Made by a program: the position numbers and the translations under genes
Notes under the pieces: generated by a model
Seen by the model: the letters and a program-made list of their open reading frames with translations, nothing else
Databases searched by the model: none
What the model was told of the DNA's origin: nothing
Shown here: one piece after another, positions 1 through 64,000 of the stretch
How the letters are laid out: each line of letters starts with the position of its first letter
Numbering within the stretch: the first letter of the stretch is position 1
NCBI RefSeq assembly: GCF_036365525.1
Contig: NW_027140453.1
Span: 434,001 to 498,000 of the forward strand
Length of the DNA stretch: 64,000 nucleotides
Direction of reading: 5' to 3'
Source: Heterodontus francisci
Taxonomy: Eukaryota

Positions 1-1200
1 AAACTCTGAACACAGGAAATCTTTCATAGAATCAGAGACTGGTTACAGTACAGAAGGAGTCCATTCCGCCCATCGAGACCATGCCAGCTCTCTGCAAGAT
101 CAACCCAGCTAGTGCAACTCCTCCTATCTCTCATGTCAATTCAATTTGTCGCCATAACCACCTGCAAATTCCTCTGCGCTGTTTCCTTCGCATGCTCTTG
201 TGGAAGGACTTTGTCAGCACAACACAGCAACAGAATCGCATTGCACAGAGAGACACAGAGACAGGAAAGGCACCGTCAGGATGTGTGGTTATCAGAGTGC
301 AGCTGTAAATGTTTCAACATGTTCACGGATGCAGCAAGAAAAAAACAGCCTGTTTTGTGGGTTTAACCGACACACATTTGTATTTTTCCACTCCTAGGCC
401 CGAGGCAAAACAGTAGGTTAAAGGGTAAGGTAACAAAGTGTTATGTTCCTGGGCTAGTAATGTAAAGGCCTGGGCTAATAACCTGGAGATGTGAATTCAA
501 ATCCCAGCATGCTGGATTATTTCAATTCCCTTCATTAGATAAAGCTTGATTGATGAAAAGCTGCTCTCAGTCATGGTGAACATTAACCTACAGTATTGGA
601 CAAAAAACTCATCGTCACTGAGAGAAAGAAACCTGCCATCCTTATCCGCTCTGGCCTAAGAGGTGACTCCAGTCCCACAACAATATGGTTGATTCTTAAA
701 GGGCCCTCTGAATTGGCCGGGCAAGACAGTCGGTCATACAAAAGCTGTGACGGGAACAGACAGCAATGGGGGTGGGCTCATCGCCATCTTCTCAAGGACG
801 GTGAGGTGGTGGGCACTGAATACTGCATAACAGTGCCACAACCACATCCTGTGAATGAAAGCAGATAGAGAGATTGAGAAATATAATAGAATAGAGGCCT
901 CAACACGGGTGTGTGTACACTGCATGGCCTGTCCTCACCCCCAGACACATCATCTGGTCTGTTTCAATCTTTCCCCTCACTGCTCTGTAGCTAACCCCAG
1001 CCTCCTCCATGCAAGCGATACATGCACAGTTACTTGGCTGAGCTCCCATCCAGCATCCCTCATTAACATTCCCCAGTAACCCTCCATCCTAAACTCCCAC
1101 AAAATGCTCATGTGCCTGCTGTGTTATTTCCACCAACTTCACCAATCCCTTTCGACACCCCTAAATGTTGGTGTTGTTCTCCTGCTGAAGATGTTGTTGA
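1..1200 (+). repeat. Segmental direct repeat, copy A (collinear with 61437-62760)
   Basis: 1-545 matches ~61437-61995, 550-750 matches ~62395-62590 and 1047-1160 matches ~62595-62705, including shared unique-looking sequence (e.g. acagagagacacagagacaggaaa...gtcaggatgtg.ggttatcagagtgcagctg). Confidence 0.85.
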
Positions 1201-2085
1201 ATTTGTTGGTGTCTTCTTCCGACTGAAGTTGTTGTTGAACTTCTTGGTGCCTGCTTCTGACTGAAGTTGTTGTTGAATTTGTTGGTGCCTTCTTCTGACT
1301 GAAGTTGTTGTTGAAATTGTTGGTGCTTTCTTCCGACTGAAGTTGTTGTTGGATTTTTGGTGTTTTTCTCTCCTGCTGAAGTTATTGTTGGATTTGTTGG
1401 GTTTTGTTTTACTGCAGCTGAAGTTGTTGTTGTATTTGTTGGTGTTTTTCTCCTGCTGAAGTTATTGTTGAACTTGTTGGTGTTTTTCTACTGCTGAAGT
1501 TGCTGTTGAATTTGTTGGTGCTTATCACCTGCTGACTGAAGTTGTTGTTGTATTTGTTGGTGTTTTTCTCCTGCTGAAGTTATTGTTGAACTTGTTGGTG
1601 TTTTTCTCCTGCTGAAGTTGTTGTTGAATTGTGGGGCTTTTTAACTGTTGCTGAAGTAGTTGTTGTATTCGTTGATTTTTTTTCCTGCTGAAGTTGTTGT
1701 TGAATCTGTTGGAGTTCTTTACTGCCTGCTGACTTTGTTGTTGAACTTTTTGGTGTTTTTCTCCTGCTGAAGTTGTTGTTGTATTCATTGATTTTTTTTT
1801 CCCTGCTGAAGTTGTTGTTGAATTTGTTGGTGTTCTTTAATCCCTGCTGACTTTGTTGTTGAATGTTTTGGTGTTTTTCTCCTGCTGAAGTTGTTGTTGT
1901 ATATGTTGAATTTTTTTTCCGCTAATGTTGTTGAATTTGTGGTGTTTTTCTCCTGCTGAAGTTGTTGTTGTAATCGTTGATTTTTTTTTTCCTGCTGAAG
2001 TTGTTGAATTTGTTGGTGCTTTTCACCTGCTGAAGTTGTTGTTGAATTTGTTGATATTTTTCTTGAATTTGTTGCTGTTTTACTC
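1165..2085. repeat. ~39-bp minisatellite (ctgctgaagttgttgttgaatttgttggtgtttttctc)
   Basis: About 20 or more imperfect tandem units are visible directly; source of the Q/N/T-rich spurious ORFs. Confidence 0.95.
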
Positions 2086-2499
2086 CTGCGATGCAGTGTT
2101 AGAGGGGGCCAATTTGCTACCAATAATATTGTCCTCCTCAGCACAGATGCCACCGGATGTAAGGAACTATGCATAATGATCCAACAACAAAGCATGTGCT
2201 TCGACTACACAGGTCAATGGGATGAACAAATGAGAAACATTTCATTGGCTAGTATTGGGTTTTGTTTTGGTGACATCCTGGGACTGTACAGAGGACAACC
2301 TCTGATGTCCAGAAGGGCAGAACTGCACAGTCAGAGGGGGCAATCCTCAGCAATGATTATCCTCCAACCAAAATTGCTCCGACAATAACCACAGATGATC
2401 TGGACATTATTGCCTGTTTGATGGATCTTGCTTTGTAGAAACTGGCTGCCACTGTTCCTATCTTGCAGCAGTGGCTGCACTTCGAAGAAGTACTAGCAA

Positions 2500-3130
2500 C
2501 GAATATGGGATTAGTAAAGCACTCGGGTTCTTGGGCTTTATAAATGGAGGCATGGAGCACAAGCGCTGGGAAGCTATGATGAACATTTCCAAAGCTCTGG
2601 TTAGGCTGTAACTGGAAGTTTGCGTTCAGTTCTGGTCACCACACTTTAGGAAGGATGTGAGTGTCCATGACAGGGTGCAAAGGAGATTTTACCAGAATGG
2701 TTCCAGGGATGTTACATGGTTATTTTGGAGAATCTGGGGTTGTTTACCTTGGTGCAAAGGCGATTGAGGGGAGATCTGATAGAGGAAACAAGATTGTGAC
2801 AGTGTTAGTTAAGGTAGACAGAGTAAACCTGTTCCCATTAGTGGATGGTGCAAGGACTATTGGTCAAAGATTGATGATTCTGGACAATAGATACTGGGGT
2901 ATTTGAGGAAGAACCTCTATACACAGTGAGTGGTAACAACAGGGAATTCACTGCCTACCATGGTGGTGGAAGTGGAGACAATGAATGATTTCAAAAGGAA
3001 ATTTATTGGACACTTGAAGGAGATAATCTTGCTGGGCCACAGGGATAGAGAGGTAGAATGGGACTGACTGGATTGCATGGACTCGATGGGCAGAATGGCC
3101 TCCTTCTGTACCATACAGGCTGTATGACTT
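2500..3130 (+). mobile_element. CR1-type LINE 3' fragment
   Basis: Degenerate LVRxxLExCVQFWSPHFRKDV / FTRMVPGM motifs and the typical 3' tail (gatgggcagaatggcctccttctgt). Confidence 0.8.
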
Positions 3131-3279
3131 TCTGGCTAACTGGCTGTAAAGTGTTTTCAGATGAAATGGTGTTGCAAAGGTCACCAATAGGGATACACAG
3201 GGGCTCGTTGGTTTGCTGAGCTTTCACGATGATGCTGCTCACAGGTGGGTGTTTTAGGGGCAGGTTGGGAGGGTGAGGA

Positions 3280-3318
3280 TGTTTTTGTCTCACTCTGCCG
3301 CAGGGTTGTATCGCTGTG
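3280..3318 (-). promoter_or_regulatory. 23-RSS of the inverted V
   Basis: Minus strand: CACAGCG (3318-3312), 23-nt spacer, ACAAAAACA (3288-3280). Confidence 0.95.
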
Positions 3319-3938
3319 CCCATACTCGCTGCACAGTAGTAGGTCGCAGTGTCTGTCAGCTGGGGGTCGACCAGCTGCAGGGAGAATCGGTTGCTTGCAG
3401 AGTCGTGTTGCACAGTGAACCGCTTCTCAAAGCCTGGCCCACAGCTGCCGTGCTCATTGCACATCCACTTTACTGCCTTCCCCTCCTGCCTGTACCAGTG
3501 CATGGTGTAGCTGCCCATGCTGGCTCCCTCCAAGCTGCAGCCGAGGGCGAGGGGCTTCCCCGGTCGAATAGAAGCCGCAGCTGGAGTCTGGACCGCAGTG
3601 GGTGCAGACTGAACCCCTGGAACACATTCCATAAAAGAAAGTAATTCAGAATCATGGAAGGAAAATGGTAGCATAAATCATAAAATCTAACAGAATAGAA
3701 AGAGGCCGTTCTGCCCATCGTATCTGCTGTTTGAAAGAGCTATCGAGTTAGTCGCACTTGCCCCTGCTCCTATCCCATTGCCCTCCCAATTTCCCCGCTC
3801 CAAGCACTGATCCAATAGCCATTTGGGAGATTACTATTGAATCTACTTCCTCCTGCTGAAGGGATACCACTTACACCAAATCCAATGTCCAAGCAATAAG
3901 ATGACCAAGATTGAGATGTTTTTAGCTAAGAGTGCCAT
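3319..3938 (-). CDS. Intact antigen-receptor V gene, inverted, TCR Vdelta(TRDV2)-like; leader exon 3938-3875, V exon 3616-3319
   Basis: Leader MALLAKNISILVILLLGHWIW with GTAAGT donor; acceptor ttccag; V exon VQSAPTAVQTP...LGCSLEGASMGSYTMHWYRQ...GPGFEKRF...DTATYYCAAS is open, has both canonical Cys and the Trp, and ends at a 23-RSS. Confidence 0.92.
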
Positions 3939-5225
3939 CGCCCTTCTCAGAAGCAGAGAGGCAGCCCTTACTGAGCAACAAGCCAGTGCCTGGTAAATGG
4001 AAATGCCACCACTTGTGATGAAGAGAGTGGAATGATTGGACGCCCATCCTGTACCTCGACCACGCCTGTCAGCAGAGTGAACAAATGAGGAGCACTTCCC
4101 TCGGCAGCATTGCTGTTATTTTTGCAGATTCCTGCAAGCCCCTGAGCCGGACTTTCTCTCTTCCCTTCCCAACATTCCCACATTTCCTTCCATGGAATAT
4201 TGCCTTATTTTTTGATTGGTCATGAATGTGCTGACGATGCGAAAGATAGGTTGGAAAACAAATTGTGAGGAGGGCACAAAGAGTGTGCAGAGGGATATAG
4301 ATAGGTTAAGTGAGTGGGCAAAAAATTGGCAGATGGAGCATAATGTGGGCAAATGTGAGCTTGCCCACTTTGGCAGGAAGAATGGGAATTCAGAACATCA
4401 TTCCACCCAGTCTGTCTCTCCATTTTTGGTTATATTGCACCATTTATCTATCTATTTATCTTGATCATATATATATATTTGCCATCGATTTATCTACCTG
4501 TCTCTCACCTCTCTAAATATGCATCCACCATATATCTGACGTTTATCATCTATCTAACACAACTATTTGCACCGTACCAGTTTAATTATTGATATATCAT
4601 GATTTGCATTTTACTGATAGTTTCATCTTCTTGCTCTCCTTCGACTCAGAGTACATCAATACATTATGAATTATTAAAAATGCTGCAGCAATGTGCTCAG
4701 ATCCTTCTCGTTAAGGCAGCCTCTACCTGTAAAGAACAGATTCCGAGGTGGGGTAAATGGGTTCATGGTCCTGTTGAATGAGCTGTCTGTGGTATGTGAC
4801 AAGAGTTACACATAGCTCCCTGTTGTACATGTCCCCAATGATTCATACAATGCAAAAGTGAGACACCTCCCCAGATAGGTCTCTCACTGGAACACCTGCC
4901 TCCTGACGGTGGTTTGAGCATCTGTTCAAAACAGTTAACCCACTTCTTCATGACACTGTCGCTTTTCAAAGTACCTAACATTTCACCACAATGTAAAACA
5001 TAGCCCTTGAATTGTCGTTTAGCAAAGGGGAAATAAATCTTTATCTGCCTAATATAAACAAGCCACTTGATGTGTCTTATATATTTATAGAATCATACAG
5101 CAGAGCCGAGGCCATTCAGCCCATCGAGCCTGGCCCGGCTGTTCGAAAGAGCCACCCTATACAACACCAATCAGACACAACCAACGAGAGCCAGATACAG
5201 ACGGGAAGCAGTTCCTTATTCAAGC

Positions 5226-5572
5226 GGCACAGTGGCGCAGTGGTTAGCACCGCAGCCTCACAGCTCCAGGGACCCAGGTTCGATTCCGGGTACTGCCTGT
5301 GTGGAGTTTGCAAGTTCTCCCTGTGTCTGCGTGGGTTTTCTCCGGGTGCTCCGGTTTCCTCCCACAAGCCAAAAGACTTGCAGGTTGATAGGTAAATTGG
5401 CCATTATAAATTGTCACTAGTATAGGTAGGTGGTAGGGAAATATAGGGACGGTGGGGATGTTTGGTAGGAATATGGGATTAGTGTAGGATTAGTATAAAT
5501 GGGTGGTTGATGTTCGGCACAGACTCGGTGGGCCGAAGGGCCTGTTTCAGTGCTGTATCTCTAATCTAATCT
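5226..5572 (+). mobile_element. tRNA-derived SINE (HE1/V-SINE-like), near full length
   Basis: A box tggcgcagtgg, B box ggttcgattcc, V-SINE core (tgtgtggagtttgca.gttctccc.gtgtctgcgtgggttt), LINE-like tail ending ctaatctaatct. Confidence 0.85.
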
Positions 5573-5723
5573 CCTTCCGACCATGGGGTGTTATTATTCT
5601 GTCATACCCAGAAGTGAGGGGTCAGAAGGAAACCCTGTTTCCAGTGCTGTCATTTCCGCTCTCTGCTTTATCTTCAGCCGCCTGATATTGGTTCATGAAC
5701 AGATTCAGCCCTCAGTCTGCAGG

Positions 5724-6539
5724 ATGCAGTTAGTCAAACTCTTCCTAATCGTCTGTTCTCTTCTTCCATGTAGGTATTCATTGTTCATAAAGATACCTCT
5801 GCTAAAATACTTGCTGTGTTTTCATTCACTACTAACTTCTATCAAACTAGATTGATAAAACATAATTGCAGTCATTTTCCTGTCATTTCTTAAACTACAT
5901 ACTTTACTTTCACTGTCAATAATATTTACTTAATGAAATTTATGACTGAATAAAAAATACTTATATATTCGTGACGCTACTATACCTATCTTTAACCGAT
6001 AAGTTTGCCCTAATTCTGGGTTAATTTGTCTGTCTCATATCACTTGCTACATTATTTTTCAATCTCTATATCTATCTGTTTATTATCTATATATCTACAA
6101 ATATATCATTTAACGATATATTGTCTGCCTATATAGTTATCTAGTATTATCTACTTATCTATTTGGATAGTTATAGTTGGTTATCATATGTCACAATATG
6201 TTCTAAACTTTTTTAACTATTCTCCTTATTTCTCAAGGCAAAACTCTAGCAGAGGTGATACACCAGTGGCCAACTCTGGTGGTGGTGAAGGGAGGTGAAC
6301 CAGCAGAATTAAACTGTTACCAGAATGACAGTAGTAAGAGCGTTATGCTGTGGTATCGGCAGTTTGCCGGGCAGGGGCTCACCCTAATGGGTCATTCTAT
6401 TAATGGAATCCCAGTCACATACGAAGGAAAATTTGAGGAGGAGGTGAAGATTTTAAGGCCCGAGGAGAGACGATGCAGCCTGAGGGTCCTCAAGGTTAAG
6501 GCTGCGGATGCGGCGGTGTATTACTGTGCAGCCAGTGAG
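5724..6539 (+). CDS. TRBV: TCR beta V gene 1 (leader 5724-5769, V exon 6238-6539)
   Basis: Leader MQLVKLFLIVCSLLP with GTAGGT donor; V exon KTLAEVIHQWP...LNCYQND...WYRQ...DAAVYYCAASE is open. Confidence 0.95.
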
Positions 6540-6578
6540 CACAGCGCTGCAGACTGCCTTAGTGCCAGGACAAAAACC
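6540..6578 (+). promoter_or_regulatory. 23-RSS of TRBV gene 1
   Basis: CACAGCG, 23 nt, ACAAAAACC. Confidence 0.97.
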
Positions 6579-6939
6579 AACAGGGTGAACAACACAACTC
6601 ACTGACATACAGGAGCAATGACAATGGTTAATGTCTCTCCCTGCCTCACCGGCCATTTTCCAAGCTGGTGATTCCCGGATTCCTGAACCTTCATCAAGGG
6701 CTGAATGACAGGGAATAGCAGAAGGTACGAGGAAGAGAGAGAAGGAAAGAGAGAGATGTGTCTCAGATCCCCTGCAAAATTTCAAAGTCCTCGTCTACAC
6801 TGTTTAATTTCTGGCACTGAGTATGTTAAAACTAAATCACTGTCGCTGTCTCATACTTGATTAATTAAAAGGTTAATTAATGATCGAAATAAGACAGAAA
6901 GTTAACATCGCCATTGTGAAGTGATCGATAGAGTATCAA

Positions 6940-7460
6940 TCATCTACAAGGCACAAGTCAGGAGTGTGATGGAATACTCTCCACTTGCCTGGATGGATGC
7001 AGCTCCAACAACACTCAGGAAGCTCAACACCATCCAGGAAAAAGCAGCCCTTTTGATCATCACCCCATCTACCACCTTCAACACTCACTCCCTTCACAAC
7101 AGTGGCAGCAGTGTGTACCATCTACAAGATGCTTTGCAGCAAAGCATCGAGCGTCCTTAGACAACACCTTCCAAACCAACCAACTCTACCAACTAGAAGG
7201 ACAAGGGCAGCAAATACATGGGGGCACCACCACCTGCAAGTTCCCCTCCAAGTCACACACCATCCTGACTTGGAACTATATCGCCATTTCTTCACTGACA
7301 CTGGGTCAAAATCCGAGAACTCCCTTCCCAACAGCACTGTGGGTGTACCTACCCCCCATGGCTCAAGAAGGCAGCTCACCACCACCATCTCAAGGGTAAT
7401 CAGTGTTGTGAAATAATTGCTGGCCTTGTGAAAGAAACTCACGTCCCATGAAGGAATAAG
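6940..7460 (+). mobile_element. LINE 3' fragment (CR1/L2-like)
   Basis: YKAQVRSVMEYSPLAW...QEKAA RT C-terminal motif; the same family recurs at ~61996-62390. Confidence 0.75.
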
Positions 7461-7762
7461 AAAAAAAGTTATATCAGGTCTTCCACGACTTCAAGACGCC
7501 CCAAAGCAGTTAACAGCCAACTAAGAACTGGAAAATGATGGTCAGATCCTCTGCAACTTCTTTCCTTGCTTTGATTTTTTTTTATTCATTCTGGGGACCT
7601 GAGTCCCTCTGAGAAGGCCAGTAGTTATTCAACATCGCTAATTGCCCTGGAGAAGGTGTGTGCTGCCTTGTAGATAACTGAAGGGTTTGCTGGGTCATTT
7701 CAGAGAGCAGTGTACTTAAAACACGGAAGCCAACTGGTGTACAGCACCATGCCATAGGCAGC

Positions 7763-7796
7763 ATAGACAGGCAGATAGATAGCTAGGAAGGCAGAC

Positions 7797-7861
<65 letters not shown>

Positions 7862-8140
7862 TCAGACAGATAGATAAAAAGACAGATGGGTAGACAGATT
7901 GATAGATAGACAGACAGATAGGTAGACAGATAGATAGACAAATAGGCAAATAGATTGTTAGATAGACAGACAGATATGCAGATAGGTAGATGTGAAGACA
8001 GACAGACGGATTCATACAGATAGAGAGACAAATTGACACAGATAGACAGACACACAGCCATGCAGATATATAGATAGAGAGAAAGATAGACAGATAGCTA
8101 CAGAGATAGATAGATAGCTGTATAGATAAACAGACAGAGA
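7763..8140. repeat. (GATA)n/(GACA)n microsatellite
   Basis: Directly visible. Confidence 0.95.
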
Positions 8141-8285
8141 TCTTTTTCTCCCTTTCTCCATCCATCTCTATCACTGCCTCTCTTTTACTCTATCTGTTTT
8201 TCACCCTATCATCCTCTCTGACTCTGTCTCGCACTGTGTCTCTCTCTCATTCCTTGGCACTTTCACATACACTCTATCCCTCCAA

Positions 8286-9890
8286 TAGAATCATAGAAAG
8301 TTTAAGGCACAGAAAGAGGCCACTTGGCCCATCGTGTCTGTGGCGGCTGAAAAACAATCCACCTATTCAAATCACACCTTCCAGCATTTGGTCCATAGCC
8401 CTGCAGATTACGGCACTTGAGGTGCATATCCAGACTCCTTTGAATTAGTTGAGAGTGTCTGCCTCAACTACCCTTTCAGGCAGCGAGTACCTGACCCCCA
8501 CTACCCTCTAAATTTTTCCTTATCTACCCTCTAATTCTTCTACCAATCACATTAAATCTCTTCCCCCTCGTCACTGATCTCTCTGCCAAGATGAATAGAC
8601 CTTTCACCTCCACTCTATCCAGGCCCCTTCAATATTTTGCACATTTCAAACAGTCATCCCCTCAGCTTTCTCTGTTCCAAGGAGAACAACCCCAGCCTAT
8701 CCAATCTTTCCGCATAGCTGCATTTTCCAGTTCTGGCAACATCCTCGTAAATCCCCTCTGTACCCTCTCTGGTGCAATTACATTCTTTCTGCAATGAGGT
8801 GAGCAGAACTGCACACAGTACTCAAGTTGTGGCCTAACCAATGAGTTATACAGTTCCAGCATAACTTCCCTGCTCTTGTATTCTATACCTCAGCTAATAA
8901 AGGAACGGATTCCATATGCCTTCTTAACCACCTTATCGACCTGTCCTGCTACCTTCAGTGATCTGTAGACATTCACTCCAAGGTCCCTCACTTCCTCTGC
9001 ACTTCTCAGTATTTTCCCATTAATCGTGTATTCCTCTGCCTTGTTTGACCACCCCAAATGCATCACCTCACACCTCTCCAAGTTGGATTCCATTTGCCAC
9101 TCTTCTGCCCATCTGACAAGACCATCAATATCTTCCTGCAGCCTACACCAATCCTCCATGCGATCTACCACACGGCTAATCCTTGTGTTGTCTACATACA
9201 TTTGGATTATGCCCCCCTACATTTACATCCAAATCGTTAATAAATACCACAAAAAGCAGGGAACCCAATACTGAGCCCTGTGCAACGCCACTGCAAACAG
9301 CCCTCCAGTCGCTAAAACAACCATCAACAATTACCCTTTGTTTCCTGCCACTGAGCCAATTTTGTATCCACCTTGCTGCATTTCCCTGGATCCCATGGGA
9401 TTTTGTTTTTTTTAACCAGTCTGCCATGTGCAGCCTTTTCAAAAGCCTTGCTAAAATCCAGGTAGACCACGTCAACTGCACTACCCTCATCTATCTTCCT
9501 TGTTACTTCTTCAAAAAATTCGATCGAATTGATCAAACAAGTTCATCCCTTAACAAATCTATGCTGACTATCCTGGATTAATCTGTGCCTTTCTAAGTGA
9601 CAGTTTATCCTGTCTCCCAGAATAGATTGCAATAATTTGCTCACTACTGAGGTCAGACTGACTGGCCTGTAATTAGTCAGTCTATCCTTCTCTCCCTTTT
9701 TAGACGGAGACACAACGTTAACAATTCTCCAATCCTCCGGCACCACACCTGTAATCAGTGAGGACTGCAAAAAGATGGTCAGATCCTCTGCTATATCTTC
9801 TCTTGCTTCTTTTTGCAGCCTAGGATTCATTTCATCCTGCCCTGGTGATTTATCAACTTTCATGGATGCTAATCCCATTAATGATTCCTC
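8286..9890 (-). mobile_element. CR1-type LINE, 5'-truncated, frameshifted RT
   Basis: Minus-strand pieces KSPGQDEM..RLQKE, NYRPVSLTSVV, VDVVYLDFSKAFE, SGVAQGSVLG, LVRPQLEYCVQF. Confidence 0.92.
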
Positions 9891-9953
9891 CCTCAGCTTC
9901 GCTCCCTTAAATCCAGAGCAACCAGCAGAAAGTGTCTTAGATCCGCCGCAAAC

Positions 9954-10000
9954 ATGCCATTCAATTTCATCGACGTTTACTATTTTCCTTCTGTCGCTGA
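9954..10000 (+). pseudogene. TRBV: Orphan V leader exon (paralog of the 13686 leader), 1-nt frameshift, no V exon
   Basis: ~9905-10290 aligns with the promoter/leader/intron at ~13635-14035; the exon is 47 nt versus 46; no V exon follows. Confidence 0.8.
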
Positions 10001-11022
10001 GTATGTTTAAATTCTGGCACAATTACTGTTTTACATTTGATCAACTGCTTAATGAGCTCAACAAGACTGTGCGGCGGTGACTTGTGAAATCAGCAATCAA
10101 TTATTGAATATAAGATAGTGAAGTCATTAATCTGTTCAAACTTTTTTGGCAACAAAATTGTGAAGAATATACTGTTAACCATATAATATCTACACCCACT
10201 TCTACTCATGTAGATTTCACTATTCTGCTTTACATCTGTACAGATACTGGGAGGAAATTAGGACAAAGACTGAATTTGTATCGTTAATTCTGCGGGTAAT
10301 AATCCTCTGCAGGTGAGGATGAAACACTGAGAAGGAGGATGAATTTCGGGAAGTGACTTGAAGAAGCCCACAGCATGGGTTTCACTGGGAAAGTAACAAA
10401 CACAGCTTGTTGCAGTTGCACCATGCTGCCACTGGTCGGCGCAGTGGCTCCACTATATTTCGCGCCACCACAGGCTTTGGCGCCGCTGATCAATGAGTCA
10501 ATTCCTCTGCTTCTGCAATCTTTTCACTTTAAAGGCTAAACGCAGTTAGATTGCCACTTTACAGTGATGTTATATGAGCCGCCTCCGCTGCCATCGAACT
10601 ATCCACCTTCTTTTCCTCCACTACTGATTTTAATTTGCAAAAGGATGTTAATAATCCCCTGTTCTGCACCATAACCTCTGGAGTCACCCAAAGCAGCTAT
10701 CGTTGCACCGCCCCTTGTTTTTTTCACCTACCCTCTCCAACACCTCGCTACCTTCAGAATTCCCCTCGCCTCGGCATGAAAGCAAGCTCACAAAGGCTTG
10801 TGAAGGTATTTGCAGCAGAATAGAAAGTGGGGTGCAAGGGGGGGAAATGGAGAGAAGAAACAAGTGGAAAGGGGCGGAAGGAAGCAAACAAAAGAATGGG
10901 GGACAACTTAAAAAGTAGGGGCGGGGACCATCTCAATGACGTTCTGCACTAGGGGTACTACAACTGCCTCTTACCCTTAAACCAGAGTAACCAGCAGAAA
11001 GTGTCTCAGATCTGCACCAAAC

Positions 11023-11068
11023 ATCCCTTTCAACTTCATCACCTTTGCTATTTTCCTTCTGGCGCTGA
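11023..11068 (+). pseudogene. TRBV: Orphan V leader exon (ATG>ATC), V exon deleted
   Basis: ~10730-11330 aligns with ~13370-14020; followed directly by a residual nonamer ACAAAAACC-ctcaca at 11350. Confidence 0.82.
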
Positions 11069-11910
11069 GTAGGTTAAAATTCTGTCCCAATCACTCTTCT
11101 ACATTTGATCAACTGATTAATGATCTCAGTAAAACTGTGAAATAAGCAATCAATCATTTAATATAAGATAGTGAAGTCTTTAACCTGTTCCCTAGTTTGG
11201 GTGCCCAAGTGTTATTAATATGATGTTAACACTTTAATAATTCCACCCACTTGCAAGCATGTAGATTCCACTAGTTTATTTCACAGTTTTATAGATTCAG
11301 GTTCTTGTAGGAAATTAGGTCAAAGACCCAATTTCTTAAATTTCCTAAAACAAAAACCCTCACAACAGGCTGGGCTCAGACTGGGGGAATGTGACAGGGG
11401 GAAGCAGAGAGACACACTTCGAATGCTATAAGATGATGGAACTGATTGATAGGGCAGATTTACAGAGGATGTTTCCACAAAGTCAATCCCATCACATGCC
11501 GATTCGATACAGAGTTAAGCCTATCACGCATTGGATAGGTACAGAGGCAGACCCACCACCTAGCAATAAGGTGCAGAGTAAAACCTCCCATTCACTGGTT
11601 AGATCGGGATGTCAGACAAACAGTGTAACTCCCCTTACCTCACTCCCTCACATCACTGCTATCTCAGAGGGATCCTCTGAGTTGCTGCAGTTTTAAAGTA
11701 ACTCCAGACCCCGCCATCAATGGGAGGACACAGCCCGGCCGATTACTCAGGTCCTGGTTTAACCCCGCCCCAGAAAAGTACAGTCCCCTCGTGGGAGACA
11801 ATGAACAAGTACAAAGAGATTTGCTCCTCCCATCCGACCATTTAACAGTGGGGAGGAGGGGACAGTAAATCCCACTCAGAACATTGAGATATTCTGCAAT
11901 AAAACAGCTC

Positions 11911-11920
11911 AGTGATTTCA
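11911..11920 (+). promoter_or_regulatory. Possible Vbeta promoter decamer (CRE-like)
   Basis: AGTGATTTCA, one mismatch to AGTGAYRTCA, ~35 nt before the leader ATG; similar AGTGCTGTCA at 5643-5652 upstream of V gene 1. Confidence 0.35.
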
Positions 11921-11954
11921 CACAATGAACACATGGATCTGTCTCCCTCCAGAG

Positions 11955-12348
11955 ATGACTGTGTCTCACCTCTGGGTTGTGTTGCTGGTGTTAAGGGGTA
12001 AGGTGGAACTGAACTGGGAGATGACAGTGATCCTCACTGATCCTTGCCCGAATGTCCCCTTTGGGGTTTAACCCCCTCCGAGGTTTATTAACACCGTTTG
12101 GCTGTGTAGATTCTCTCTGCATCGGTTTATATATCACTCGGTCTATCTCTCTCTTTTTCTTCCTATCTTTTTCACACTTTCTCTCTCCCTATCCTCTTTT
12201 TTCTGTCTTTTTCTAGTCTGACTCTCCTTTTGTCCGTTTCTCATTCTCCCTGTCCCTGTCTGCTTTCCTCTCTCTCTCTCTTTCTCTCACTCTTTCCCTT
12301 TCTTTGTTCTATGGATTACCCTTGGTTTTACCTTTAACTTTCTGTCAT

Positions 12349-12387
<39 letters not shown>

Positions 12388-12859
12388 GCATGTCTCATTT
12401 TCTCTCACTCACTCTTTCTCCCTCTCTATTTTTCTGTCTTTATAACACGGAGCTCTCTCTCTCTCTGTTTCTCTCTCACACACACTCCCACCTCTCCATT
12501 CATTTACCCCTTCATGGTGCATCATTCTTAACACCTCTCTGCTCACTTTGTGTTTTACAGATGTTGGAGCCGTGCTGATCCAACAGATTCCCCCTTCTAT
12601 ATCCCATTCCCCGGGATCTCCAGTCAGCATCGAGTGCATTTGCACTGAAGCAGCAGCTGACTCGTATTTCCACTGGTACCGATGGCACCCTGACAGTGAG
12701 CCTCAGGACCTTTTCTATTCTAACTACATCGACATGGTCACCCCCTCCGGTGAGGTGGACGGTTTCACCGCCAGGAGACCTGACAGCACTCACTTTTACC
12801 TGGAGTCCTCCGGCCTGTGGGAGAATCACTCAGCCGTGTATTACTGTGCCTGGAGTTTA
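11955..12859 (+). CDS. TRBV: TCR beta V gene 2, TRBV30-like (leader 11955-11997, V exon 12561-12859)
   Basis: Leader MTVSHLWVVLLVLR with GTAAGG donor; exon DVGAVLIQQIP...GSPVSIEC...WYRW...LFYS...ARRPDSTHFYLESS...YYCAWS. Confidence 0.95.
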
Positions 12860-12898
12860 CACAGTGACTCAGAGAAATACAGCAGTTCAACAAAAAAC
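12860..12898 (+). promoter_or_regulatory. 23-RSS of TRBV gene 2
   Basis: CACAGTG, 23 nt, ACAAAAAAC. Confidence 0.95.
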
Positions 12899-13685
12899 CC
12901 AAAGGAGACAGGAATTAACTGTGGCAGAGTGATCTGTCTCTCTGTCTGCCTGTGAGTCTGTCTGTCTCCTTGTATGTCTCTTTAACAATCTGTCTATCTA
13001 AACACACAACTGTCTGTCTGCATCTGTGCATACATTTCACTCATCCTCCTGTCTGCAACCTGTCTATCGATCTATCATCCACTAACCTACCTGCCTCTAT
13101 TCTTTACTTCATGACGTTAAATAAATGATATACCATTCACATCGATTAGTCGACCTACTCTCTGCAAATGTAGAAGAGTTCAACTCATTTTGAGTTATCA
13201 ATAATGCCATGTCAATGATTGTCTCGCCTCTCTCTTCACTGTTGCCTCCATATATTAACAAGTACATGAGGAGCGGGGTGAAAAGGGGTTTTAAAGGGCA
13301 GAGCTGAAAGGGTGGAAGGAGGAGTGTGGGGAGCCGTTATGCTGTCTGAGGGAAAGGATTGGGACAAATCCCCTTCTCCAACACCTCGTTACCTTCAGAG
13401 ATCACCTGGCTTCGGTGTGAAAGCAAGCTCACAAAGAGATAAGAATGAGGATATTTACAGTGGAGCAGAAAGTGACGAGGGGGGAGGCAAGGGGAGAGAA
13501 TAAAGAGGGAAGCGGTGGCATAAAGAAGCAAGCAAAAGAATGGGGGACAACTTAAAGGTAGGGGCGGGGATCATTGCCTTGAGATAACTTCCTCTTATGA
13601 CGATCCGCTCTGCCAACACCTCATCTCTCTCCCTCCCTTAAAACCCAGAGTAACCAGCAGAAAGTCTCTCAGATCCACCGCAAAC

Positions 13686-14418
13686 ATGCCTTTCAGTTTC
13701 ATCCTCTTTGCTATTTCCCTTCTGGCGCTGAGTAGGTTAACACTCTGTCCCAATCACTCTTCTACATTTGATAATAGAAAGGGATGATTAATGATCTCAA
13801 TATAACTGAGCAGCGATTACTTGTTAAATCAGTAATCGATTATTTCATATCAGACAGTGAACTCATTCATCTGTCCCCCAGTTCGGGAAGACAAGTGCTA
13901 TTAATATGATGTTAACTCTTTAATGTTTGCACCCACTTGCAAGCTTGTGGATTCCACAATTCTATTTTACAGTTGTAAAGATCCAGATGCTTGCAGGAAA
14001 TTAGGACACAGACCGAATTTCCGTCGTTAATTCGGTGCAACACCGACGTCCATCGTCGCAATTGTAACTCCATCGATACCAGTTCATTCACTCTAATTTC
14101 TCTTTCTAGGTGTTTGCCGGGGTGATGTGATACATCAATGGCATCAGTCACTGGCTGTTAAACAACCAGGACCCGTGGAAATGAACTGTCTGCAGGAAGG
14201 AGCAGTTCGCAACAACATGTACTGGTATCGTCAGTCCCCCGGCAGAGGATTCCTGTTAATCGGGTTTACATTAGCAGCAGGTGAACCTCAATATGAAGAT
14301 GGATTTAAGAGCGGATTTGCAATCACGAGGACTCTGGAAAATAAGAAATCCACTCTGACGATCGAGAGTGTGAACGCCACGGACGAGGCGGTGTATTTCT
14401 GTGCAGCTGGTGATGGGA
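13686..14418 (+). CDS. TRBV: TCR beta V gene 3 (leader 13686-13731, V exon 14110-14418)
   Basis: Leader MPFSFILFAISLLAL with GTAGGT donor; exon VCRGDVIHQW...MNCLQEG...MYWYRQSPG...DEAVYFCAAGDG. Confidence 0.95.
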
Positions 14419-14457
14419 CACAGCGGTTCAGAGTCATTGGCTGCCTTGACAAAAACC
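14419..14457 (+). promoter_or_regulatory. 23-RSS of TRBV gene 3
   Basis: CACAGCG, 23 nt, ACAAAAACC. Confidence 0.97.
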
Positions 14458-14704
14458 CTCACATGTCTCCCTTCAAACAGATGCATTTAACCCAGCATTC
14501 GGTGAAGAGCAGCCCTGGGTGATCGGATGCGGATCTGCATCTGTTCAGTGACCGTTCGAATCGCAGAACTCCCATGTTCTAACTCCCCACAACCAGATAT
14601 ATGTAAATGGATGCTGGATAAAAACATTAGGGAGCAGGAAATAGCACCTCATACTGATAGGGCTGGGTGAAGACATTGTTTATGTTCTTTCATCGGATGT
14701 GGGA

Positions 14705-15110
14705 ATAAAATATGAGAATAAGCTAACCAGCAATATAAAAACAGATGGTAGGAGCTTTTACATAAAAAGCAAGAGAGTAGCTAAAGTTGACGTTGGTCCC
14801 TTGGAGGTAAAGACAGGAATAATTATCATGGGGAATGGGGAAATGGCAGGGGCATTGAACTAATATTTTGTGCCTGTCTTCACAGTAGAAGACACAAGTT
14901 CCATACCAGAAATAGACAGTAATGTGGGGGCTAAGAAGAGTGAGGAAATTAAGGATATTCATATCAATTGAGAAAAAGTCTTGGAGAAACTTCAGGGCTT
15001 AAAATCTGACAAGTCCCCTGGAACAGATGGATTTCATACTTGAGTTCTAAAAGAGAATGCTGCAGAGAGAGTGGATGCACTGGCTATGATTTTCCAGAAT
15101 TCCTTAGATT
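14705..15110 (+). mobile_element. CR1-type LINE internal fragment
   Basis: Degenerate MAGALNxYFVPVFTVED...LKSDKSPGTDGFH..VLKE...DALAMIFQNSLDS. Confidence 0.75.
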
Positions 15111-15599
15111 CAGAATTTAAATTCTGCCATCTGACCTGGTGGGATTCGAACGCATGTCCCCTGGAGAATCCGCCTCCCCCCACCCCCTCCACCACCACCC
15201 CCCCCCCCCCCCCCGGCCTCTGGATTTCTAGCTCAGTGACATCACAACTACACTGCCATCTGCCCCAGACTAGTCTGAAACATGGGCCCATCGGGCCGAA
15301 TAGCCTGAATCTGTGCTGTAAATTCTATCTAATACGATGTCACCAGCGTCACCAGCTGAAGCAATGGATAAAAATGAGGAAGATGGAGCAATTGCAAAGC
15401 ATGTCTTCAAAATGCCTATTTTATCAATTGCAATGTGCAAATCGCAGGTGCCTGTAGTTACACGTTACAGCCAGGAGGTGGGGATGGAGCTCCACCGCAG
15501 CCTGAGTCCCACTTGCTTCTGAAAAGACTGAGCAAGCAATGCAGCAGTGAATTGATCCATCTACCGAATAGTGCCGGCCATCAAGCACCTAAATATTCT

Positions 15600-16545
15600 C
15601 GTCCCATTTTTCAGCATTTGGCCCGTAGTCTTGTATGCTATGGCGTTTCAAGTGCTCATCTAAATATTTCTTAAATGTTGTGATGCTTCCTGCCTCTACC
15701 ACCTCTTTTAGCAGAGCGTTCCAGATTCCAACCACCCTCTGGTTGACACATTTTTTCCTCACATCCACTCTAAACCTCCTGCCTCTTACCTTAAATCTAT
15801 GCCCTGGTTATTGCCCCTCCTATAAAGGGAAAAAAATCTTCCTATCTGACCTATCAGTGCACCTCATAATCTTGTATACCTCAATCAGGTCCCCCCTCAG
15901 CCTCCTCTGCTGGGTATAAAACAACCCGAGCCTTTTGAATCTCTCATCATAGCTGAAATGTTCCATCCCAGGCAACATCCTGGTGAATCTCCTCAAGACC
16001 CCCTCCAGTGCAATCACATCTTTCCTTTCGTGTGGTGCCCAGAACTGTACATCCATATCGTCCTGAAATCTAAGGCTTCCCTCTTCACTATTTGCAACGT
16101 CAACAATTTTCATGTTGTCTGCGAACTTATATTTAATACCTGCTATATTCACATCAAAATCATTAATTTGCACCAGAAACAGCAAGGGCCCAGCACAGAT
16201 CCCTGTGGTACACCATTGGTCACAGATTATTAGATTAGATTTGATTAGAGTTACAGCACCGAAACAGGCCCTTCGGCCCACTGAGTCTGCGCCGACCATC
16301 AACCACCCAGGGTCCCACTCACGAAAACAACCCTCGACCTTTACCCTCTGCCTCCTGCCAATAAGCCAATTTTGAATCCAATTTACCAAATTGCCCTGGA
16401 TCCCATGTGCTCTTAGCTTCTTAACCAATCTCTCTTGTGGGGCTTTATCAAAAGCCTTACTGAATTCCATGTAGACGACATCAACTACTTACCCCTCATC
16501 TACACATCAAGTCACCTCCTCGAAAAATACAATCAAGTTGGTATA
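15600..16545 (-). mobile_element. CR1-type LINE fragments with a nested SINE tail (~16228-16305)
   Basis: MEFSKAFDKAP...WIQNWL...KFADN...FWAPHERKDVIALE motifs on the minus strand. Confidence 0.85.
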
Positions 16546-16819
16546 TATGTCAATCATTCCAATCTTTATGAACATCCCCAAACCCTGCAATAGATGGGAC
16601 TTTGCAAGTCAATCCTGTGTAATTCTAATTCCTGCACCCACACAGGTGAAAGAACCACCTTCTTTGTTGGATACACAAGGGAAGTTCTATTGGTTGACAT
16701 TGCAATGAAGTCACTTCCACACTGCATCACAAAAGCAGGCTGTGCACCAATAGGACTGCAGTGTGTGTGAGAGCTGGACCAAGCTGGAAGGTTGAAAGAA
16801 GGGTTCACATTCCTGCATC

Positions 16820-17481
16820 ATGCTGTGTACTGTTTACCTCCATCTACTGTTCCTGCTGCTCCCAGGTTACTGCTCCTACTTGGAGGGAAATTCAGGCCCC
16901 AGTTAATCAGCTTTGAGACACAATTCCTGTTGATATCGAAGGGCTCCAATCAGTTAGAGATTTACTGGTTTGGTTTTATTGTTGAGGACAAGTGTCGTTA
17001 TTTAGCGCTGCTGCAGTTGTGCCCAGCGATTCTGGGAATCAGCATATGACCCCTGTGCTGGGGCGTCAGCGGGCTGATCGACTGCAGTGTGCATCGTGAG
17101 TTTTACCATTAAATCTCTCTCTCTCTCCTCATTGTGTCTGTTCTCTTTGACCCGATCTGTTTCTCATGTTCCTGCACAGCCCGGTCCAGGAGCGCTCTCG
17201 TTACCCAGTGGGGGAACCGGCTGACGGTCGCAGAGGGGAAAACGGTGGAAATGCACTGTTTCCAGAATGACACCGACGACAGTTACATGTACTGGTATCG
17301 CCAGCAGAGCGGAGCAGGGTTACAGCTCATAGTGACCTCGCTTGGCACCTCTGATCCCAGGCCTGAAGAAGGTTTCAAGGAGAGATTTAAAGTCACCAGA
17401 CCCGATCTTAAAACCTGCAGCCTGAAAATACTGAGGGTGGATCAGACTGACAGGGCGGTGTATTACTGTGCTGCTAGTGAT
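16820..17481 (+). CDS. TRBV: TCR beta V gene 4 (leader 16820-16865, V exon 17180-17481)
   Basis: Leader MLCTVYLHLLFLLLP with a weak GTTACT donor; exon RSRSALVTQWG...MHCFQND...MYWYRQQSG...DRAVYYCAASD. Confidence 0.92.
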
Positions 17482-17520
17482 CACAGTGATTCAAACAGGA
17501 GCAGGGCTGCGTCAAAAACA
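17482..17520 (+). promoter_or_regulatory. 23-RSS of TRBV gene 4
   Basis: CACAGTG, 23 nt, TCAAAAACA. Confidence 0.92.
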
Positions 17521-18234
17521 TACCACCCTCTTATACTGTGAGTGTTAGAGAGGAAAACTCAAGGAAGCAGAGCTCATAAAGACAGCTGTTCATTGATGAA
17601 ACTTTGCAGAGTTTTCCATCAACTATCAGAGTGTTGAAATAATCCAATAGTTTCTCAGTGCTCCCAGAGAGACAGCTCAAAATCCAGTTCCACACTTCAG
17701 TACTTTCCAAAGCGGATGAAATAATCTGCAAAGAATTGGACAATCATACAGGACAGAGGAGGCAATTCGGCCCATCGTTCCTGTGCCATCACTTCGGAAG
17801 ATCTACTTATTTCATCCCACTCTCCTGCTCTTTCCTCAATGGGAGGCAGATATTTCCTGTTCAAATATATTTCCCAATCTCCTTTCCAAGTTACTGCTGA
17901 ATCTGCTTCCTCCATCCTTTCAGGCATCGCATTCCTGATCAAAATAACTCAACAAGTTAAAAGAAAAATCTCTTCAGCTGTGCTGGTATTGTCTGTGTGA
18001 GTCTGCATCTCTATCTTTCAGCTTGCAAGCAGCTCTTAAAGTGATAAATAGATGGCTTGGTTCTGCTGAAAGACAGAACTATCAAAGTTCCGATGGATAG
18101 ATACATCTTATTGTCTTAGAATATCACCCTGTACCGTTTAAACTGACCATTGTTGTGTTTATCACAAATTTCACCCAATTTTGATCATCTGGTTAGCAAT
18201 CAAGTTACTGCCACTTATCATCGACATTCCTCAT

Positions 18235-18895
18235 CACAGAATCAGAGAATTGGTACAGTACAGGAGGCCATTCGGCCCATCGTGTCAGAACTGGCCCTCC
18301 GAATGAGCAATTCACTTAGTCCCATTCCCCCGCCTTCTTCCCGTAACCCTGCACATTCTTCCTTTTTCATAAGTCCCTTTTGAATGCCCCGATTGAACGT
18401 GCCCTCATCATACTCTCTGGGCCTGCACTCCAGACATTAACCACTCGCTGTGTGAAACAATTTTTTCCTCATGTCACTTTTACTTCTTTTTCAAATTAGT
18501 TTAAATCTGTGCCCTCTCATTCTCCATCCTTTCACGAGTGGGAGCAGTTTCTCTCTATCTGTTCTGTCCCGAAACCTCATGATTTTGAATCCCCCTATCA
18601 AATCACCTCTCAGCCTTCTCTCCTCCAAGGCAAGTAATCCCAACTTCTCCAATCTATCATCATAACTGAGTTCCCTCACCCGTGGAGCCATTCTCCTGAA
18701 TCTTTCCCTCACTCTCTCCAATTCTTTCATTTCTTTCCTCAAGTGCGGCTCCCAGAACTGGACACAATACTCCAGCTGAGGTCGAACTAGTGTCTTATAC
18801 AAGTTCAACTTATTTCCTTGCTCTTGTACTCTATGCCCCTTTTAATAAAGCCCAGGATACTGTATGCTTTATTAACTGCTCTCTCAACCTGTCCA
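18235..18895 (-). mobile_element. CR1-type LINE 3' fragment
   Basis: LYKTLVRPQLEYCVQFWEPHLRK...LRGDLI motif plus tail. Confidence 0.88.
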
Positions 18896-18982
18896 GCGCC
18901 AACCATGAATAATGCTTGAGGTTAATCTGCGTATCAGTATCTTTTTATTGACAAACCGCTAACTTATCAATCTCATTTTCAG

Positions 18983-19186
18983 AAATTATATTCCGATATC
19001 CCTAGGTAGAGCAATCCCCACCTTCCTGGAATGCACTGTCTCATAACTGCATTCAATTCACGTACTTTGGTCTAACGAAGGTGCAGCAGGAACTCCCAGG
19101 CGCTGGGGCCGGGATTTCAGCTGAAACTTGGTCCAACTGGTGGAGGGTCCATCGAGCTGACTGAGACCGTCACTGGTGTCACAGTG
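18983..19186 (+). pseudogene. Degenerate V relic with internal deletions
   Basis: Acceptor ttttcag, then VEQSP, then in another frame LECTVS*LHSIHVLW...DFS*NLVQL, ending at a CACAGTG heptamer (19180-19186) with no nonamer. Confidence 0.45.
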
Positions 19187-20919
19187 AATCTCAACAATAA
19201 GGTTTATCTGGTATCTCTCAGCTCTGTACTCTCTGAATTAAACTGTGTTGGGTTCTATCACTAAGCTAAACAGGGCACTGGTATGGAAGGCTGCATTCTA
19301 AAGAGGCAGGCTTAGGAATGCAGGATTTGCCAGATGCCAAAAAAACCAGGACACCTCGTTCACCTTCTGGTATCCTTGTAGACCAATAATGTCGTTGTTG
19401 ATGATCATGGCCTTTGTAACCGTAGTTGTTCTGTTCCAGGACGGGTATTCCAGCAATGATGCTCAGCATAAAGCTGCTGGATTGGCGGAAAGAGCCACCT
19501 GGATCATTGATATCCTTTAGGGAAGGAATTTTGCCTCCCACACCCAGTCTGGACTCTCAGTGACTCCAGACCCCGGCAGCAGTGCTGTTCACCCTTCACT
19601 GCCCTGAGGAATGGGCCTAGTAAGCCACGCAGTTGCATTCAAGAAGAAGTCTGCTCAAGAGCGTTTAGACTTGGGAATAAACGTGGCCCTCGCCAGCCCT
19701 CATCCCGTAACAGAACAGAAATAAACCAATTGCGGTGACTTGATCTACAACAGGGCCCAGGCATGAGGTGTGGAAAGCACCAAAATGTCAGGCCCAAAGT
19801 CCCTGTTCCTCCCAAGCAGGCAGCTCTTGGCACATGTCATGTCTCAAATTAATCATCGACTGCATCCCAAAAAAGTTCCTCACTGAAGGAAATCTATCAA
19901 ATCTGGATTTGGATGGATCAATACCACGGGGCAAACACAGTCTTAGGGCCCCTATTGAAAAAGGAATGACCGGTGTCTCATTGACATACTTCCACATGTC
20001 ATGTTAAACCTCTTCAACACTGACCTGTTCACATGATAACCAGCCTGCTCTTGACAGAATTCCCTGGTGTACCGGGAGGAATTTGTCCCAGGGCAATTCC
20101 TACTCCAACACAGCCATATAAGTAGGGTTTGCTTGACTGGAACCCTGTCTGCAGTGAGAATGCACCCATAGAGATAACAGATAAGGTTCACCGACTCCCA
20201 ATAGCTTTGTTGTCACGTTTCATATGCCAAAGGGTGGAGAATAGTTTTACTTTTCTTAAATAAAGGAAATGATGTCAAGTTGTTCCTTTCTGATCTGTCC
20301 ACATTGTAGCATCACAGAAAGATTCAACACAAAGGAGATCATACCGCCTCTGCTTGCTTTTGTGAAAATATCTATCCAGTTAGTCCCACTTTCCTGCCCT
20401 TTTGCCCTAGTCCTGGAAATCTTCTGCTCCAAGGATCTATCCAATTCCCTTTTGAAAGCTGAATGCCATTCCACTGCCCTTTCAGGTGATGTGTTCCAGA
20501 TCATTAATACCCGTCCCACTCAGAATCTTTCTCCTCGTCCCGCTTCTGCTTCTTTTGCCACTGACCCTAAATCAGCGCCTCCCTGGTTAGCGACCTTCCT
20601 GCCACAGAAAACAGCTTCTCCCTGTTCAATTTATCAAAACCCTTCCTGATTTCCAACACAACCTTCCTCTGGGTCCCTTAACCTTCTCTGCTCTGATTAT
20701 AATTCATTCCGATCACCTGGAAATTGCACTGAAATCGATAAACTTCCCTTATCAAGATCTGGTTTGGCCTGTAACTGGCTTCAGGGTTTGCCATGACGAG
20801 ACTTCATGGTCAAGTGAAACACGGATTAGACCGGAAGAGAAAGATAATATTTTAGACGGTATGTGCTGTGATGACACAATGATCTGACACTGCAAACACG
20901 CAGGAACCACTTACATCAG

Positions 20920-21580
20920 AACATTAGAAAATAGGAGCAGGAGTAAGCCATTCGGCCCGCCGTGTCTGCTCCTCCACATAATGAAGATCTTGAGGATCTG
21001 CTACCTTCACTCCACTTTCCCGCCATATTCCTACATCCCTGGATTCCCTTGGTGCCTAAAATCTATGGATCTCATGTCTTCAATTTTCTCAATGACTGAG
21101 AATTCCACAGCTCTCTGAATTCCAAAGAGTCATAACCCTCTGAGTGAAGACATTCGTCCTCATCTAAGTACGATAGACGACCCCTTATCCTGAAGATTCG
21201 ACCCCTTATTTCTAGGCTCTCCAGCCAGGGGGGAAACAGCCTCTCAGTGTGTACCATGTCAAACCCGCTCATAATCTTGTACGTTTCAAATGGATCACCT
21301 CTGATTCTTCCAGAGAATAACAGCCCATTCGACTCAATTTCTCCTCATAGGGCAGCCTTCTCCTCCGAGGAACCAATTGAGTGAACCTTCGTTGCAACCT
21401 CCTCTAAGGCAAATACATGCTTCCGTAGATAAGGAGAGCAACACTCTACACAACACTAAAGGTGTGTTGTTACCAAAGTCCTAACTAGCTGCAGAAAGAT
21501 TTCCTTACTCTTATGTTTCAAAGCTAACATGTTACTCGCCTTCCTAATTCCTTGCTGTACCTTGATGTAAAATTGCTCTG
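20920..21580 (-). mobile_element. CR1-type LINE 3' fragment
   Basis: Tail ggagcaggagtaagccattcggccc; decayed RT C-terminus. Confidence 0.7.
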
Positions 21581-22272
21581 ATTCATATACACGGGTCCCT
21601 CTTTCAGTATCAATAATGAGAAGAATGTTGTCATTGAAATTACTCACCCTGTTTCTCGACCACTTTTGCTGCAGCCCCAGATATTTTCAAATTGGACTGG
21701 AGTTCCCGACATCTACAACAGGCCATCATTTCTTTTCTTTAGCTTTTATGAAGTGGAAGACTTTTAATGGGCTCCTGACGGTAAGATGTCCTCCAGCCTT
21801 TACGGATTCGAGATGCTGTGCACATTTCCAACCTCCATTATGCCAGTGGAGTCGAAAGTGAGTTCCTTAGCTGATGTGTTCTCTGATGATTGAAGCAAAA
21901 TTGCAGGGACGCAGATCAGAAGTCTTTTCCACGTGCCAACAAGATAGTAACCCTTTACTTGCAGGGTCCAAGATCGAGCAGCGTGATAAAACTGCCGGTC
22001 GGCACCCTGTCTCGAAATTCCAATGTGAGGTGAATGCACATAACCAGGAATGAATTCCAACTGATGCATCTTAGATCCAATAGTGTTAGTGGAGGGGTTG
22101 CGGGGGTGGGGAGTTTCGCTCAATTTGTCACGATCTGGTCATCTTTGCACATGGCAATAAATAATCCGACATCTCACTGGAAGTAGGTAGCATTGATCAT
22201 ACTCGGACTGCGACTCCTTTACGTCAGATGGATGATCCAAATGATGAATGGTGATGAAAATTCCCTCTGCGG

Positions 22273-22378
22273 CCGCCAGAGGGCGCGATCACTCGCTGAA
22301 TGGAAATTCATTGTCTCTCCATCTGATCGAATCCCATTTGCAGCCACAAGTTCTGAGGAGAACTGCGCCATCTCCTGG
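22273..22378. promoter_or_regulatory. Pair of oppositely oriented CTCF-like motifs
   Basis: CCGCCAGAGGGCGC (+, 22273-22286) and CCAGGAGATGGCGC (-, 22365-22378). Confidence 0.6.
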
Positions 22379-22849
22379 TGGAAACTGAGAATGACCAGAC
22401 AATCTGTTTTAGTTAAGTTGGTTTAGGGATGTCTATTGCCCCAGATAATCCTCCAGAATGCTCCTGTTATTCTCCGAAATAGTGGCTATGGGATCATTCC
22501 CGTCTGCAGTCGGGACCTCGTTTTAACATCTCAGCCAAAATAAAGAGAGTACCTCGGTGCTACACCTCCACACGGTGCAGCACTTTCTCTGTCCTGCACT
22601 GGGAGTGTCAGCCTAGATTTTATGCTTAAATCATGGTGCGGGGACTTAAACCCACAAACCTCTGACTCAGTGCCGAGGTACTCCCCACTAAACCACGGCT
22701 GATATATAAAGACACATCAGAGGAAGTGGTCAGTCATACAGGGTGCTTTGAGGTTCTCCCATCTGTAGCGATGACGAATGCTACACCGCCTTTTGAAACA
22801 ACCAGCACTCTGTGGACTAATCAGAAAACCAAGAGTCGGATACACACTT

Positions 22850-23975
22850 TTTGATGAGGTAACAGAGAGGGTTAATGAGGGTATTGCGGTTGATGTGGTG
22901 TACATGAACTTCAAAAAAAGCGTTTGATAAAGTACTACATAACAGGCTTGTCAGCAAAGATAAAGCTTATGCAATAAAAGGGGCATTATCAACATGGATA
23001 CAAAGTTACAGGGAACATAGTAGTGGTAAACGGTTGTTGTTCAGACGAGAGGAAGGTATATAGTGCGGTTCTCCAGGGACCACTGTTTTTCTTGATTGAT
23101 ATTAATGACCTAGACTTGGGTGGGCAGGGCACAATTTCAAACTTTGCAGATGACACAAAACGTGGAAGTATTGTGAACCGTGAGGAGGATGGTGATAGAT
23201 TTTAAGAGGATGTAGAATGACTGGTGGAATGGGCGGGCAAATTGCAAATGCAGTTTATTACATAAAGGTGTGAAGTCTTTCATTTTGGTAGTGAAAACGA
23301 GGAGAGACAATCTCAAATAAAGGATACAATTCTAAAGGTGGTGCAGGAACAGAGGGACCTGGGTGTATATCAGTGTAAATTACTCAAGATGACAGGGCAA
23401 GTTGAGGAAGTGGTTAATCAGGCAGACTGAATCCTGGGCTTTATCAATGGAGGCATCAAATTTTTAAAAAAACAAAGAGGTTACAGGGAACCTCGACATA
23501 ACACGGGTTCCACCTCAACTGGAATATTACACCCAATTCTGGATACCACACTTTAAGAAGGATGTCAAGGGTGCAGAAAAGATTTAAGAGATTGGTTCCA
23601 GGGATGAGGGGCTTCTGTTACGTGGATAGATTGGAGAAGCTGGGGTTGTTCGCCATAGAGAAGAGAAACTTGAGAGGAGATTTGACAGAGTTGTGCAAAA
23701 TCATGAGGGACCCAGACAGAGTAGATCTGTTCTCAGTGGCAGAAGGGTGGAGAACCAGGGGACACCAGTTTAAAGTAAATGGCTAAAAAAACAAACAAAC
23801 AAACAAAGGTGACAGGGGGAATTCCTCTTCTACACAGAGAGGGTTAGGATCTGCGACGCACTGCCTGACAGTGCGATGCTGGTAGTGTCAATCGAGGTCC
23901 TGGATAACTATCTGAAGAGAAACAAAAATGTACAGGGCTGCGGGAAAAAGGCCAGGGAATTGGACAAGCTGAGCT
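22850..23975 (+). mobile_element. CR1-type LINE fragment
   Basis: AVDVVYMNF..AFDKV, FADDTK, LEKLGLF...LRGDL motifs. Confidence 0.88.
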
Positions 23976-24714
23976 GTTAACCTGGTGGTGATGTTACTGG
24001 ACCAGTAATCCAACAGCCCGGGATAGCGCTTTGGTAATCGTGAGTTCAAACCCCACCACAGCCGGCAGAAGAGTTTAAGTTCAATTGATTGAGGTAAAGT
24101 ACCAGTGACATGAATTATGACCATGAAACGACCTGATTGTTGTTTAAACCCCCTCTGGTTCTCTAATGTCCCACAGGAGAACATTTGACCTACTTACCCC
24201 CTTACAACCTGAGTCCTGGTCCACACCAATGTAGTTATCACTTCACTGTTCTCCCAATGCCACTCAGTTGCATCAAGCGACGACAGGCAAGTGCTCAAAA
24301 TTGGAGCAACAAAACACGAAATCCCGGTCGTGACAAATTCCAGTAATTTTTCTGTGACGAGTTTAGTTCTGTGTCTACCCGTGGAAGAAATGTAAAGCGA
24401 AACTGCCGGCAGAGTCAGTTTCTGGAGGAGATGCTCCAAGTCCCGGACCTCCTGTTCACAGGTCAGCACGATCGTGTAATTAGACAGCAGCGACTTTCAT
24501 TTAGATAATGACTTCACCGTCAGTCGAGAAAACGGCCGGAAAACGGTCCGGTTTGGAGGAGAGAGAGGTGGAGAGGGTTAGGGAGGGAATTGCAGAGCTG
24601 AGGTCGCTGTCAGAGGAAGGAACGGCCAAGAAATGAAGAATCGATCAGGATTAGTGGAGCAATAGCGCCACCTACCGCCCATCAATCGCCAATGCAGCCA
24701 ACACTTGGTTAATT

Positions 24715-25325
24715 CAGTACTGAGGGAGTGCTGCACTGTTGGAGGATCAGTGCTGAGGGAGTGCTGCACTGGCAGACGGCCAGTACTGAGGGAGTGCTGC
24801 ACTGGCAGACGGCCAGTACTGAGGGAGTGCTGCAATGTCGGAGGGTCAGTACTGAGGGAGTGCTGCACTGTCGGAGGGTCAGTACTGAGGGACCACTGCA
24901 CTTTCGGAGGATCAGTACTGAGGAAGTGCTGCACTGTCAGAGGGTCGGAACTGAGGGAGTGCTGCACTGTCAGGGGGCCATTACTGATGAAGCACTGCAC
25001 TATCAGAGGGTCAGTACTGAGGGAATGCTGCACTGTCAGAGTGTCAGTACTGAGGGAGTGCTGCACTGTCAGAGTGTCAGTACTGAGGGAGTGCTGCACT
25101 GTCAGAGGGTCAGTACTGAGGGAGTGCTGCACTGTCAACTGGTCAGTACTGAGGGAGTGCTGCACTGTCAGAGTGTCAGTACTGAGGGTGTGCTGCACTG
25201 TCAGAGTGTCAGTACTGAGGGAGTGCTGCACTGTCAGAGGGTCAGTACTGAGGGAGTGCTGCACTGTCAGAGGGTCAGTACTGAGGGAGTGCTGCACTGT
25301 CAACTGGTCAGTACTGAGGGTTTGC
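24715..25325. repeat. 33-bp minisatellite (cagtactgagggagtgctgcactgtcagagggt), ~18 units
   Basis: Directly visible; continues into SINE-like sequence (gagatgttaaacc...). Confidence 0.95.
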
Positions 25326-26558
25326 TGCATTTTCGCCTGAGATGTTAAACCAGCGGCTTGTCTGCCTTCTCAGGTGAGACGCACTATATCCCTTGGACTG
25401 TGTCCTGAGGCAAATAGCAAAGCAACAGGCCATTCGGCCCAACACATTCATGCTGGTGTTTGTCCTGCACACGAGCTTCCTCGCTCTCGTCTTCATCTCA
25501 CCCCATCAGTAGATCCTTCAAAATCTTCCTCCTCCCATTTGTTTATCCAGATTCCCTCTTGATTACATCTCCACTATTCGTCTTATCCCACTCCCTACAT
25601 CCTCTCACTCTCTGGGTTAAGAAGTTTCTCTTGAATTCCGATTTTATTTATTAGTGACTATCTTCTATTGGTGGTTCCTAGTTCCTGACTCCCCCACAAG
25701 TGAAAACATCTTTTGCACGTCTATCCTATCAAAAACCCTTTCATAATCTTAAATCCTTCCATCAGATCACCCCCTCAGCCTTCTCTTTACAGCCCTTCCT
25801 GATCATTATAACCTCTCAGTTCTGATATCATCCTTGTCATTACTTTTTTGCCCCTTCTCCTGTATCTCTATATCTCTTAAAATGTGAAAAGTGCTCCAAC
25901 TGTGTCTAAGCAAGATTCTATACAAGTTTAACATGACTTCTCATAGCTCCGTTATGTTGGGGGAACTTTTAGAAGAAGCAATGGATTCCTGCTTTGTGCC
26001 ATGTTTGCAACAGGACAAAGGGAAATGTACTTACTTTGATGTCTCCATAATCGCCTTCCTTTGAAAATGTTTTGTGTCTATATCCCAATTCAACGTCCAG
26101 CTTTATTGTTAGACATTTTTGGAACCTCTTCAACCCAGAACCTCGCGTTACCTTCATCTGAAGAGCAAGCAGCAGAAGAACAGAACAAAAGAGTAAAACC
26201 CTCAATGTTATAGTTGAGGACCAGGTGCATGGGTGATGGGTGTTGGTGTGCAGACAGATCAGCTGAAATGATAACAGCACTGCGCACATCAACAGAACAC
26301 CTGGGAACTTGCACATCCTTGGTTTGGCAGACCTGGGACTCTGAGTGATAGGTTAAGAGATTGCAGTGTGCACGATTTTGTGTATACATTAAGTGCGTTC
26401 TGTTTGAGGACCCGTAGCTGGTGCCTCCTGAGATCCTGAAGGTTGTAGAGGGACAATGCAGGTAAAGAAAAGGGTAAGGACGGAGTCAGGGATTGGGAAA
26501 AGGGGTGCAACAGAGGGACGGAATTGAGAGGGACAGAAAGAAATTGAGAAAGAAAGAA

Positions 26559-26752
26559 NNNNNNNNNNNNNNNNNNNNNNNNNNNNNNNNNNNNNNNNNN
26601 NNNNNNNNNNNNNNNNNNNNNNNNNNNNNNNNNNNNNNNNNNNNNNNNNNNNNNNNNNNNNNNNNNNNNNNNNNNNNNNNNNNNNNNNNNNNNNNNNNNN
26701 NNNNNNNNNNNNNNNNNNNNNNNNNNNNNNNNNNNNNNNNNNNNNNNNNNNN
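26559..26752. other. Assembly gap (N run)
   Basis: N bases. Confidence 1.
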
Positions 26753-26754
26753 AT

Positions 26755-27112
26755 GCCCTCCTCCTGTTCCGGTGTAACAGGTTCAAGAGGGGCTGAAGGG
26801 CCTCCTCCTGTTTCCGTGTAACATGCTCGAGAGGGGCTGAATGTCCTCCTCCTGTTCTTGTGTAACAGATTTGAGAGTGGGATGAATGTCCTCCTCCTGC
26901 TTCTGTGTAAAAGACTAGAGAGGGGCTGAATGTCCTCCTCCTGTTCCTGTGTAACAGGCTCGAGAGGGGCTGAACGTACTCCTCCTGTTCCTGCGTAGCA
27001 GGCTGGAGAGGGGCTGAATGTCCTCCTCCTGTTCCTGTGTAACAGACTGCATTGGGGCTGTATGTCCTCCTCCTGATCCTGTGAAACAGATTTGAGAGGG
27101 GCTGAATGGCCT
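26755..27112. repeat. ~44-bp minisatellite upstream of D1 (ctcctcctgttcctgtgtaacaggctcgagaggggctgaatgtc)
   Basis: ~8 tandem units; related arrays at 36265-36440 and 56660-56830. Confidence 0.9.
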
Positions 27113-27255
27113 TTAATTGTGCTCAAAATGTCTAACGAAAGTTCAGCACCTGAGTCTCAACTGCCGTCACCAGGTGAAACCCTCGGGAGCCGTTTAAGCG
27201 GCGGGGACTTGTACGTTTTGCTTTCCTCTTTTTTGTATGAGTGTCTATCACTGTG

Positions 27256-27268
27256 GGGACAGCAGGGA
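27256..27268 (+). other. TRBD: TCR beta D segment 1 (GGGACAGCAGGGA)
   Basis: 5' RSS CTTTTTTGT-12-CACTGTG (27228-27255); 3' RSS CACGGTG-23-ACAAAAACC (27269-27307); open in all three frames. Confidence 0.97.
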
Positions 27269-28086
27269 CACGGTGATAAAATCCAATGCAACCTCCGTAC
27301 AAAAACCTCACTCTGCACACCTGGTGGAGGATGAGCAGAAGAGCAGTGACAACAGAGTAAACGAGTCAACATGACCCTGGATTATAACGGGAACTGGGCC
27401 CTTTTCATCATAAAGTTGTCTCAGAATCGTCCAGCTTTATAACCTAGAATGTTCCTCTGGAAAAGAGAATAACTGTGTGTCATTTGTGTGGAAACTGGTT
27501 ACTCTTTAACCCTTAAACCCCACCCTGGTGTCCTGGGACCAATATTGATCCCTCAACCAACATCACAAACAATGATCTGCTCATTAATCTCACTGCTGTT
27601 TGATGGGACTTCCTTGGTACAATATCAGTTGCTGCGTCTCCCTGTGGTGACCACTTCCTAAACAAACTGCTTCATTGGCTGTAAGCTGCTTTGTGTGTCC
27701 TGATTGTCTTGACCAGTGCTTCCTAAATGCTGAGCAGGTCACTTTTAGCAATCTGTTTCTGACCGGGTTGATGTAACGTGATCTGCTGACGTGCTACCAA
27801 CACACCACTCAACTTCGGGACCGGTACCAAACTGACGGTGTTAGGTAAGATAATGGGGCGTTTTTTCCCCCACTCCCTTCATGTCCAGCTGTTTGCATTC
27901 CAAGCTTATTCCCCCCAACCCTCCGCGGGCGGTTTAAAAAGTCAGGCTGATGGCACTCGCCCTTCTTTCTGGTTTGCAAAGACCAGTCCAATATGACCCT
28001 GGCCTCTAAACCACCCCATCCTGTCTCGTTCAGTTACAAGGGGAACATCTCCCGGGTCTGTTCATGACTGAGTTTAGAGCATCGTG

Positions 28087-28134
28087 CAACAGACATAGCT
28101 TACTTCGGCGATGGGACCAAGTTGACAGTGTTGG
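28087..28134 (+). CDS. TRBJ: TRBJ segment TDIAYFGDGTKLTVL
   Basis: 12-RSS heptamer CATCGTG with weak nonamer; FGXG; GTAAGG donor. Confidence 0.9.
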
Positions 28135-28796
28135 GTAAGGCGACTATGTATTTCTGTTCCTCCTATCCATCAGAATCTATGTTTACATGCGGTTAAAAAA
28201 TCACCAGGAGTAATGTTCAGATATTAGATACATAAAGGGGTTATATCATGAGGACTGGTTACTCAGACTAAGCTGACAGTCCCTCGAATATCGAACATTA
28301 AGGGCTGATATAATGGAGGGGTTTGAGGTGTTGGATAGATAGAGAGAGAAACTGCTTCCTCAGGTTGGTGAGGGTGGGGGTGGGGGGGGGAAGGTTCCCA
28401 GAACAGTTTAAATTATCACCTTTCGGGGATGATATCAGGAAGCACTTCTTCACACAAAGGGTAGTGGAAATCAGGAACTCTCTCCCCCTCTTCATCTTCC
28501 CAAAACAATCTGTTGAGACTGGGGGTCAATTGTTAAATTCATATCCAAGATTGATAGAGCTGTGTAAAACAGAAGTATTGAGGGTTACAGAACAAAGACA
28601 GGATGATGGAGTGAAGATTCAGATCAACCCTGATCTAACTGAATGGTGGAACAGGCTCCAAGGGCTGAACGGCCACCTTCTGTCCCCATGTTTCTACGGC
28701 CTTCACCGGTCATTGACATGATATAAATTTCAATGGAACAGACTTAACAATCTAGAGGCATTGAGGGGGATTTTGTGACAGCCCCATACCAGTGTG

Positions 28797-28846
28797 CTCC
28801 TATAGCGAAGCATATTTCGGAGATGGGACCAAACTGGTGGTTTTCG
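28797..28846 (+). CDS. TRBJ: TRBJ segment SYSEAYFGDGTKLVVF
   Basis: GATTTTGTG-12-CAGTGTG; GTGAGT donor. Confidence 0.93.
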
Positions 28847-30355
28847 GTGAGTGAATGCATTCCTAATACTGGAAAAGTTGATTCAATTTGGGAATTCACG
28901 TGAGGTGGTCGAGGGAGTGAAACCATAAGAATTTGGTGAATTTGTATCGTCTCTTCAGGTTACGAAGGGAGACCTGCAACTGTCGAATTCGTTTCACTGT
29001 AGGGAAGGGGTTTGAGTGGATACATAAGGGAGGGTCTCTAAAAGAAACAGAACGAACAGCAATGTAGATACAAATAGAATGATTGCGCTTGTGAGAGAAG
29101 AACAAGAGGACACAGGCATAGAACGAAAAATGTCAGATTGCATCGTTCAGTATGCAGTTCTGGTCTGCATATTATAAAATAAATGATGTAGAGGCTCTGG
29201 ATAAGGTAAATCAGAACAGATTAACAACTGTGCTGCCCAAACTGGGAAGTTGTAACTATTGGGGAATGTCGGACAGACTGGGGCTCCTTTCTCGAGAGCA
29301 GTGAAGTTTGAGGGGTGACCTGGTCGAGGTCTGCACGATTTTGAAAGCGGGTTCGATAGGGTAGACACACGGAAGTTTTTTCCACTTGTGGGGAGACCAG
29401 AACGGGGGGATCATAAATGTCAGATAGTCAGTAATAAATTCAATAGGGAATTCAGGAGAAATTTCTTTACCCAGACAGTGGTGCGAATGTGGAACTCACT
29501 ACCACAAGGAGTGGGTTTAAAAAAGTAGATTGGATAAAAAAAAAATGGATTAAATGAAGGGGATGAGAGGAGTCTCAATGGAGTGCAAACACTGGAATGG
29601 AGCAGATGGGCTGAATGGCCTGTTTGTGTGTTGTAAATTCTATGTAATTCTATATATTCCCTCTTGGCCTCGAGCAGCAATGGATGAAACCATTTTGAGA
29701 CACACTATTTTCAAGTTACTAATCGAACTGGTGAGCTGTCCATATCCAGTGGACAATGAGGTGTCAAGGGCCTCATGACCTTTCCTCATTCACCAGGATA
29801 ATACCGGTATTAAAAGAATTTAATTTCTGACGATGTGTTGTTTAAAGTAGGGTTGCAGTAAATTGAGAATTGGAGATTCAGGAGTGATCCAATTGATGTG
29901 TTTAAGATAATGATAGGATCTGATATTTCCTCTGGTGTGATGGGTCCAGAACAAGAGAGCAAAACCTTAAACTGATAGCTAGACCATTCAGGAATGATGT
30001 CAAGAAGGACTTGTTTACAAAATGCCCCGTGGAATCCAGAAATCTCTCCCACAGAAAGCTGAGGGGGTCAATTGAAAATTTCAAATGTGTGGTTGATTAT
30101 TTTTTGATCGGCAAAGATGCTAAAGGTTATGGAACCAAGAAGGCAGGTCGAAGGCGTTAAGGTACAAATGATTAATAATCTAATTAAATGTCGGAATAAG
30201 CACGAAGGGCTGAATGGTCTACTCCTGTTCCCCAGTTGCTATGTTCCTTTGGACAAAAGTTCCTTATACTTGTCGGTTCTCCCTTATTATGAGGGGCTCC
30301 TTTGGAAAAGGACTCAAAGACAGGTGATGTTTTAATACATGAGTTTATCATTGTG

Positions 30356-30405
30356 CTCTGGTGAGATTTATTATTTCGGAGCTGGGACGAAACTCACTGT
30401 TTTAG
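30356..30405 (+). CDS. TRBJ: TRBJ segment SGEIYYFGAGTKLTVL
   Basis: TGTTTTAAT-12-CATTGTG; GTAAGA donor. Confidence 0.93.
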
Positions 30406-30616
30406 GTAAGATTATGTTTGCACATGTAGATATTTATATATGTAAACATCTCTTTTCATCTGTAAGTCTTTCTATTTCTTTATCTATCAATGTACCTATC
30501 TATTTGTTGGTCTGTGGATCCATCTGTCTGTCTGTTTGTCCATCTATCTATCTATTTGTCTGTCCATAGATCTGTCTACCCATCGTTGTATTTTGGTATT
30601 GTTGTTTAGTTCAGTG

Positions 30617-30673
30617 CGGGCGGGTATACCAACCTGCTACATTTTGGGGACGGGTCCACGTTGACGATTTTGG
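30617..30673 (+). CDS. TRBJ: TRBJ segment GGYTNLLHFGDGSTLTIL
   Basis: TATTTTGGT-12-TTCAGTG; GTGAGT donor. Confidence 0.88.
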
Positions 30674-31017
30674 GTGAGTTCAGTTTCTTTGTTTTCAATG
30701 AAGCAAGGGTCACCTGTAAACATCTTGCAAGAAGGATTGAATGAATAATTGGGAGGGACTTAGAGAAAATCTCCTATTGTCAGGACTGCCACGGTGGATA
30801 ACTGACTAAAAGGTCCACATTTAGACGGGGCAGGCAGTCTTGGGAATTCTGAGAGTTATAACTGCAAACTGCCTGGTTAGTCCACGAGTTTACATTAACT
30901 TACAGTTAGCTTGCGTTAACCAGAGGTCACTATCAAATATTAAGGAATGGCCCAGTGAGTTTCTTTTCTTCCAGAAGAGAGTTGGGGAATGTTTTTGTGA
31001 TGTGAGGTGATGATGTG

Positions 31018-31075
31018 GGAGCAGGGAGTATTCAACCTATGTATTTTGGAGATGGCACTAAATTAACTGTCCAGG
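31018..31075 (+). CDS. TRBJ: TRBJ segment GAGSIQPMYFGDGTKLTVQ
   Basis: TGTTTTTGT-12-TGATGTG; GTAAGT donor. Confidence 0.92.
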
Positions 31076-31815
31076 GTAAGTGAGATGTTAGTCAAAATAC
31101 GTCTCTTACTAGCATTGAAAACGTCGACTAGTTTACTCTCTTCAATTTAAAGAAAGGCGAGAGAATGTGAAAACAGGCAAAACAGTAAGCATTGCATTGA
31201 AGAAGCAAGAATGTAAATAGCTAAATGTAGGAGATTGGAGGAGGGCTGGTGAGAGAGGAATTTGCAACCAGAGATCATGGCTGATCTGATGTTGGCCTCG
31301 ATCCCTCTTTCCTACCTGTTCTCCATAATCCTTGGCTCCGCTCTCTATCTCAGTTTGAATGCATTCACGGGCTCAGTCTCCACAGCGCTCTGGAGGAGGG
31401 AATTCCAAAGATTCACGACTCCCTGATGGAAGACATTCCTTCTCCACTCCGTCCTAAATGAGCGACCCCTCATTCTGAAACTGTGCCCTTTAATTCTACA
31501 TGGGAACATTCTCTCAGCCTTTACCCTGTCAAGCGCCCTCAGAATCTTAGAATTTCCCAGAAGATCATCTCCCATTCTTCTTAACTCCAGATGGAGAGCA
31601 AACAGCAGACAAAACTGGAGGGAGATGGGAAATTAGATTTAAAACAGTGAAAAAGAGACAGAGACAAGGAGATCAATTGTAACAGAATATAAGATAAAGA
31701 GCAATAGGGTGGAATAATGAATATAACACAAGGCAAAATGTTCCAACTATGTTCATTAACTATTGTGTATCGAGTTGAAGAAACGCGAGTTCTGATACAA
31801 AAGTGTAACATTGCG

Positions 31816-31867
31816 TCAGGCAACGATGGTTATACTTTTGGGGGTAATTCAAAACTCATGGTTTTAG
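31816..31867 (+). pseudogene. TRBJ: TRBJ, probably non-functional (SGNDGYTFGGNSKLMVL)
   Basis: Heptamer CATTGCG lacks the essential GTG; FGGN instead of FGXG; paralog of 41057. Confidence 0.8.
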
Positions 31868-33614
31868 GTAAGTGAGATAGAATCGAATTAGCTCTTTAAA
31901 GGAAAGTGGAATCAGAGGGATGTCTAGTTGAAATTTAAAATTATTCAAACCTAGTTGTGGATCTGAGGACCTTATATAGAAACATACACCTTGTATTTGT
32001 GTTCAGACTCCATGCATTACTTCCGAGCCCCATATGGAATATTTCCTGAAACAAACTAGAGACGTATTGTGCATGTGGAAATCGACATGTGATAAGTACC
32101 TTGGATATCAGAGGTTGAATGGCCTAATCCAGTCCCTAATGTAGCTAAATCGGCGTAATGCGAGTTGATGATAGGAGTGAGGTACAGGGACAAATACGTG
32201 ACAATCAAGAAATTTAGAATAAAGAGTTGAGGAAGCTGGAAAGTACCTTCGTTAAAGAAGGATTGACGAGGAGTTGAGCAAGGGAGTTAAGCTGAACCTC
32301 GATGAATCGCTGGTTAGGTCCCAGCTGGAGAATTGTGGGTGTCACATGTTAGGATGGATGTCAAGGCCTTAGAGTGGTTGCACGAATGATTTATTCGACT
32401 GGTTCCAGCGATGAGGGTCTTCAGTTGCGTCTAGAGACTAGAGCAGAGAAAGTTAAGGGGGGATTTGACAGAGGTGTCCAAAGCAATGAAGGCTTTGGAC
32501 ACAGTACATGCTCAGAAACAATTTCCAATGCTCGAAGCGTTGGTAAACAAAGGGCACAGAGTTAAGGTAATTGACAAAATAAACAGGGGTGATATGAAGA
32601 ATAAAACAATTATGCGGTGTGTTGTTATCTGGAATGCGCTGCCTGAAAGGGTGGTGCAAACAGACTCAATAGTAACTTTCAAAAGGGGGACTGGACAATT
32701 ACTTGAAGGGGAAATTATTTCTACTGGTGGATGGGTCAATAAACAAAGGTCAGATATTTAAAATCATTGACAAAAGATCTACAAGGACAATTACTAGATT
32801 CCTTTTCACTCAGAGTTGTCAGAATTTGGGACACTCTAACTGAAGCAGAATGCTGACTCTATGTTTAAATAGAAGTTACAGGAACATAGGATCATCGGTA
32901 CACAGGAGCAGGAGTAGTCCATTCGGCCCCTCGAGTCTGTTCTGCCAATCAATGCGATCATGACTGATCAGTGACCTAACTCTATATACCCCCATTGCCC
33001 CATAATCCCTTAATAGCTGTGGTTAACAACAATCTATCAATTTGAGATTTAAAATTGACAATTGTTCCAGCAGAAGAGAGTTCCAAACTTCTACCATCCT
33101 TTATGTGAAAAGATGTTTTCTAATTTCATGCCTGAAAAGTTCTGGCTCTAATTCTTAAACTCTGTCCCGGAGATCTAGACTGCACAACCAATGGAGATCG
33201 TTTCTCTCCATCTACATCATGCATTCCCCTTAATATCTTGAAAACTTTGCTCAAACCACCCTTTAACCTTCTCTTTTCCAAAGAATAGGAAATGTCGAAT
33301 CTTTCCTTGCAATTTAACCCTTGGCGTCCAAGAATCAGTCTGTTTAATCTACACTACACTTCCCCCAAGACCAGCATATCCTTCCTAATGTCTGGTGCCC
33401 ATAAATGCTCAGAGGAACTCCAGATGTGGTGTAACCAGGGCTTTGTATAGCTGAAACAAGACTTCTACTTCATTCTACCTATTAACTATTTTGCTTTACT
33501 CGTAACTGCTTTCTGAAATAGCCACGCAGTTGTCAAGGGCAACTAGGGATGGGTAACAAATGCTGGCCTTGTCAGTGACGCCCACATCCCATGAATGAGC
33601 TAAAAAAAATGGCC

Positions 33615-33795
33615 TCAACCTCCTCCAGCCCCATACAACCCTCCCTATCCCTGTAACCTCATCCAGCCCCCTACCACCCTCTCTATGTCTGTAACCACCT
33701 CCAGCCCCCTACCACCCTCCCTATTTCTGTAACCTCCTCCAGCCTCTACAACACTCCCTATCTCTGTAACCTCCTCCAGCCTCTACAACTCTCCG
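33615..33795. repeat. ~33-bp tandem repeat (ccctatctctgtaacctcctccagcccctacaa)
   Basis: ~5 units; related units at 43895-44035. Confidence 0.8.
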
Positions 33796-34088
33796 AGATC
33801 TTTGTGATCCTGAAATTCTGGACTGTCCGATTTTCATCGATCCACCATTGAGAGCTGTGCACGTAACCACTCAGCTCTGCACCTTTCTTTCCATCCACCT
33901 TGACGATACTAACATACATGTTCCTTTTGCATGTCGGAACCCACTCGAAGGGCTGAACAGTCTATTTTTGTTCCCGTGCTGCTGTCAGCCAATGTTCCTG
34001 TACTTGTATGTTCTCCATTGTTGTGAAAGGCTCTCTTGGGATAGAACCACAGAGAGGTGTGAGGTTTTATTCAGGGAGTTAGCTTTTG

Positions 34089-34130
34089 CTCTGCTGATAT
34101 TAATACTTCGGAACTGGATCTAAGATTTAG
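34089..34130 (+). pseudogene. TRBJ: TRBJ pseudogene (paralog of 39755)
   Basis: Damaged heptamer; YFGTGSK followed by a deletion; no GT donor. Confidence 0.75.
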
Positions 34131-34289
34131 GCAATATCCCATCTACATAAATGTGCAAATATCCATTGTTCGATCGATCCACAATGTATCTGTGCATCCA
34201 TCCATGTGTTTAGATATCGATACATTACTTGCTTGAGGCTGTACCTGTCTACCCAACGCTGTGTTTTGGTACTGTTGTTTAGTATAGTG

Positions 34290-34346
34290 TAGGCGGGAAC
34301 GCCCAGCCTCTACATTTTGGGGAAGGCTCGACTCTAACAGTTTTGG
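34290..34346 (+). CDS. TRBJ: TRBJ segment GGNAQPLHFGEGSTLTVL
   Basis: TGTTTTGGT-12-TATAGTG; GTGTGT donor. Confidence 0.85.
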
Positions 34347-34867
34347 GTGTGTTAGATGTTTATTCGATTAAGCCAGGATGGCTGGGTTCCTATTGCCTGT
34401 GTCATGCAGATGTTCCGTCCATGGATCTCTGCTCCTTTACTCCAGCAGGAGAGATGAGAATGACAAGGGAAGAACGTAGGTAAGGCGGTTTCCCGTTACT
34501 TTAGTCAGACCAAGACGATAGCCGAACCCCTGCTGTTGACCTTGCTCTGAATCACACGTGAGCCATCTAGCTAACCAAACTAATCGGTCCCCATCCTGCA
34601 TGCACAACTTACTTAATAATTATGACGAACTCCAAGTAAAATTTTCCAGTATTGTCAGAGCTGTATCTGTGGACATCTGACTAACTGGTCCATACATTGA
34701 TGGAGAGCCAGTATTGGGAATGTTTCGAGTTTTAATTGCCAACTACGCTGGTTAGTTTATGAGTTTACTTTGGCCAATGACACTCAAAGGCCCATATCAA
34801 ATATTAATGATAGGGACAATGCAAATTAGCAGGACGCTATTGAGGAATGTTGTGACATGGTGATGTG

Positions 34868-34925
34868 GGAGCAGGAAGTAACCATCCATCATATTTTGTA
34901 GATGCCACGAAGTTAACGGTCCTGG
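34868..34925 (+). pseudogene. TRBJ: TRBJ pseudogene GAGSNHPSYFVDATKLTVL
   Basis: FGXG changed to FVDA; nonamer removed by a short deletion relative to the paralog at 40567. Confidence 0.82.
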
Positions 34926-36099
34926 GTGAGTAGAATATTGGTCGAAATATATCAGTGGCCTCAATCAGCACTGAAACTGTTGGGCAGTTTGCTCCCTTCC
35001 GTTTGAAGAAAGGGGAGAGAACATGAAATTTGGAAAAATAAACAGTCAGCATGACAGTAAAGAAGCAAAGGTTAAAACAATTAAACATAGAGGAAAGGCG
35101 AGGTGGAGAGTGGAAGAAGGCTAGGGAGGCAACCATATACAGAGAGACACAGATTGGGAGCAAAATACAGACAAAAATGAACAGGAAAAGTCATTGTTAA
35201 TTCGTGCTGGGATGCATTTATTGCCCACCCACAATTGCCTTCTGAGTGGTTTGCTGGGCCATGATTTTATTTTTGTCATGGGATGTTTGCACCGCAGGAA
35301 AGGCCAGCATTTGTTGCCCATCCCTAATTGCCCTTGAACTGAGTGCTTTGCAACTTCAGAGGGCAGTTAACAGACAACTGCATGCTGCAGGTTTGGAGTC
35401 CCATATAGAATGTTAGATGGGTTTTACGACAATTGATGACAGTTTCATGGCACCCTGACGGATTTTTATGAATCGGTTGAATTTAAATCCCATCTGCAGC
35501 CAGTTGAATTCACACAACCAGAACACGAGCACGGGCTGCTGGATTACTAGCCCAGCAACATTATCATTTTGCTGGCGTCATCCCTGCGTTCAATGTGGTT
35601 TCGGTCTTTCCACAGTGTTGTTGAGGAGGGAATTCCTTTTTTGACCCATTTTCTCAGAGGGCTGTTTATTCATTTTCAAGCATTGCTCGAATCCCCCCAG
35701 AAATGTGTCATCAAGCCAGTGGTGATACTGAACACGAGCCTCCTCTCCCCCCCACTACACCATCTAAACTTCTATTCCTTTCTCCCTCATGTCAGGTGCA
35801 TGGCGATGGGGGTTGGTGTGCAAAGAGATCTGCAGGAATGATAACAGCACCGCACACATCAACACGACACCTGGGAAACTTGCACGAGTTTGGCAGACAT
35901 GGGTCTCTCTGAGTGATAAGATAAGAGATAGCAGTGTGAACGATTTACTGTCTAGAGTAAGTGGCTTCTGTTTGAGGTCCCGTGGCCGGTATGTCCTGAG
36001 GTCCTGCACGTTGTAGAAGAGAGAATGCGGGTTATGAACCAGGTAAGGAATGGGGAAGGGGGAGGGGAGGAGGGGTGCAACAGGGAGATGGAATGGAGA

Positions 36100-36250
36100 G
36101 AGAGAAAGCAAGCAAGAAAGAAAGCAAGCAAGAAAGAAAGCAAGCACGAAAAATCCATGAATGGATGGAAGGATGGGAGGCAGATCGTAAGGAAGGAAGG
36201 AAGGAAGGAAGGAAGGAAGAAAGGAAGGAAGGAAGGAAGGAAGGAAGGAG
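36100..36250. repeat. (GAAG)n/(GCAA)n purine-rich microsatellite
   Basis: Directly visible. Confidence 0.9.
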
Positions 36251-36582
36251 GCTTGAGTGAATGAATGGGCCTGCTCCTGTGCAAGCTGCTCAAGAGGGGC
36301 TGACTGGGCCTCCTCTTTTTCCTTTGTAACAAGGTCGAGAGGGGCTGAATGGCCTCCTCCTGCTCCTGTGTAGCAGGCTGACGAGGGGCTGAATGGCCTC
36401 CTCCTGTTCCTGCTAACAGTTTGGAGACGGAATGAACGGCCTTTAATTATGGTCCAAAGGTCTAAAAAAATTTCAGCAGCTCAATCTCAACTGACTTCAC
36501 CAAGTGAAGCCCTCGGGAGTCTTTTCAGAGGCAGGGCCTTGCAAAATTAGCATTCTTTTTTGTATGAGTGTCTATCACCGTG

Positions 36583-36596
36583 GGGACAGGGGGGGA
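36583..36596 (+). other. TRBD: TCR beta D segment 2 (GGGACAGGGGGGGA)
   Basis: 5' RSS CTTTTTTGT-12-CACCGTG (36555-36582); 3' RSS CACTGTG-23-ACAAAAACC (36597-36635). Confidence 0.97.
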
Positions 36597-37538
36597 CACT
36601 GTGATAGAATCCAATGCAGCCCCTGGACAAAAACCTCGCTCTACACACCTGGTGGAGGATCAGCAGAAGGGCAGTGGCAACAGAGTAAACGAGTCAACAT
36701 GGCCCTGGATTATGGCGGGAACTGGGCCCATTTCGGCTTACAGATGTCTCAGAATGGTCCCGCCTTATAACCTAGAACATTCCTGTGGAAAAGAGAATAA
36801 CTGTGTGTCACTGGTGTGGAAACTGGTTACTCTTCAACCACTTAAACACCACCCCGGTGTCCTGGGACCAATATTGATCCCTCAACCAACATCACGAAGA
36901 ATAATCTGCTCATTAATTTCACTGCTGTTTGATGGGACTTCCTTGGCACAATATCAGTTGCTGTGTCTCCCTGTGGTGACCACTTCATAACAAACTGCTT
37001 CATTGGCTGTAAGCTGCTTTGTGTGTCCTGATTGTCTTGACCAGTGCTTCCTAAACGCTGAGCAGGTCAGTTTTAGAAAACTGTTTTCGACCGGGTTGAT
37101 GTAACATGATTTGCTGATGTGCCCAGACAGCACCACTCAATTTCGGCACCGGCACCAAACTGACGGTGTTAGGTAAGATAAAGAGGCCTTTTGTTCTCTC
37201 TACCTTCATGTGTAGCTGTGTGCATTCCAAGCTTACTGCACCCATCCCCCACCACACCCCCCGGACAGTTGAACGAGTTAGGCAGCCAGTTAGATCTGTC
37301 TCATGACCGCCGAGAATTGCGCCGAATTTTCCTCCTGCCCACAAGCGTCCGTTTGTCACGTTGGCGCGGTGTTTCGCTCCCCGGAACGACACTGGCCCTT
37401 CCTTCTGGTTCGCAAAGACCAGTCCAACGGGACACCCCCTTGGCGATGTGTTCCCCGGTAAACCGCCCGGCACAGATCCGTTCAGTTGCAAGGGGAACAG
37501 TTCCCGGGCCAGATCATGACTGGGTTTAGACCATTGTG

Positions 37539-37586
37539 CAGGAAACCTAGCTTACTTCGGCGACGGGACCAAGTTAACAGTTTTCG
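37539..37586 (+). CDS. TRBJ: TRBJ segment GNLAYFGDGTKLTVF
   Basis: Heptamer CATTGTG with weak nonamer; GTAAGG donor. Confidence 0.9.
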
Positions 37587-38164
37587 GTAAGGGACTCTGT
37601 TCTTCCTATCAGATCAACATCTAGGTCTATATGCGGGGAGTAAGTTCAGATATTAGATGCAGAAAGGGGTTAAATCATGAGGACTGGTTACTCAGACTAA
37701 GCTGACAGTCCCTTGAATATAGATCATTAAAGGGCTGATATAATCGAGGTGCTTGAGGTGTTGGATAGATAGAGAGAAACTGCTTCTTCAGGTAGGGGGG
37801 AGTCCAGAACAATTAAAATTCGTGCCGTTCAGGTGTGATATCAGGAACTCTCCCCGAACCCCCCACAACAAAATAAAATACTGTTGCGGCTGGGGGTCAA
37901 TTGATAAGTTCAAATCCAAGATTGTTAGATTTTTGTTAAATAGAATTATTGAGGGTTACAGAACCAAGGTGGGATGATGGAGTTAAGATTCAGAACAACC
38001 CTGATCTAACTGAATGGTGGAAGAGGTTCGAAGGGCTGAATGGCCACCTCCTGTCCCCCTGTTCCAACACCCTTTACGGGCCATTGAAACAGTCAGAACT
38101 TCAATGGAATAGACTTAACAATCTAGACTTGAGGGTTATTTTGCGACAGCCCCATACCATTGTG

Positions 38165-38214
38165 TAATGCTGTGGAAGCATATTTCGGAGATGGGACCAA
38201 ACTGGTGGTTTTAG
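38165..38214 (+). CDS. TRBJ: TRBJ segment NAVEAYFGDGTKLVVL
   Basis: TATTTTGCG-12-CATTGTG; GTGAGT donor. Confidence 0.93.
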
Positions 38215-39754
38215 GTGAGTGAATGCCTTCCTAATGCTGGAAAAGTTAATTCAATTTGGGAATTCACGTGGGGTGGTCCAGGGAGTGAAAATATAGGAAT
38301 TTGGTGAATTAATTTCGACGCTTGTGCTGACAAAGGGAGATCTACAACTTCTGAATTCACGTCACTGGATGGAAAGGGGTTTGAGTGGGGACATAAGGGA
38401 GGGTCTCTAAAATAAACAGTACAAACAGCAATGTAGTTGCAAATGAGAACAGAACAAGAGGACACAGACACAGAACGAAAACTGTCAGATTCAATTCTTC
38501 AGTGTGCCGTTCTGGACTGCATATGATTAAAAAAGCAGAGGCACTGGATAGACCAAAACAAAACATATTTACAAGTGTGCTCCCAAAACTGAGAGAATAT
38601 AACCACAGGAAAGAATGAAGAGGCTGGTGCTGTTTTCTCTAGAAAAGAGAAGGCTGAAGGGAATAACCTGATCGAGGTATTTAAAATTATGACAGAGGCA
38701 AGATGATTCGACTTGTTGGGGAGACCAGAACCAGGGGACCATCAATATAAGACAGTCACTAATAAATCCAATATGGAATTCAGGAGAAGCCTTTTCAACC
38801 AGAGAGTGGCGAGAATGTGGACCTCGCTACCACAGGGAGTGGGCTGAGGCGAATAGCAGAGATGTATTTAAGAGGGAAGCTGGATAAACATATGGGGGAG
38901 AAAGGAATAAAAGGACCCATTGATGGGGTGAGATGAAGAGGGTGTGAGAAGGATCATGTGGAGCATTTAATCGGCTAGGACGTAGTGGGCTGAATGGTCT
39001 GGTTCGGTGCTGAAGCCTCGATATGATTTGATGTATTCCCCATTATCCTAAAGCGTTTGAATGGATGAGAAGTATCTAAAGGGATTTTTTTTTTTTGTGA
39101 ATGGACACTGGGTGTTGAATGCACATTGAACGGCCTGGGAAACGTGAGCTGAAAGTCCAGGGCAGATTGCGAATGATCTTTCCTCATTTACCAGAATGAT
39201 GCTGGGATTAAATTATGGGGGCAGGTTGCTTAGAGATGTTGAGCATTGGAGATTAAGGATTGATCCAACTGATGTGTTTAAGATAATGAGAGGATTCGAT
39301 AGGGTAGATAGAGCTGCAATTTACGCGGGTGTCAGAGCCCAGAGCAAGGGTGAGGGTGGAGGGGAGCATTAGCTTAACATCAAAGCTTGGCCGTTCAGGG
39401 GTGATGCCAGAAAGGACATAACTGAACAAACGGTGGTGGAAATCTGGGCCTCTCTCCCCTATGAAACTGCTGAGGCCACAGGGTCAATTGTCACTTCCCA
39501 ATCTGAGAATGATACAGCCTTGTTAGGAAAAGGGTTTGGAACACAAACAGGCTGATGGGGTTACAATACAGATGAGTCATGACCTCACTGAATGTCAGAA
39601 CAAGCTCGACGGGCTGAATAGCCTACTCCAGCTACAGTATTTCTATGTTCCTTTGTGCCAATACTCCTGTAGGTTCTTTCTCGTTGTGAAAGGCTCCTTC
39701 AGGACAAGAATCAGAGAGAGGTGAGAGGTTTTGATACAGGGATTTAGCTTTGTG

Positions 39755-39804
39755 CTCTTCTGATATTTACGACTTCGGAGCTGGTACCAAGTTAACTGTT
39801 TTAG
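39755..39804 (+). CDS. TRBJ: TRBJ segment SSDIYDFGAGTKLTVL
   Basis: GGTTTTGAT-12-CTTTGTG; GTAGGT donor. Confidence 0.92.
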
Positions 39805-39959
39805 GTAGGTTACCGTCTATATAAACATCTATTGTTCCATCATCCACAATGTATCGGTCTGTGTATCCATCTTTATGTGTATCGATCTACGTAGCTACTT
39901 TTCTGTCGGTGTATCTGTCTATCCAAAGGTGTGTTTTGGTAATGTTGTTTAGTATAGTG

Positions 39960-40016
39960 CAGGCGGGAGCTACCAGCCTTTACATTTTGGAGAAGGTTCG
40001 GCTCTAACAGTATTGG
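39960..40016 (+). CDS. TRBJ: TRBJ segment GGSYQPLHFGEGSALTVL
   Basis: TGTTTTGGT-12-TATAGTG; GTGAGT donor. Confidence 0.9.
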
Positions 40017-40566
40017 GTGAGTTAGACTTTCATTCAATGAAGCCAGGGATGCTGGGTTCATCTTGTCTGTGCAGGCTGGTGGTCACCTGATGGACTGGCT
40101 CTCTGCTGCTTTTCTCCAGCAGGAGAGAGGAGCATGAATGTGGAGCAGTGTCTATGAGGAGGCTTCCACTTGCCTTCCCCAGACACGGTGAGAAAGGAAC
40201 CCGTTCTGTCAGCGTTTTTCTAACTGGCACGTTAGGCAACTGGAGCTATCTGGTCCCAAACTTGTGTGTCGAAGTTAATTAATAATTATGAAGAACTCCA
40301 TGCAAAATCTTCCAGTATTATAAGCACTGTATCTGTGGACATCTAACAGATTCACAGATGGATGGATAGACGGTACTGTGAATGTTGCTGGCTTTAATGG
40401 TCAAGCCCCCGCTCCCCACCTCCCCACCCGGTTATTTTATGAGTGTACTTTGTTGTATGGTCAGCTCATGTTAGTCAAAGGGCAATATCAAATATTAATG
40501 AGATGGACACTGAAAACTGGCAGGGCGCTATTGAGGAATGTTTTCGTGTTGTGACATGATGATGTG

Positions 40567-40624
40567 GGAGCAGGAAATACCCAGCTATCATATTTTGGAG
40601 ACGGCACTAAGTTAACAGTCCTGG
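40567..40624 (+). CDS. TRBJ: TRBJ segment GAGNTQLSYFGDGTKLTVL
   Basis: TGTTTTCGT-12-TGATGTG; GTGAGT donor. Confidence 0.92.
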
Positions 40625-41056
40625 GTGAGTGAGATATTTGTTGAAACATATCAGTGGTCTCAGTAATTATTAAAACTGTCGGCCAGTTTGTCCCCGTCAG
40701 TTTGAAGAAAGGAGAGAGACCATAAACTTTAGAAAAAACAAAGAGTAGCGAAGCAACAGTTAAAACAACTAAACATAGGGGAATGGCGAGGTGGAAATGG
40801 AGGAAGGTTAGGGAGGCAAACCATATCGACAGAGAGACAGATTGGGAGAAAAATGCAGGGAAAAGGGGACGGAAAATTGGAGAGAAAAAGATGGGAGAGG
40901 TAGAGACAAAAACAAAAGAAATAACAAAAAGAGGTAAAGAGGGAAAGGGCGGGGTAATAAATGCAACCCAATACAAAACGATGCAACTGCGCTTAATTAA
41001 CCGGCGTGTAGAGAGTTAAAGATTCCCTAGCTTTGTTACAACTGTGTAACATTGTG

Positions 41057-41108
41057 TCAGGGAACAATGACTACACATTTGGCGATGGCACAAACCTCGT
41101 GGTTTTAG
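41057..41108 (+). CDS. TRBJ: TRBJ segment SGNNDYTFGDGTNLVVL
   Basis: AGCTTTGTT-12-CATTGTG; GTAACT donor. Confidence 0.92.
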
Positions 41109-41439
41109 GTAACTGATTAACGTGGCATCAGTGAGAATCATTCCGCACGGTCTGATATGGTATAGTCTGATTGAAATTTACAAGATTAATATATGAAGAT
41201 AACGCTAATCATATTCCCTATTCAGCTGCCATCCGTTTCTTAACAATGACCGATTGTATGTGTGGAAATCAACAAGTGACAGCTGTCTGGGAAAGCAGAT
41301 TCTGAATGGCCTACCCCTGTCCCTAACGTGACTCTATCGGTTTATGCGAGGAGTGAGATAGAGAGAGAGCTAGGTTAAAAAAAGAGACTAGATGTTTGGA
41401 ATGACCAGTTGATGATTCTGGAACGCACCATCATTGATT

Positions 41440-42030
41440 AAAGATTCACGAGGAGTTGAGTAAGGAAGTGAGGATTAACATTTACAAATCACTGGTTAGG
41501 TCCCAGCTGGAGTATTGTGTTCAGTCCTGGGTACCACACTTTATGACGGTTGTCGAGGCCTTAGATAGGGAGCAGAAATGATTCACCAGAATTGTACCAG
41601 AGATGAGGGACCTCAGATAGTTGTAGAGACTGGAGAACCTGGGATTGTTCTCCTTTGAACAGAAAAGGTTAAATGGAGATTGAATAGAGGTGTTCAAATT
41701 AGTGAAGGTTTTGGATAGAATTAATAATCAGAAACAGTCTCCATTGGCAGATGGGTCGGTAACCAGAGGACACAGGTTTTGAGGCAATTGACAAAAAGAC
41801 CAGAGGAGGAATGAAGAGACATTCCCCCACAGAGGTAGTTACTGTGATCGGGAAGGCATATCTGAACTGGTGGTGGAAGTTGTTTCAGTAGTGACTTTCA
41901 AAGTGGAAATTGATAGATACTCGAAGGGAGATATACAGGACTATGATAAAACCTTTTCATAGAGTCAGCAGAGGTCCTATGGGCCGAATGGTCTCCCCTT
42001 CAGTGATGTATATTTCTGATTCTATGACCT
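41440..42030 (+). mobile_element. CR1-type LINE 3' fragment (paralogous copy at ~32260-32710)
   Basis: IYKSLVRSQLEYCVQSWVPH motif and tail. Confidence 0.8.
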
Positions 42031-42178
42031 TGCTCATTGAGCCACAAATGTAAATTAGGAGATATATAAGTTAAGGAGATGTGATCTACAAACGCTTTCG
42101 AGGACAGGGCCCAAGTGTGACAAAGGCAAGACCTGCACCTCGCCTTATGAGGTTTTGTTACAAGGGCCTCTCACTGTG

Positions 42179-42228
42179 TTCTGGCTCTCAATATTACTTT
42201 GGAAGCGGTACCAAGTTAGTTGTGACAG
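42179..42228 (+). CDS. TRBJ: TRBJ segment SGSQYYFGSGTKLVVT
   Basis: GGTTTTGTT-12-CACTGTG; GTGAGT donor. Confidence 0.95.
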
Positions 42229-42542
42229 GTGAGTCCAGGTATGTTAGACCAACTCTGAGAATGCATGTTGTCTGAAATGGTCGGAAAGATGTTTAAGGCT
42301 CCGGGTTCATTGGTGAAAGACATTTTTCCAATGCATTTAAGATATGGTTGCGCCCAAACAGGGGCAGAGAGAGAGAGAGAGGGAGAAAGACTGATTCTTG
42401 AACTGTATACATGTTTAAAGAAGGGACAATTTCTCCCATTTAGCTTACTTTGGACAAACAAACAAGAGCTGTATTATTCACTCAAATATTCGGCAACATT
42501 TCAGAGACCAGTATAGTTTAGTAACTGGGCTGAAACACTGTG

Positions 42543-42595
42543 TTCTGGAAGCTACGAGTATTTCTTTGGCGACGGGACTAAACTGACTGTGTTGG
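42543..42595 (+). CDS. TRBJ: TRBJ segment SGSYEYFFGDGTKLTVL
   Basis: AGTTTAGTA-12-CACTGTG; GTGAGT donor. Confidence 0.94.
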
Positions 42596-43651
42596 GTGAG
42601 TTGGACGTTCTTTGAAAAAAAATGATTGTAGCTCACGCTGTTTCTGAGTTTCAGTTTGCAACTGAAATGTTGCATTGACAAATAACTCAAAAATTTCAGG
42701 CAGCATTTCCAATGTGCATAAAAGCCAGAATACATGGAAAATACTAAGATGCACAGGGAAAGACATTTTTTTAATTCGTTCGTGGCATCTGGTCCAGAAT
42801 TTATTGCCCATCTCTGATTGTCTTCTGAGTGGTCTGCTAGCTCATTTTTTTTCATCAGATGTGGGCGTCGCTGGCAAGGCCAAGATTTGTTGCCCATCCC
42901 TAATTGCCCTTGGACTGGGTGGTTTGCTATTTCAGAAGGCAGTTGCGAGTCAACTGAAGTCTGAAGTCACTTAAATGACAACAGACGGGGTTTTCTGACA
43001 ATTGACGATAGTTTCATGCAGTTAAACCAGACTTTCATTTATCAGTTGAAGTTAAATTCCTCTGGCTACCCTCGGGATTTTAACCAGAATATTACTAGCA
43101 CAGTAACATTATCACTTTGCAACCATCGCCCCTGCACTCAATGGGGTGTAGGTTTTTCCGCAGTCCTGTCAGGAAGGGAGTTGCAGATTTGTTAACCGTT
43201 TTCTCAGAGGGCAGATTATTTGTTTCCAAAAAATGCTGTCATAATTCTTCCCCCAGAATGAGTGAAATAAAACATCATAATTACATTTAATTATATAGAA
43301 TTTACAGTGTGTAAGCAAGCCAGTGGTGAAACTGCACACGAGCCTCCTCTCACCCTTACTTCATCTAATCTTCTATTCCTTTCTCTCCCATGTCTTTTTC
43401 CAATTTACTCCTTGAAAGCATCTCCAAAATCCATCTCAACCCATTCCTTGTGGTAGTGCATTCCACATTATTACCAAAATCTGAGTAACGAACTTCCCTT
43501 TCTATTCCTCACAATGAATTTCTAATTAACATTATAATGCCCTTGACATAAAGAGTCAAATCTCCAGTGCATTCTGTGTGAGGTTTTGCATCAGTGCACC
43601 AGCTTCATTGCTCTTCGACCTGTAGTTATACTATTGTCATGTAACATTGTG

Positions 43652-43704
43652 TACAGGAAATACTCTGTATTACTTCGGTGACGGGACAAAATTGATTGTT
43701 TTAG
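43652..43704 (+). CDS. TRBJ: TRBJ segment TGNTLYYFGDGTKLIVL
   Basis: AGTTATACT-12-CATTGTG; GTGAGC donor. Confidence 0.92.
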
Positions 43705-44204
43705 GTGAGCACAGAACTGAAGCTTTTGTTGTTTTCGTTAATGAGGATCCTTGAGATTCTCAGACGAAATTAGATGCTCTAAAATACATCATGTTCTCGG
43801 TCACAGAATCACCTCGCCGATTTATATTGGCAGCTGGACCTGCAATATCTTGGTTTAAATATCTTTCACATTTGTTTTCAACTCAACCCAAGGCCTCCCT
43901 GTCCCTGTAATGTCCTCCGGCCCCTACAAACCTCCCTATCCCTGTAACCGCCTCCAGCCTCTATAACTCTCCTTATCCCTGTAACATCCTCCAATCCAGA
44001 CAAATCTCGCTGTCTCTGCAACCTCCACCAGGCCCTATAACTTACCTTTTGTTCTCCTGTGCAATATCTAGGGTGCATTGCCGCTGTCTTTACATCACAC
44101 ATTAATAGTATGTAAATCTACAAATTGAATACATCATTTTGAAGACGTTGCATTTTAGCATTTCTAACTAGATGGGAGTTTTAACACTGACAGGCATCAC
44201 TGTG

Positions 44205-44257
44205 CTCAAATAACTACGATTATACTTTTGGCGATGGGACCAAGTTAGTAGTTTTCG
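44205..44257 (+). CDS. TRBJ: TRBJ segment SNNYDYTFGDGTKLVVF
   Basis: AGTTTTAAC-12-CACTGTG; GTAGGT donor. Confidence 0.94.
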
Positions 44258-44926
44258 GTAGGTGAACGGTTACACCATTGTATTCATTTTACAGTTTAAT
44301 TGCTATTATGTTGCCTCCAATGGGGAGTGGAGAGGGTTTAGTTAATGATTTGACCCAATCTCCAGCCTGCCTTTAAAAGAGATTAATTTGCTTCTCTTTT
44401 AGAGTAACACTATTGTTAAATTGTTCCATTCACTATCCACTGGGATAGTCAAACTTGATAAAGCCATTTGTTGGTCTATTGTTATATTCTGTGATTGCCC
44501 ACAACTCTCCATTATTCTAGTTATCAATGGGAATATCAAGAATCTCATTGTAGCTTTTTATGTGAAACTAAAGCCGTACTGGGATGTCTAACATCAGATA
44601 TTTTGATGGAAAACCCTCTGATTTCACCTCTCGCAGAGGAATCCGTAGTAAAAGTACATGATAATAATTGATTGTAAAAGATCTCTGGAACTCCCTCTTC
44701 AACAAAAAGCTGTGAATCCTGGAGGGCGATTAGACCTGACAAAATTGAGATGGAAATAACTTTGTTTGGGGAGGTTATCGAGGGATATCGAGATCAGAAT
44801 GGTAAATGAAGTGAGGTACAGATCAGCCTTTGAATAGAGGAGCAGGATAGAGGGGCTGAATGGCCGCCTCCTGGTGCAATAGGTTGTCTGGAGGTAATAG
44901 TTTTGTAATGGGAGTGTAACACTGTG

Positions 44927-44982
44927 TTATGGAAAGACCGAACCATTATATTTTGGCCAAGGGACCAAGCTCACAGTTTTGG
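44927..44982 (+). CDS. TRBJ: TRBJ segment YGKTEPLYFGQGTKLTVL
   Basis: AGTTTTGTA-12-CACTGTG; GTATGT donor. Confidence 0.94.
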
Positions 44983-45017
44983 GTATGTAAATGTTAAAGG
45001 CTTTGTTTGTCTAACTA

Positions 45018-45540
45018 GTCCTTGAAGCGGCCAACACTCCCAGCTGATACACACTACTGAGTCAGCGGCGCTTGAGATGGCTTGGCCATGTGAGCCGCAT
45101 GGAAGATGGCAGGATCCCCAAAGACACATTGTACAGCGAGTTCGCCACTGGTATCAGACCCACAGGCCGTCCATGTCTCCGCTATAAAGACGTCTGCAAA
45201 CGCGACATGAAATCGTGTGACATTGATCACAAGTCGTGGGAGTCAGTTGCCAGCGTTCGCCAGAGCTGGCGGGCAGCCATAAAGACAGGGCTAAATTGTG
45301 GCGAGTCGAAGAGACTTAGTAGTTGGCAGGAAAAAAGACAGAGGCGCAAGGGGAGAGCCAACTGTGCAACAGCCCCGACAAACAAATTTCTCTGCAGCAC
45401 CTGTGGAAGAGCCTGTCACTCCAGAATTGGCTTTTATAGCCACTCCAGGCGCTGCTTCACAAACCACTGACCACCTCCAGGCGCGTATCCATTGTCTCTC
45501 GAGATAAGTAGGCCCAAAAGAAAGAAAAGAAAGAAGAAGG
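45018..45540 (+). mobile_element. RTE-clade LINE 3' end (5'-truncated, young-looking)
   Basis: Uninterrupted RLRWLGHVSRMEDGRIPKDTLY...GRPCLRYKD...CSTCGRACHSRIGFYSHSRRC (C-terminal zinc finger) and a purine-rich tail. Confidence 0.88.
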
Positions 45541-46139
45541 GATAGTCTATCATCATATTCTGTAGTTTCCCATTACTGTCCAGTTTTCGAATTATCAACC
45601 AGCACATCGACAAACTTATTATCCTTTCAAAAATATAGAAAATGCTGTGTGACATTAAACCGACAGAGAAGTGCATTGGGTTGTCTAACGTAGAATGTTA
45701 TGGTGGAAATGCCTTCTTGTGATTGGCTGAATTGTTTTGGAATTGGGAGACATTCCTCAGGCTCTTTTCTCAGGAGGGTTATTGGGTGGAGTAGAATCCA
45801 GGATAGACATGGCTGGAAAGACATGACCCTAATACTTTTGTCAATCCATACTTTATGGGCTTGCAGCCAAAATTAAGTCAACAATTCTGAGCTGTTGCCG
45901 CATAAAATTGTTAACCTCACACTAATTAATAAAAATGACCTCTTCGATTTTGTTTTAGAAGATTGTGCTTTGCCTTCATCCGTATAAAATTCAATCCCAT
46001 TCTTAAACAGAGTTTGTTCAGCTTGTTATGATTAACGTCCTGAAGCAGTGATCTTCTGGAATGAATGCTCACTGTTGATAATGGGACAGACTTCTAAAAA
46101 AAACAGTTGATGGAAATAATTAGACAAATATGCATGTTG

Positions 46140-46680
46140 GACACAAGAATACCACTCGGCCCATCTTACTAGAGTCGGCTGTTGGAAAAAGCTCTCCAAT
46201 TCGCCCAACTCACCCCTTTTCTTTCTATACAGCCCTGCAATTTTCGCCTTTTTGAACTATGCTCCAATTCTTTTTTGAAGTTCAATATGCAATCAGTATC
46301 TATCACATTTTCAGGTAATGCATTCCATATCATAACAAGTCGTTGTGTAAAGAAATGGCCCCTCAATAAACATCTGGATCTTTTGCCAATTGCCTTAAAT
46401 CTATGTTCTCTGGTTGTGAAATCTCCGGCCAGTGGAATCAGTCTCCCCCTACTGACTCTAACAAAGCCCTTCGTGGCTTTGAAAGCAACTATTAAATCTC
46501 TCCTCACCTTCTCTGGGAGAACAATCCCACCTTCTCCAGTCTGTCCACATAACTGAGTCCCTCATTTCTAGGACCATTCCAGTAAATCTCTCTCTGCACG
46601 CTCTCCAAGACCTTGACATCCTTCCAAAAGTGTGGTGCCCTGAATTGGGCACGAGACTCCAGCTCAGGCCTAACTGAGGG
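46140..46680 (-). mobile_element. CR1-type LINE 3' fragment
   Basis: RRDLIVAFK...FFTQRLVMIWNALP motif. Confidence 0.82.
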
Positions 46681-46715
46681 CCCTGGTAGTTTTACAACTG
46701 GCCTGTGACATTGTG

Positions 46716-46764
46716 TTCAGCTGGGACCTCGATCTCTTACTTTGGCTCTGGGATTACGTTCTAG
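46716..46764 (+). pseudogene. TRBJ: TRBJ pseudogene SAGTSISYFGSGITF*
   Basis: Good RSS (AGTTTTACA-12-CATTGTG), but a deletion after FGSG gives a frameshift and stop. Confidence 0.85.
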
Positions 46765-47324
46765 GTAGGTAAACAAGAATAGATCTCAATATTCAAATTT
46801 AATTCGCTCTAAGTGTTCATTCATTGCTTCGTAATTCTGCCAAAACTCACAAACCTGGCCACATACTGGAAAACTTGAGTAAATTTGAATCCCAAGATGC
46901 ACAATTTTGCAAAGACAACGTTACCAGACTTCTCTGTGTCTACCCTCCGGAACCCCCCCCCCACCTTTTCATAATCTTAGACGCCTCTTTCAGGTCACCT
47001 CTAAGCCTTCTCTTATCTATCATAAAGGCTATTCAGTCTTTCCTGATAGGTAAATATGTATGAAGACGAGAACTGTGCACAGTGATCCAAGTGTGGTCTA
47101 ACCGAGGGATATGGAGACCAGAACTGTGCACAGAGCTCCAAGAACGTCTAATCAAATTTTACCATAATTTCTCTGTTTTCAAATGGAATGGTGGAGAAAA
47201 GGTCAGAAAAATCTATACATTGCAATTGGTTGAATGATAATTGTTCCAAGGTGTCAGCGCATTCGATGAAGTATCATGTAATCATTGGTACCCAGCAGTT
47301 TTAATACTGCTTTGTAACACTGTG

Positions 47325-47380
47325 TTCTGGAAACAGCACACCTCTCCGCTTTGGCGATGGGACAAGATTAACAGTTCTGG
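47325..47380 (+). CDS. TRBJ: TRBJ segment SGNSTPLRFGDGTRLTVL
   Basis: AGTTTTAAT-12-CACTGTG; GTATGT donor. Confidence 0.94.
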
Positions 47381-48017
47381 GTATGTAAAACCGAGCGATT
47401 TGTCCCCCCAGTGTTCAATGTAAAAGCATTAAGCTTCACCAATGTAAAAGCAGAGAGGCAAGGCTCAACTAGTAGTGATTATTTTAAAAGCTGAACTCAG
47501 GAAGGGCCACTGTCGAGTTTATAACAGATGCAAACCCGAGTCAACGATTTTGAACAGGACTCCAATCAAACACAAGAAGCCACAAAGGACCATTCATCCC
47601 TTGAGCCTCTTACACCATTCACTTAAATCATGGCTGAGTTTTATCTTAGCTCCAGCTACCGTTTTTGGTCCCATAACCTTTAACACACTGACCCAACAAA
47701 AATGATTGAATGTAATAAACAAAGACTAGATCTAGTCAAGATTGTAGAAGATTAGATACTAAATGGCAAACTCACCTAGTCTTCCTTCAAGAAAATAACT
47801 AAATTGAGTGCATAAGGAATTGACTTACATTTATGCTGAAACACTATTTCAAATCAGAATTCAAAGTGAGAGATACGTGGCAATGTCCAAACAGTTTAAC
47901 AATTTCACTACTTGCTTTCTTGGCATACTAAATAAATATAGGGAACAAGCTACTGCATTGGCAGTCTACGGGAACTGTTAGGCAATCCTAGTTTTCTGAT
48001 AGGAATGTAGCATTGTG

Positions 48018-48069
48018 GATGTAACTACTAACTTTCATTTTGGCCCCGGTTCCAAATTAACAGTGTTGG
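48018..48069 (+). CDS. TRBJ: TRBJ segment DVTTNFHFGPGSKLTVL
   Basis: AGTTTTCTG-12-CATTGTG; GTAAGT donor. Confidence 0.93.
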
Positions 48070-49086
48070 GTAAGTTTTAAAAAATGTAACGTTTTGAGTG
48101 CGTCAATTAAGTTAGTTGTATATTTACCCATGGCATTGCACTCCAGTACATAACTGCACAGTGCTGTATGTCTGACCCTGCTACCCAGATTTCCCTCGTT
48201 GCCCCACTTATTACCAAATTATCGTAATAATTATTATATTTATTTCGCAATATTTCAGCAAGATGTATTCTGAAAACAAGTAGGATAAAGCAGAGAAGAT
48301 TAAGTGGTGGTGGGAGGATTGATACCAGGGAGAAAGGATTTCAGCTTTGTAGAGAGACTGGAAAAGCTGAATATTGTTCTCCTTGGAGCAGAGAAGGTTA
48401 AAGAAGATTTGCCAGTGTGGTACCAGGGATGAATGACTTCAATTGTGTGGAGATACTGGAGAAACTGGGGTTGTTCTCCTTAGAGAAGAGAAGGTTAAGG
48501 TGAGAATTAATATCATATTCAAAATGTCCAAAATCATATGGTTTGTAATAGAGTAAATAAGAATAACTCATTTCTGCTGGGAGAAGAGTCGGTAAGCAAA
48601 GAGAACAGATTTGTGATTGGCAAAAGAAACAAAGAGGGAGATGAGTATTTGCTTTTACACAGCCAATTGTTGTGATGTGGAATGCACTGCCTGAAAATAG
48701 CTCAAACAATGCATTTGATGCATACTTGAAGGCTAACAAATGTAGGGTTATGGTGAAGCAGCAAGAAGCTCTGGGTGTTCGCAGAAGATTGAGCAACCTG
48801 AAGGCTTAATTCTAATTGGTATCCCCTGATGCAGTGCGACATAGTACTTGTCTGCATCTTTAATATTGACTAATATCCAATAATAACAGCAAACAAAGCA
48901 CAGGGCTTCCTTTGCAGGGGATTAGCTAGCATTCCAAAGCACAGAAGTTACATGAAACTTATATAGAACTTTGGTTAGATTGTTGCAATTTCAATGAATT
49001 TCGATGTAAAATCCCCAGCACCAACTCCATCCATCTGGAGGGGAGAGACACTCTTGTTAGTTTTAGTGTAGGGTTGCAGCATGGTG

Positions 49087-49137
49087 CTTCAGGATATGAA
49101 CAGTATTCTGGAGGGGGCACGAAGCTAAGCGTTTCGG
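49087..49137 (+). CDS. TRBJ: TRBJ open reading frame with non-canonical SGGG (SGYEQYSGGGTKLSVS)
   Basis: AGTTTTAGT-12-CATGGTG; GTGAGT donor; Phe of FGXG replaced by Ser. Confidence 0.8.
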
Positions 49138-50077
49138 GTGAGTAGCTGACAGTACAAGAGGTCTCAGTTAATGATGGATGGACAGAAGTCTGCTGTTGTT
49201 CTACGGATGCAGTTCTCTAATTGTGGGGAGGGATTTTAGCAGATGAACACGAGGATTCATTTCACGTGTAGGGGACATTTACGCGGGATTCGTGCATTGT
49301 TCTGTCAGTGAGGCGGTGGCTCCTTATTTCTGTAACTTCCTCTGGACCTAAAAGAAACCCTGATGATTTCTCTGTGCTCCTCCAATTCTGGCCTTTGTGC
49401 ATCCTGCCCTCCCTCGAACCCACCATTGGCGGCTGTGCCTTCAGCTGCCTGAGCCCTAAACCCTGGAATTCCCTCCTTATACACCTCTGCTTCTCTCCCT
49501 CTCTCCTTCTTTGAGATGTATCTTAGAACCTACTTCTTTGACAGGTCACCTGTCCCTAATATCTACTTCGATAACTCGGTATCAAGTTGCTGTCTGAGTT
49601 GCTCTGATGGTGTGATTTTTCACTGCATCAACGGTGCTAGTTAAATGCAATTTTTTTGTTGTTATTAATCACCAGGTAGGCCTCGCCTGGAGTATTGTGA
49701 CCAATTCGTGGCGAACACACTTTAGGAAGGATGTCAAGGCCATAGAGAGGGTGCAGAAGATGTTTACTAGAATGGTACCAGACATGGGGAGGTTTCACTT
49801 GTGTTTAGAAATGGGAGAAGCTGGGATTGTTCTCCTTGGAGCAGAGAAGGCGAAGGGGAGATCAGTGTTGTTTTATTAAACTTATTCTTAAAATAAAGAC
49901 ACATTCGCAAGTAACCAGGAAAAGCAGACAAAATATAAAGGGAAAATTAATTGAAGACAAACAACAGCGTGGTGAATCCCGGAGGGAGGAAGTCCCAATA
50001 AAAGTACAATTGTTAAGACCAAAATTAAACTTGTGTTCAGCCCCTTTGGAAACAGGTAGATTTTGGACAGCAACGTG

Positions 50078-50129
50078 CGCAAGGCATTTTCTTGTATTGC
50101 AGCAAAGGTACCAAACTAACTAGTTCTAG
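50078..50129 (+). pseudogene. TRBJ: TRBJ pseudogene (QGIFLYCSKGTKLT, then frameshift)
   Basis: CAACGTG heptamer without a correctly spaced nonamer; GTKLT followed by a 1-nt insertion; GTAAAG donor. Confidence 0.65.
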
Positions 50130-50689
50130 GTAAAGACGCACCATTGTCAAACTGCATCTGTCAACTGCAGCTCAGCTGGTTGAGAAAGAGACCAGTTCTC
50201 AAAATGCTGCTTGGGTTTAAGTATTTCAGTCAAGTTACACAGTGGTAACACTCTTACCTCCGAGTCAAAAAAAAAAGCGAATTCCACATTCTCACTATTC
50301 TCTGGGTGAAGAGGAGTCTCCTGAAATCTCCATTGGTTTAATATTCAGAACAAAAATGGAACAAAATTAGGCATCAGTCATTATGTTAATGATTGTATCA
50401 TTTTAATATTCATGGCATTCTCACAGAGTCTTGACTGTAAACCCAAACCTGTTCAGGTATTTCTTTCGCAATATTACGCTCATAGAGCTTTAGAGTTAAA
50501 GAACTGACTGTGGAGTGTAGTCACTGTTGTAATGTAGGGAAAGGTTTCAGCCAAAATGCGCACAGCAAGATCCCACAAGCATCATTGCACTAAATGACCA
50601 GATAACCGGAAATGGTGGATGTGAAGTGTTGAATGACGGATAAATATTGGCTCGGACACACTCCCCTTATTTTCTTTGAGCCAATACAT

Positions 50690-51450
50690 TGTTTCTCAAA
50701 CGGTACAATTTTAAATTGGGTGCAGGAACAGAGAAACCAGGGGGATGTATGTTCATAAATCTATGAAGGTGGCAGGGCAGGTTCAAAAGGCTATCAAAAG
50801 GCACACTGAATCCTTTTGGCTCTGTAAACAGAGGCACAGAGGGAAAAAGCAAAGCTGTTATCATGAACATTTATAAAATACTGTTTAGGCCTCAGTAGCA
50901 GCATTGTGTTCCACTCTGGTGCCACCCTTTGGAAAACACGATAAGTCCCTAGAGAGAATGCAGAGTAGATTGACTGGAATGGTTCCAGAGTTGAGGCACT
51001 TCAGATATCGTGAAGAGATTGTAGAAGCTGGGATTGTTCTCCTTGGAGCAGAGAAGGTACAGGGAAAATTTGAATTGAGGTGCTGAAACTCAGGAAGGCT
51101 TTCGATAGAGTTAAAAGGGAGAAACCTTTTTTTCCAGTGGTAGGAGGTTCGGTAACCAGAAGGACACAGATTTAAGGTCGTTGGAAAAAAAAAGGGGGGA
51201 TGAGGAAATATTTTGTTTGAACAGCGAGTTGTTGTGATTTGGAATGTAATGCCTGACATGGTGCTGAAAGCAGATTCAATAGTAGCTTCACTTCAAAAGT
51301 AGCTTTCAAAAGGGAAATAGAGAGAGTTTGAAGGTACATAGTTTACTGGGTTATGTGAGAAGAACAGGGTGGGGAGTAGGATTAATTGGCTAGTTCTACC
51401 AAAGAGCTGGAATTCACACAAATGGCCGAATGGTCCCCTCCTTTCATGTG
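50690..51450 (+). mobile_element. CR1-type LINE 3' fragment
   Basis: Decayed RT C-terminus and tail. Confidence 0.78.
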
Positions 51451-51461
51451 TGAGTTTACGG

Positions 51462-51507
51462 TAGCACTAATTATTAAATATTACATTTGGGGGAAGAGAC
51501 AAGAGTA
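51462..51507 (+). pseudogene. TRBJ: Possible J relic (TNY*ILHLGEETRV) between two LINEs
   Basis: Resembles LHFGEGTRV; no RSS or donor remains. Confidence 0.3.
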
Positions 51508-51511
51508 GGAT

Positions 51512-52100
51512 TAGAATCATAATGCAGCACACAGGGGGGCTATTCCGCCCATCGAGTCCATGCCAGCTCTCTGTCTGGCAATCCAATCAGTCCCACTACC
51601 CCGCTCTATCCCTGTGGCACTGCAAGTTAATTTGCCTCAAGTGTCCATCCAATTTCCTTCTGAAATCATTCATTGTCTCCGCTTCCACCACCCTTGTGGG
51701 CAGCGAGTTCCAGGTCATTACCACACGTGGCATAAAAGTGTCCCTCCTCACATCCCCCTGCATCTGTTGCACAGCACCAGAAATCTGTCTCTCCTGGTCC
51801 TTGTACCAACAACTAATGGGTGAAGCTTTTCTTTGTCTACCTTATCTAAATCCGTCATAATCTTGTACGCTGCCATGAAATCTCCCCTCAATCTCCTTTG
51901 CTCCAAGCAGAACAATCCCAGCTTCTCCAACCTAACCTTGTAGCTAAAATCCTTCATCCCTGGAACCATTCTGTTAAATATCCTCTGCACCCTCTCAAGG
52001 ACACTCACTACCTTCCTCAAATGTGGTGATCAGAACTGGCTGCAAAACTCTAGTTGTGGCCTAACCAGAGCTTTAGAAATGTTCCCCATAACCTCCCTGA
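51512..52100 (-). mobile_element. CR1-type LINE 3' fragment
   Basis: LERVQRIFNRMVPGMKDFSYKVRLEKLGLF motif. Confidence 0.85.
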
Positions 52101-52342
52101 TAGGAAAGGGCTCTAGATAATGGGACAAGGTGAGTGATAGCCTGGTTATTGAGAACAGGCTGGCCCAGAGTTCAGGATAACACTTTTCAGATAGACAGGA
52201 GAACCTCTTTCATAATGAGACAGACTTGTACTTCACTCAATGACGAAGAGGTTCAGATGATCAGTTTCTGCCACTTTGGGTTAAAATGTACAAAAGCAGG
52301 TCGAGGTTGCAAACTGATTCTACGTTTTATGACTGATCGGTG

Positions 52343-52395
52343 TTCGGGAAACAGAGAGGTTTATTCTGGAGTTGGCACAAAATTAACTGCTCTGG
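52343..52395 (+). pseudogene. TRBJ: C-proximal J relic SGNREVYSGVGTKLTAL, in frame with C exon 1
   Basis: F>S in FGXG; donor lost (G|CTAGA); RSS degraded; 93 stop-free nt separate it from the C acceptor. Confidence 0.8.
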
Positions 52396-52488
52396 CTAGA
52401 ATTGAAAGGTTGATATTGTTTGGTGGTTTAAAATTCTCAAGACGGGTTTCATACTCATCCATATTCTCTCCATTTAATTTTCCTGCAG

Positions 52489-55400
52489 GCGAAAACGATA
52501 CGATTAGGCCTGCCAAAGTTACTGTCTTTGAGCCCTCTCCCGAAGAGATTAGAGAAAAGAAAAAAGCCACTGTGGTCTGCCTCATAAGCGACTTCTACCC
52601 CGACAACATCAAGATCCACTGGCTTGTCGATGGCAAGGAGAAAGACGCCAATGACACGAACATTCATACTGATCTCAATGCCATCCTATCAAAAGAAAAT
52701 ACATCTTACAGCATCAGCAGCCGGCTGAGATTCGACGCCCTAGATTGGGCTCGGTCCAAGAACGTTGAGTGCAGAGTAGATCTCTACACTAACGAATCAG
52801 TGCCTGCAACAAGCAGTTCAACATTAGCTGTCAAAGCAGGTAGGCACACTAGTGAGACCAATACCATTTTATTTCAGCTTCAAAGAAATCAGAAAGTTGC
52901 ATTTATATAGCACCTGTGCTCTTATGAAAGTACGAATAAGCAAGTAGATGTATCAGTAAGTCAATAAATAAATAAATAATTCATGAAATAGAACAATATT
53001 GTAGTGTAAAGGGGAAGATATGGTTAAACACTCGATTAAAATGACTCTCAATATATTAGACTACAGTGCGGGACTCAATTGTGATAATCTACATTTACAC
53101 AGTGATTTCATAAAATATTCTGATGCTGAATGTTTATTGATTTCTCTTTCTTTTCCCAGAAATGTGCGGTATAAGTAAAGGTGAATATCTATCTGCTTCT
53201 ATCTGTATCTGGTCTCCACACTTTGTAAAGGAGGTGAGGGTCCTTGAGAGGGTGCAGAGGAGATTTACCACAATGGTTCCAGAGATGAGGAATTTTAGCT
53301 ACAAAGTTACATTGGAGAACCTGGGTTGTTCTCCTTGGAGAAAAGGAGATTGAGGGGCTATTTGACAGAGTTGTACAAGATTATGACAGTTTTACAATAG
53401 GTAGACAAAGAAAAGTTGTCCCCATGAGTTGCTGGCATAAGGACTGGGGGGGGGGGGGAGGTCACAGTTTTCAGGCTTTGGGCAAAAGATGCACTGGGGG
53501 GGGATGTGAGGCAGAAGTGTTTTATGCAGCGAGTGGTAATGACCTGGAAGTCACTGTCTACGAGGGTGGTGGAAATGGAGATAATGAATGATTTCATAAG
53601 GAAACTGGACGGACTGTTGAGGGTAATTAACTTGCAGGGCAATGGAGATGGAAGGGGAGAGCTGGACTGATTGGATTGCTCTGTAGAGATCCTGCATGGA
53701 CTCGATGGGCCGAATGACCTCTTTCTGTGCTGTAATGACTCCATGACTCAAAAAATATTCACCAATAATTCTGGAATTATTACTGTGTCAGACATTTCAT
53801 GTATATACTCATTTCAACATTTCCAAGCTGTAGTTTTACAGTTATACATACTATCATGCACAACGTGTTTATGAGAAAACTCCTCTGGGAGGGAAAGGCC
53901 GTTGGAATTTCGAGACCAGCCTAGTCGAATGATATAACCTCACGGTCCTCTTGGGTTCACGACCTCAGGGAAATATGTTGCCCTGTGATGAGGGAGAGGG
54001 GACGCCTGGGGATGGGAGGGGAGGGAGCTGTGTACACCTGTCTTAAAACTTACAATTCCTTGGGAGTTGATAGTGTGAATCTGGCGTGGAGATAAGAGGG
54101 ACAGTTCCACTTCTCAGAGGTTAAATTAGTTTAACACATCATCTCAAAGAAGGTTCCTCCAAAGTTGCAGTGCAGCACACACGCTGTCTACTGGCACTGG
54201 GAGAGTCAGTCTGGATTATGGGGTTCATGTCTTTGGACTGGGGCATGAACCCACAATCGTACGACTCAGACAGGAGAGCGTTACCCACTCAGCTGGAGCT
54301 GATACATACGTGAGCCATAGCTGACACAGAAGTTACAGCGGCCCCAATTCAGATCGGCCATATTGCTGAACTCCATTTGTAGTTAGGAATACCCCAGGGC
54401 TCCTTGCGTCAAAGGGAGATCAGTTCTGCTTTCGCAGCTCGACCCTTACATTGGGCTCCTTTACTGACACACATTACATTTTCACGCAGTAGCATTTCTT
54501 GCCTTGTGAGAACAGAGATTGCATCATTTTCTGTTACATTTATTTTACAGAGGCGAAAATCCAAAGCATGGCAACAGCAAAACTGACATACCTGATCCTC
54601 ATCTGCAAAAGCATCTTTTATACAATTTTCATCTCAACAATTGCTTGGAAAACTAAGGTAAGATTAAACTTACTGAAGTTCTTAACATAGGTATTGTCAT
54701 GGTGAAACTGGGTAAAGAAGTTTCTCCTGAATTCCAGACTGAAATTACGAGTGACTATCCGATATTCACGAGCCCTAGTTTTGCATTCCTATTGCACGCA
54801 GATGGAATACACCAATTCACTTTCCATTCATTCCTGCGCCCACAACACTAACCAACCAATTTAATCCAGTTGAACACAATTGTCAATGTTCTGGAATTTC
54901 CCTTGGAAAATAATTGAACTTATTGTGATTTTACAAGACTTTATATGCAAGCTTAGGAATGCATGAGCAGGAAAGAGCATGTGCATGGTTCGTCTCGATT
55001 ATTCATGCACATGATGATCTGGTCAGGACAGTGATGTCGAGTCATTGGAGAGGGTGAAGGGGCGATTTACTTGAACGGTATCAGGGTTGAGGGACCTCAG
55101 TGATGTGAGGAGAATACGGAAGTTGGGATTGTTCTCCTTGGATCAGGGAAGGTTAAGGAGAGATTTAATAGAGGTGTGCACAATGATGAATGGTTTGGAT
55201 AGGACAACGAATGGGGTAACAGCTTCAAAGAGGCAGCAGGATTGCCCAACCAAGGACACAGCTGTAAGGTGATTAGCCAAGGGAGCAGAGGGGCAGGTGA
55301 GAAATATATTTTGAGCCAGCGAGTTGTTGTGGTTGAGAATGCACTGGCTGAAAGGGCGGTGGAAGCTGATTTAGTAGCAACTTTCAAGAGGGAATTGGAT

Positions 55401-55630
55401 GAATACTTGTTTGAGGGGGTGGAGGTAGTGGGGGAGGGAATAGTCTCAGGGCTATAGGGGAAAGAACTGTGAAATGGGACTAATTGGACAGCTCTTTCAA
55501 AATGCCAGTATAGGCACGCGGGACGAATGGCCTCCTTCTGTTCTGTATCAGTCCATAATTCCATGACGATAATAACTCCCTCTTTTTTTTTATCATATAC
55601 CAGACGTCTTACAGCAAAAGGTTTGACTGA
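52489..55630 (+). CDS. TRBC: TCR beta constant gene, 4 exons: 52489-52839 (Ig C1), 53160-53180 (connecting peptide EMCGISK), 54551-54657 (TM), 55604-55630 (cytoplasmic TSYSKRFD*)
   Basis: VTVFEPSPEEI..KKKATVVCLISDFYPD..W..DG...YSISSRLR...W...VECRV matches the Cbeta pattern; interchain Cys in exon 2; TM TYLILICKSIFY with the conserved Lys; all splice sites GT-AG with consistent phases. Confidence 0.96.
53205..53750 (+). mobile_element. CR1-type LINE 3' fragment in C intron 2
   Basis: WSPHFVKEVRVLERVQRRFTTMVPEM motif and tail. Confidence 0.82.
55030..55565 (+). mobile_element. CR1-type LINE 3' fragment in C intron 3
   Basis: KLGLFSLDQGRLRRDLIEV motif and tail. Confidence 0.8.
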
Positions 55631-56404
55631 TCGTCGCAAATTAATGAACTCAAAAGATGGATAAGCAGCAGAACACACGAGGGAGCAAGGGGAGAGAAAA
55701 TACGATTATTGTGAATATCTCGGGGGTGAATTTCGTCTAAACCACTCCCGCTGTACCCGCGTAACTTTGGCGGACAACCCTAAATACCCATCACCACTGC
55801 GGGAAACGAACAGAGGAAATTTTAAGCCCCAGTCTGTCTTTTCCACTAGAATAAGTCCTTTCATATTCTCGTCAATGTATTAAATTCCTGTTGTCTCAGG
55901 AGGTGAAGCTTTGAGAAACGTGCAAACTTTTTTTCCAGTTTATTTTGTCTGTTTATTAATTATTATTCTGTGTTGTTTGAAACGTTATAAAGAAACAGAC
56001 AACCTTACAGGACGAAAGGAGGCCACTTGGCCCATCGTGCAAGTGCTAGCTCTTTGAAAAAGCCAGTTGTTAATGCCAAGGCGATCAATTCCAGCTTTGC
56101 TGATCTCTCCATGAAACTTAAGTCCCTCATTCCGTGCAATTCTCGTAAAGCTGTGTATAATATTAAGCAGTAGTAAACAAATTGTAACTTCAAGTTCTGT
56201 TTGGTGCAACTATTAATGTCTTTTTTCCCTTTTCTGTTAATGCAGAAATGTTATTACTATTTGTATCAGACACCTCATCGATTGCAGATGGAAAATGCGC
56301 TCATAATTGTCCATTATTTGTCGTGGGGTTCTCAGTGGATCCAGTATCGACAGCTCGCTTGTGATCTTCTACATTTTTTTTCTTTTCTTGTTCACTGGTT
56401 AAGA

Positions 56405-56410
56405 AATAAA
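56405..56410 (+). terminator. Probable polyadenylation signal of TRBC
   Basis: First AATAAA noticed after the stop codon, ~775 nt downstream. Confidence 0.55.
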
Positions 56411-58591
56411 TAGAATATTTCGACAAAGAAAACCGTTTCTCTCCACTATTATTTCAGTTTTACCCCACGCGCTTGGCACAACATTTCCAAACAACATTAA
56501 AATATGCAGGTAGACATTAGATGAATTTTATTGGGTAACGGGATCAAGGGATATTGAGCAAAGATGGGGAAATAGGGTTGGTGTGCAGATCTTCCATGAT
56601 CTAATTGAATGGCGGAACATGTGCCGGGGTTTAATGGACTCCTCACACTATGCCTATGTAATAGGCTCGAGGGGCTGAATTGGACTCCTCCTGTTGCAAT
56701 GCAACAGGCTCTCCTGGTTTGAATGACCTCCTCCACCCAATTCTATGCAACAGGCGTGAGAGGGCAGAATCGCTTCCTCGCTCTACGTGGCAGCTTCGAG
56801 TGGGCTAAATAGTCTCCTGTTTCCCTGTTGCTATGTGTAACCCATCCCTGACAGCCACTGAGAAGGTGGCGATGAACTACTTTCCTGAACACAAATGAAT
56901 GTCTTTCTAGGCCATTTCAGAGAGCGGTTATGAGTCAACCACATTGCTGTGGGTCTGGAGTTGCATGTAGGCCAGGCCGGGTAACGGCTGCAGATTTCCG
57001 TCCCTAAAGAACATGAGTTAACCAGGTGGAGTTTGAAACAAATCTCTCGCAGTTTCAAGGTCGCCATTGCTGATGTTAGCTATTTATTGCACATTTTGAG
57101 CTAATTAGCTGAATTGAAATTCCCCAGCTACCATGATGGGATTTGAACTCATATCTTGGGATTATGAGCCCAGCCCATTCCTACCACAATGCTGTCCTTC
57201 CAAACAATTTCACCGATGAGTGCTTTTCCAGACTGTTCTGGATTTGGGCAATTTCACCCCCGGCTTTGGAACCCAGGGCGCTGCACCCTTCCTTTGTAAA
57301 TGGTTTGCTCTGAGCGGGCAATGGCGCTCACAGTCGCCAAGGGATTGTCCACGTGGGAGATGGGTAATGCCAGGTGGCTGCTGTCTCTCTTCTGCCCTAT
57401 GGGGTTACTGAGCGATACAGTCGGGGAGGGATCGAGCCAGTCACCTCTGTGTTGAACTGCACCAGACCCAGGCTGTATACATAGAAACCTAGGAACAGGA
57501 GGGGGGCCATTTTGATCCTCGCATCTGTTCTGCCATTCAGTGAGACCTTGTCTGAACTGCACTCCAGCTCCATAGAGATTTCAGCACAGAAACAGGCCAT
57601 TCAGCCCGTCTGGTCCATGCCAGTGTTTCAGCTCCACATGAGCCTCCTCCCACCCACTCTTCATCTCACCCCAGCAACATCTCCTTCCATTCCTTTCTCT
57701 TTCAAGTGCTTTCCCAACTTCCCCTTAAAGGGATCGATGCTATTCTTCTTAAAGTGGTAGCGAGTTCCACATTCCCACCACTCTCTGGGTAAAGAAGTCT
57801 CTCCTGATTGGATTCAATAGTGATGTGTCTTATATTTATGGCCCCATTTCCCCTATCAAACCCCTTCGTAAGCCTAAAGACGTCTATCAGGTCACCCCTC
57901 AGCTTTCTCCTTTCTACAGAAAAGATCCCCAGCCTGTTCATTCTTTCCTGATGTCTAACACTGCACACTGACCTGCATCTCAGGAATATGAACACTTTCT
58001 CACTGGCTACAGACATTGAAAGATACCTTTATTATCAGGCTGATTGATGTACGTAGATATCGAGTCAATCTTTAAACCAGCTTTAGAAGGCTACAAGCGT
58101 TGCATTTTTGGTAATCGGAAACTCTTTTTTGTCAGCTCTATCTACCCACTATTCTAGCTTCTGGTCTCTCTATCTCACCAGTTCTCTGTCTCGATACGTC
58201 CCCTGCCTTTTCTCTATGCCCTACTTCTTTCTCTCCTTTTCTATTCCCCACTATCATTCTCCCTCTCTCTTTCTATTTTTCTCTCCCTGCATCATTCATT
58301 TATCCCTTCTTTCTCTCTGTATCTCTTATACAGCCATTCCCCTACCTCTTTTCCTTTCTATCTCATTCCTTCCTCTTTCTGTGCGCTGCCTGCTTAATTC
58401 CCCATCACTCACCATGTTTCTCTCTCTCTCTCCCCTCCCCCTCTCTCTCTATCACCTCGCTTACCGTTTTCCAAGTTGCTGACTCCTCAGTATTTTTCAT
58501 TGTCTGCCTTTTTGTCTCTCTGTAACTCTTTCACTCTCTCTCACTGCCTGTCTTTCTCTCCATATTCTATCCTGTCTGTCTATTTGCCTCT

Positions 58592-58723
58592 NNNNNNNNN
58601 NNNNNNNNNNNNNNNNNNNNNNNNNNNNNNNNNNNNNNNNNNNNNNNNNNNNNNNNNNNNNNNNNNNNNNNNNNNNNNNNNNNNNNNNNNNNNNNNNNNN
58701 NNNNNNNNNNNNNNNNNNNNNNN
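58592..58723. other. Assembly gap within CT-rich simple repeat (~58140-58830)
   Basis: N bases. Confidence 1.
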
Positions 58724-59149
58724 CCCCCTCTGTTTGTTTATCTCTCTCTCTCGCTCCCTTGCCCCCTCTACCCCTCACCCTCTCTCTCTCTTTGTCTCTC
58801 TCCGCAGCTCTCCCTAGCTCTTTCTCTCACACACACAATCTGGTGTCGAATCACATCCCTTCCCCTTTTTTCCCAGTACTTGCTCACTCCCCATTCCAAT
58901 TCTCCATATAAAAAAAAAAACCCTAAATGCAAAAATGTCAGCAGTAACACTGGAAAATATCAATGAGACAGAGCAGAGTCGGCCAAACGTTCACTGAAAT
59001 CTTACATACTGTATGGGGGTAAACATTTTGCTTGTTAAAGCGATTGTCTGTTGAGTGAATGGGAGCGATAATGTGCTTTGACTTTAAAATTCGGTTGCAG
59101 TGTCATTTCCTCCAGAAAATATTAACTCAAAACAAGATTGGAGCTTGAA

Positions 59150-59470
59150 AATAACATTGTGCAGCTGCACGGAAAGATATCAAACGGAGGCCGTGGGATG
59201 TGAACTTTCAAATGGTGCAGCTCAGCTTTCTGCATGCAGGCGCGCTGCACGGTTTGTAAAGTAGGTCATTGCGCCCGAGTTTCACCCTGTGGTTTAACGG
59301 AAAGTGCCACCTGTTATTGTTGCTGTGCTCTCCGCTCAGAGGCTGGCAGATTGAGCCCATGTTTGTCTCATTTCCTCCTGGGTGAGACGCTGTCTCTGGA
59401 CCCCGTGCACCAGCCCCCTCCATGCAGAGGAAATGTGGCTGCTGGGTCAGTGCAGCAAAGTCTGTGATGC
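59150..59470. promoter_or_regulatory. Candidate TCR beta 3' enhancer
   Basis: Unique, GC-richer island with RUNX TGTGGTTT (59288), E-boxes CAGCTG (59162) and CACCTG (59308), and ETS-like GGAA cores including AGGAAATGTGGCT (59428). Confidence 0.4.
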
Positions 59471-60003
59471 CTACTGCAGTTGAATTTCCTTCTTCAGCAT
59501 TTTTATTTCATTCATTTAATTATGCTTTCATTCTTCAGTTCCTAATTTGAATTATTTTTCTTTCTCCAATCATTTTTTTTCATTTCTTTAATTCTTTCCT
59601 TCTATCAATTGTTTTTATTTCATCCAATCAAACTTTCTATCATTGTGTCGACCAATTTTCTATCTTTTTTCATTCTTTCAATCCACTCCTCTCCTTCATT
59701 GTTTATTTTCTTTCTCCCTCTTTGTTTTTCTTTCTTCTTCTGATTTCTTCGATCCATTTTCTTTCCTTTCTCTTTTTCTTTCTCTACTTTCTCATTCCTT
59801 CCCACCCCCTTTTTCCTAAACTCTTCTCCTTCCTTGGATTTCTCTTGCAGTTCTTCTCTCTCTTCTCGTCACGTTCTTTCAATCTCTTTTTTCCCACTTT
59901 TTCACCCAAACAAACTTTTTTTTTCCAGCCCTCTGTCCTTCATCCATCCATTCTTTCTCACTGGAGCTCAGGATGATGGAATTGGATGAAATGTTGATCT
60001 CTG

Positions 60004-60017
60004 CTGCCACCTGCTGT
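60004..60017 (-). promoter_or_regulatory. CTCF-like motif 3' of C
   Basis: Reverse complement reads ACAGCAGGTGGCAG. Confidence 0.45.
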
Positions 60018-60077
60018 CTGTGATCTTATATGCAGGTCCTGTCAATGAGAGTCCAATGTCAATCTGGTGGACAGAAA

Positions 60078-60967
60078 AATAGATAGATAGATGGATAGAT
60101 AGACAAGGATTGACTGAAAGGTAGAAAGGGATTGATAGATAGATATAAATATAGAAAGCTATTGATAGATATAAAGAGAGTTGTATGGAGACATCAATTG
60201 ATAAAGTGGTAGATAGATAGATACTAATAGAGAGATAGAGAGTTGGATAGAATGATCGATCTCTAGAGACATATATAGGCGTATCATATCAGATCATATA
60301 GACATATAAGAGATATGTATGGATAGAGAGATCAATAGATAGAGGCATCAATAGATAGAGAGGGAGATACAGGGAGAGAGATGGAGATGAAGAGATAGAT
60401 GGATATAAAGAAATAGATGGATAGGGAGAACAATAGCTAGACAGAGTGATGGGTATATAGTTAGTTAAATAAAGTTATCAACAAATAGATAGATGAACTG
60501 TTGGAATAAATGGATGGGGAGATAGTTGGATATAAAGAAAGGAATTGATGGATGGAGAGAGCAATAGGTAGAGAAATAGATAGACAGATTGATAGAGAGA
60601 TAGACAGATAGATCGATAGAGCGATGGCTCAGCAGATAGATAAATAAATAGATAGAGAGTGTGAAAGAAATGAATTGGGAGTTCTATAGATGTCATTGAG
60701 AAAGAGATGGACGGAGGGAACAACAGATAGATTTGTAGATAAATATTGATGGATAGAGATTCTATATAGAGAGTGAAATCGGTCGACAGACAGATAATTA
60801 GNNNNNNNNNNNNNNNNNNNNNNNNNNNNNNNNNNNNNNNNNNNNNNNNNNNNNNNNNNNNNNNNNNNNNNNNNNNNNNNNNNNNNNNNNNNNNNNNNNN
60901 NNNNNNNNNNNNNNNNNNNNNNNNNNNNNNNNNNNNNNNNNNNNNNNNNNNNNNNNNNNNNNNNNNN
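60078..60967. repeat. GATA/GA-rich degenerate microsatellite ending in an N gap (60802-60967)
   Basis: Directly visible. Confidence 0.9.
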
Positions 60968-61436
60968 AATGAACAGAGGTGTAATGAAAAACAATACCGT
61001 GATGTGGGGGTAAATGCTACTCTGGCACATGCATTTATAGTTTAACTGCTTGTCTTAAAGATAAAGTGTTGTTCTTCCAAAGGAATCACTACCACACCGT
61101 TCGTGCAAAATTGTATTGACCTTACAAACACTAATCTGCACACAGGAAACAGATTCCCCCGCCCTTTTGTGTGAAGAAATGCTTCCTGACATCACTCCTG
61201 AACAGCCTGGCTCGATGTTTGGGTTTAGACCACCTTGTTCTGCCCCCGTGCCCCGCCCCCAACAAGAGAAAGCAGTTTATCTCTATCTAGCCTATCAACA
61301 CATTCAATCATTTTAAACACCTCAGTCAGATCACCGTTTAATCTTCTATACCTGAGGGAATAAAGAGTCAGCAATGTAAACATGTTGGGTGTTGCATTTC
61401 CTTCACACTTGATTGACTGATCAAATATATTTTCAG

Positions 61437-62760
61437 ATTCTCCGACTACAGGGAATCTATCAAAGAATCAGAGATGGGTTACAGTACAGAAGGAGGCCAT
61501 TTGACCCATCGAGTCAATTCCAGCTCTCTGCAAGATCAACCCAGCTAGTGCAACTCCTCCTATCTCCCCTGTTAATTCAATTCGTCGCCCTAACTACCTG
61601 CAAATTCCACTGTACTGCTTTCTTTCCATGTGTTTTTGTGGAAAGACTTTGTCAGAACAACACAGCAGCAGAATCGAATTATACAGAGAGACACAGAGAC
61701 AGGAAACACGCAGTCAGGATGTGCGGTTATCAGAGTGCAGCTGCAAACGTTTAAACAGCTTAAGAAAGAAAAACAGGCTGGTGTGTGGATTTAACAGTGA
61801 GTGAATCACACGTAGAAACACGCCCACATTTGCATTTTCCACTCCTAGGGCTGAGGCTCAAAAGAAGGTTCAAGTGTAAGGTAGCAAAGTGTTACGTTAC
61901 TGGGCTAGTAATCTAAAGGCCTGGGCTAATAACTTGGTGACGTGAATTCGAATCCCAGCAAGGTGGATAATGTAAGTTCACTTAGTTAGATAAACATTCA
62001 CTCCCTCCACCACCGACACACAGTGGCAGCAGTGTGTACCATCTACAAGATGCACTGTAGCAATGCACAAAGACTCCTCAGACAGCACCTTCCAAACTCG
62101 CGACCTCTACCAACTAGAATGACAAGGGCAGCAGATGCATCGGAACACCACCACCTGCAAGCTCCCCTCCAAGTCACACACCATCCTGACTTGGAACTAT
62201 ATCGCCGTTCCTTCACTGTCGCAGGGTCAAAATCCTGGAACTCCCTTCCTAACAGCACTGTGGATGTAACTACCCCACGTGGACTGCAGTGGTTCAAGAA
62301 GGCAGCTCACCACCACCTTCTCAAGGGCAATTAGAGATGGGCAATAAATGCTTGCCTGGCCAGCGACGCCCACATCCTATGAACGAACTTAAAAAATGAT
62401 AAAAAGCTGGTCTCAGTCATAGTCAGCATAAAACTACTGGATTTCCTGAAAAACCCATCTCTCACTGAGAGAAGGAAATCTGTCATCTTTAACCGGCCTG
62501 GCCTAAAAGGTGACTCCATTCCTGCAACAATGTGGCTGACTCTGAAATGACTGGGCAAGCCAGTTGGTCATACAAAAAGCTGTGCTGGGCACCCACCCAG
62601 CATCCCTTATTAACACTCCCTATTAACCCTCCATCCTAAACTCCTGCAAAATGCTGATGTGCCCGCCGTGTTATTTCCTCCCATCCTCAGGAGCCCCTTT
62701 CGACTCTGTTCCTGCTGTGTGTTTCTCATGTTGTTTTCAGCTCAGTATCTGTTTTGTATT
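61437..62760 (+). repeat. Segmental direct repeat, copy B (with an extra LINE piece at ~61996-62390)
   Basis: Collinear with 1-1200. Confidence 0.85.
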
Positions 62761-63537
62761 TTCTCCTGCGAGCTGGCGAATTGCAATGCCTGGTGAAATG
62801 TTGTGTAAAGGTGCGAAAAGCAGAGTTAAAACCACAGCGTATCATTTCCACAGATCTTTTTATTAGCCTGCTTGATGTCACAAGAGAGAGAAGGGTGCAT
62901 CATGAAGAAGCTCAACTTAAAGAAATAAAGCTCAGTGTGCAAACGGGTCAAAGATGGACAGGAGACATCTCAACTAGTTAAAGTAGCTTACCCAGTTCAG
63001 CTAACCAGCTGACAAGTGGTTAAATGAATTGAATAGAAATTGAGACATAAATTTTAATTATGTTGTAATCCAATTCCTCTGAAAGACCTAATGGGTTTTG
63101 CCAGTTGCCAAACTGTTACTAACCAATAGAAAATGACAACATATCAATGATAGGGATATGACCCAATAGCCTCCTCCTCCTTTCCCATATTTCTGCAGGA
63201 TATGTTGTGACGAGTGCCGTGTTGCAGAGTTTTTGGCCCCGGCTTAGTTAATCGAAATTTTTTGTCAACTTTCCCGATATCTGGAAGGGGAAAAAAAGGA
63301 AGGAAAAAGATTGAGTCAGTCATGGAATATTTCTTCTACAATGCCCTGGGAAGGATTTCGAGTCAGTGGAAACACATTTCATGGCATTTAACAAGATCCA
63401 GAGGGAAGGATGAGTTCTTTTTAAAACTCAGAGCGTTGTTGTCATCTGGAAATCAGTGCCTGAAAAAGCGGACAATTGGATTAAGACATGAAAGGGTAAA
63501 TTTTGCAAGGTGATGAGGAAAGAGTAGGGGAGTAGGG

Positions 63538-63860
63538 CTCTCTCTCTGTCTCCCTTAAACGCTTCTCTCTCTCTCTCTTTCTCTCTCTGTCTCTCTCTTT
63601 CTCTCTTTTTGTCTATGTGTTTCTCTCTCTGTCTGTGTCTCTGTGTCACTCTGTCTCTCCCTTGTCCTCTCCTCTCTCTCTCTCTCTCCCTTCCTGTCCC
63701 TCCCACTCTCACTGTCTCTCCCGTATGTTCTCTCTGTCTATTTCTCTCTCTTAGGTTCTCCCTCTGTCTCTTCCTGTCTCCCTCTCTCTCTGTCTCTGTG
63801 TCTGTCTGTCTCTCCCTTAAACGCTCCTCTCTCTCTCTCTCTTCCTCTCTCTATGTGCCT
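63538..63860. repeat. (CT)n-rich simple repeat
   Basis: Directly visible. Confidence 0.9.
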
Positions 63861-64000
63861 CAATCTTCAAAGAACAAAGAACAGTACAGCACTGGAACAG
63901 GCCATTCGGCCCTCCAAGCCTGCGTCGATCTTGATGCCTGCCTAAATGAAAACGTTCTGCACTTCCGGGGACCATATCCCTCTATTCCCTTCCTATTCAT

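What the first reader, a model, noticed from the sequence alone, without database searches (positions are those of the whole stretch)
1..62760. The whole V-D-J-C cassette is bracketed by a ~61.4 kb-spaced direct repeat: possible multicluster TCR beta
Seen: 1-1200 is collinear with 61437-62760, which lies ~6 kb 3' of Cbeta. Between the copies are only 4-5 V genes of very different families, 2 D, ~26 J and one C. Inference: the window start is the 3' flank of another Cbeta, so TRB is arranged as tandem V-D-J-C miniloci (like the shark Ig cluster organisation) rather than a single translocon. The inverted V would then occupy the 3'-of-C inverted position held by TRBV30 in mammals.
Basis: partly seen in the sequence, partly recalled or inferred. 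Interest (0 to 1): 0.85.

Follow-up and report, generated by a model that had tools for sequence, protein, structure and literature searches.

The report
Old duplicated flank around shark TCR-beta cassette
A complete horn-shark T-cell-receptor beta gene cassette is flanked by two old, about 80% identical copies of a 0.9-kb non-coding segment, which hints at repeated cassettes but does not prove them.

Summary
The repeat is real. Window 1-1187 matches 61436-62733 in three collinear blocks, about 900 bp at 75-83% identity (K2P 0.20). Copy B carries a later 400-bp SINE-like insertion and copy A has 280 extra bases. It is too diverged to be an assembly artefact. It is probably not a chance pair of transposon insertions, because the match runs unbroken through two unrelated repeat fragments and sequence unique in the window. 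So A and B are probably paralogous segments, as old as the internal D-J and V-flank duplications.

Between them lies one intact Heterodontus francisci TRB cassette: an inverted atypical V, four forward V of different families, D1 with about 9-10 J, D2 with about 16-18 J, and one four-exon Cbeta. B lies 5.8 kb 3' of Cbeta. Both copies hold the window's only ETS/RUNX/GATA/E-box cluster, so B is a candidate E-beta-like element.

I could not test whether another Cbeta lies upstream.

Separate evidence supports several cassettes. Two NCBI Cbeta models on other scaffolds differ from this C, and their flanking pseudo-exons are roughly 3-6% diverged. Tandem 61-kb units remain unproven (about 0.4). Other first-reader notes of this scan describe similar TRB cassettes on other pieces of this genome.

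The parts
1..1187 (+). Copy A of the bracketing segment. Homologous blocks are 1-543, 551-757 and 1037-1187; 758-1036 is A-only. It is a mosaic: a LINE 3'-tail-like piece at about 23-141, unique DNA at 141-434, a SINE-like element from about 434 to 865, then unique DNA.
61436..62733 (+). Copy B. Homologous blocks are 61436-61994, 62397-62592 and 62584-62733. It is interrupted by a younger SINE-like insertion at 61995-62396.
261..305 (+). Motif cluster in A: ETS core, ETS/RUNX (GGATGTGTGGTT), a GATA site overlapping the RUNX site, and E-box CAGCTG.
61699..61743 (+). The homologous motif cluster in B (candidate E-beta-like core). Its last 37 bp differ from A at one base.
3280..3938 (-). Inverted, intact, atypical V. 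Leader 3938-3875, V exon 3616-3319, 23-RSS 3318-3280.
5724..6578 (+). V1. Leader 5724-5769, V exon 6238-6539, 23-RSS 6540-6578.
11955..12898 (+). V2 (ends in CAWS). Leader 11955-11997, V exon 12561-12859, 23-RSS 12860-12898.
13686..14457 (+). V3. Leader 13686-13731, V exon 14110-14418, 23-RSS 14419-14457.
17180..17520 (+). V4. V exon 17180-17481 plus 23-RSS. It is 93% identical to the V of the 1994 horn-shark cDNA P0003.
27228..27307 (+). D1 with 12-RSS and 23-RSS. Coding part 27256-27268 (GGGACAGCAGGGA).
27750..34936 (+). J1 cluster, about 9-10 J.
36555..36635 (+). D2 with both RSS. Coding part 36583-36596 (GGGACAGGGGGGGA).
37075..49144 (+). J2 cluster, about 16 J. Weaker J-like hits lie at 50068-50133 and 52340-52393; the latter has no splice donor.
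52489..55630 (+). Cbeta. Exon 1 52489-52839, exon 2 53160-53180, exon 3 (transmembrane) 54551-54657, exon 4 55604-55630.

Best explanation
The window holds one complete, apparently functional TRB cassette of the horn shark. The two bracketing copies are paralogues of one ancestral intergenic segment of about 0.9 kb. They were duplicated in the same old wave (K2P about 0.2) that duplicated the D-J cluster and the V2/V3 upstream flanks. Afterwards each copy was interrupted independently by SINE-like insertions. That much is shown. Inferred: the segment carries a T-cell-type enhancer core (ETS/RUNX/GATA/E-box). Copy B, 5.8 kb 3' of Cbeta, would then be this cassette's E-beta-like element. Copy A, followed after 2.1 kb by an inverted V, would be the same 'enhancer plus inverted V' end-module of a preceding, old and diverged TRB unit. 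On this reading horn-shark TRB is a series of small translocons rather than a single locus, and the inverted V joins to a D by inversion through its 23-RSS.
For: The repeat is real, collinear and far beyond chance. The match runs without a break through a LINE-tail piece that has at least 11 copies in the window, then about 290 bp found nowhere else in the window, then a SINE-like element with partial copies at 57.1, 35.5 and 24.0 kb, then more unique DNA. This is a shared mosaic, which independent insertions would not produce. Its K2P of 0.20 equals that of the D-J duplication (0.15-0.33) and the V-flank duplication (0.22). The only two places in 64 kb where a RUNX site has GATA, E-box and ETS motifs all within 45 bp are the homologous points of A and B; shuffled sequence gives 0.17 per window. 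The mammalian TRB enhancer lies downstream of Cbeta2 and depends on composite RUNX-ETS sites (PMC7696796). In mammals a single inverted V follows the last D-J-C cluster (PMC10464911). The inverted V has a 67% identical orthologue in Scyliorhinus torazame, scyTo_0012004. It sits on a contig of the same length as that species' Cbeta, scyTo_0012006, and two locus tags away. Multi-copy cassettes: P0001 and P0002 lie on contigs of 1.57 and 1.99 Mb. Both differ from this window's C at one residue in exon 1, and from each other at one residue in the transmembrane exon. Their non-C exons match window 29.0-34.5 kb and 4.7-5.8 kb with 8-13% amino-acid differences.
Against: Nothing upstream of base 1 or beyond 64000 could be read. 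The 1.27 kb right of B has no similarity to 1188-5000 and contains no V or C on either strand. At 20% divergence A is not the flank of a recent copy of this cassette. The motif set was chosen after I had seen the sequence, and ETS-RUNX composites alone are not enriched (3 observed, 2.3 expected). That the window and P0001/P0002 come from one assembly is assumed. The catshark gene order and orientation are unknown.
Confidence: 0.4

Rival explanations
1. A and B are paralogues from an old local duplication, but A simply lies inside or at the edge of this cassette's own V region. More V genes, not a Cbeta, lie upstream, and the inverted V is an ordinary member of the array that happens to be flipped. 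The repeat would then say nothing about the organisation of the locus.
For: The locus has other old local duplications of the same age: D-J, the V2/V3 flanks, and 9904-10277 against 10974-11334. The match stops at 1187/62733 and the flanks differ. First-reader notes, which I did not check, describe long forward V arrays on other pieces and 0.88-1.0 Mb further along this piece. One note calls an equivalent 1.4-kb copy 'V-array intergenic DNA'.
Against: It does not explain why the only T-cell-type motif cluster in the window lies in this segment. It also does not explain why the catshark orthologue of the inverted V is annotated next to Cbeta.
Confidence: 0.35
2. A and B are two independent insertions of one composite mobile element of about 1 kb, dispersed genome-wide and direct by chance.
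For: Parts of the segment belong to dispersed families: the LINE-tail piece has at least 11 copies and the 434-731 piece at least 5. The window holds about 30 LINE 3' fragments. The identity is in the range seen among repeat copies here.
Against: The LINE-tail piece is on the opposite strand to the SINE-like element. About 290 bp and 150 bp of the shared sequence occur nowhere else in the window. Both copies end at the same point on the right, and the similarity extends about 20 bp beyond the start of the LINE-tail family.
Confidence: 0.15
3. The repeat is an assembly artefact or haplotig: one region assembled twice.
For: Two gaps lie between C and B, and TRB is spread over several scaffolds.
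Against: The copies differ at 17.6% of sites and by separate insertions of 400 and 280 bp. Haplotypes or assembly duplicates would be nearly identical.
Confidence: 0.02

Closest known systems
Mammalian-type TRB translocon (V array, D-J-C clusters, E-beta, inverted TRBV30)
   Same: Forward V genes with 23-RSS, D segments with 12/23-RSS, a J cluster and a four-exon C. A candidate enhancer-type motif cluster lies a few kb 3' of C. One inverted V sits next to a copy of that module.
   Different: The two D-J clusters share a single C, instead of each having its own D-J-C. No inverted V is seen within 8.4 kb 3' of C. The inverted V sits at the 5' edge of the window and is not Vbeta-like: its best solved-structure matches are antibody VH domains, and its nearest Atlas clusters are Valpha and Vgamma.
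Duplicated V-D-J-C TRB loci of pike and salmonids, and the TRB duplication of squamates (PMC10464911, PMC11754216)
   Same: More than one complete V-D-J-C unit per genome, each a small translocon.
   Different: In pike and salmonids the units are head-to-head, in inverted orientation. Here the repeat is direct, the relative position of the units is unknown, and no whole-genome duplication is involved.
Shark immunoglobulin cluster (minilocus) organisation
   Same: Many self-contained rearranging units per genome would be the shared principle.
   Different: Ig clusters are 10-20 kb with typically one V, two D and one J (PMC1845163). This unit is at least 55 kb with 5 V, 2 D and about 26 J.

Membership tests
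Cluster (minilocus) organisation, shark-Ig type | Several complete V-(D)-J-C units in one genome | tested here: inconclusive
   There are three distinct Cbeta sequences: the window's, P0001 and P0002, the last two on contigs of 1.57 and 1.99 Mb. Cassette flanks are about 3-6% diverged. That all three come from one assembly is assumed, and highly diverged haplotypes are not excluded.
Cluster (minilocus) organisation, shark-Ig type | Each unit is compact, with one or very few V, D and J | tested here: not met
   The unit has 5 V, 2 D and 26-28 J spread over at least 55 kb.
Cluster (minilocus) organisation, shark-Ig type | Units adjacent on one chromosome; rearrangement confined to a unit | not testable with these tools
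Mammal-type TRB 3' end (C, E-beta, inverted V) | An enhancer a few kb 3' of the last C with RUNX-ETS composite sites | tested here: inconclusive
   The ETS/RUNX/GATA/E-box cluster at 61699-61743 lies 6.1 kb after the stop codon and is conserved in copy A. It is the only such cluster in the window; 0.17 are expected. The motifs were chosen post hoc and there are no functional data.
Mammal-type TRB 3' end (C, E-beta, inverted V) | A single inverted V beyond the enhancer | tested here: inconclusive
   There is none in 55.7-64.0 kb, and the window ends 1.27 kb after B. An inverted V lies 2.1 kb after copy A.
Interspersed repeat (single transposable element) | The similarity ends at the element's termini; the element is one unit on one strand | tested here: not met
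   The match crosses a minus-oriented LINE tail, unique DNA and a plus-oriented SINE-like element, and extends past the start of the LINE-tail family.
Interspersed repeat (single transposable element) | Many copies genome-wide | not testable with these tools
Within the window the full unit has only two copies.

The most novel reading that the evidence does not exclude
Horn-shark TRB is built from repeated small translocons. Each would have a handful of V from different families, two D-J clusters sharing one C, an E-beta-like 3' element and an atypical, VH/Valpha-delta-like inverted V conserved since the split from catsharks. That organisation would be intermediate between the shark Ig cluster and the tetrapod translocon.
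Probability: 0.3. Interest if true: 0.75.

Novelty: new variant of a known kind. Interest (0 to 1): 0.5.

Why it matters
Cartilaginous-fish Ig genes are the textbook case of cluster organisation, whereas, to my knowledge, their TCR genes are generally assumed to be translocons. I found no paper in the searchable library that describes the genomic layout of a shark TRB locus. Several self-contained TRB cassettes would bear on how allelic and cassette exclusion of the beta chain works at the base of jawed vertebrates. A candidate E-beta 3' of C in a shark would also make the age of the 'C, enhancer, inverted V' module testable.

Tried and rejected
Steps that failed or gave nothing:
After that I sent those letters to no database, paper or findings search and masked them in my scripts. 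(tandem-repeat finder) did read the whole window by reference.
- The search of earlier findings by sequence returned nothing, which is uninformative.
- A search with Cbeta exon 1 alone found no further horn-shark C models.

Negative results:
- Rfam and ARAGORN found no tRNA or other RNA family in A or B. My recollection that the 434-865 element has a tRNA-derived head is therefore untested.
- No C-like or V-like exon lies on either strand in 55.7-64.0 kb or 1-3000. The inverted beta-like minilocus noted on other pieces is therefore not within 8.4 kb of this C.
- There is no CTCF-like consensus in A or B.

Not available or rejected:
- Rast and Litman 1994 (PMC44789) is not held.
- The assembly-artefact reading was rejected on divergence.
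Full report
What the window is. Translating the C exon and searching it gave 98-99% identity to Heterodontus francisci TCR-beta proteins, including the 1994 cDNA 'T-cell receptor homolog'. The window carries:
- an inverted V (leader 3938-3875, V exon 3616-3319, 23-RSS 3318-3280);
- four forward V, each with a leader candidate, conserved Cys/Trp/Cys and a 23-RSS (V exons 6238-6539, 12561-12859, 14110-14418, 17180-17481);
- D1 (27256-27268) and D2 (36583-36596), each with a 12-RSS on the 5' side and a 23-RSS on the 3' side;
- 21 J with a canonical FGxG motif and 26-28 J-like hits by a profile, about 9-10 after D1 and 16-18 after D2;
- one Cbeta of four exons (52489-52839, 53160-53180, 54551-54657, 55604-55630).

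The five V share only 27-42% amino-acid identity.

The repeat. Self-comparison shows 4-543 = 61440-61994 (79.5%), 551-757 = 62397-62592 (75%) and 1037-1187 = 62584-62733 (78-83%), all direct and collinear. The similarity runs on to base 1 (16 of 22 bases), so copy A is truncated by the window edge. Copy B contains an extra 61995-62396, a SINE-like element ending in poly-A and 80% identical to 7080-7456. Copy A contains an extra 758-1036, part of which (776-859) resembles the tail of that same family. Over 954 ungapped sites p = 0.176 and K2P = 0.20. The match ends at 1187/62733. In A a 38/118-bp minisatellite follows (1166-2063). The 1.27 kb after B has no counterpart in 1188-5000.

Artefact, transposon or paralogue?
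- Seventeen per cent substitutions plus separate insertions of 400 and 280 bp rule out an assembly duplicate or haplotig.
- The segment is built partly of dispersed repeats. Bases 23-141 are the 3'-tail piece of a LINE family that has at least 11 tail copies and about 30 ORF-bearing fragments in the window. Bases 434-731 have partial copies at 57179-56897 (inverted), about 35.5 kb and about 24.0 kb.
- However, the A/B similarity passes without a break from about 20 bp before the LINE tail, through it, through about 290 bp that occur nowhere else in the window, through the SINE-like element on the opposite strand, and into further unique DNA. Two unrelated repeat fragments and unique spacers in the same order and orientation are what a duplication of an already mosaic stretch leaves. 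Independent insertions would not leave this pattern.
- I therefore read A and B as paralogous segments (about 0.8) and keep a composite mobile element as a minor rival (about 0.15).
- I could not measure genome-wide copy number.

Age. The K2P of A/B (0.20) falls within the values for the internal duplication of the D-J region (26.2-35.7 kb against 35.8-43.2 kb; six blocks at 0.15-0.33). It also matches the duplicated upstream flanks of V2 and V3 (0.22). The bracketing copies belong to the same old period of local duplication.

A possible function.
- Within the unique part, A 261-305 and B 61699-61743 carry an ETS core, a GGATGTG(T/C)GGTT ETS/RUNX arrangement, a GATA site overlapping the RUNX site, and a CAGCTG E-box.
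- The last 37 bp of this cluster differ at one base between A and B.
- Scanning the whole window for a RUNX site with GATA, E-box and ETS motifs within 45 bp finds exactly these two homologous places. First-order shuffles give 0.17 per window.
- The mammalian TRB enhancer lies downstream of Cbeta2 and depends on composite RUNX-ETS sites (PMC7696796). The motif cluster in B lies 6.1 kb after the Cbeta stop codon.
- I chose the motif set after reading the sequence. ETS-RUNX pairs alone are not enriched (3 observed against 2.3 expected). This is a hypothesis (about 0.3), not a finding.
- A second island, a 47-bp perfect run at A 84-130, is longer than expected at 79.5% identity (P about 0.003). 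I have no explanation for it.

Is there another Cbeta upstream? This cannot be seen.

In favour:
- A is followed after 2.1 kb by an inverted V with its RSS facing A. This is the order 'enhancer, inverted V' that ends mammalian TRB loci (PMC10464911).
- The inverted V has a 67% identical orthologue in Scyliorhinus torazame that keeps its odd W-x-C-N-E-H-G-S-C pair. That gene, scyTo_0012004, lies on a contig of the same length (215,987) as that species' Cbeta, scyTo_0012006, and two locus tags away.

Against:
- No V or C exon lies in 55.7-64.0 kb on either strand, and the flanks right of A and B are unrelated.
- With 20% divergence, A cannot be the flank of a recent copy of this cassette.
- The inverted V is not a typical Vbeta. 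Its best solved-structure matches are antibody VH domains, and its nearest Atlas clusters are Valpha and Vgamma.

Independent evidence for several cassettes.
- Two NCBI gene models from horn shark, P0001 (contig 1,569,485) and P0002 (contig 1,986,717), encode Cbeta with CLVSDF where the window has CLISDF. They differ from each other in the transmembrane exon (FYTIF against FYAIF).
- Their upstream 'exons' are pieces of non-coding cassette DNA. P0001 matches window 29.0-34.5 kb, including two J identical in protein. P0002 matches 4.7-5.8 kb, including the V1 leader. Amino-acid differences are 14 of 173 for P0001 and 20 of 156 for P0002, which I estimate as about 3-6% at the DNA level.
- That is well above what I would expect between ordinary alleles. 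Three different C sequences also cannot all be alleles of one locus in one animal, if, as I assume, the window and the models come from one assembly.
- The 1994 cDNA P0003 uses a V that is 93% identical to V4 and a J that matches neither J copy of the window exactly. This again points to paralogues.
- Unchecked first-reader notes of this scan describe the same V-D1-J(9)-D2-J(18)-C layout on another piece. They also describe inverted V or inverted beta-like miniloci 3' of Cbeta on other pieces, and V arrays 0.88 and 1.0 Mb further along this piece. I used these as leads only.
- The multi-copy nature of the cassette is likely (about 0.75). Its tandem arrangement is untested.

Comparison with known systems. 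The unit is a small translocon, not a shark-Ig-type cluster. It resembles the duplicated V-D-J-C loci of pike and salmonids (PMC10464911) and the squamate TRB duplication (PMC11754216). Unlike the pike and salmonid loci, the copies here are direct rather than head-to-head. Unlike mammals, two D-J clusters share one C. In eight full-text searches I found no description of a shark TRB locus layout; the 1994 horn-shark paper is not held.

The N runs were left as they are. The linkage of C to B rests on scaffolding across two gaps whose continuity I could not test.

Noticed in passing
window 3280-3938 (-): The inverted V is not Vbeta-like. Its best solved-structure matches are antibody VH and nanobody domains (about 70 bits for a single domain), and its nearest Atlas clusters are TCR Valpha and Vgamma. 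It has a 67% identical orthologue in Scyliorhinus torazame that keeps the unusual Cys pair (WxCNEHGSC) and is annotated two genes from Cbeta. This looks like a conserved atypical V in shark TRB loci.
   Followed up: partly
window 26222-35687 vs 35793-43237: The D-J region is tandemly duplicated without a C in between: D1 with about 9-10 J, then D2 with about 16-18 J, then a single Cbeta. The six blocks have K2P 0.15-0.33. The D1 and D2 coding parts differ (GGGACAGCAGGGA against GGGACAGGGGGGGA).
   Followed up: partly
window 52340-52393: A J-like element (YSGVGTKLTAL, with the FGxG motif broken) lies about 100 nt 5' of C exon 1. It has no splice donor and lies in one open frame with C exon 1 (ORF 52134-52910). 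A first-reader note describes the same feature on another piece of this genome.
   Followed up: no
window 84-130 and 61518-61564: A 47-bp stretch is perfectly identical between copies A and B, inside the LINE-tail piece. It is longer than expected at 79.5% identity (P about 0.003). The cause is unknown; constraint or a conversion tract are possibilities.
   Followed up: partly
window 1166-2063, 24714-25329, 26753-27112: Three minisatellites: 38/118-bp units with 23 copies, 33-bp units with 19 copies, and 44-bp units with 8 copies. The last abuts gap 26559-26752, and its D2-side paralogue at 36270-36412 has only 3 units.
   Followed up: no
window 5724-5769 and protein P0002: The NCBI model P0002 joins upstream junk ORFs and the V1-type leader exon directly to Cbeta exon 1, skipping the V exon. 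It is a mis-built gene model, but it is useful as a sample of a paralogous cassette.
   Followed up: partly
window 5226-5298 (+): ARAGORN reports a tRNA-like structure with an undetermined anticodon. It is probably the head of a repeat element.
   Followed up: no
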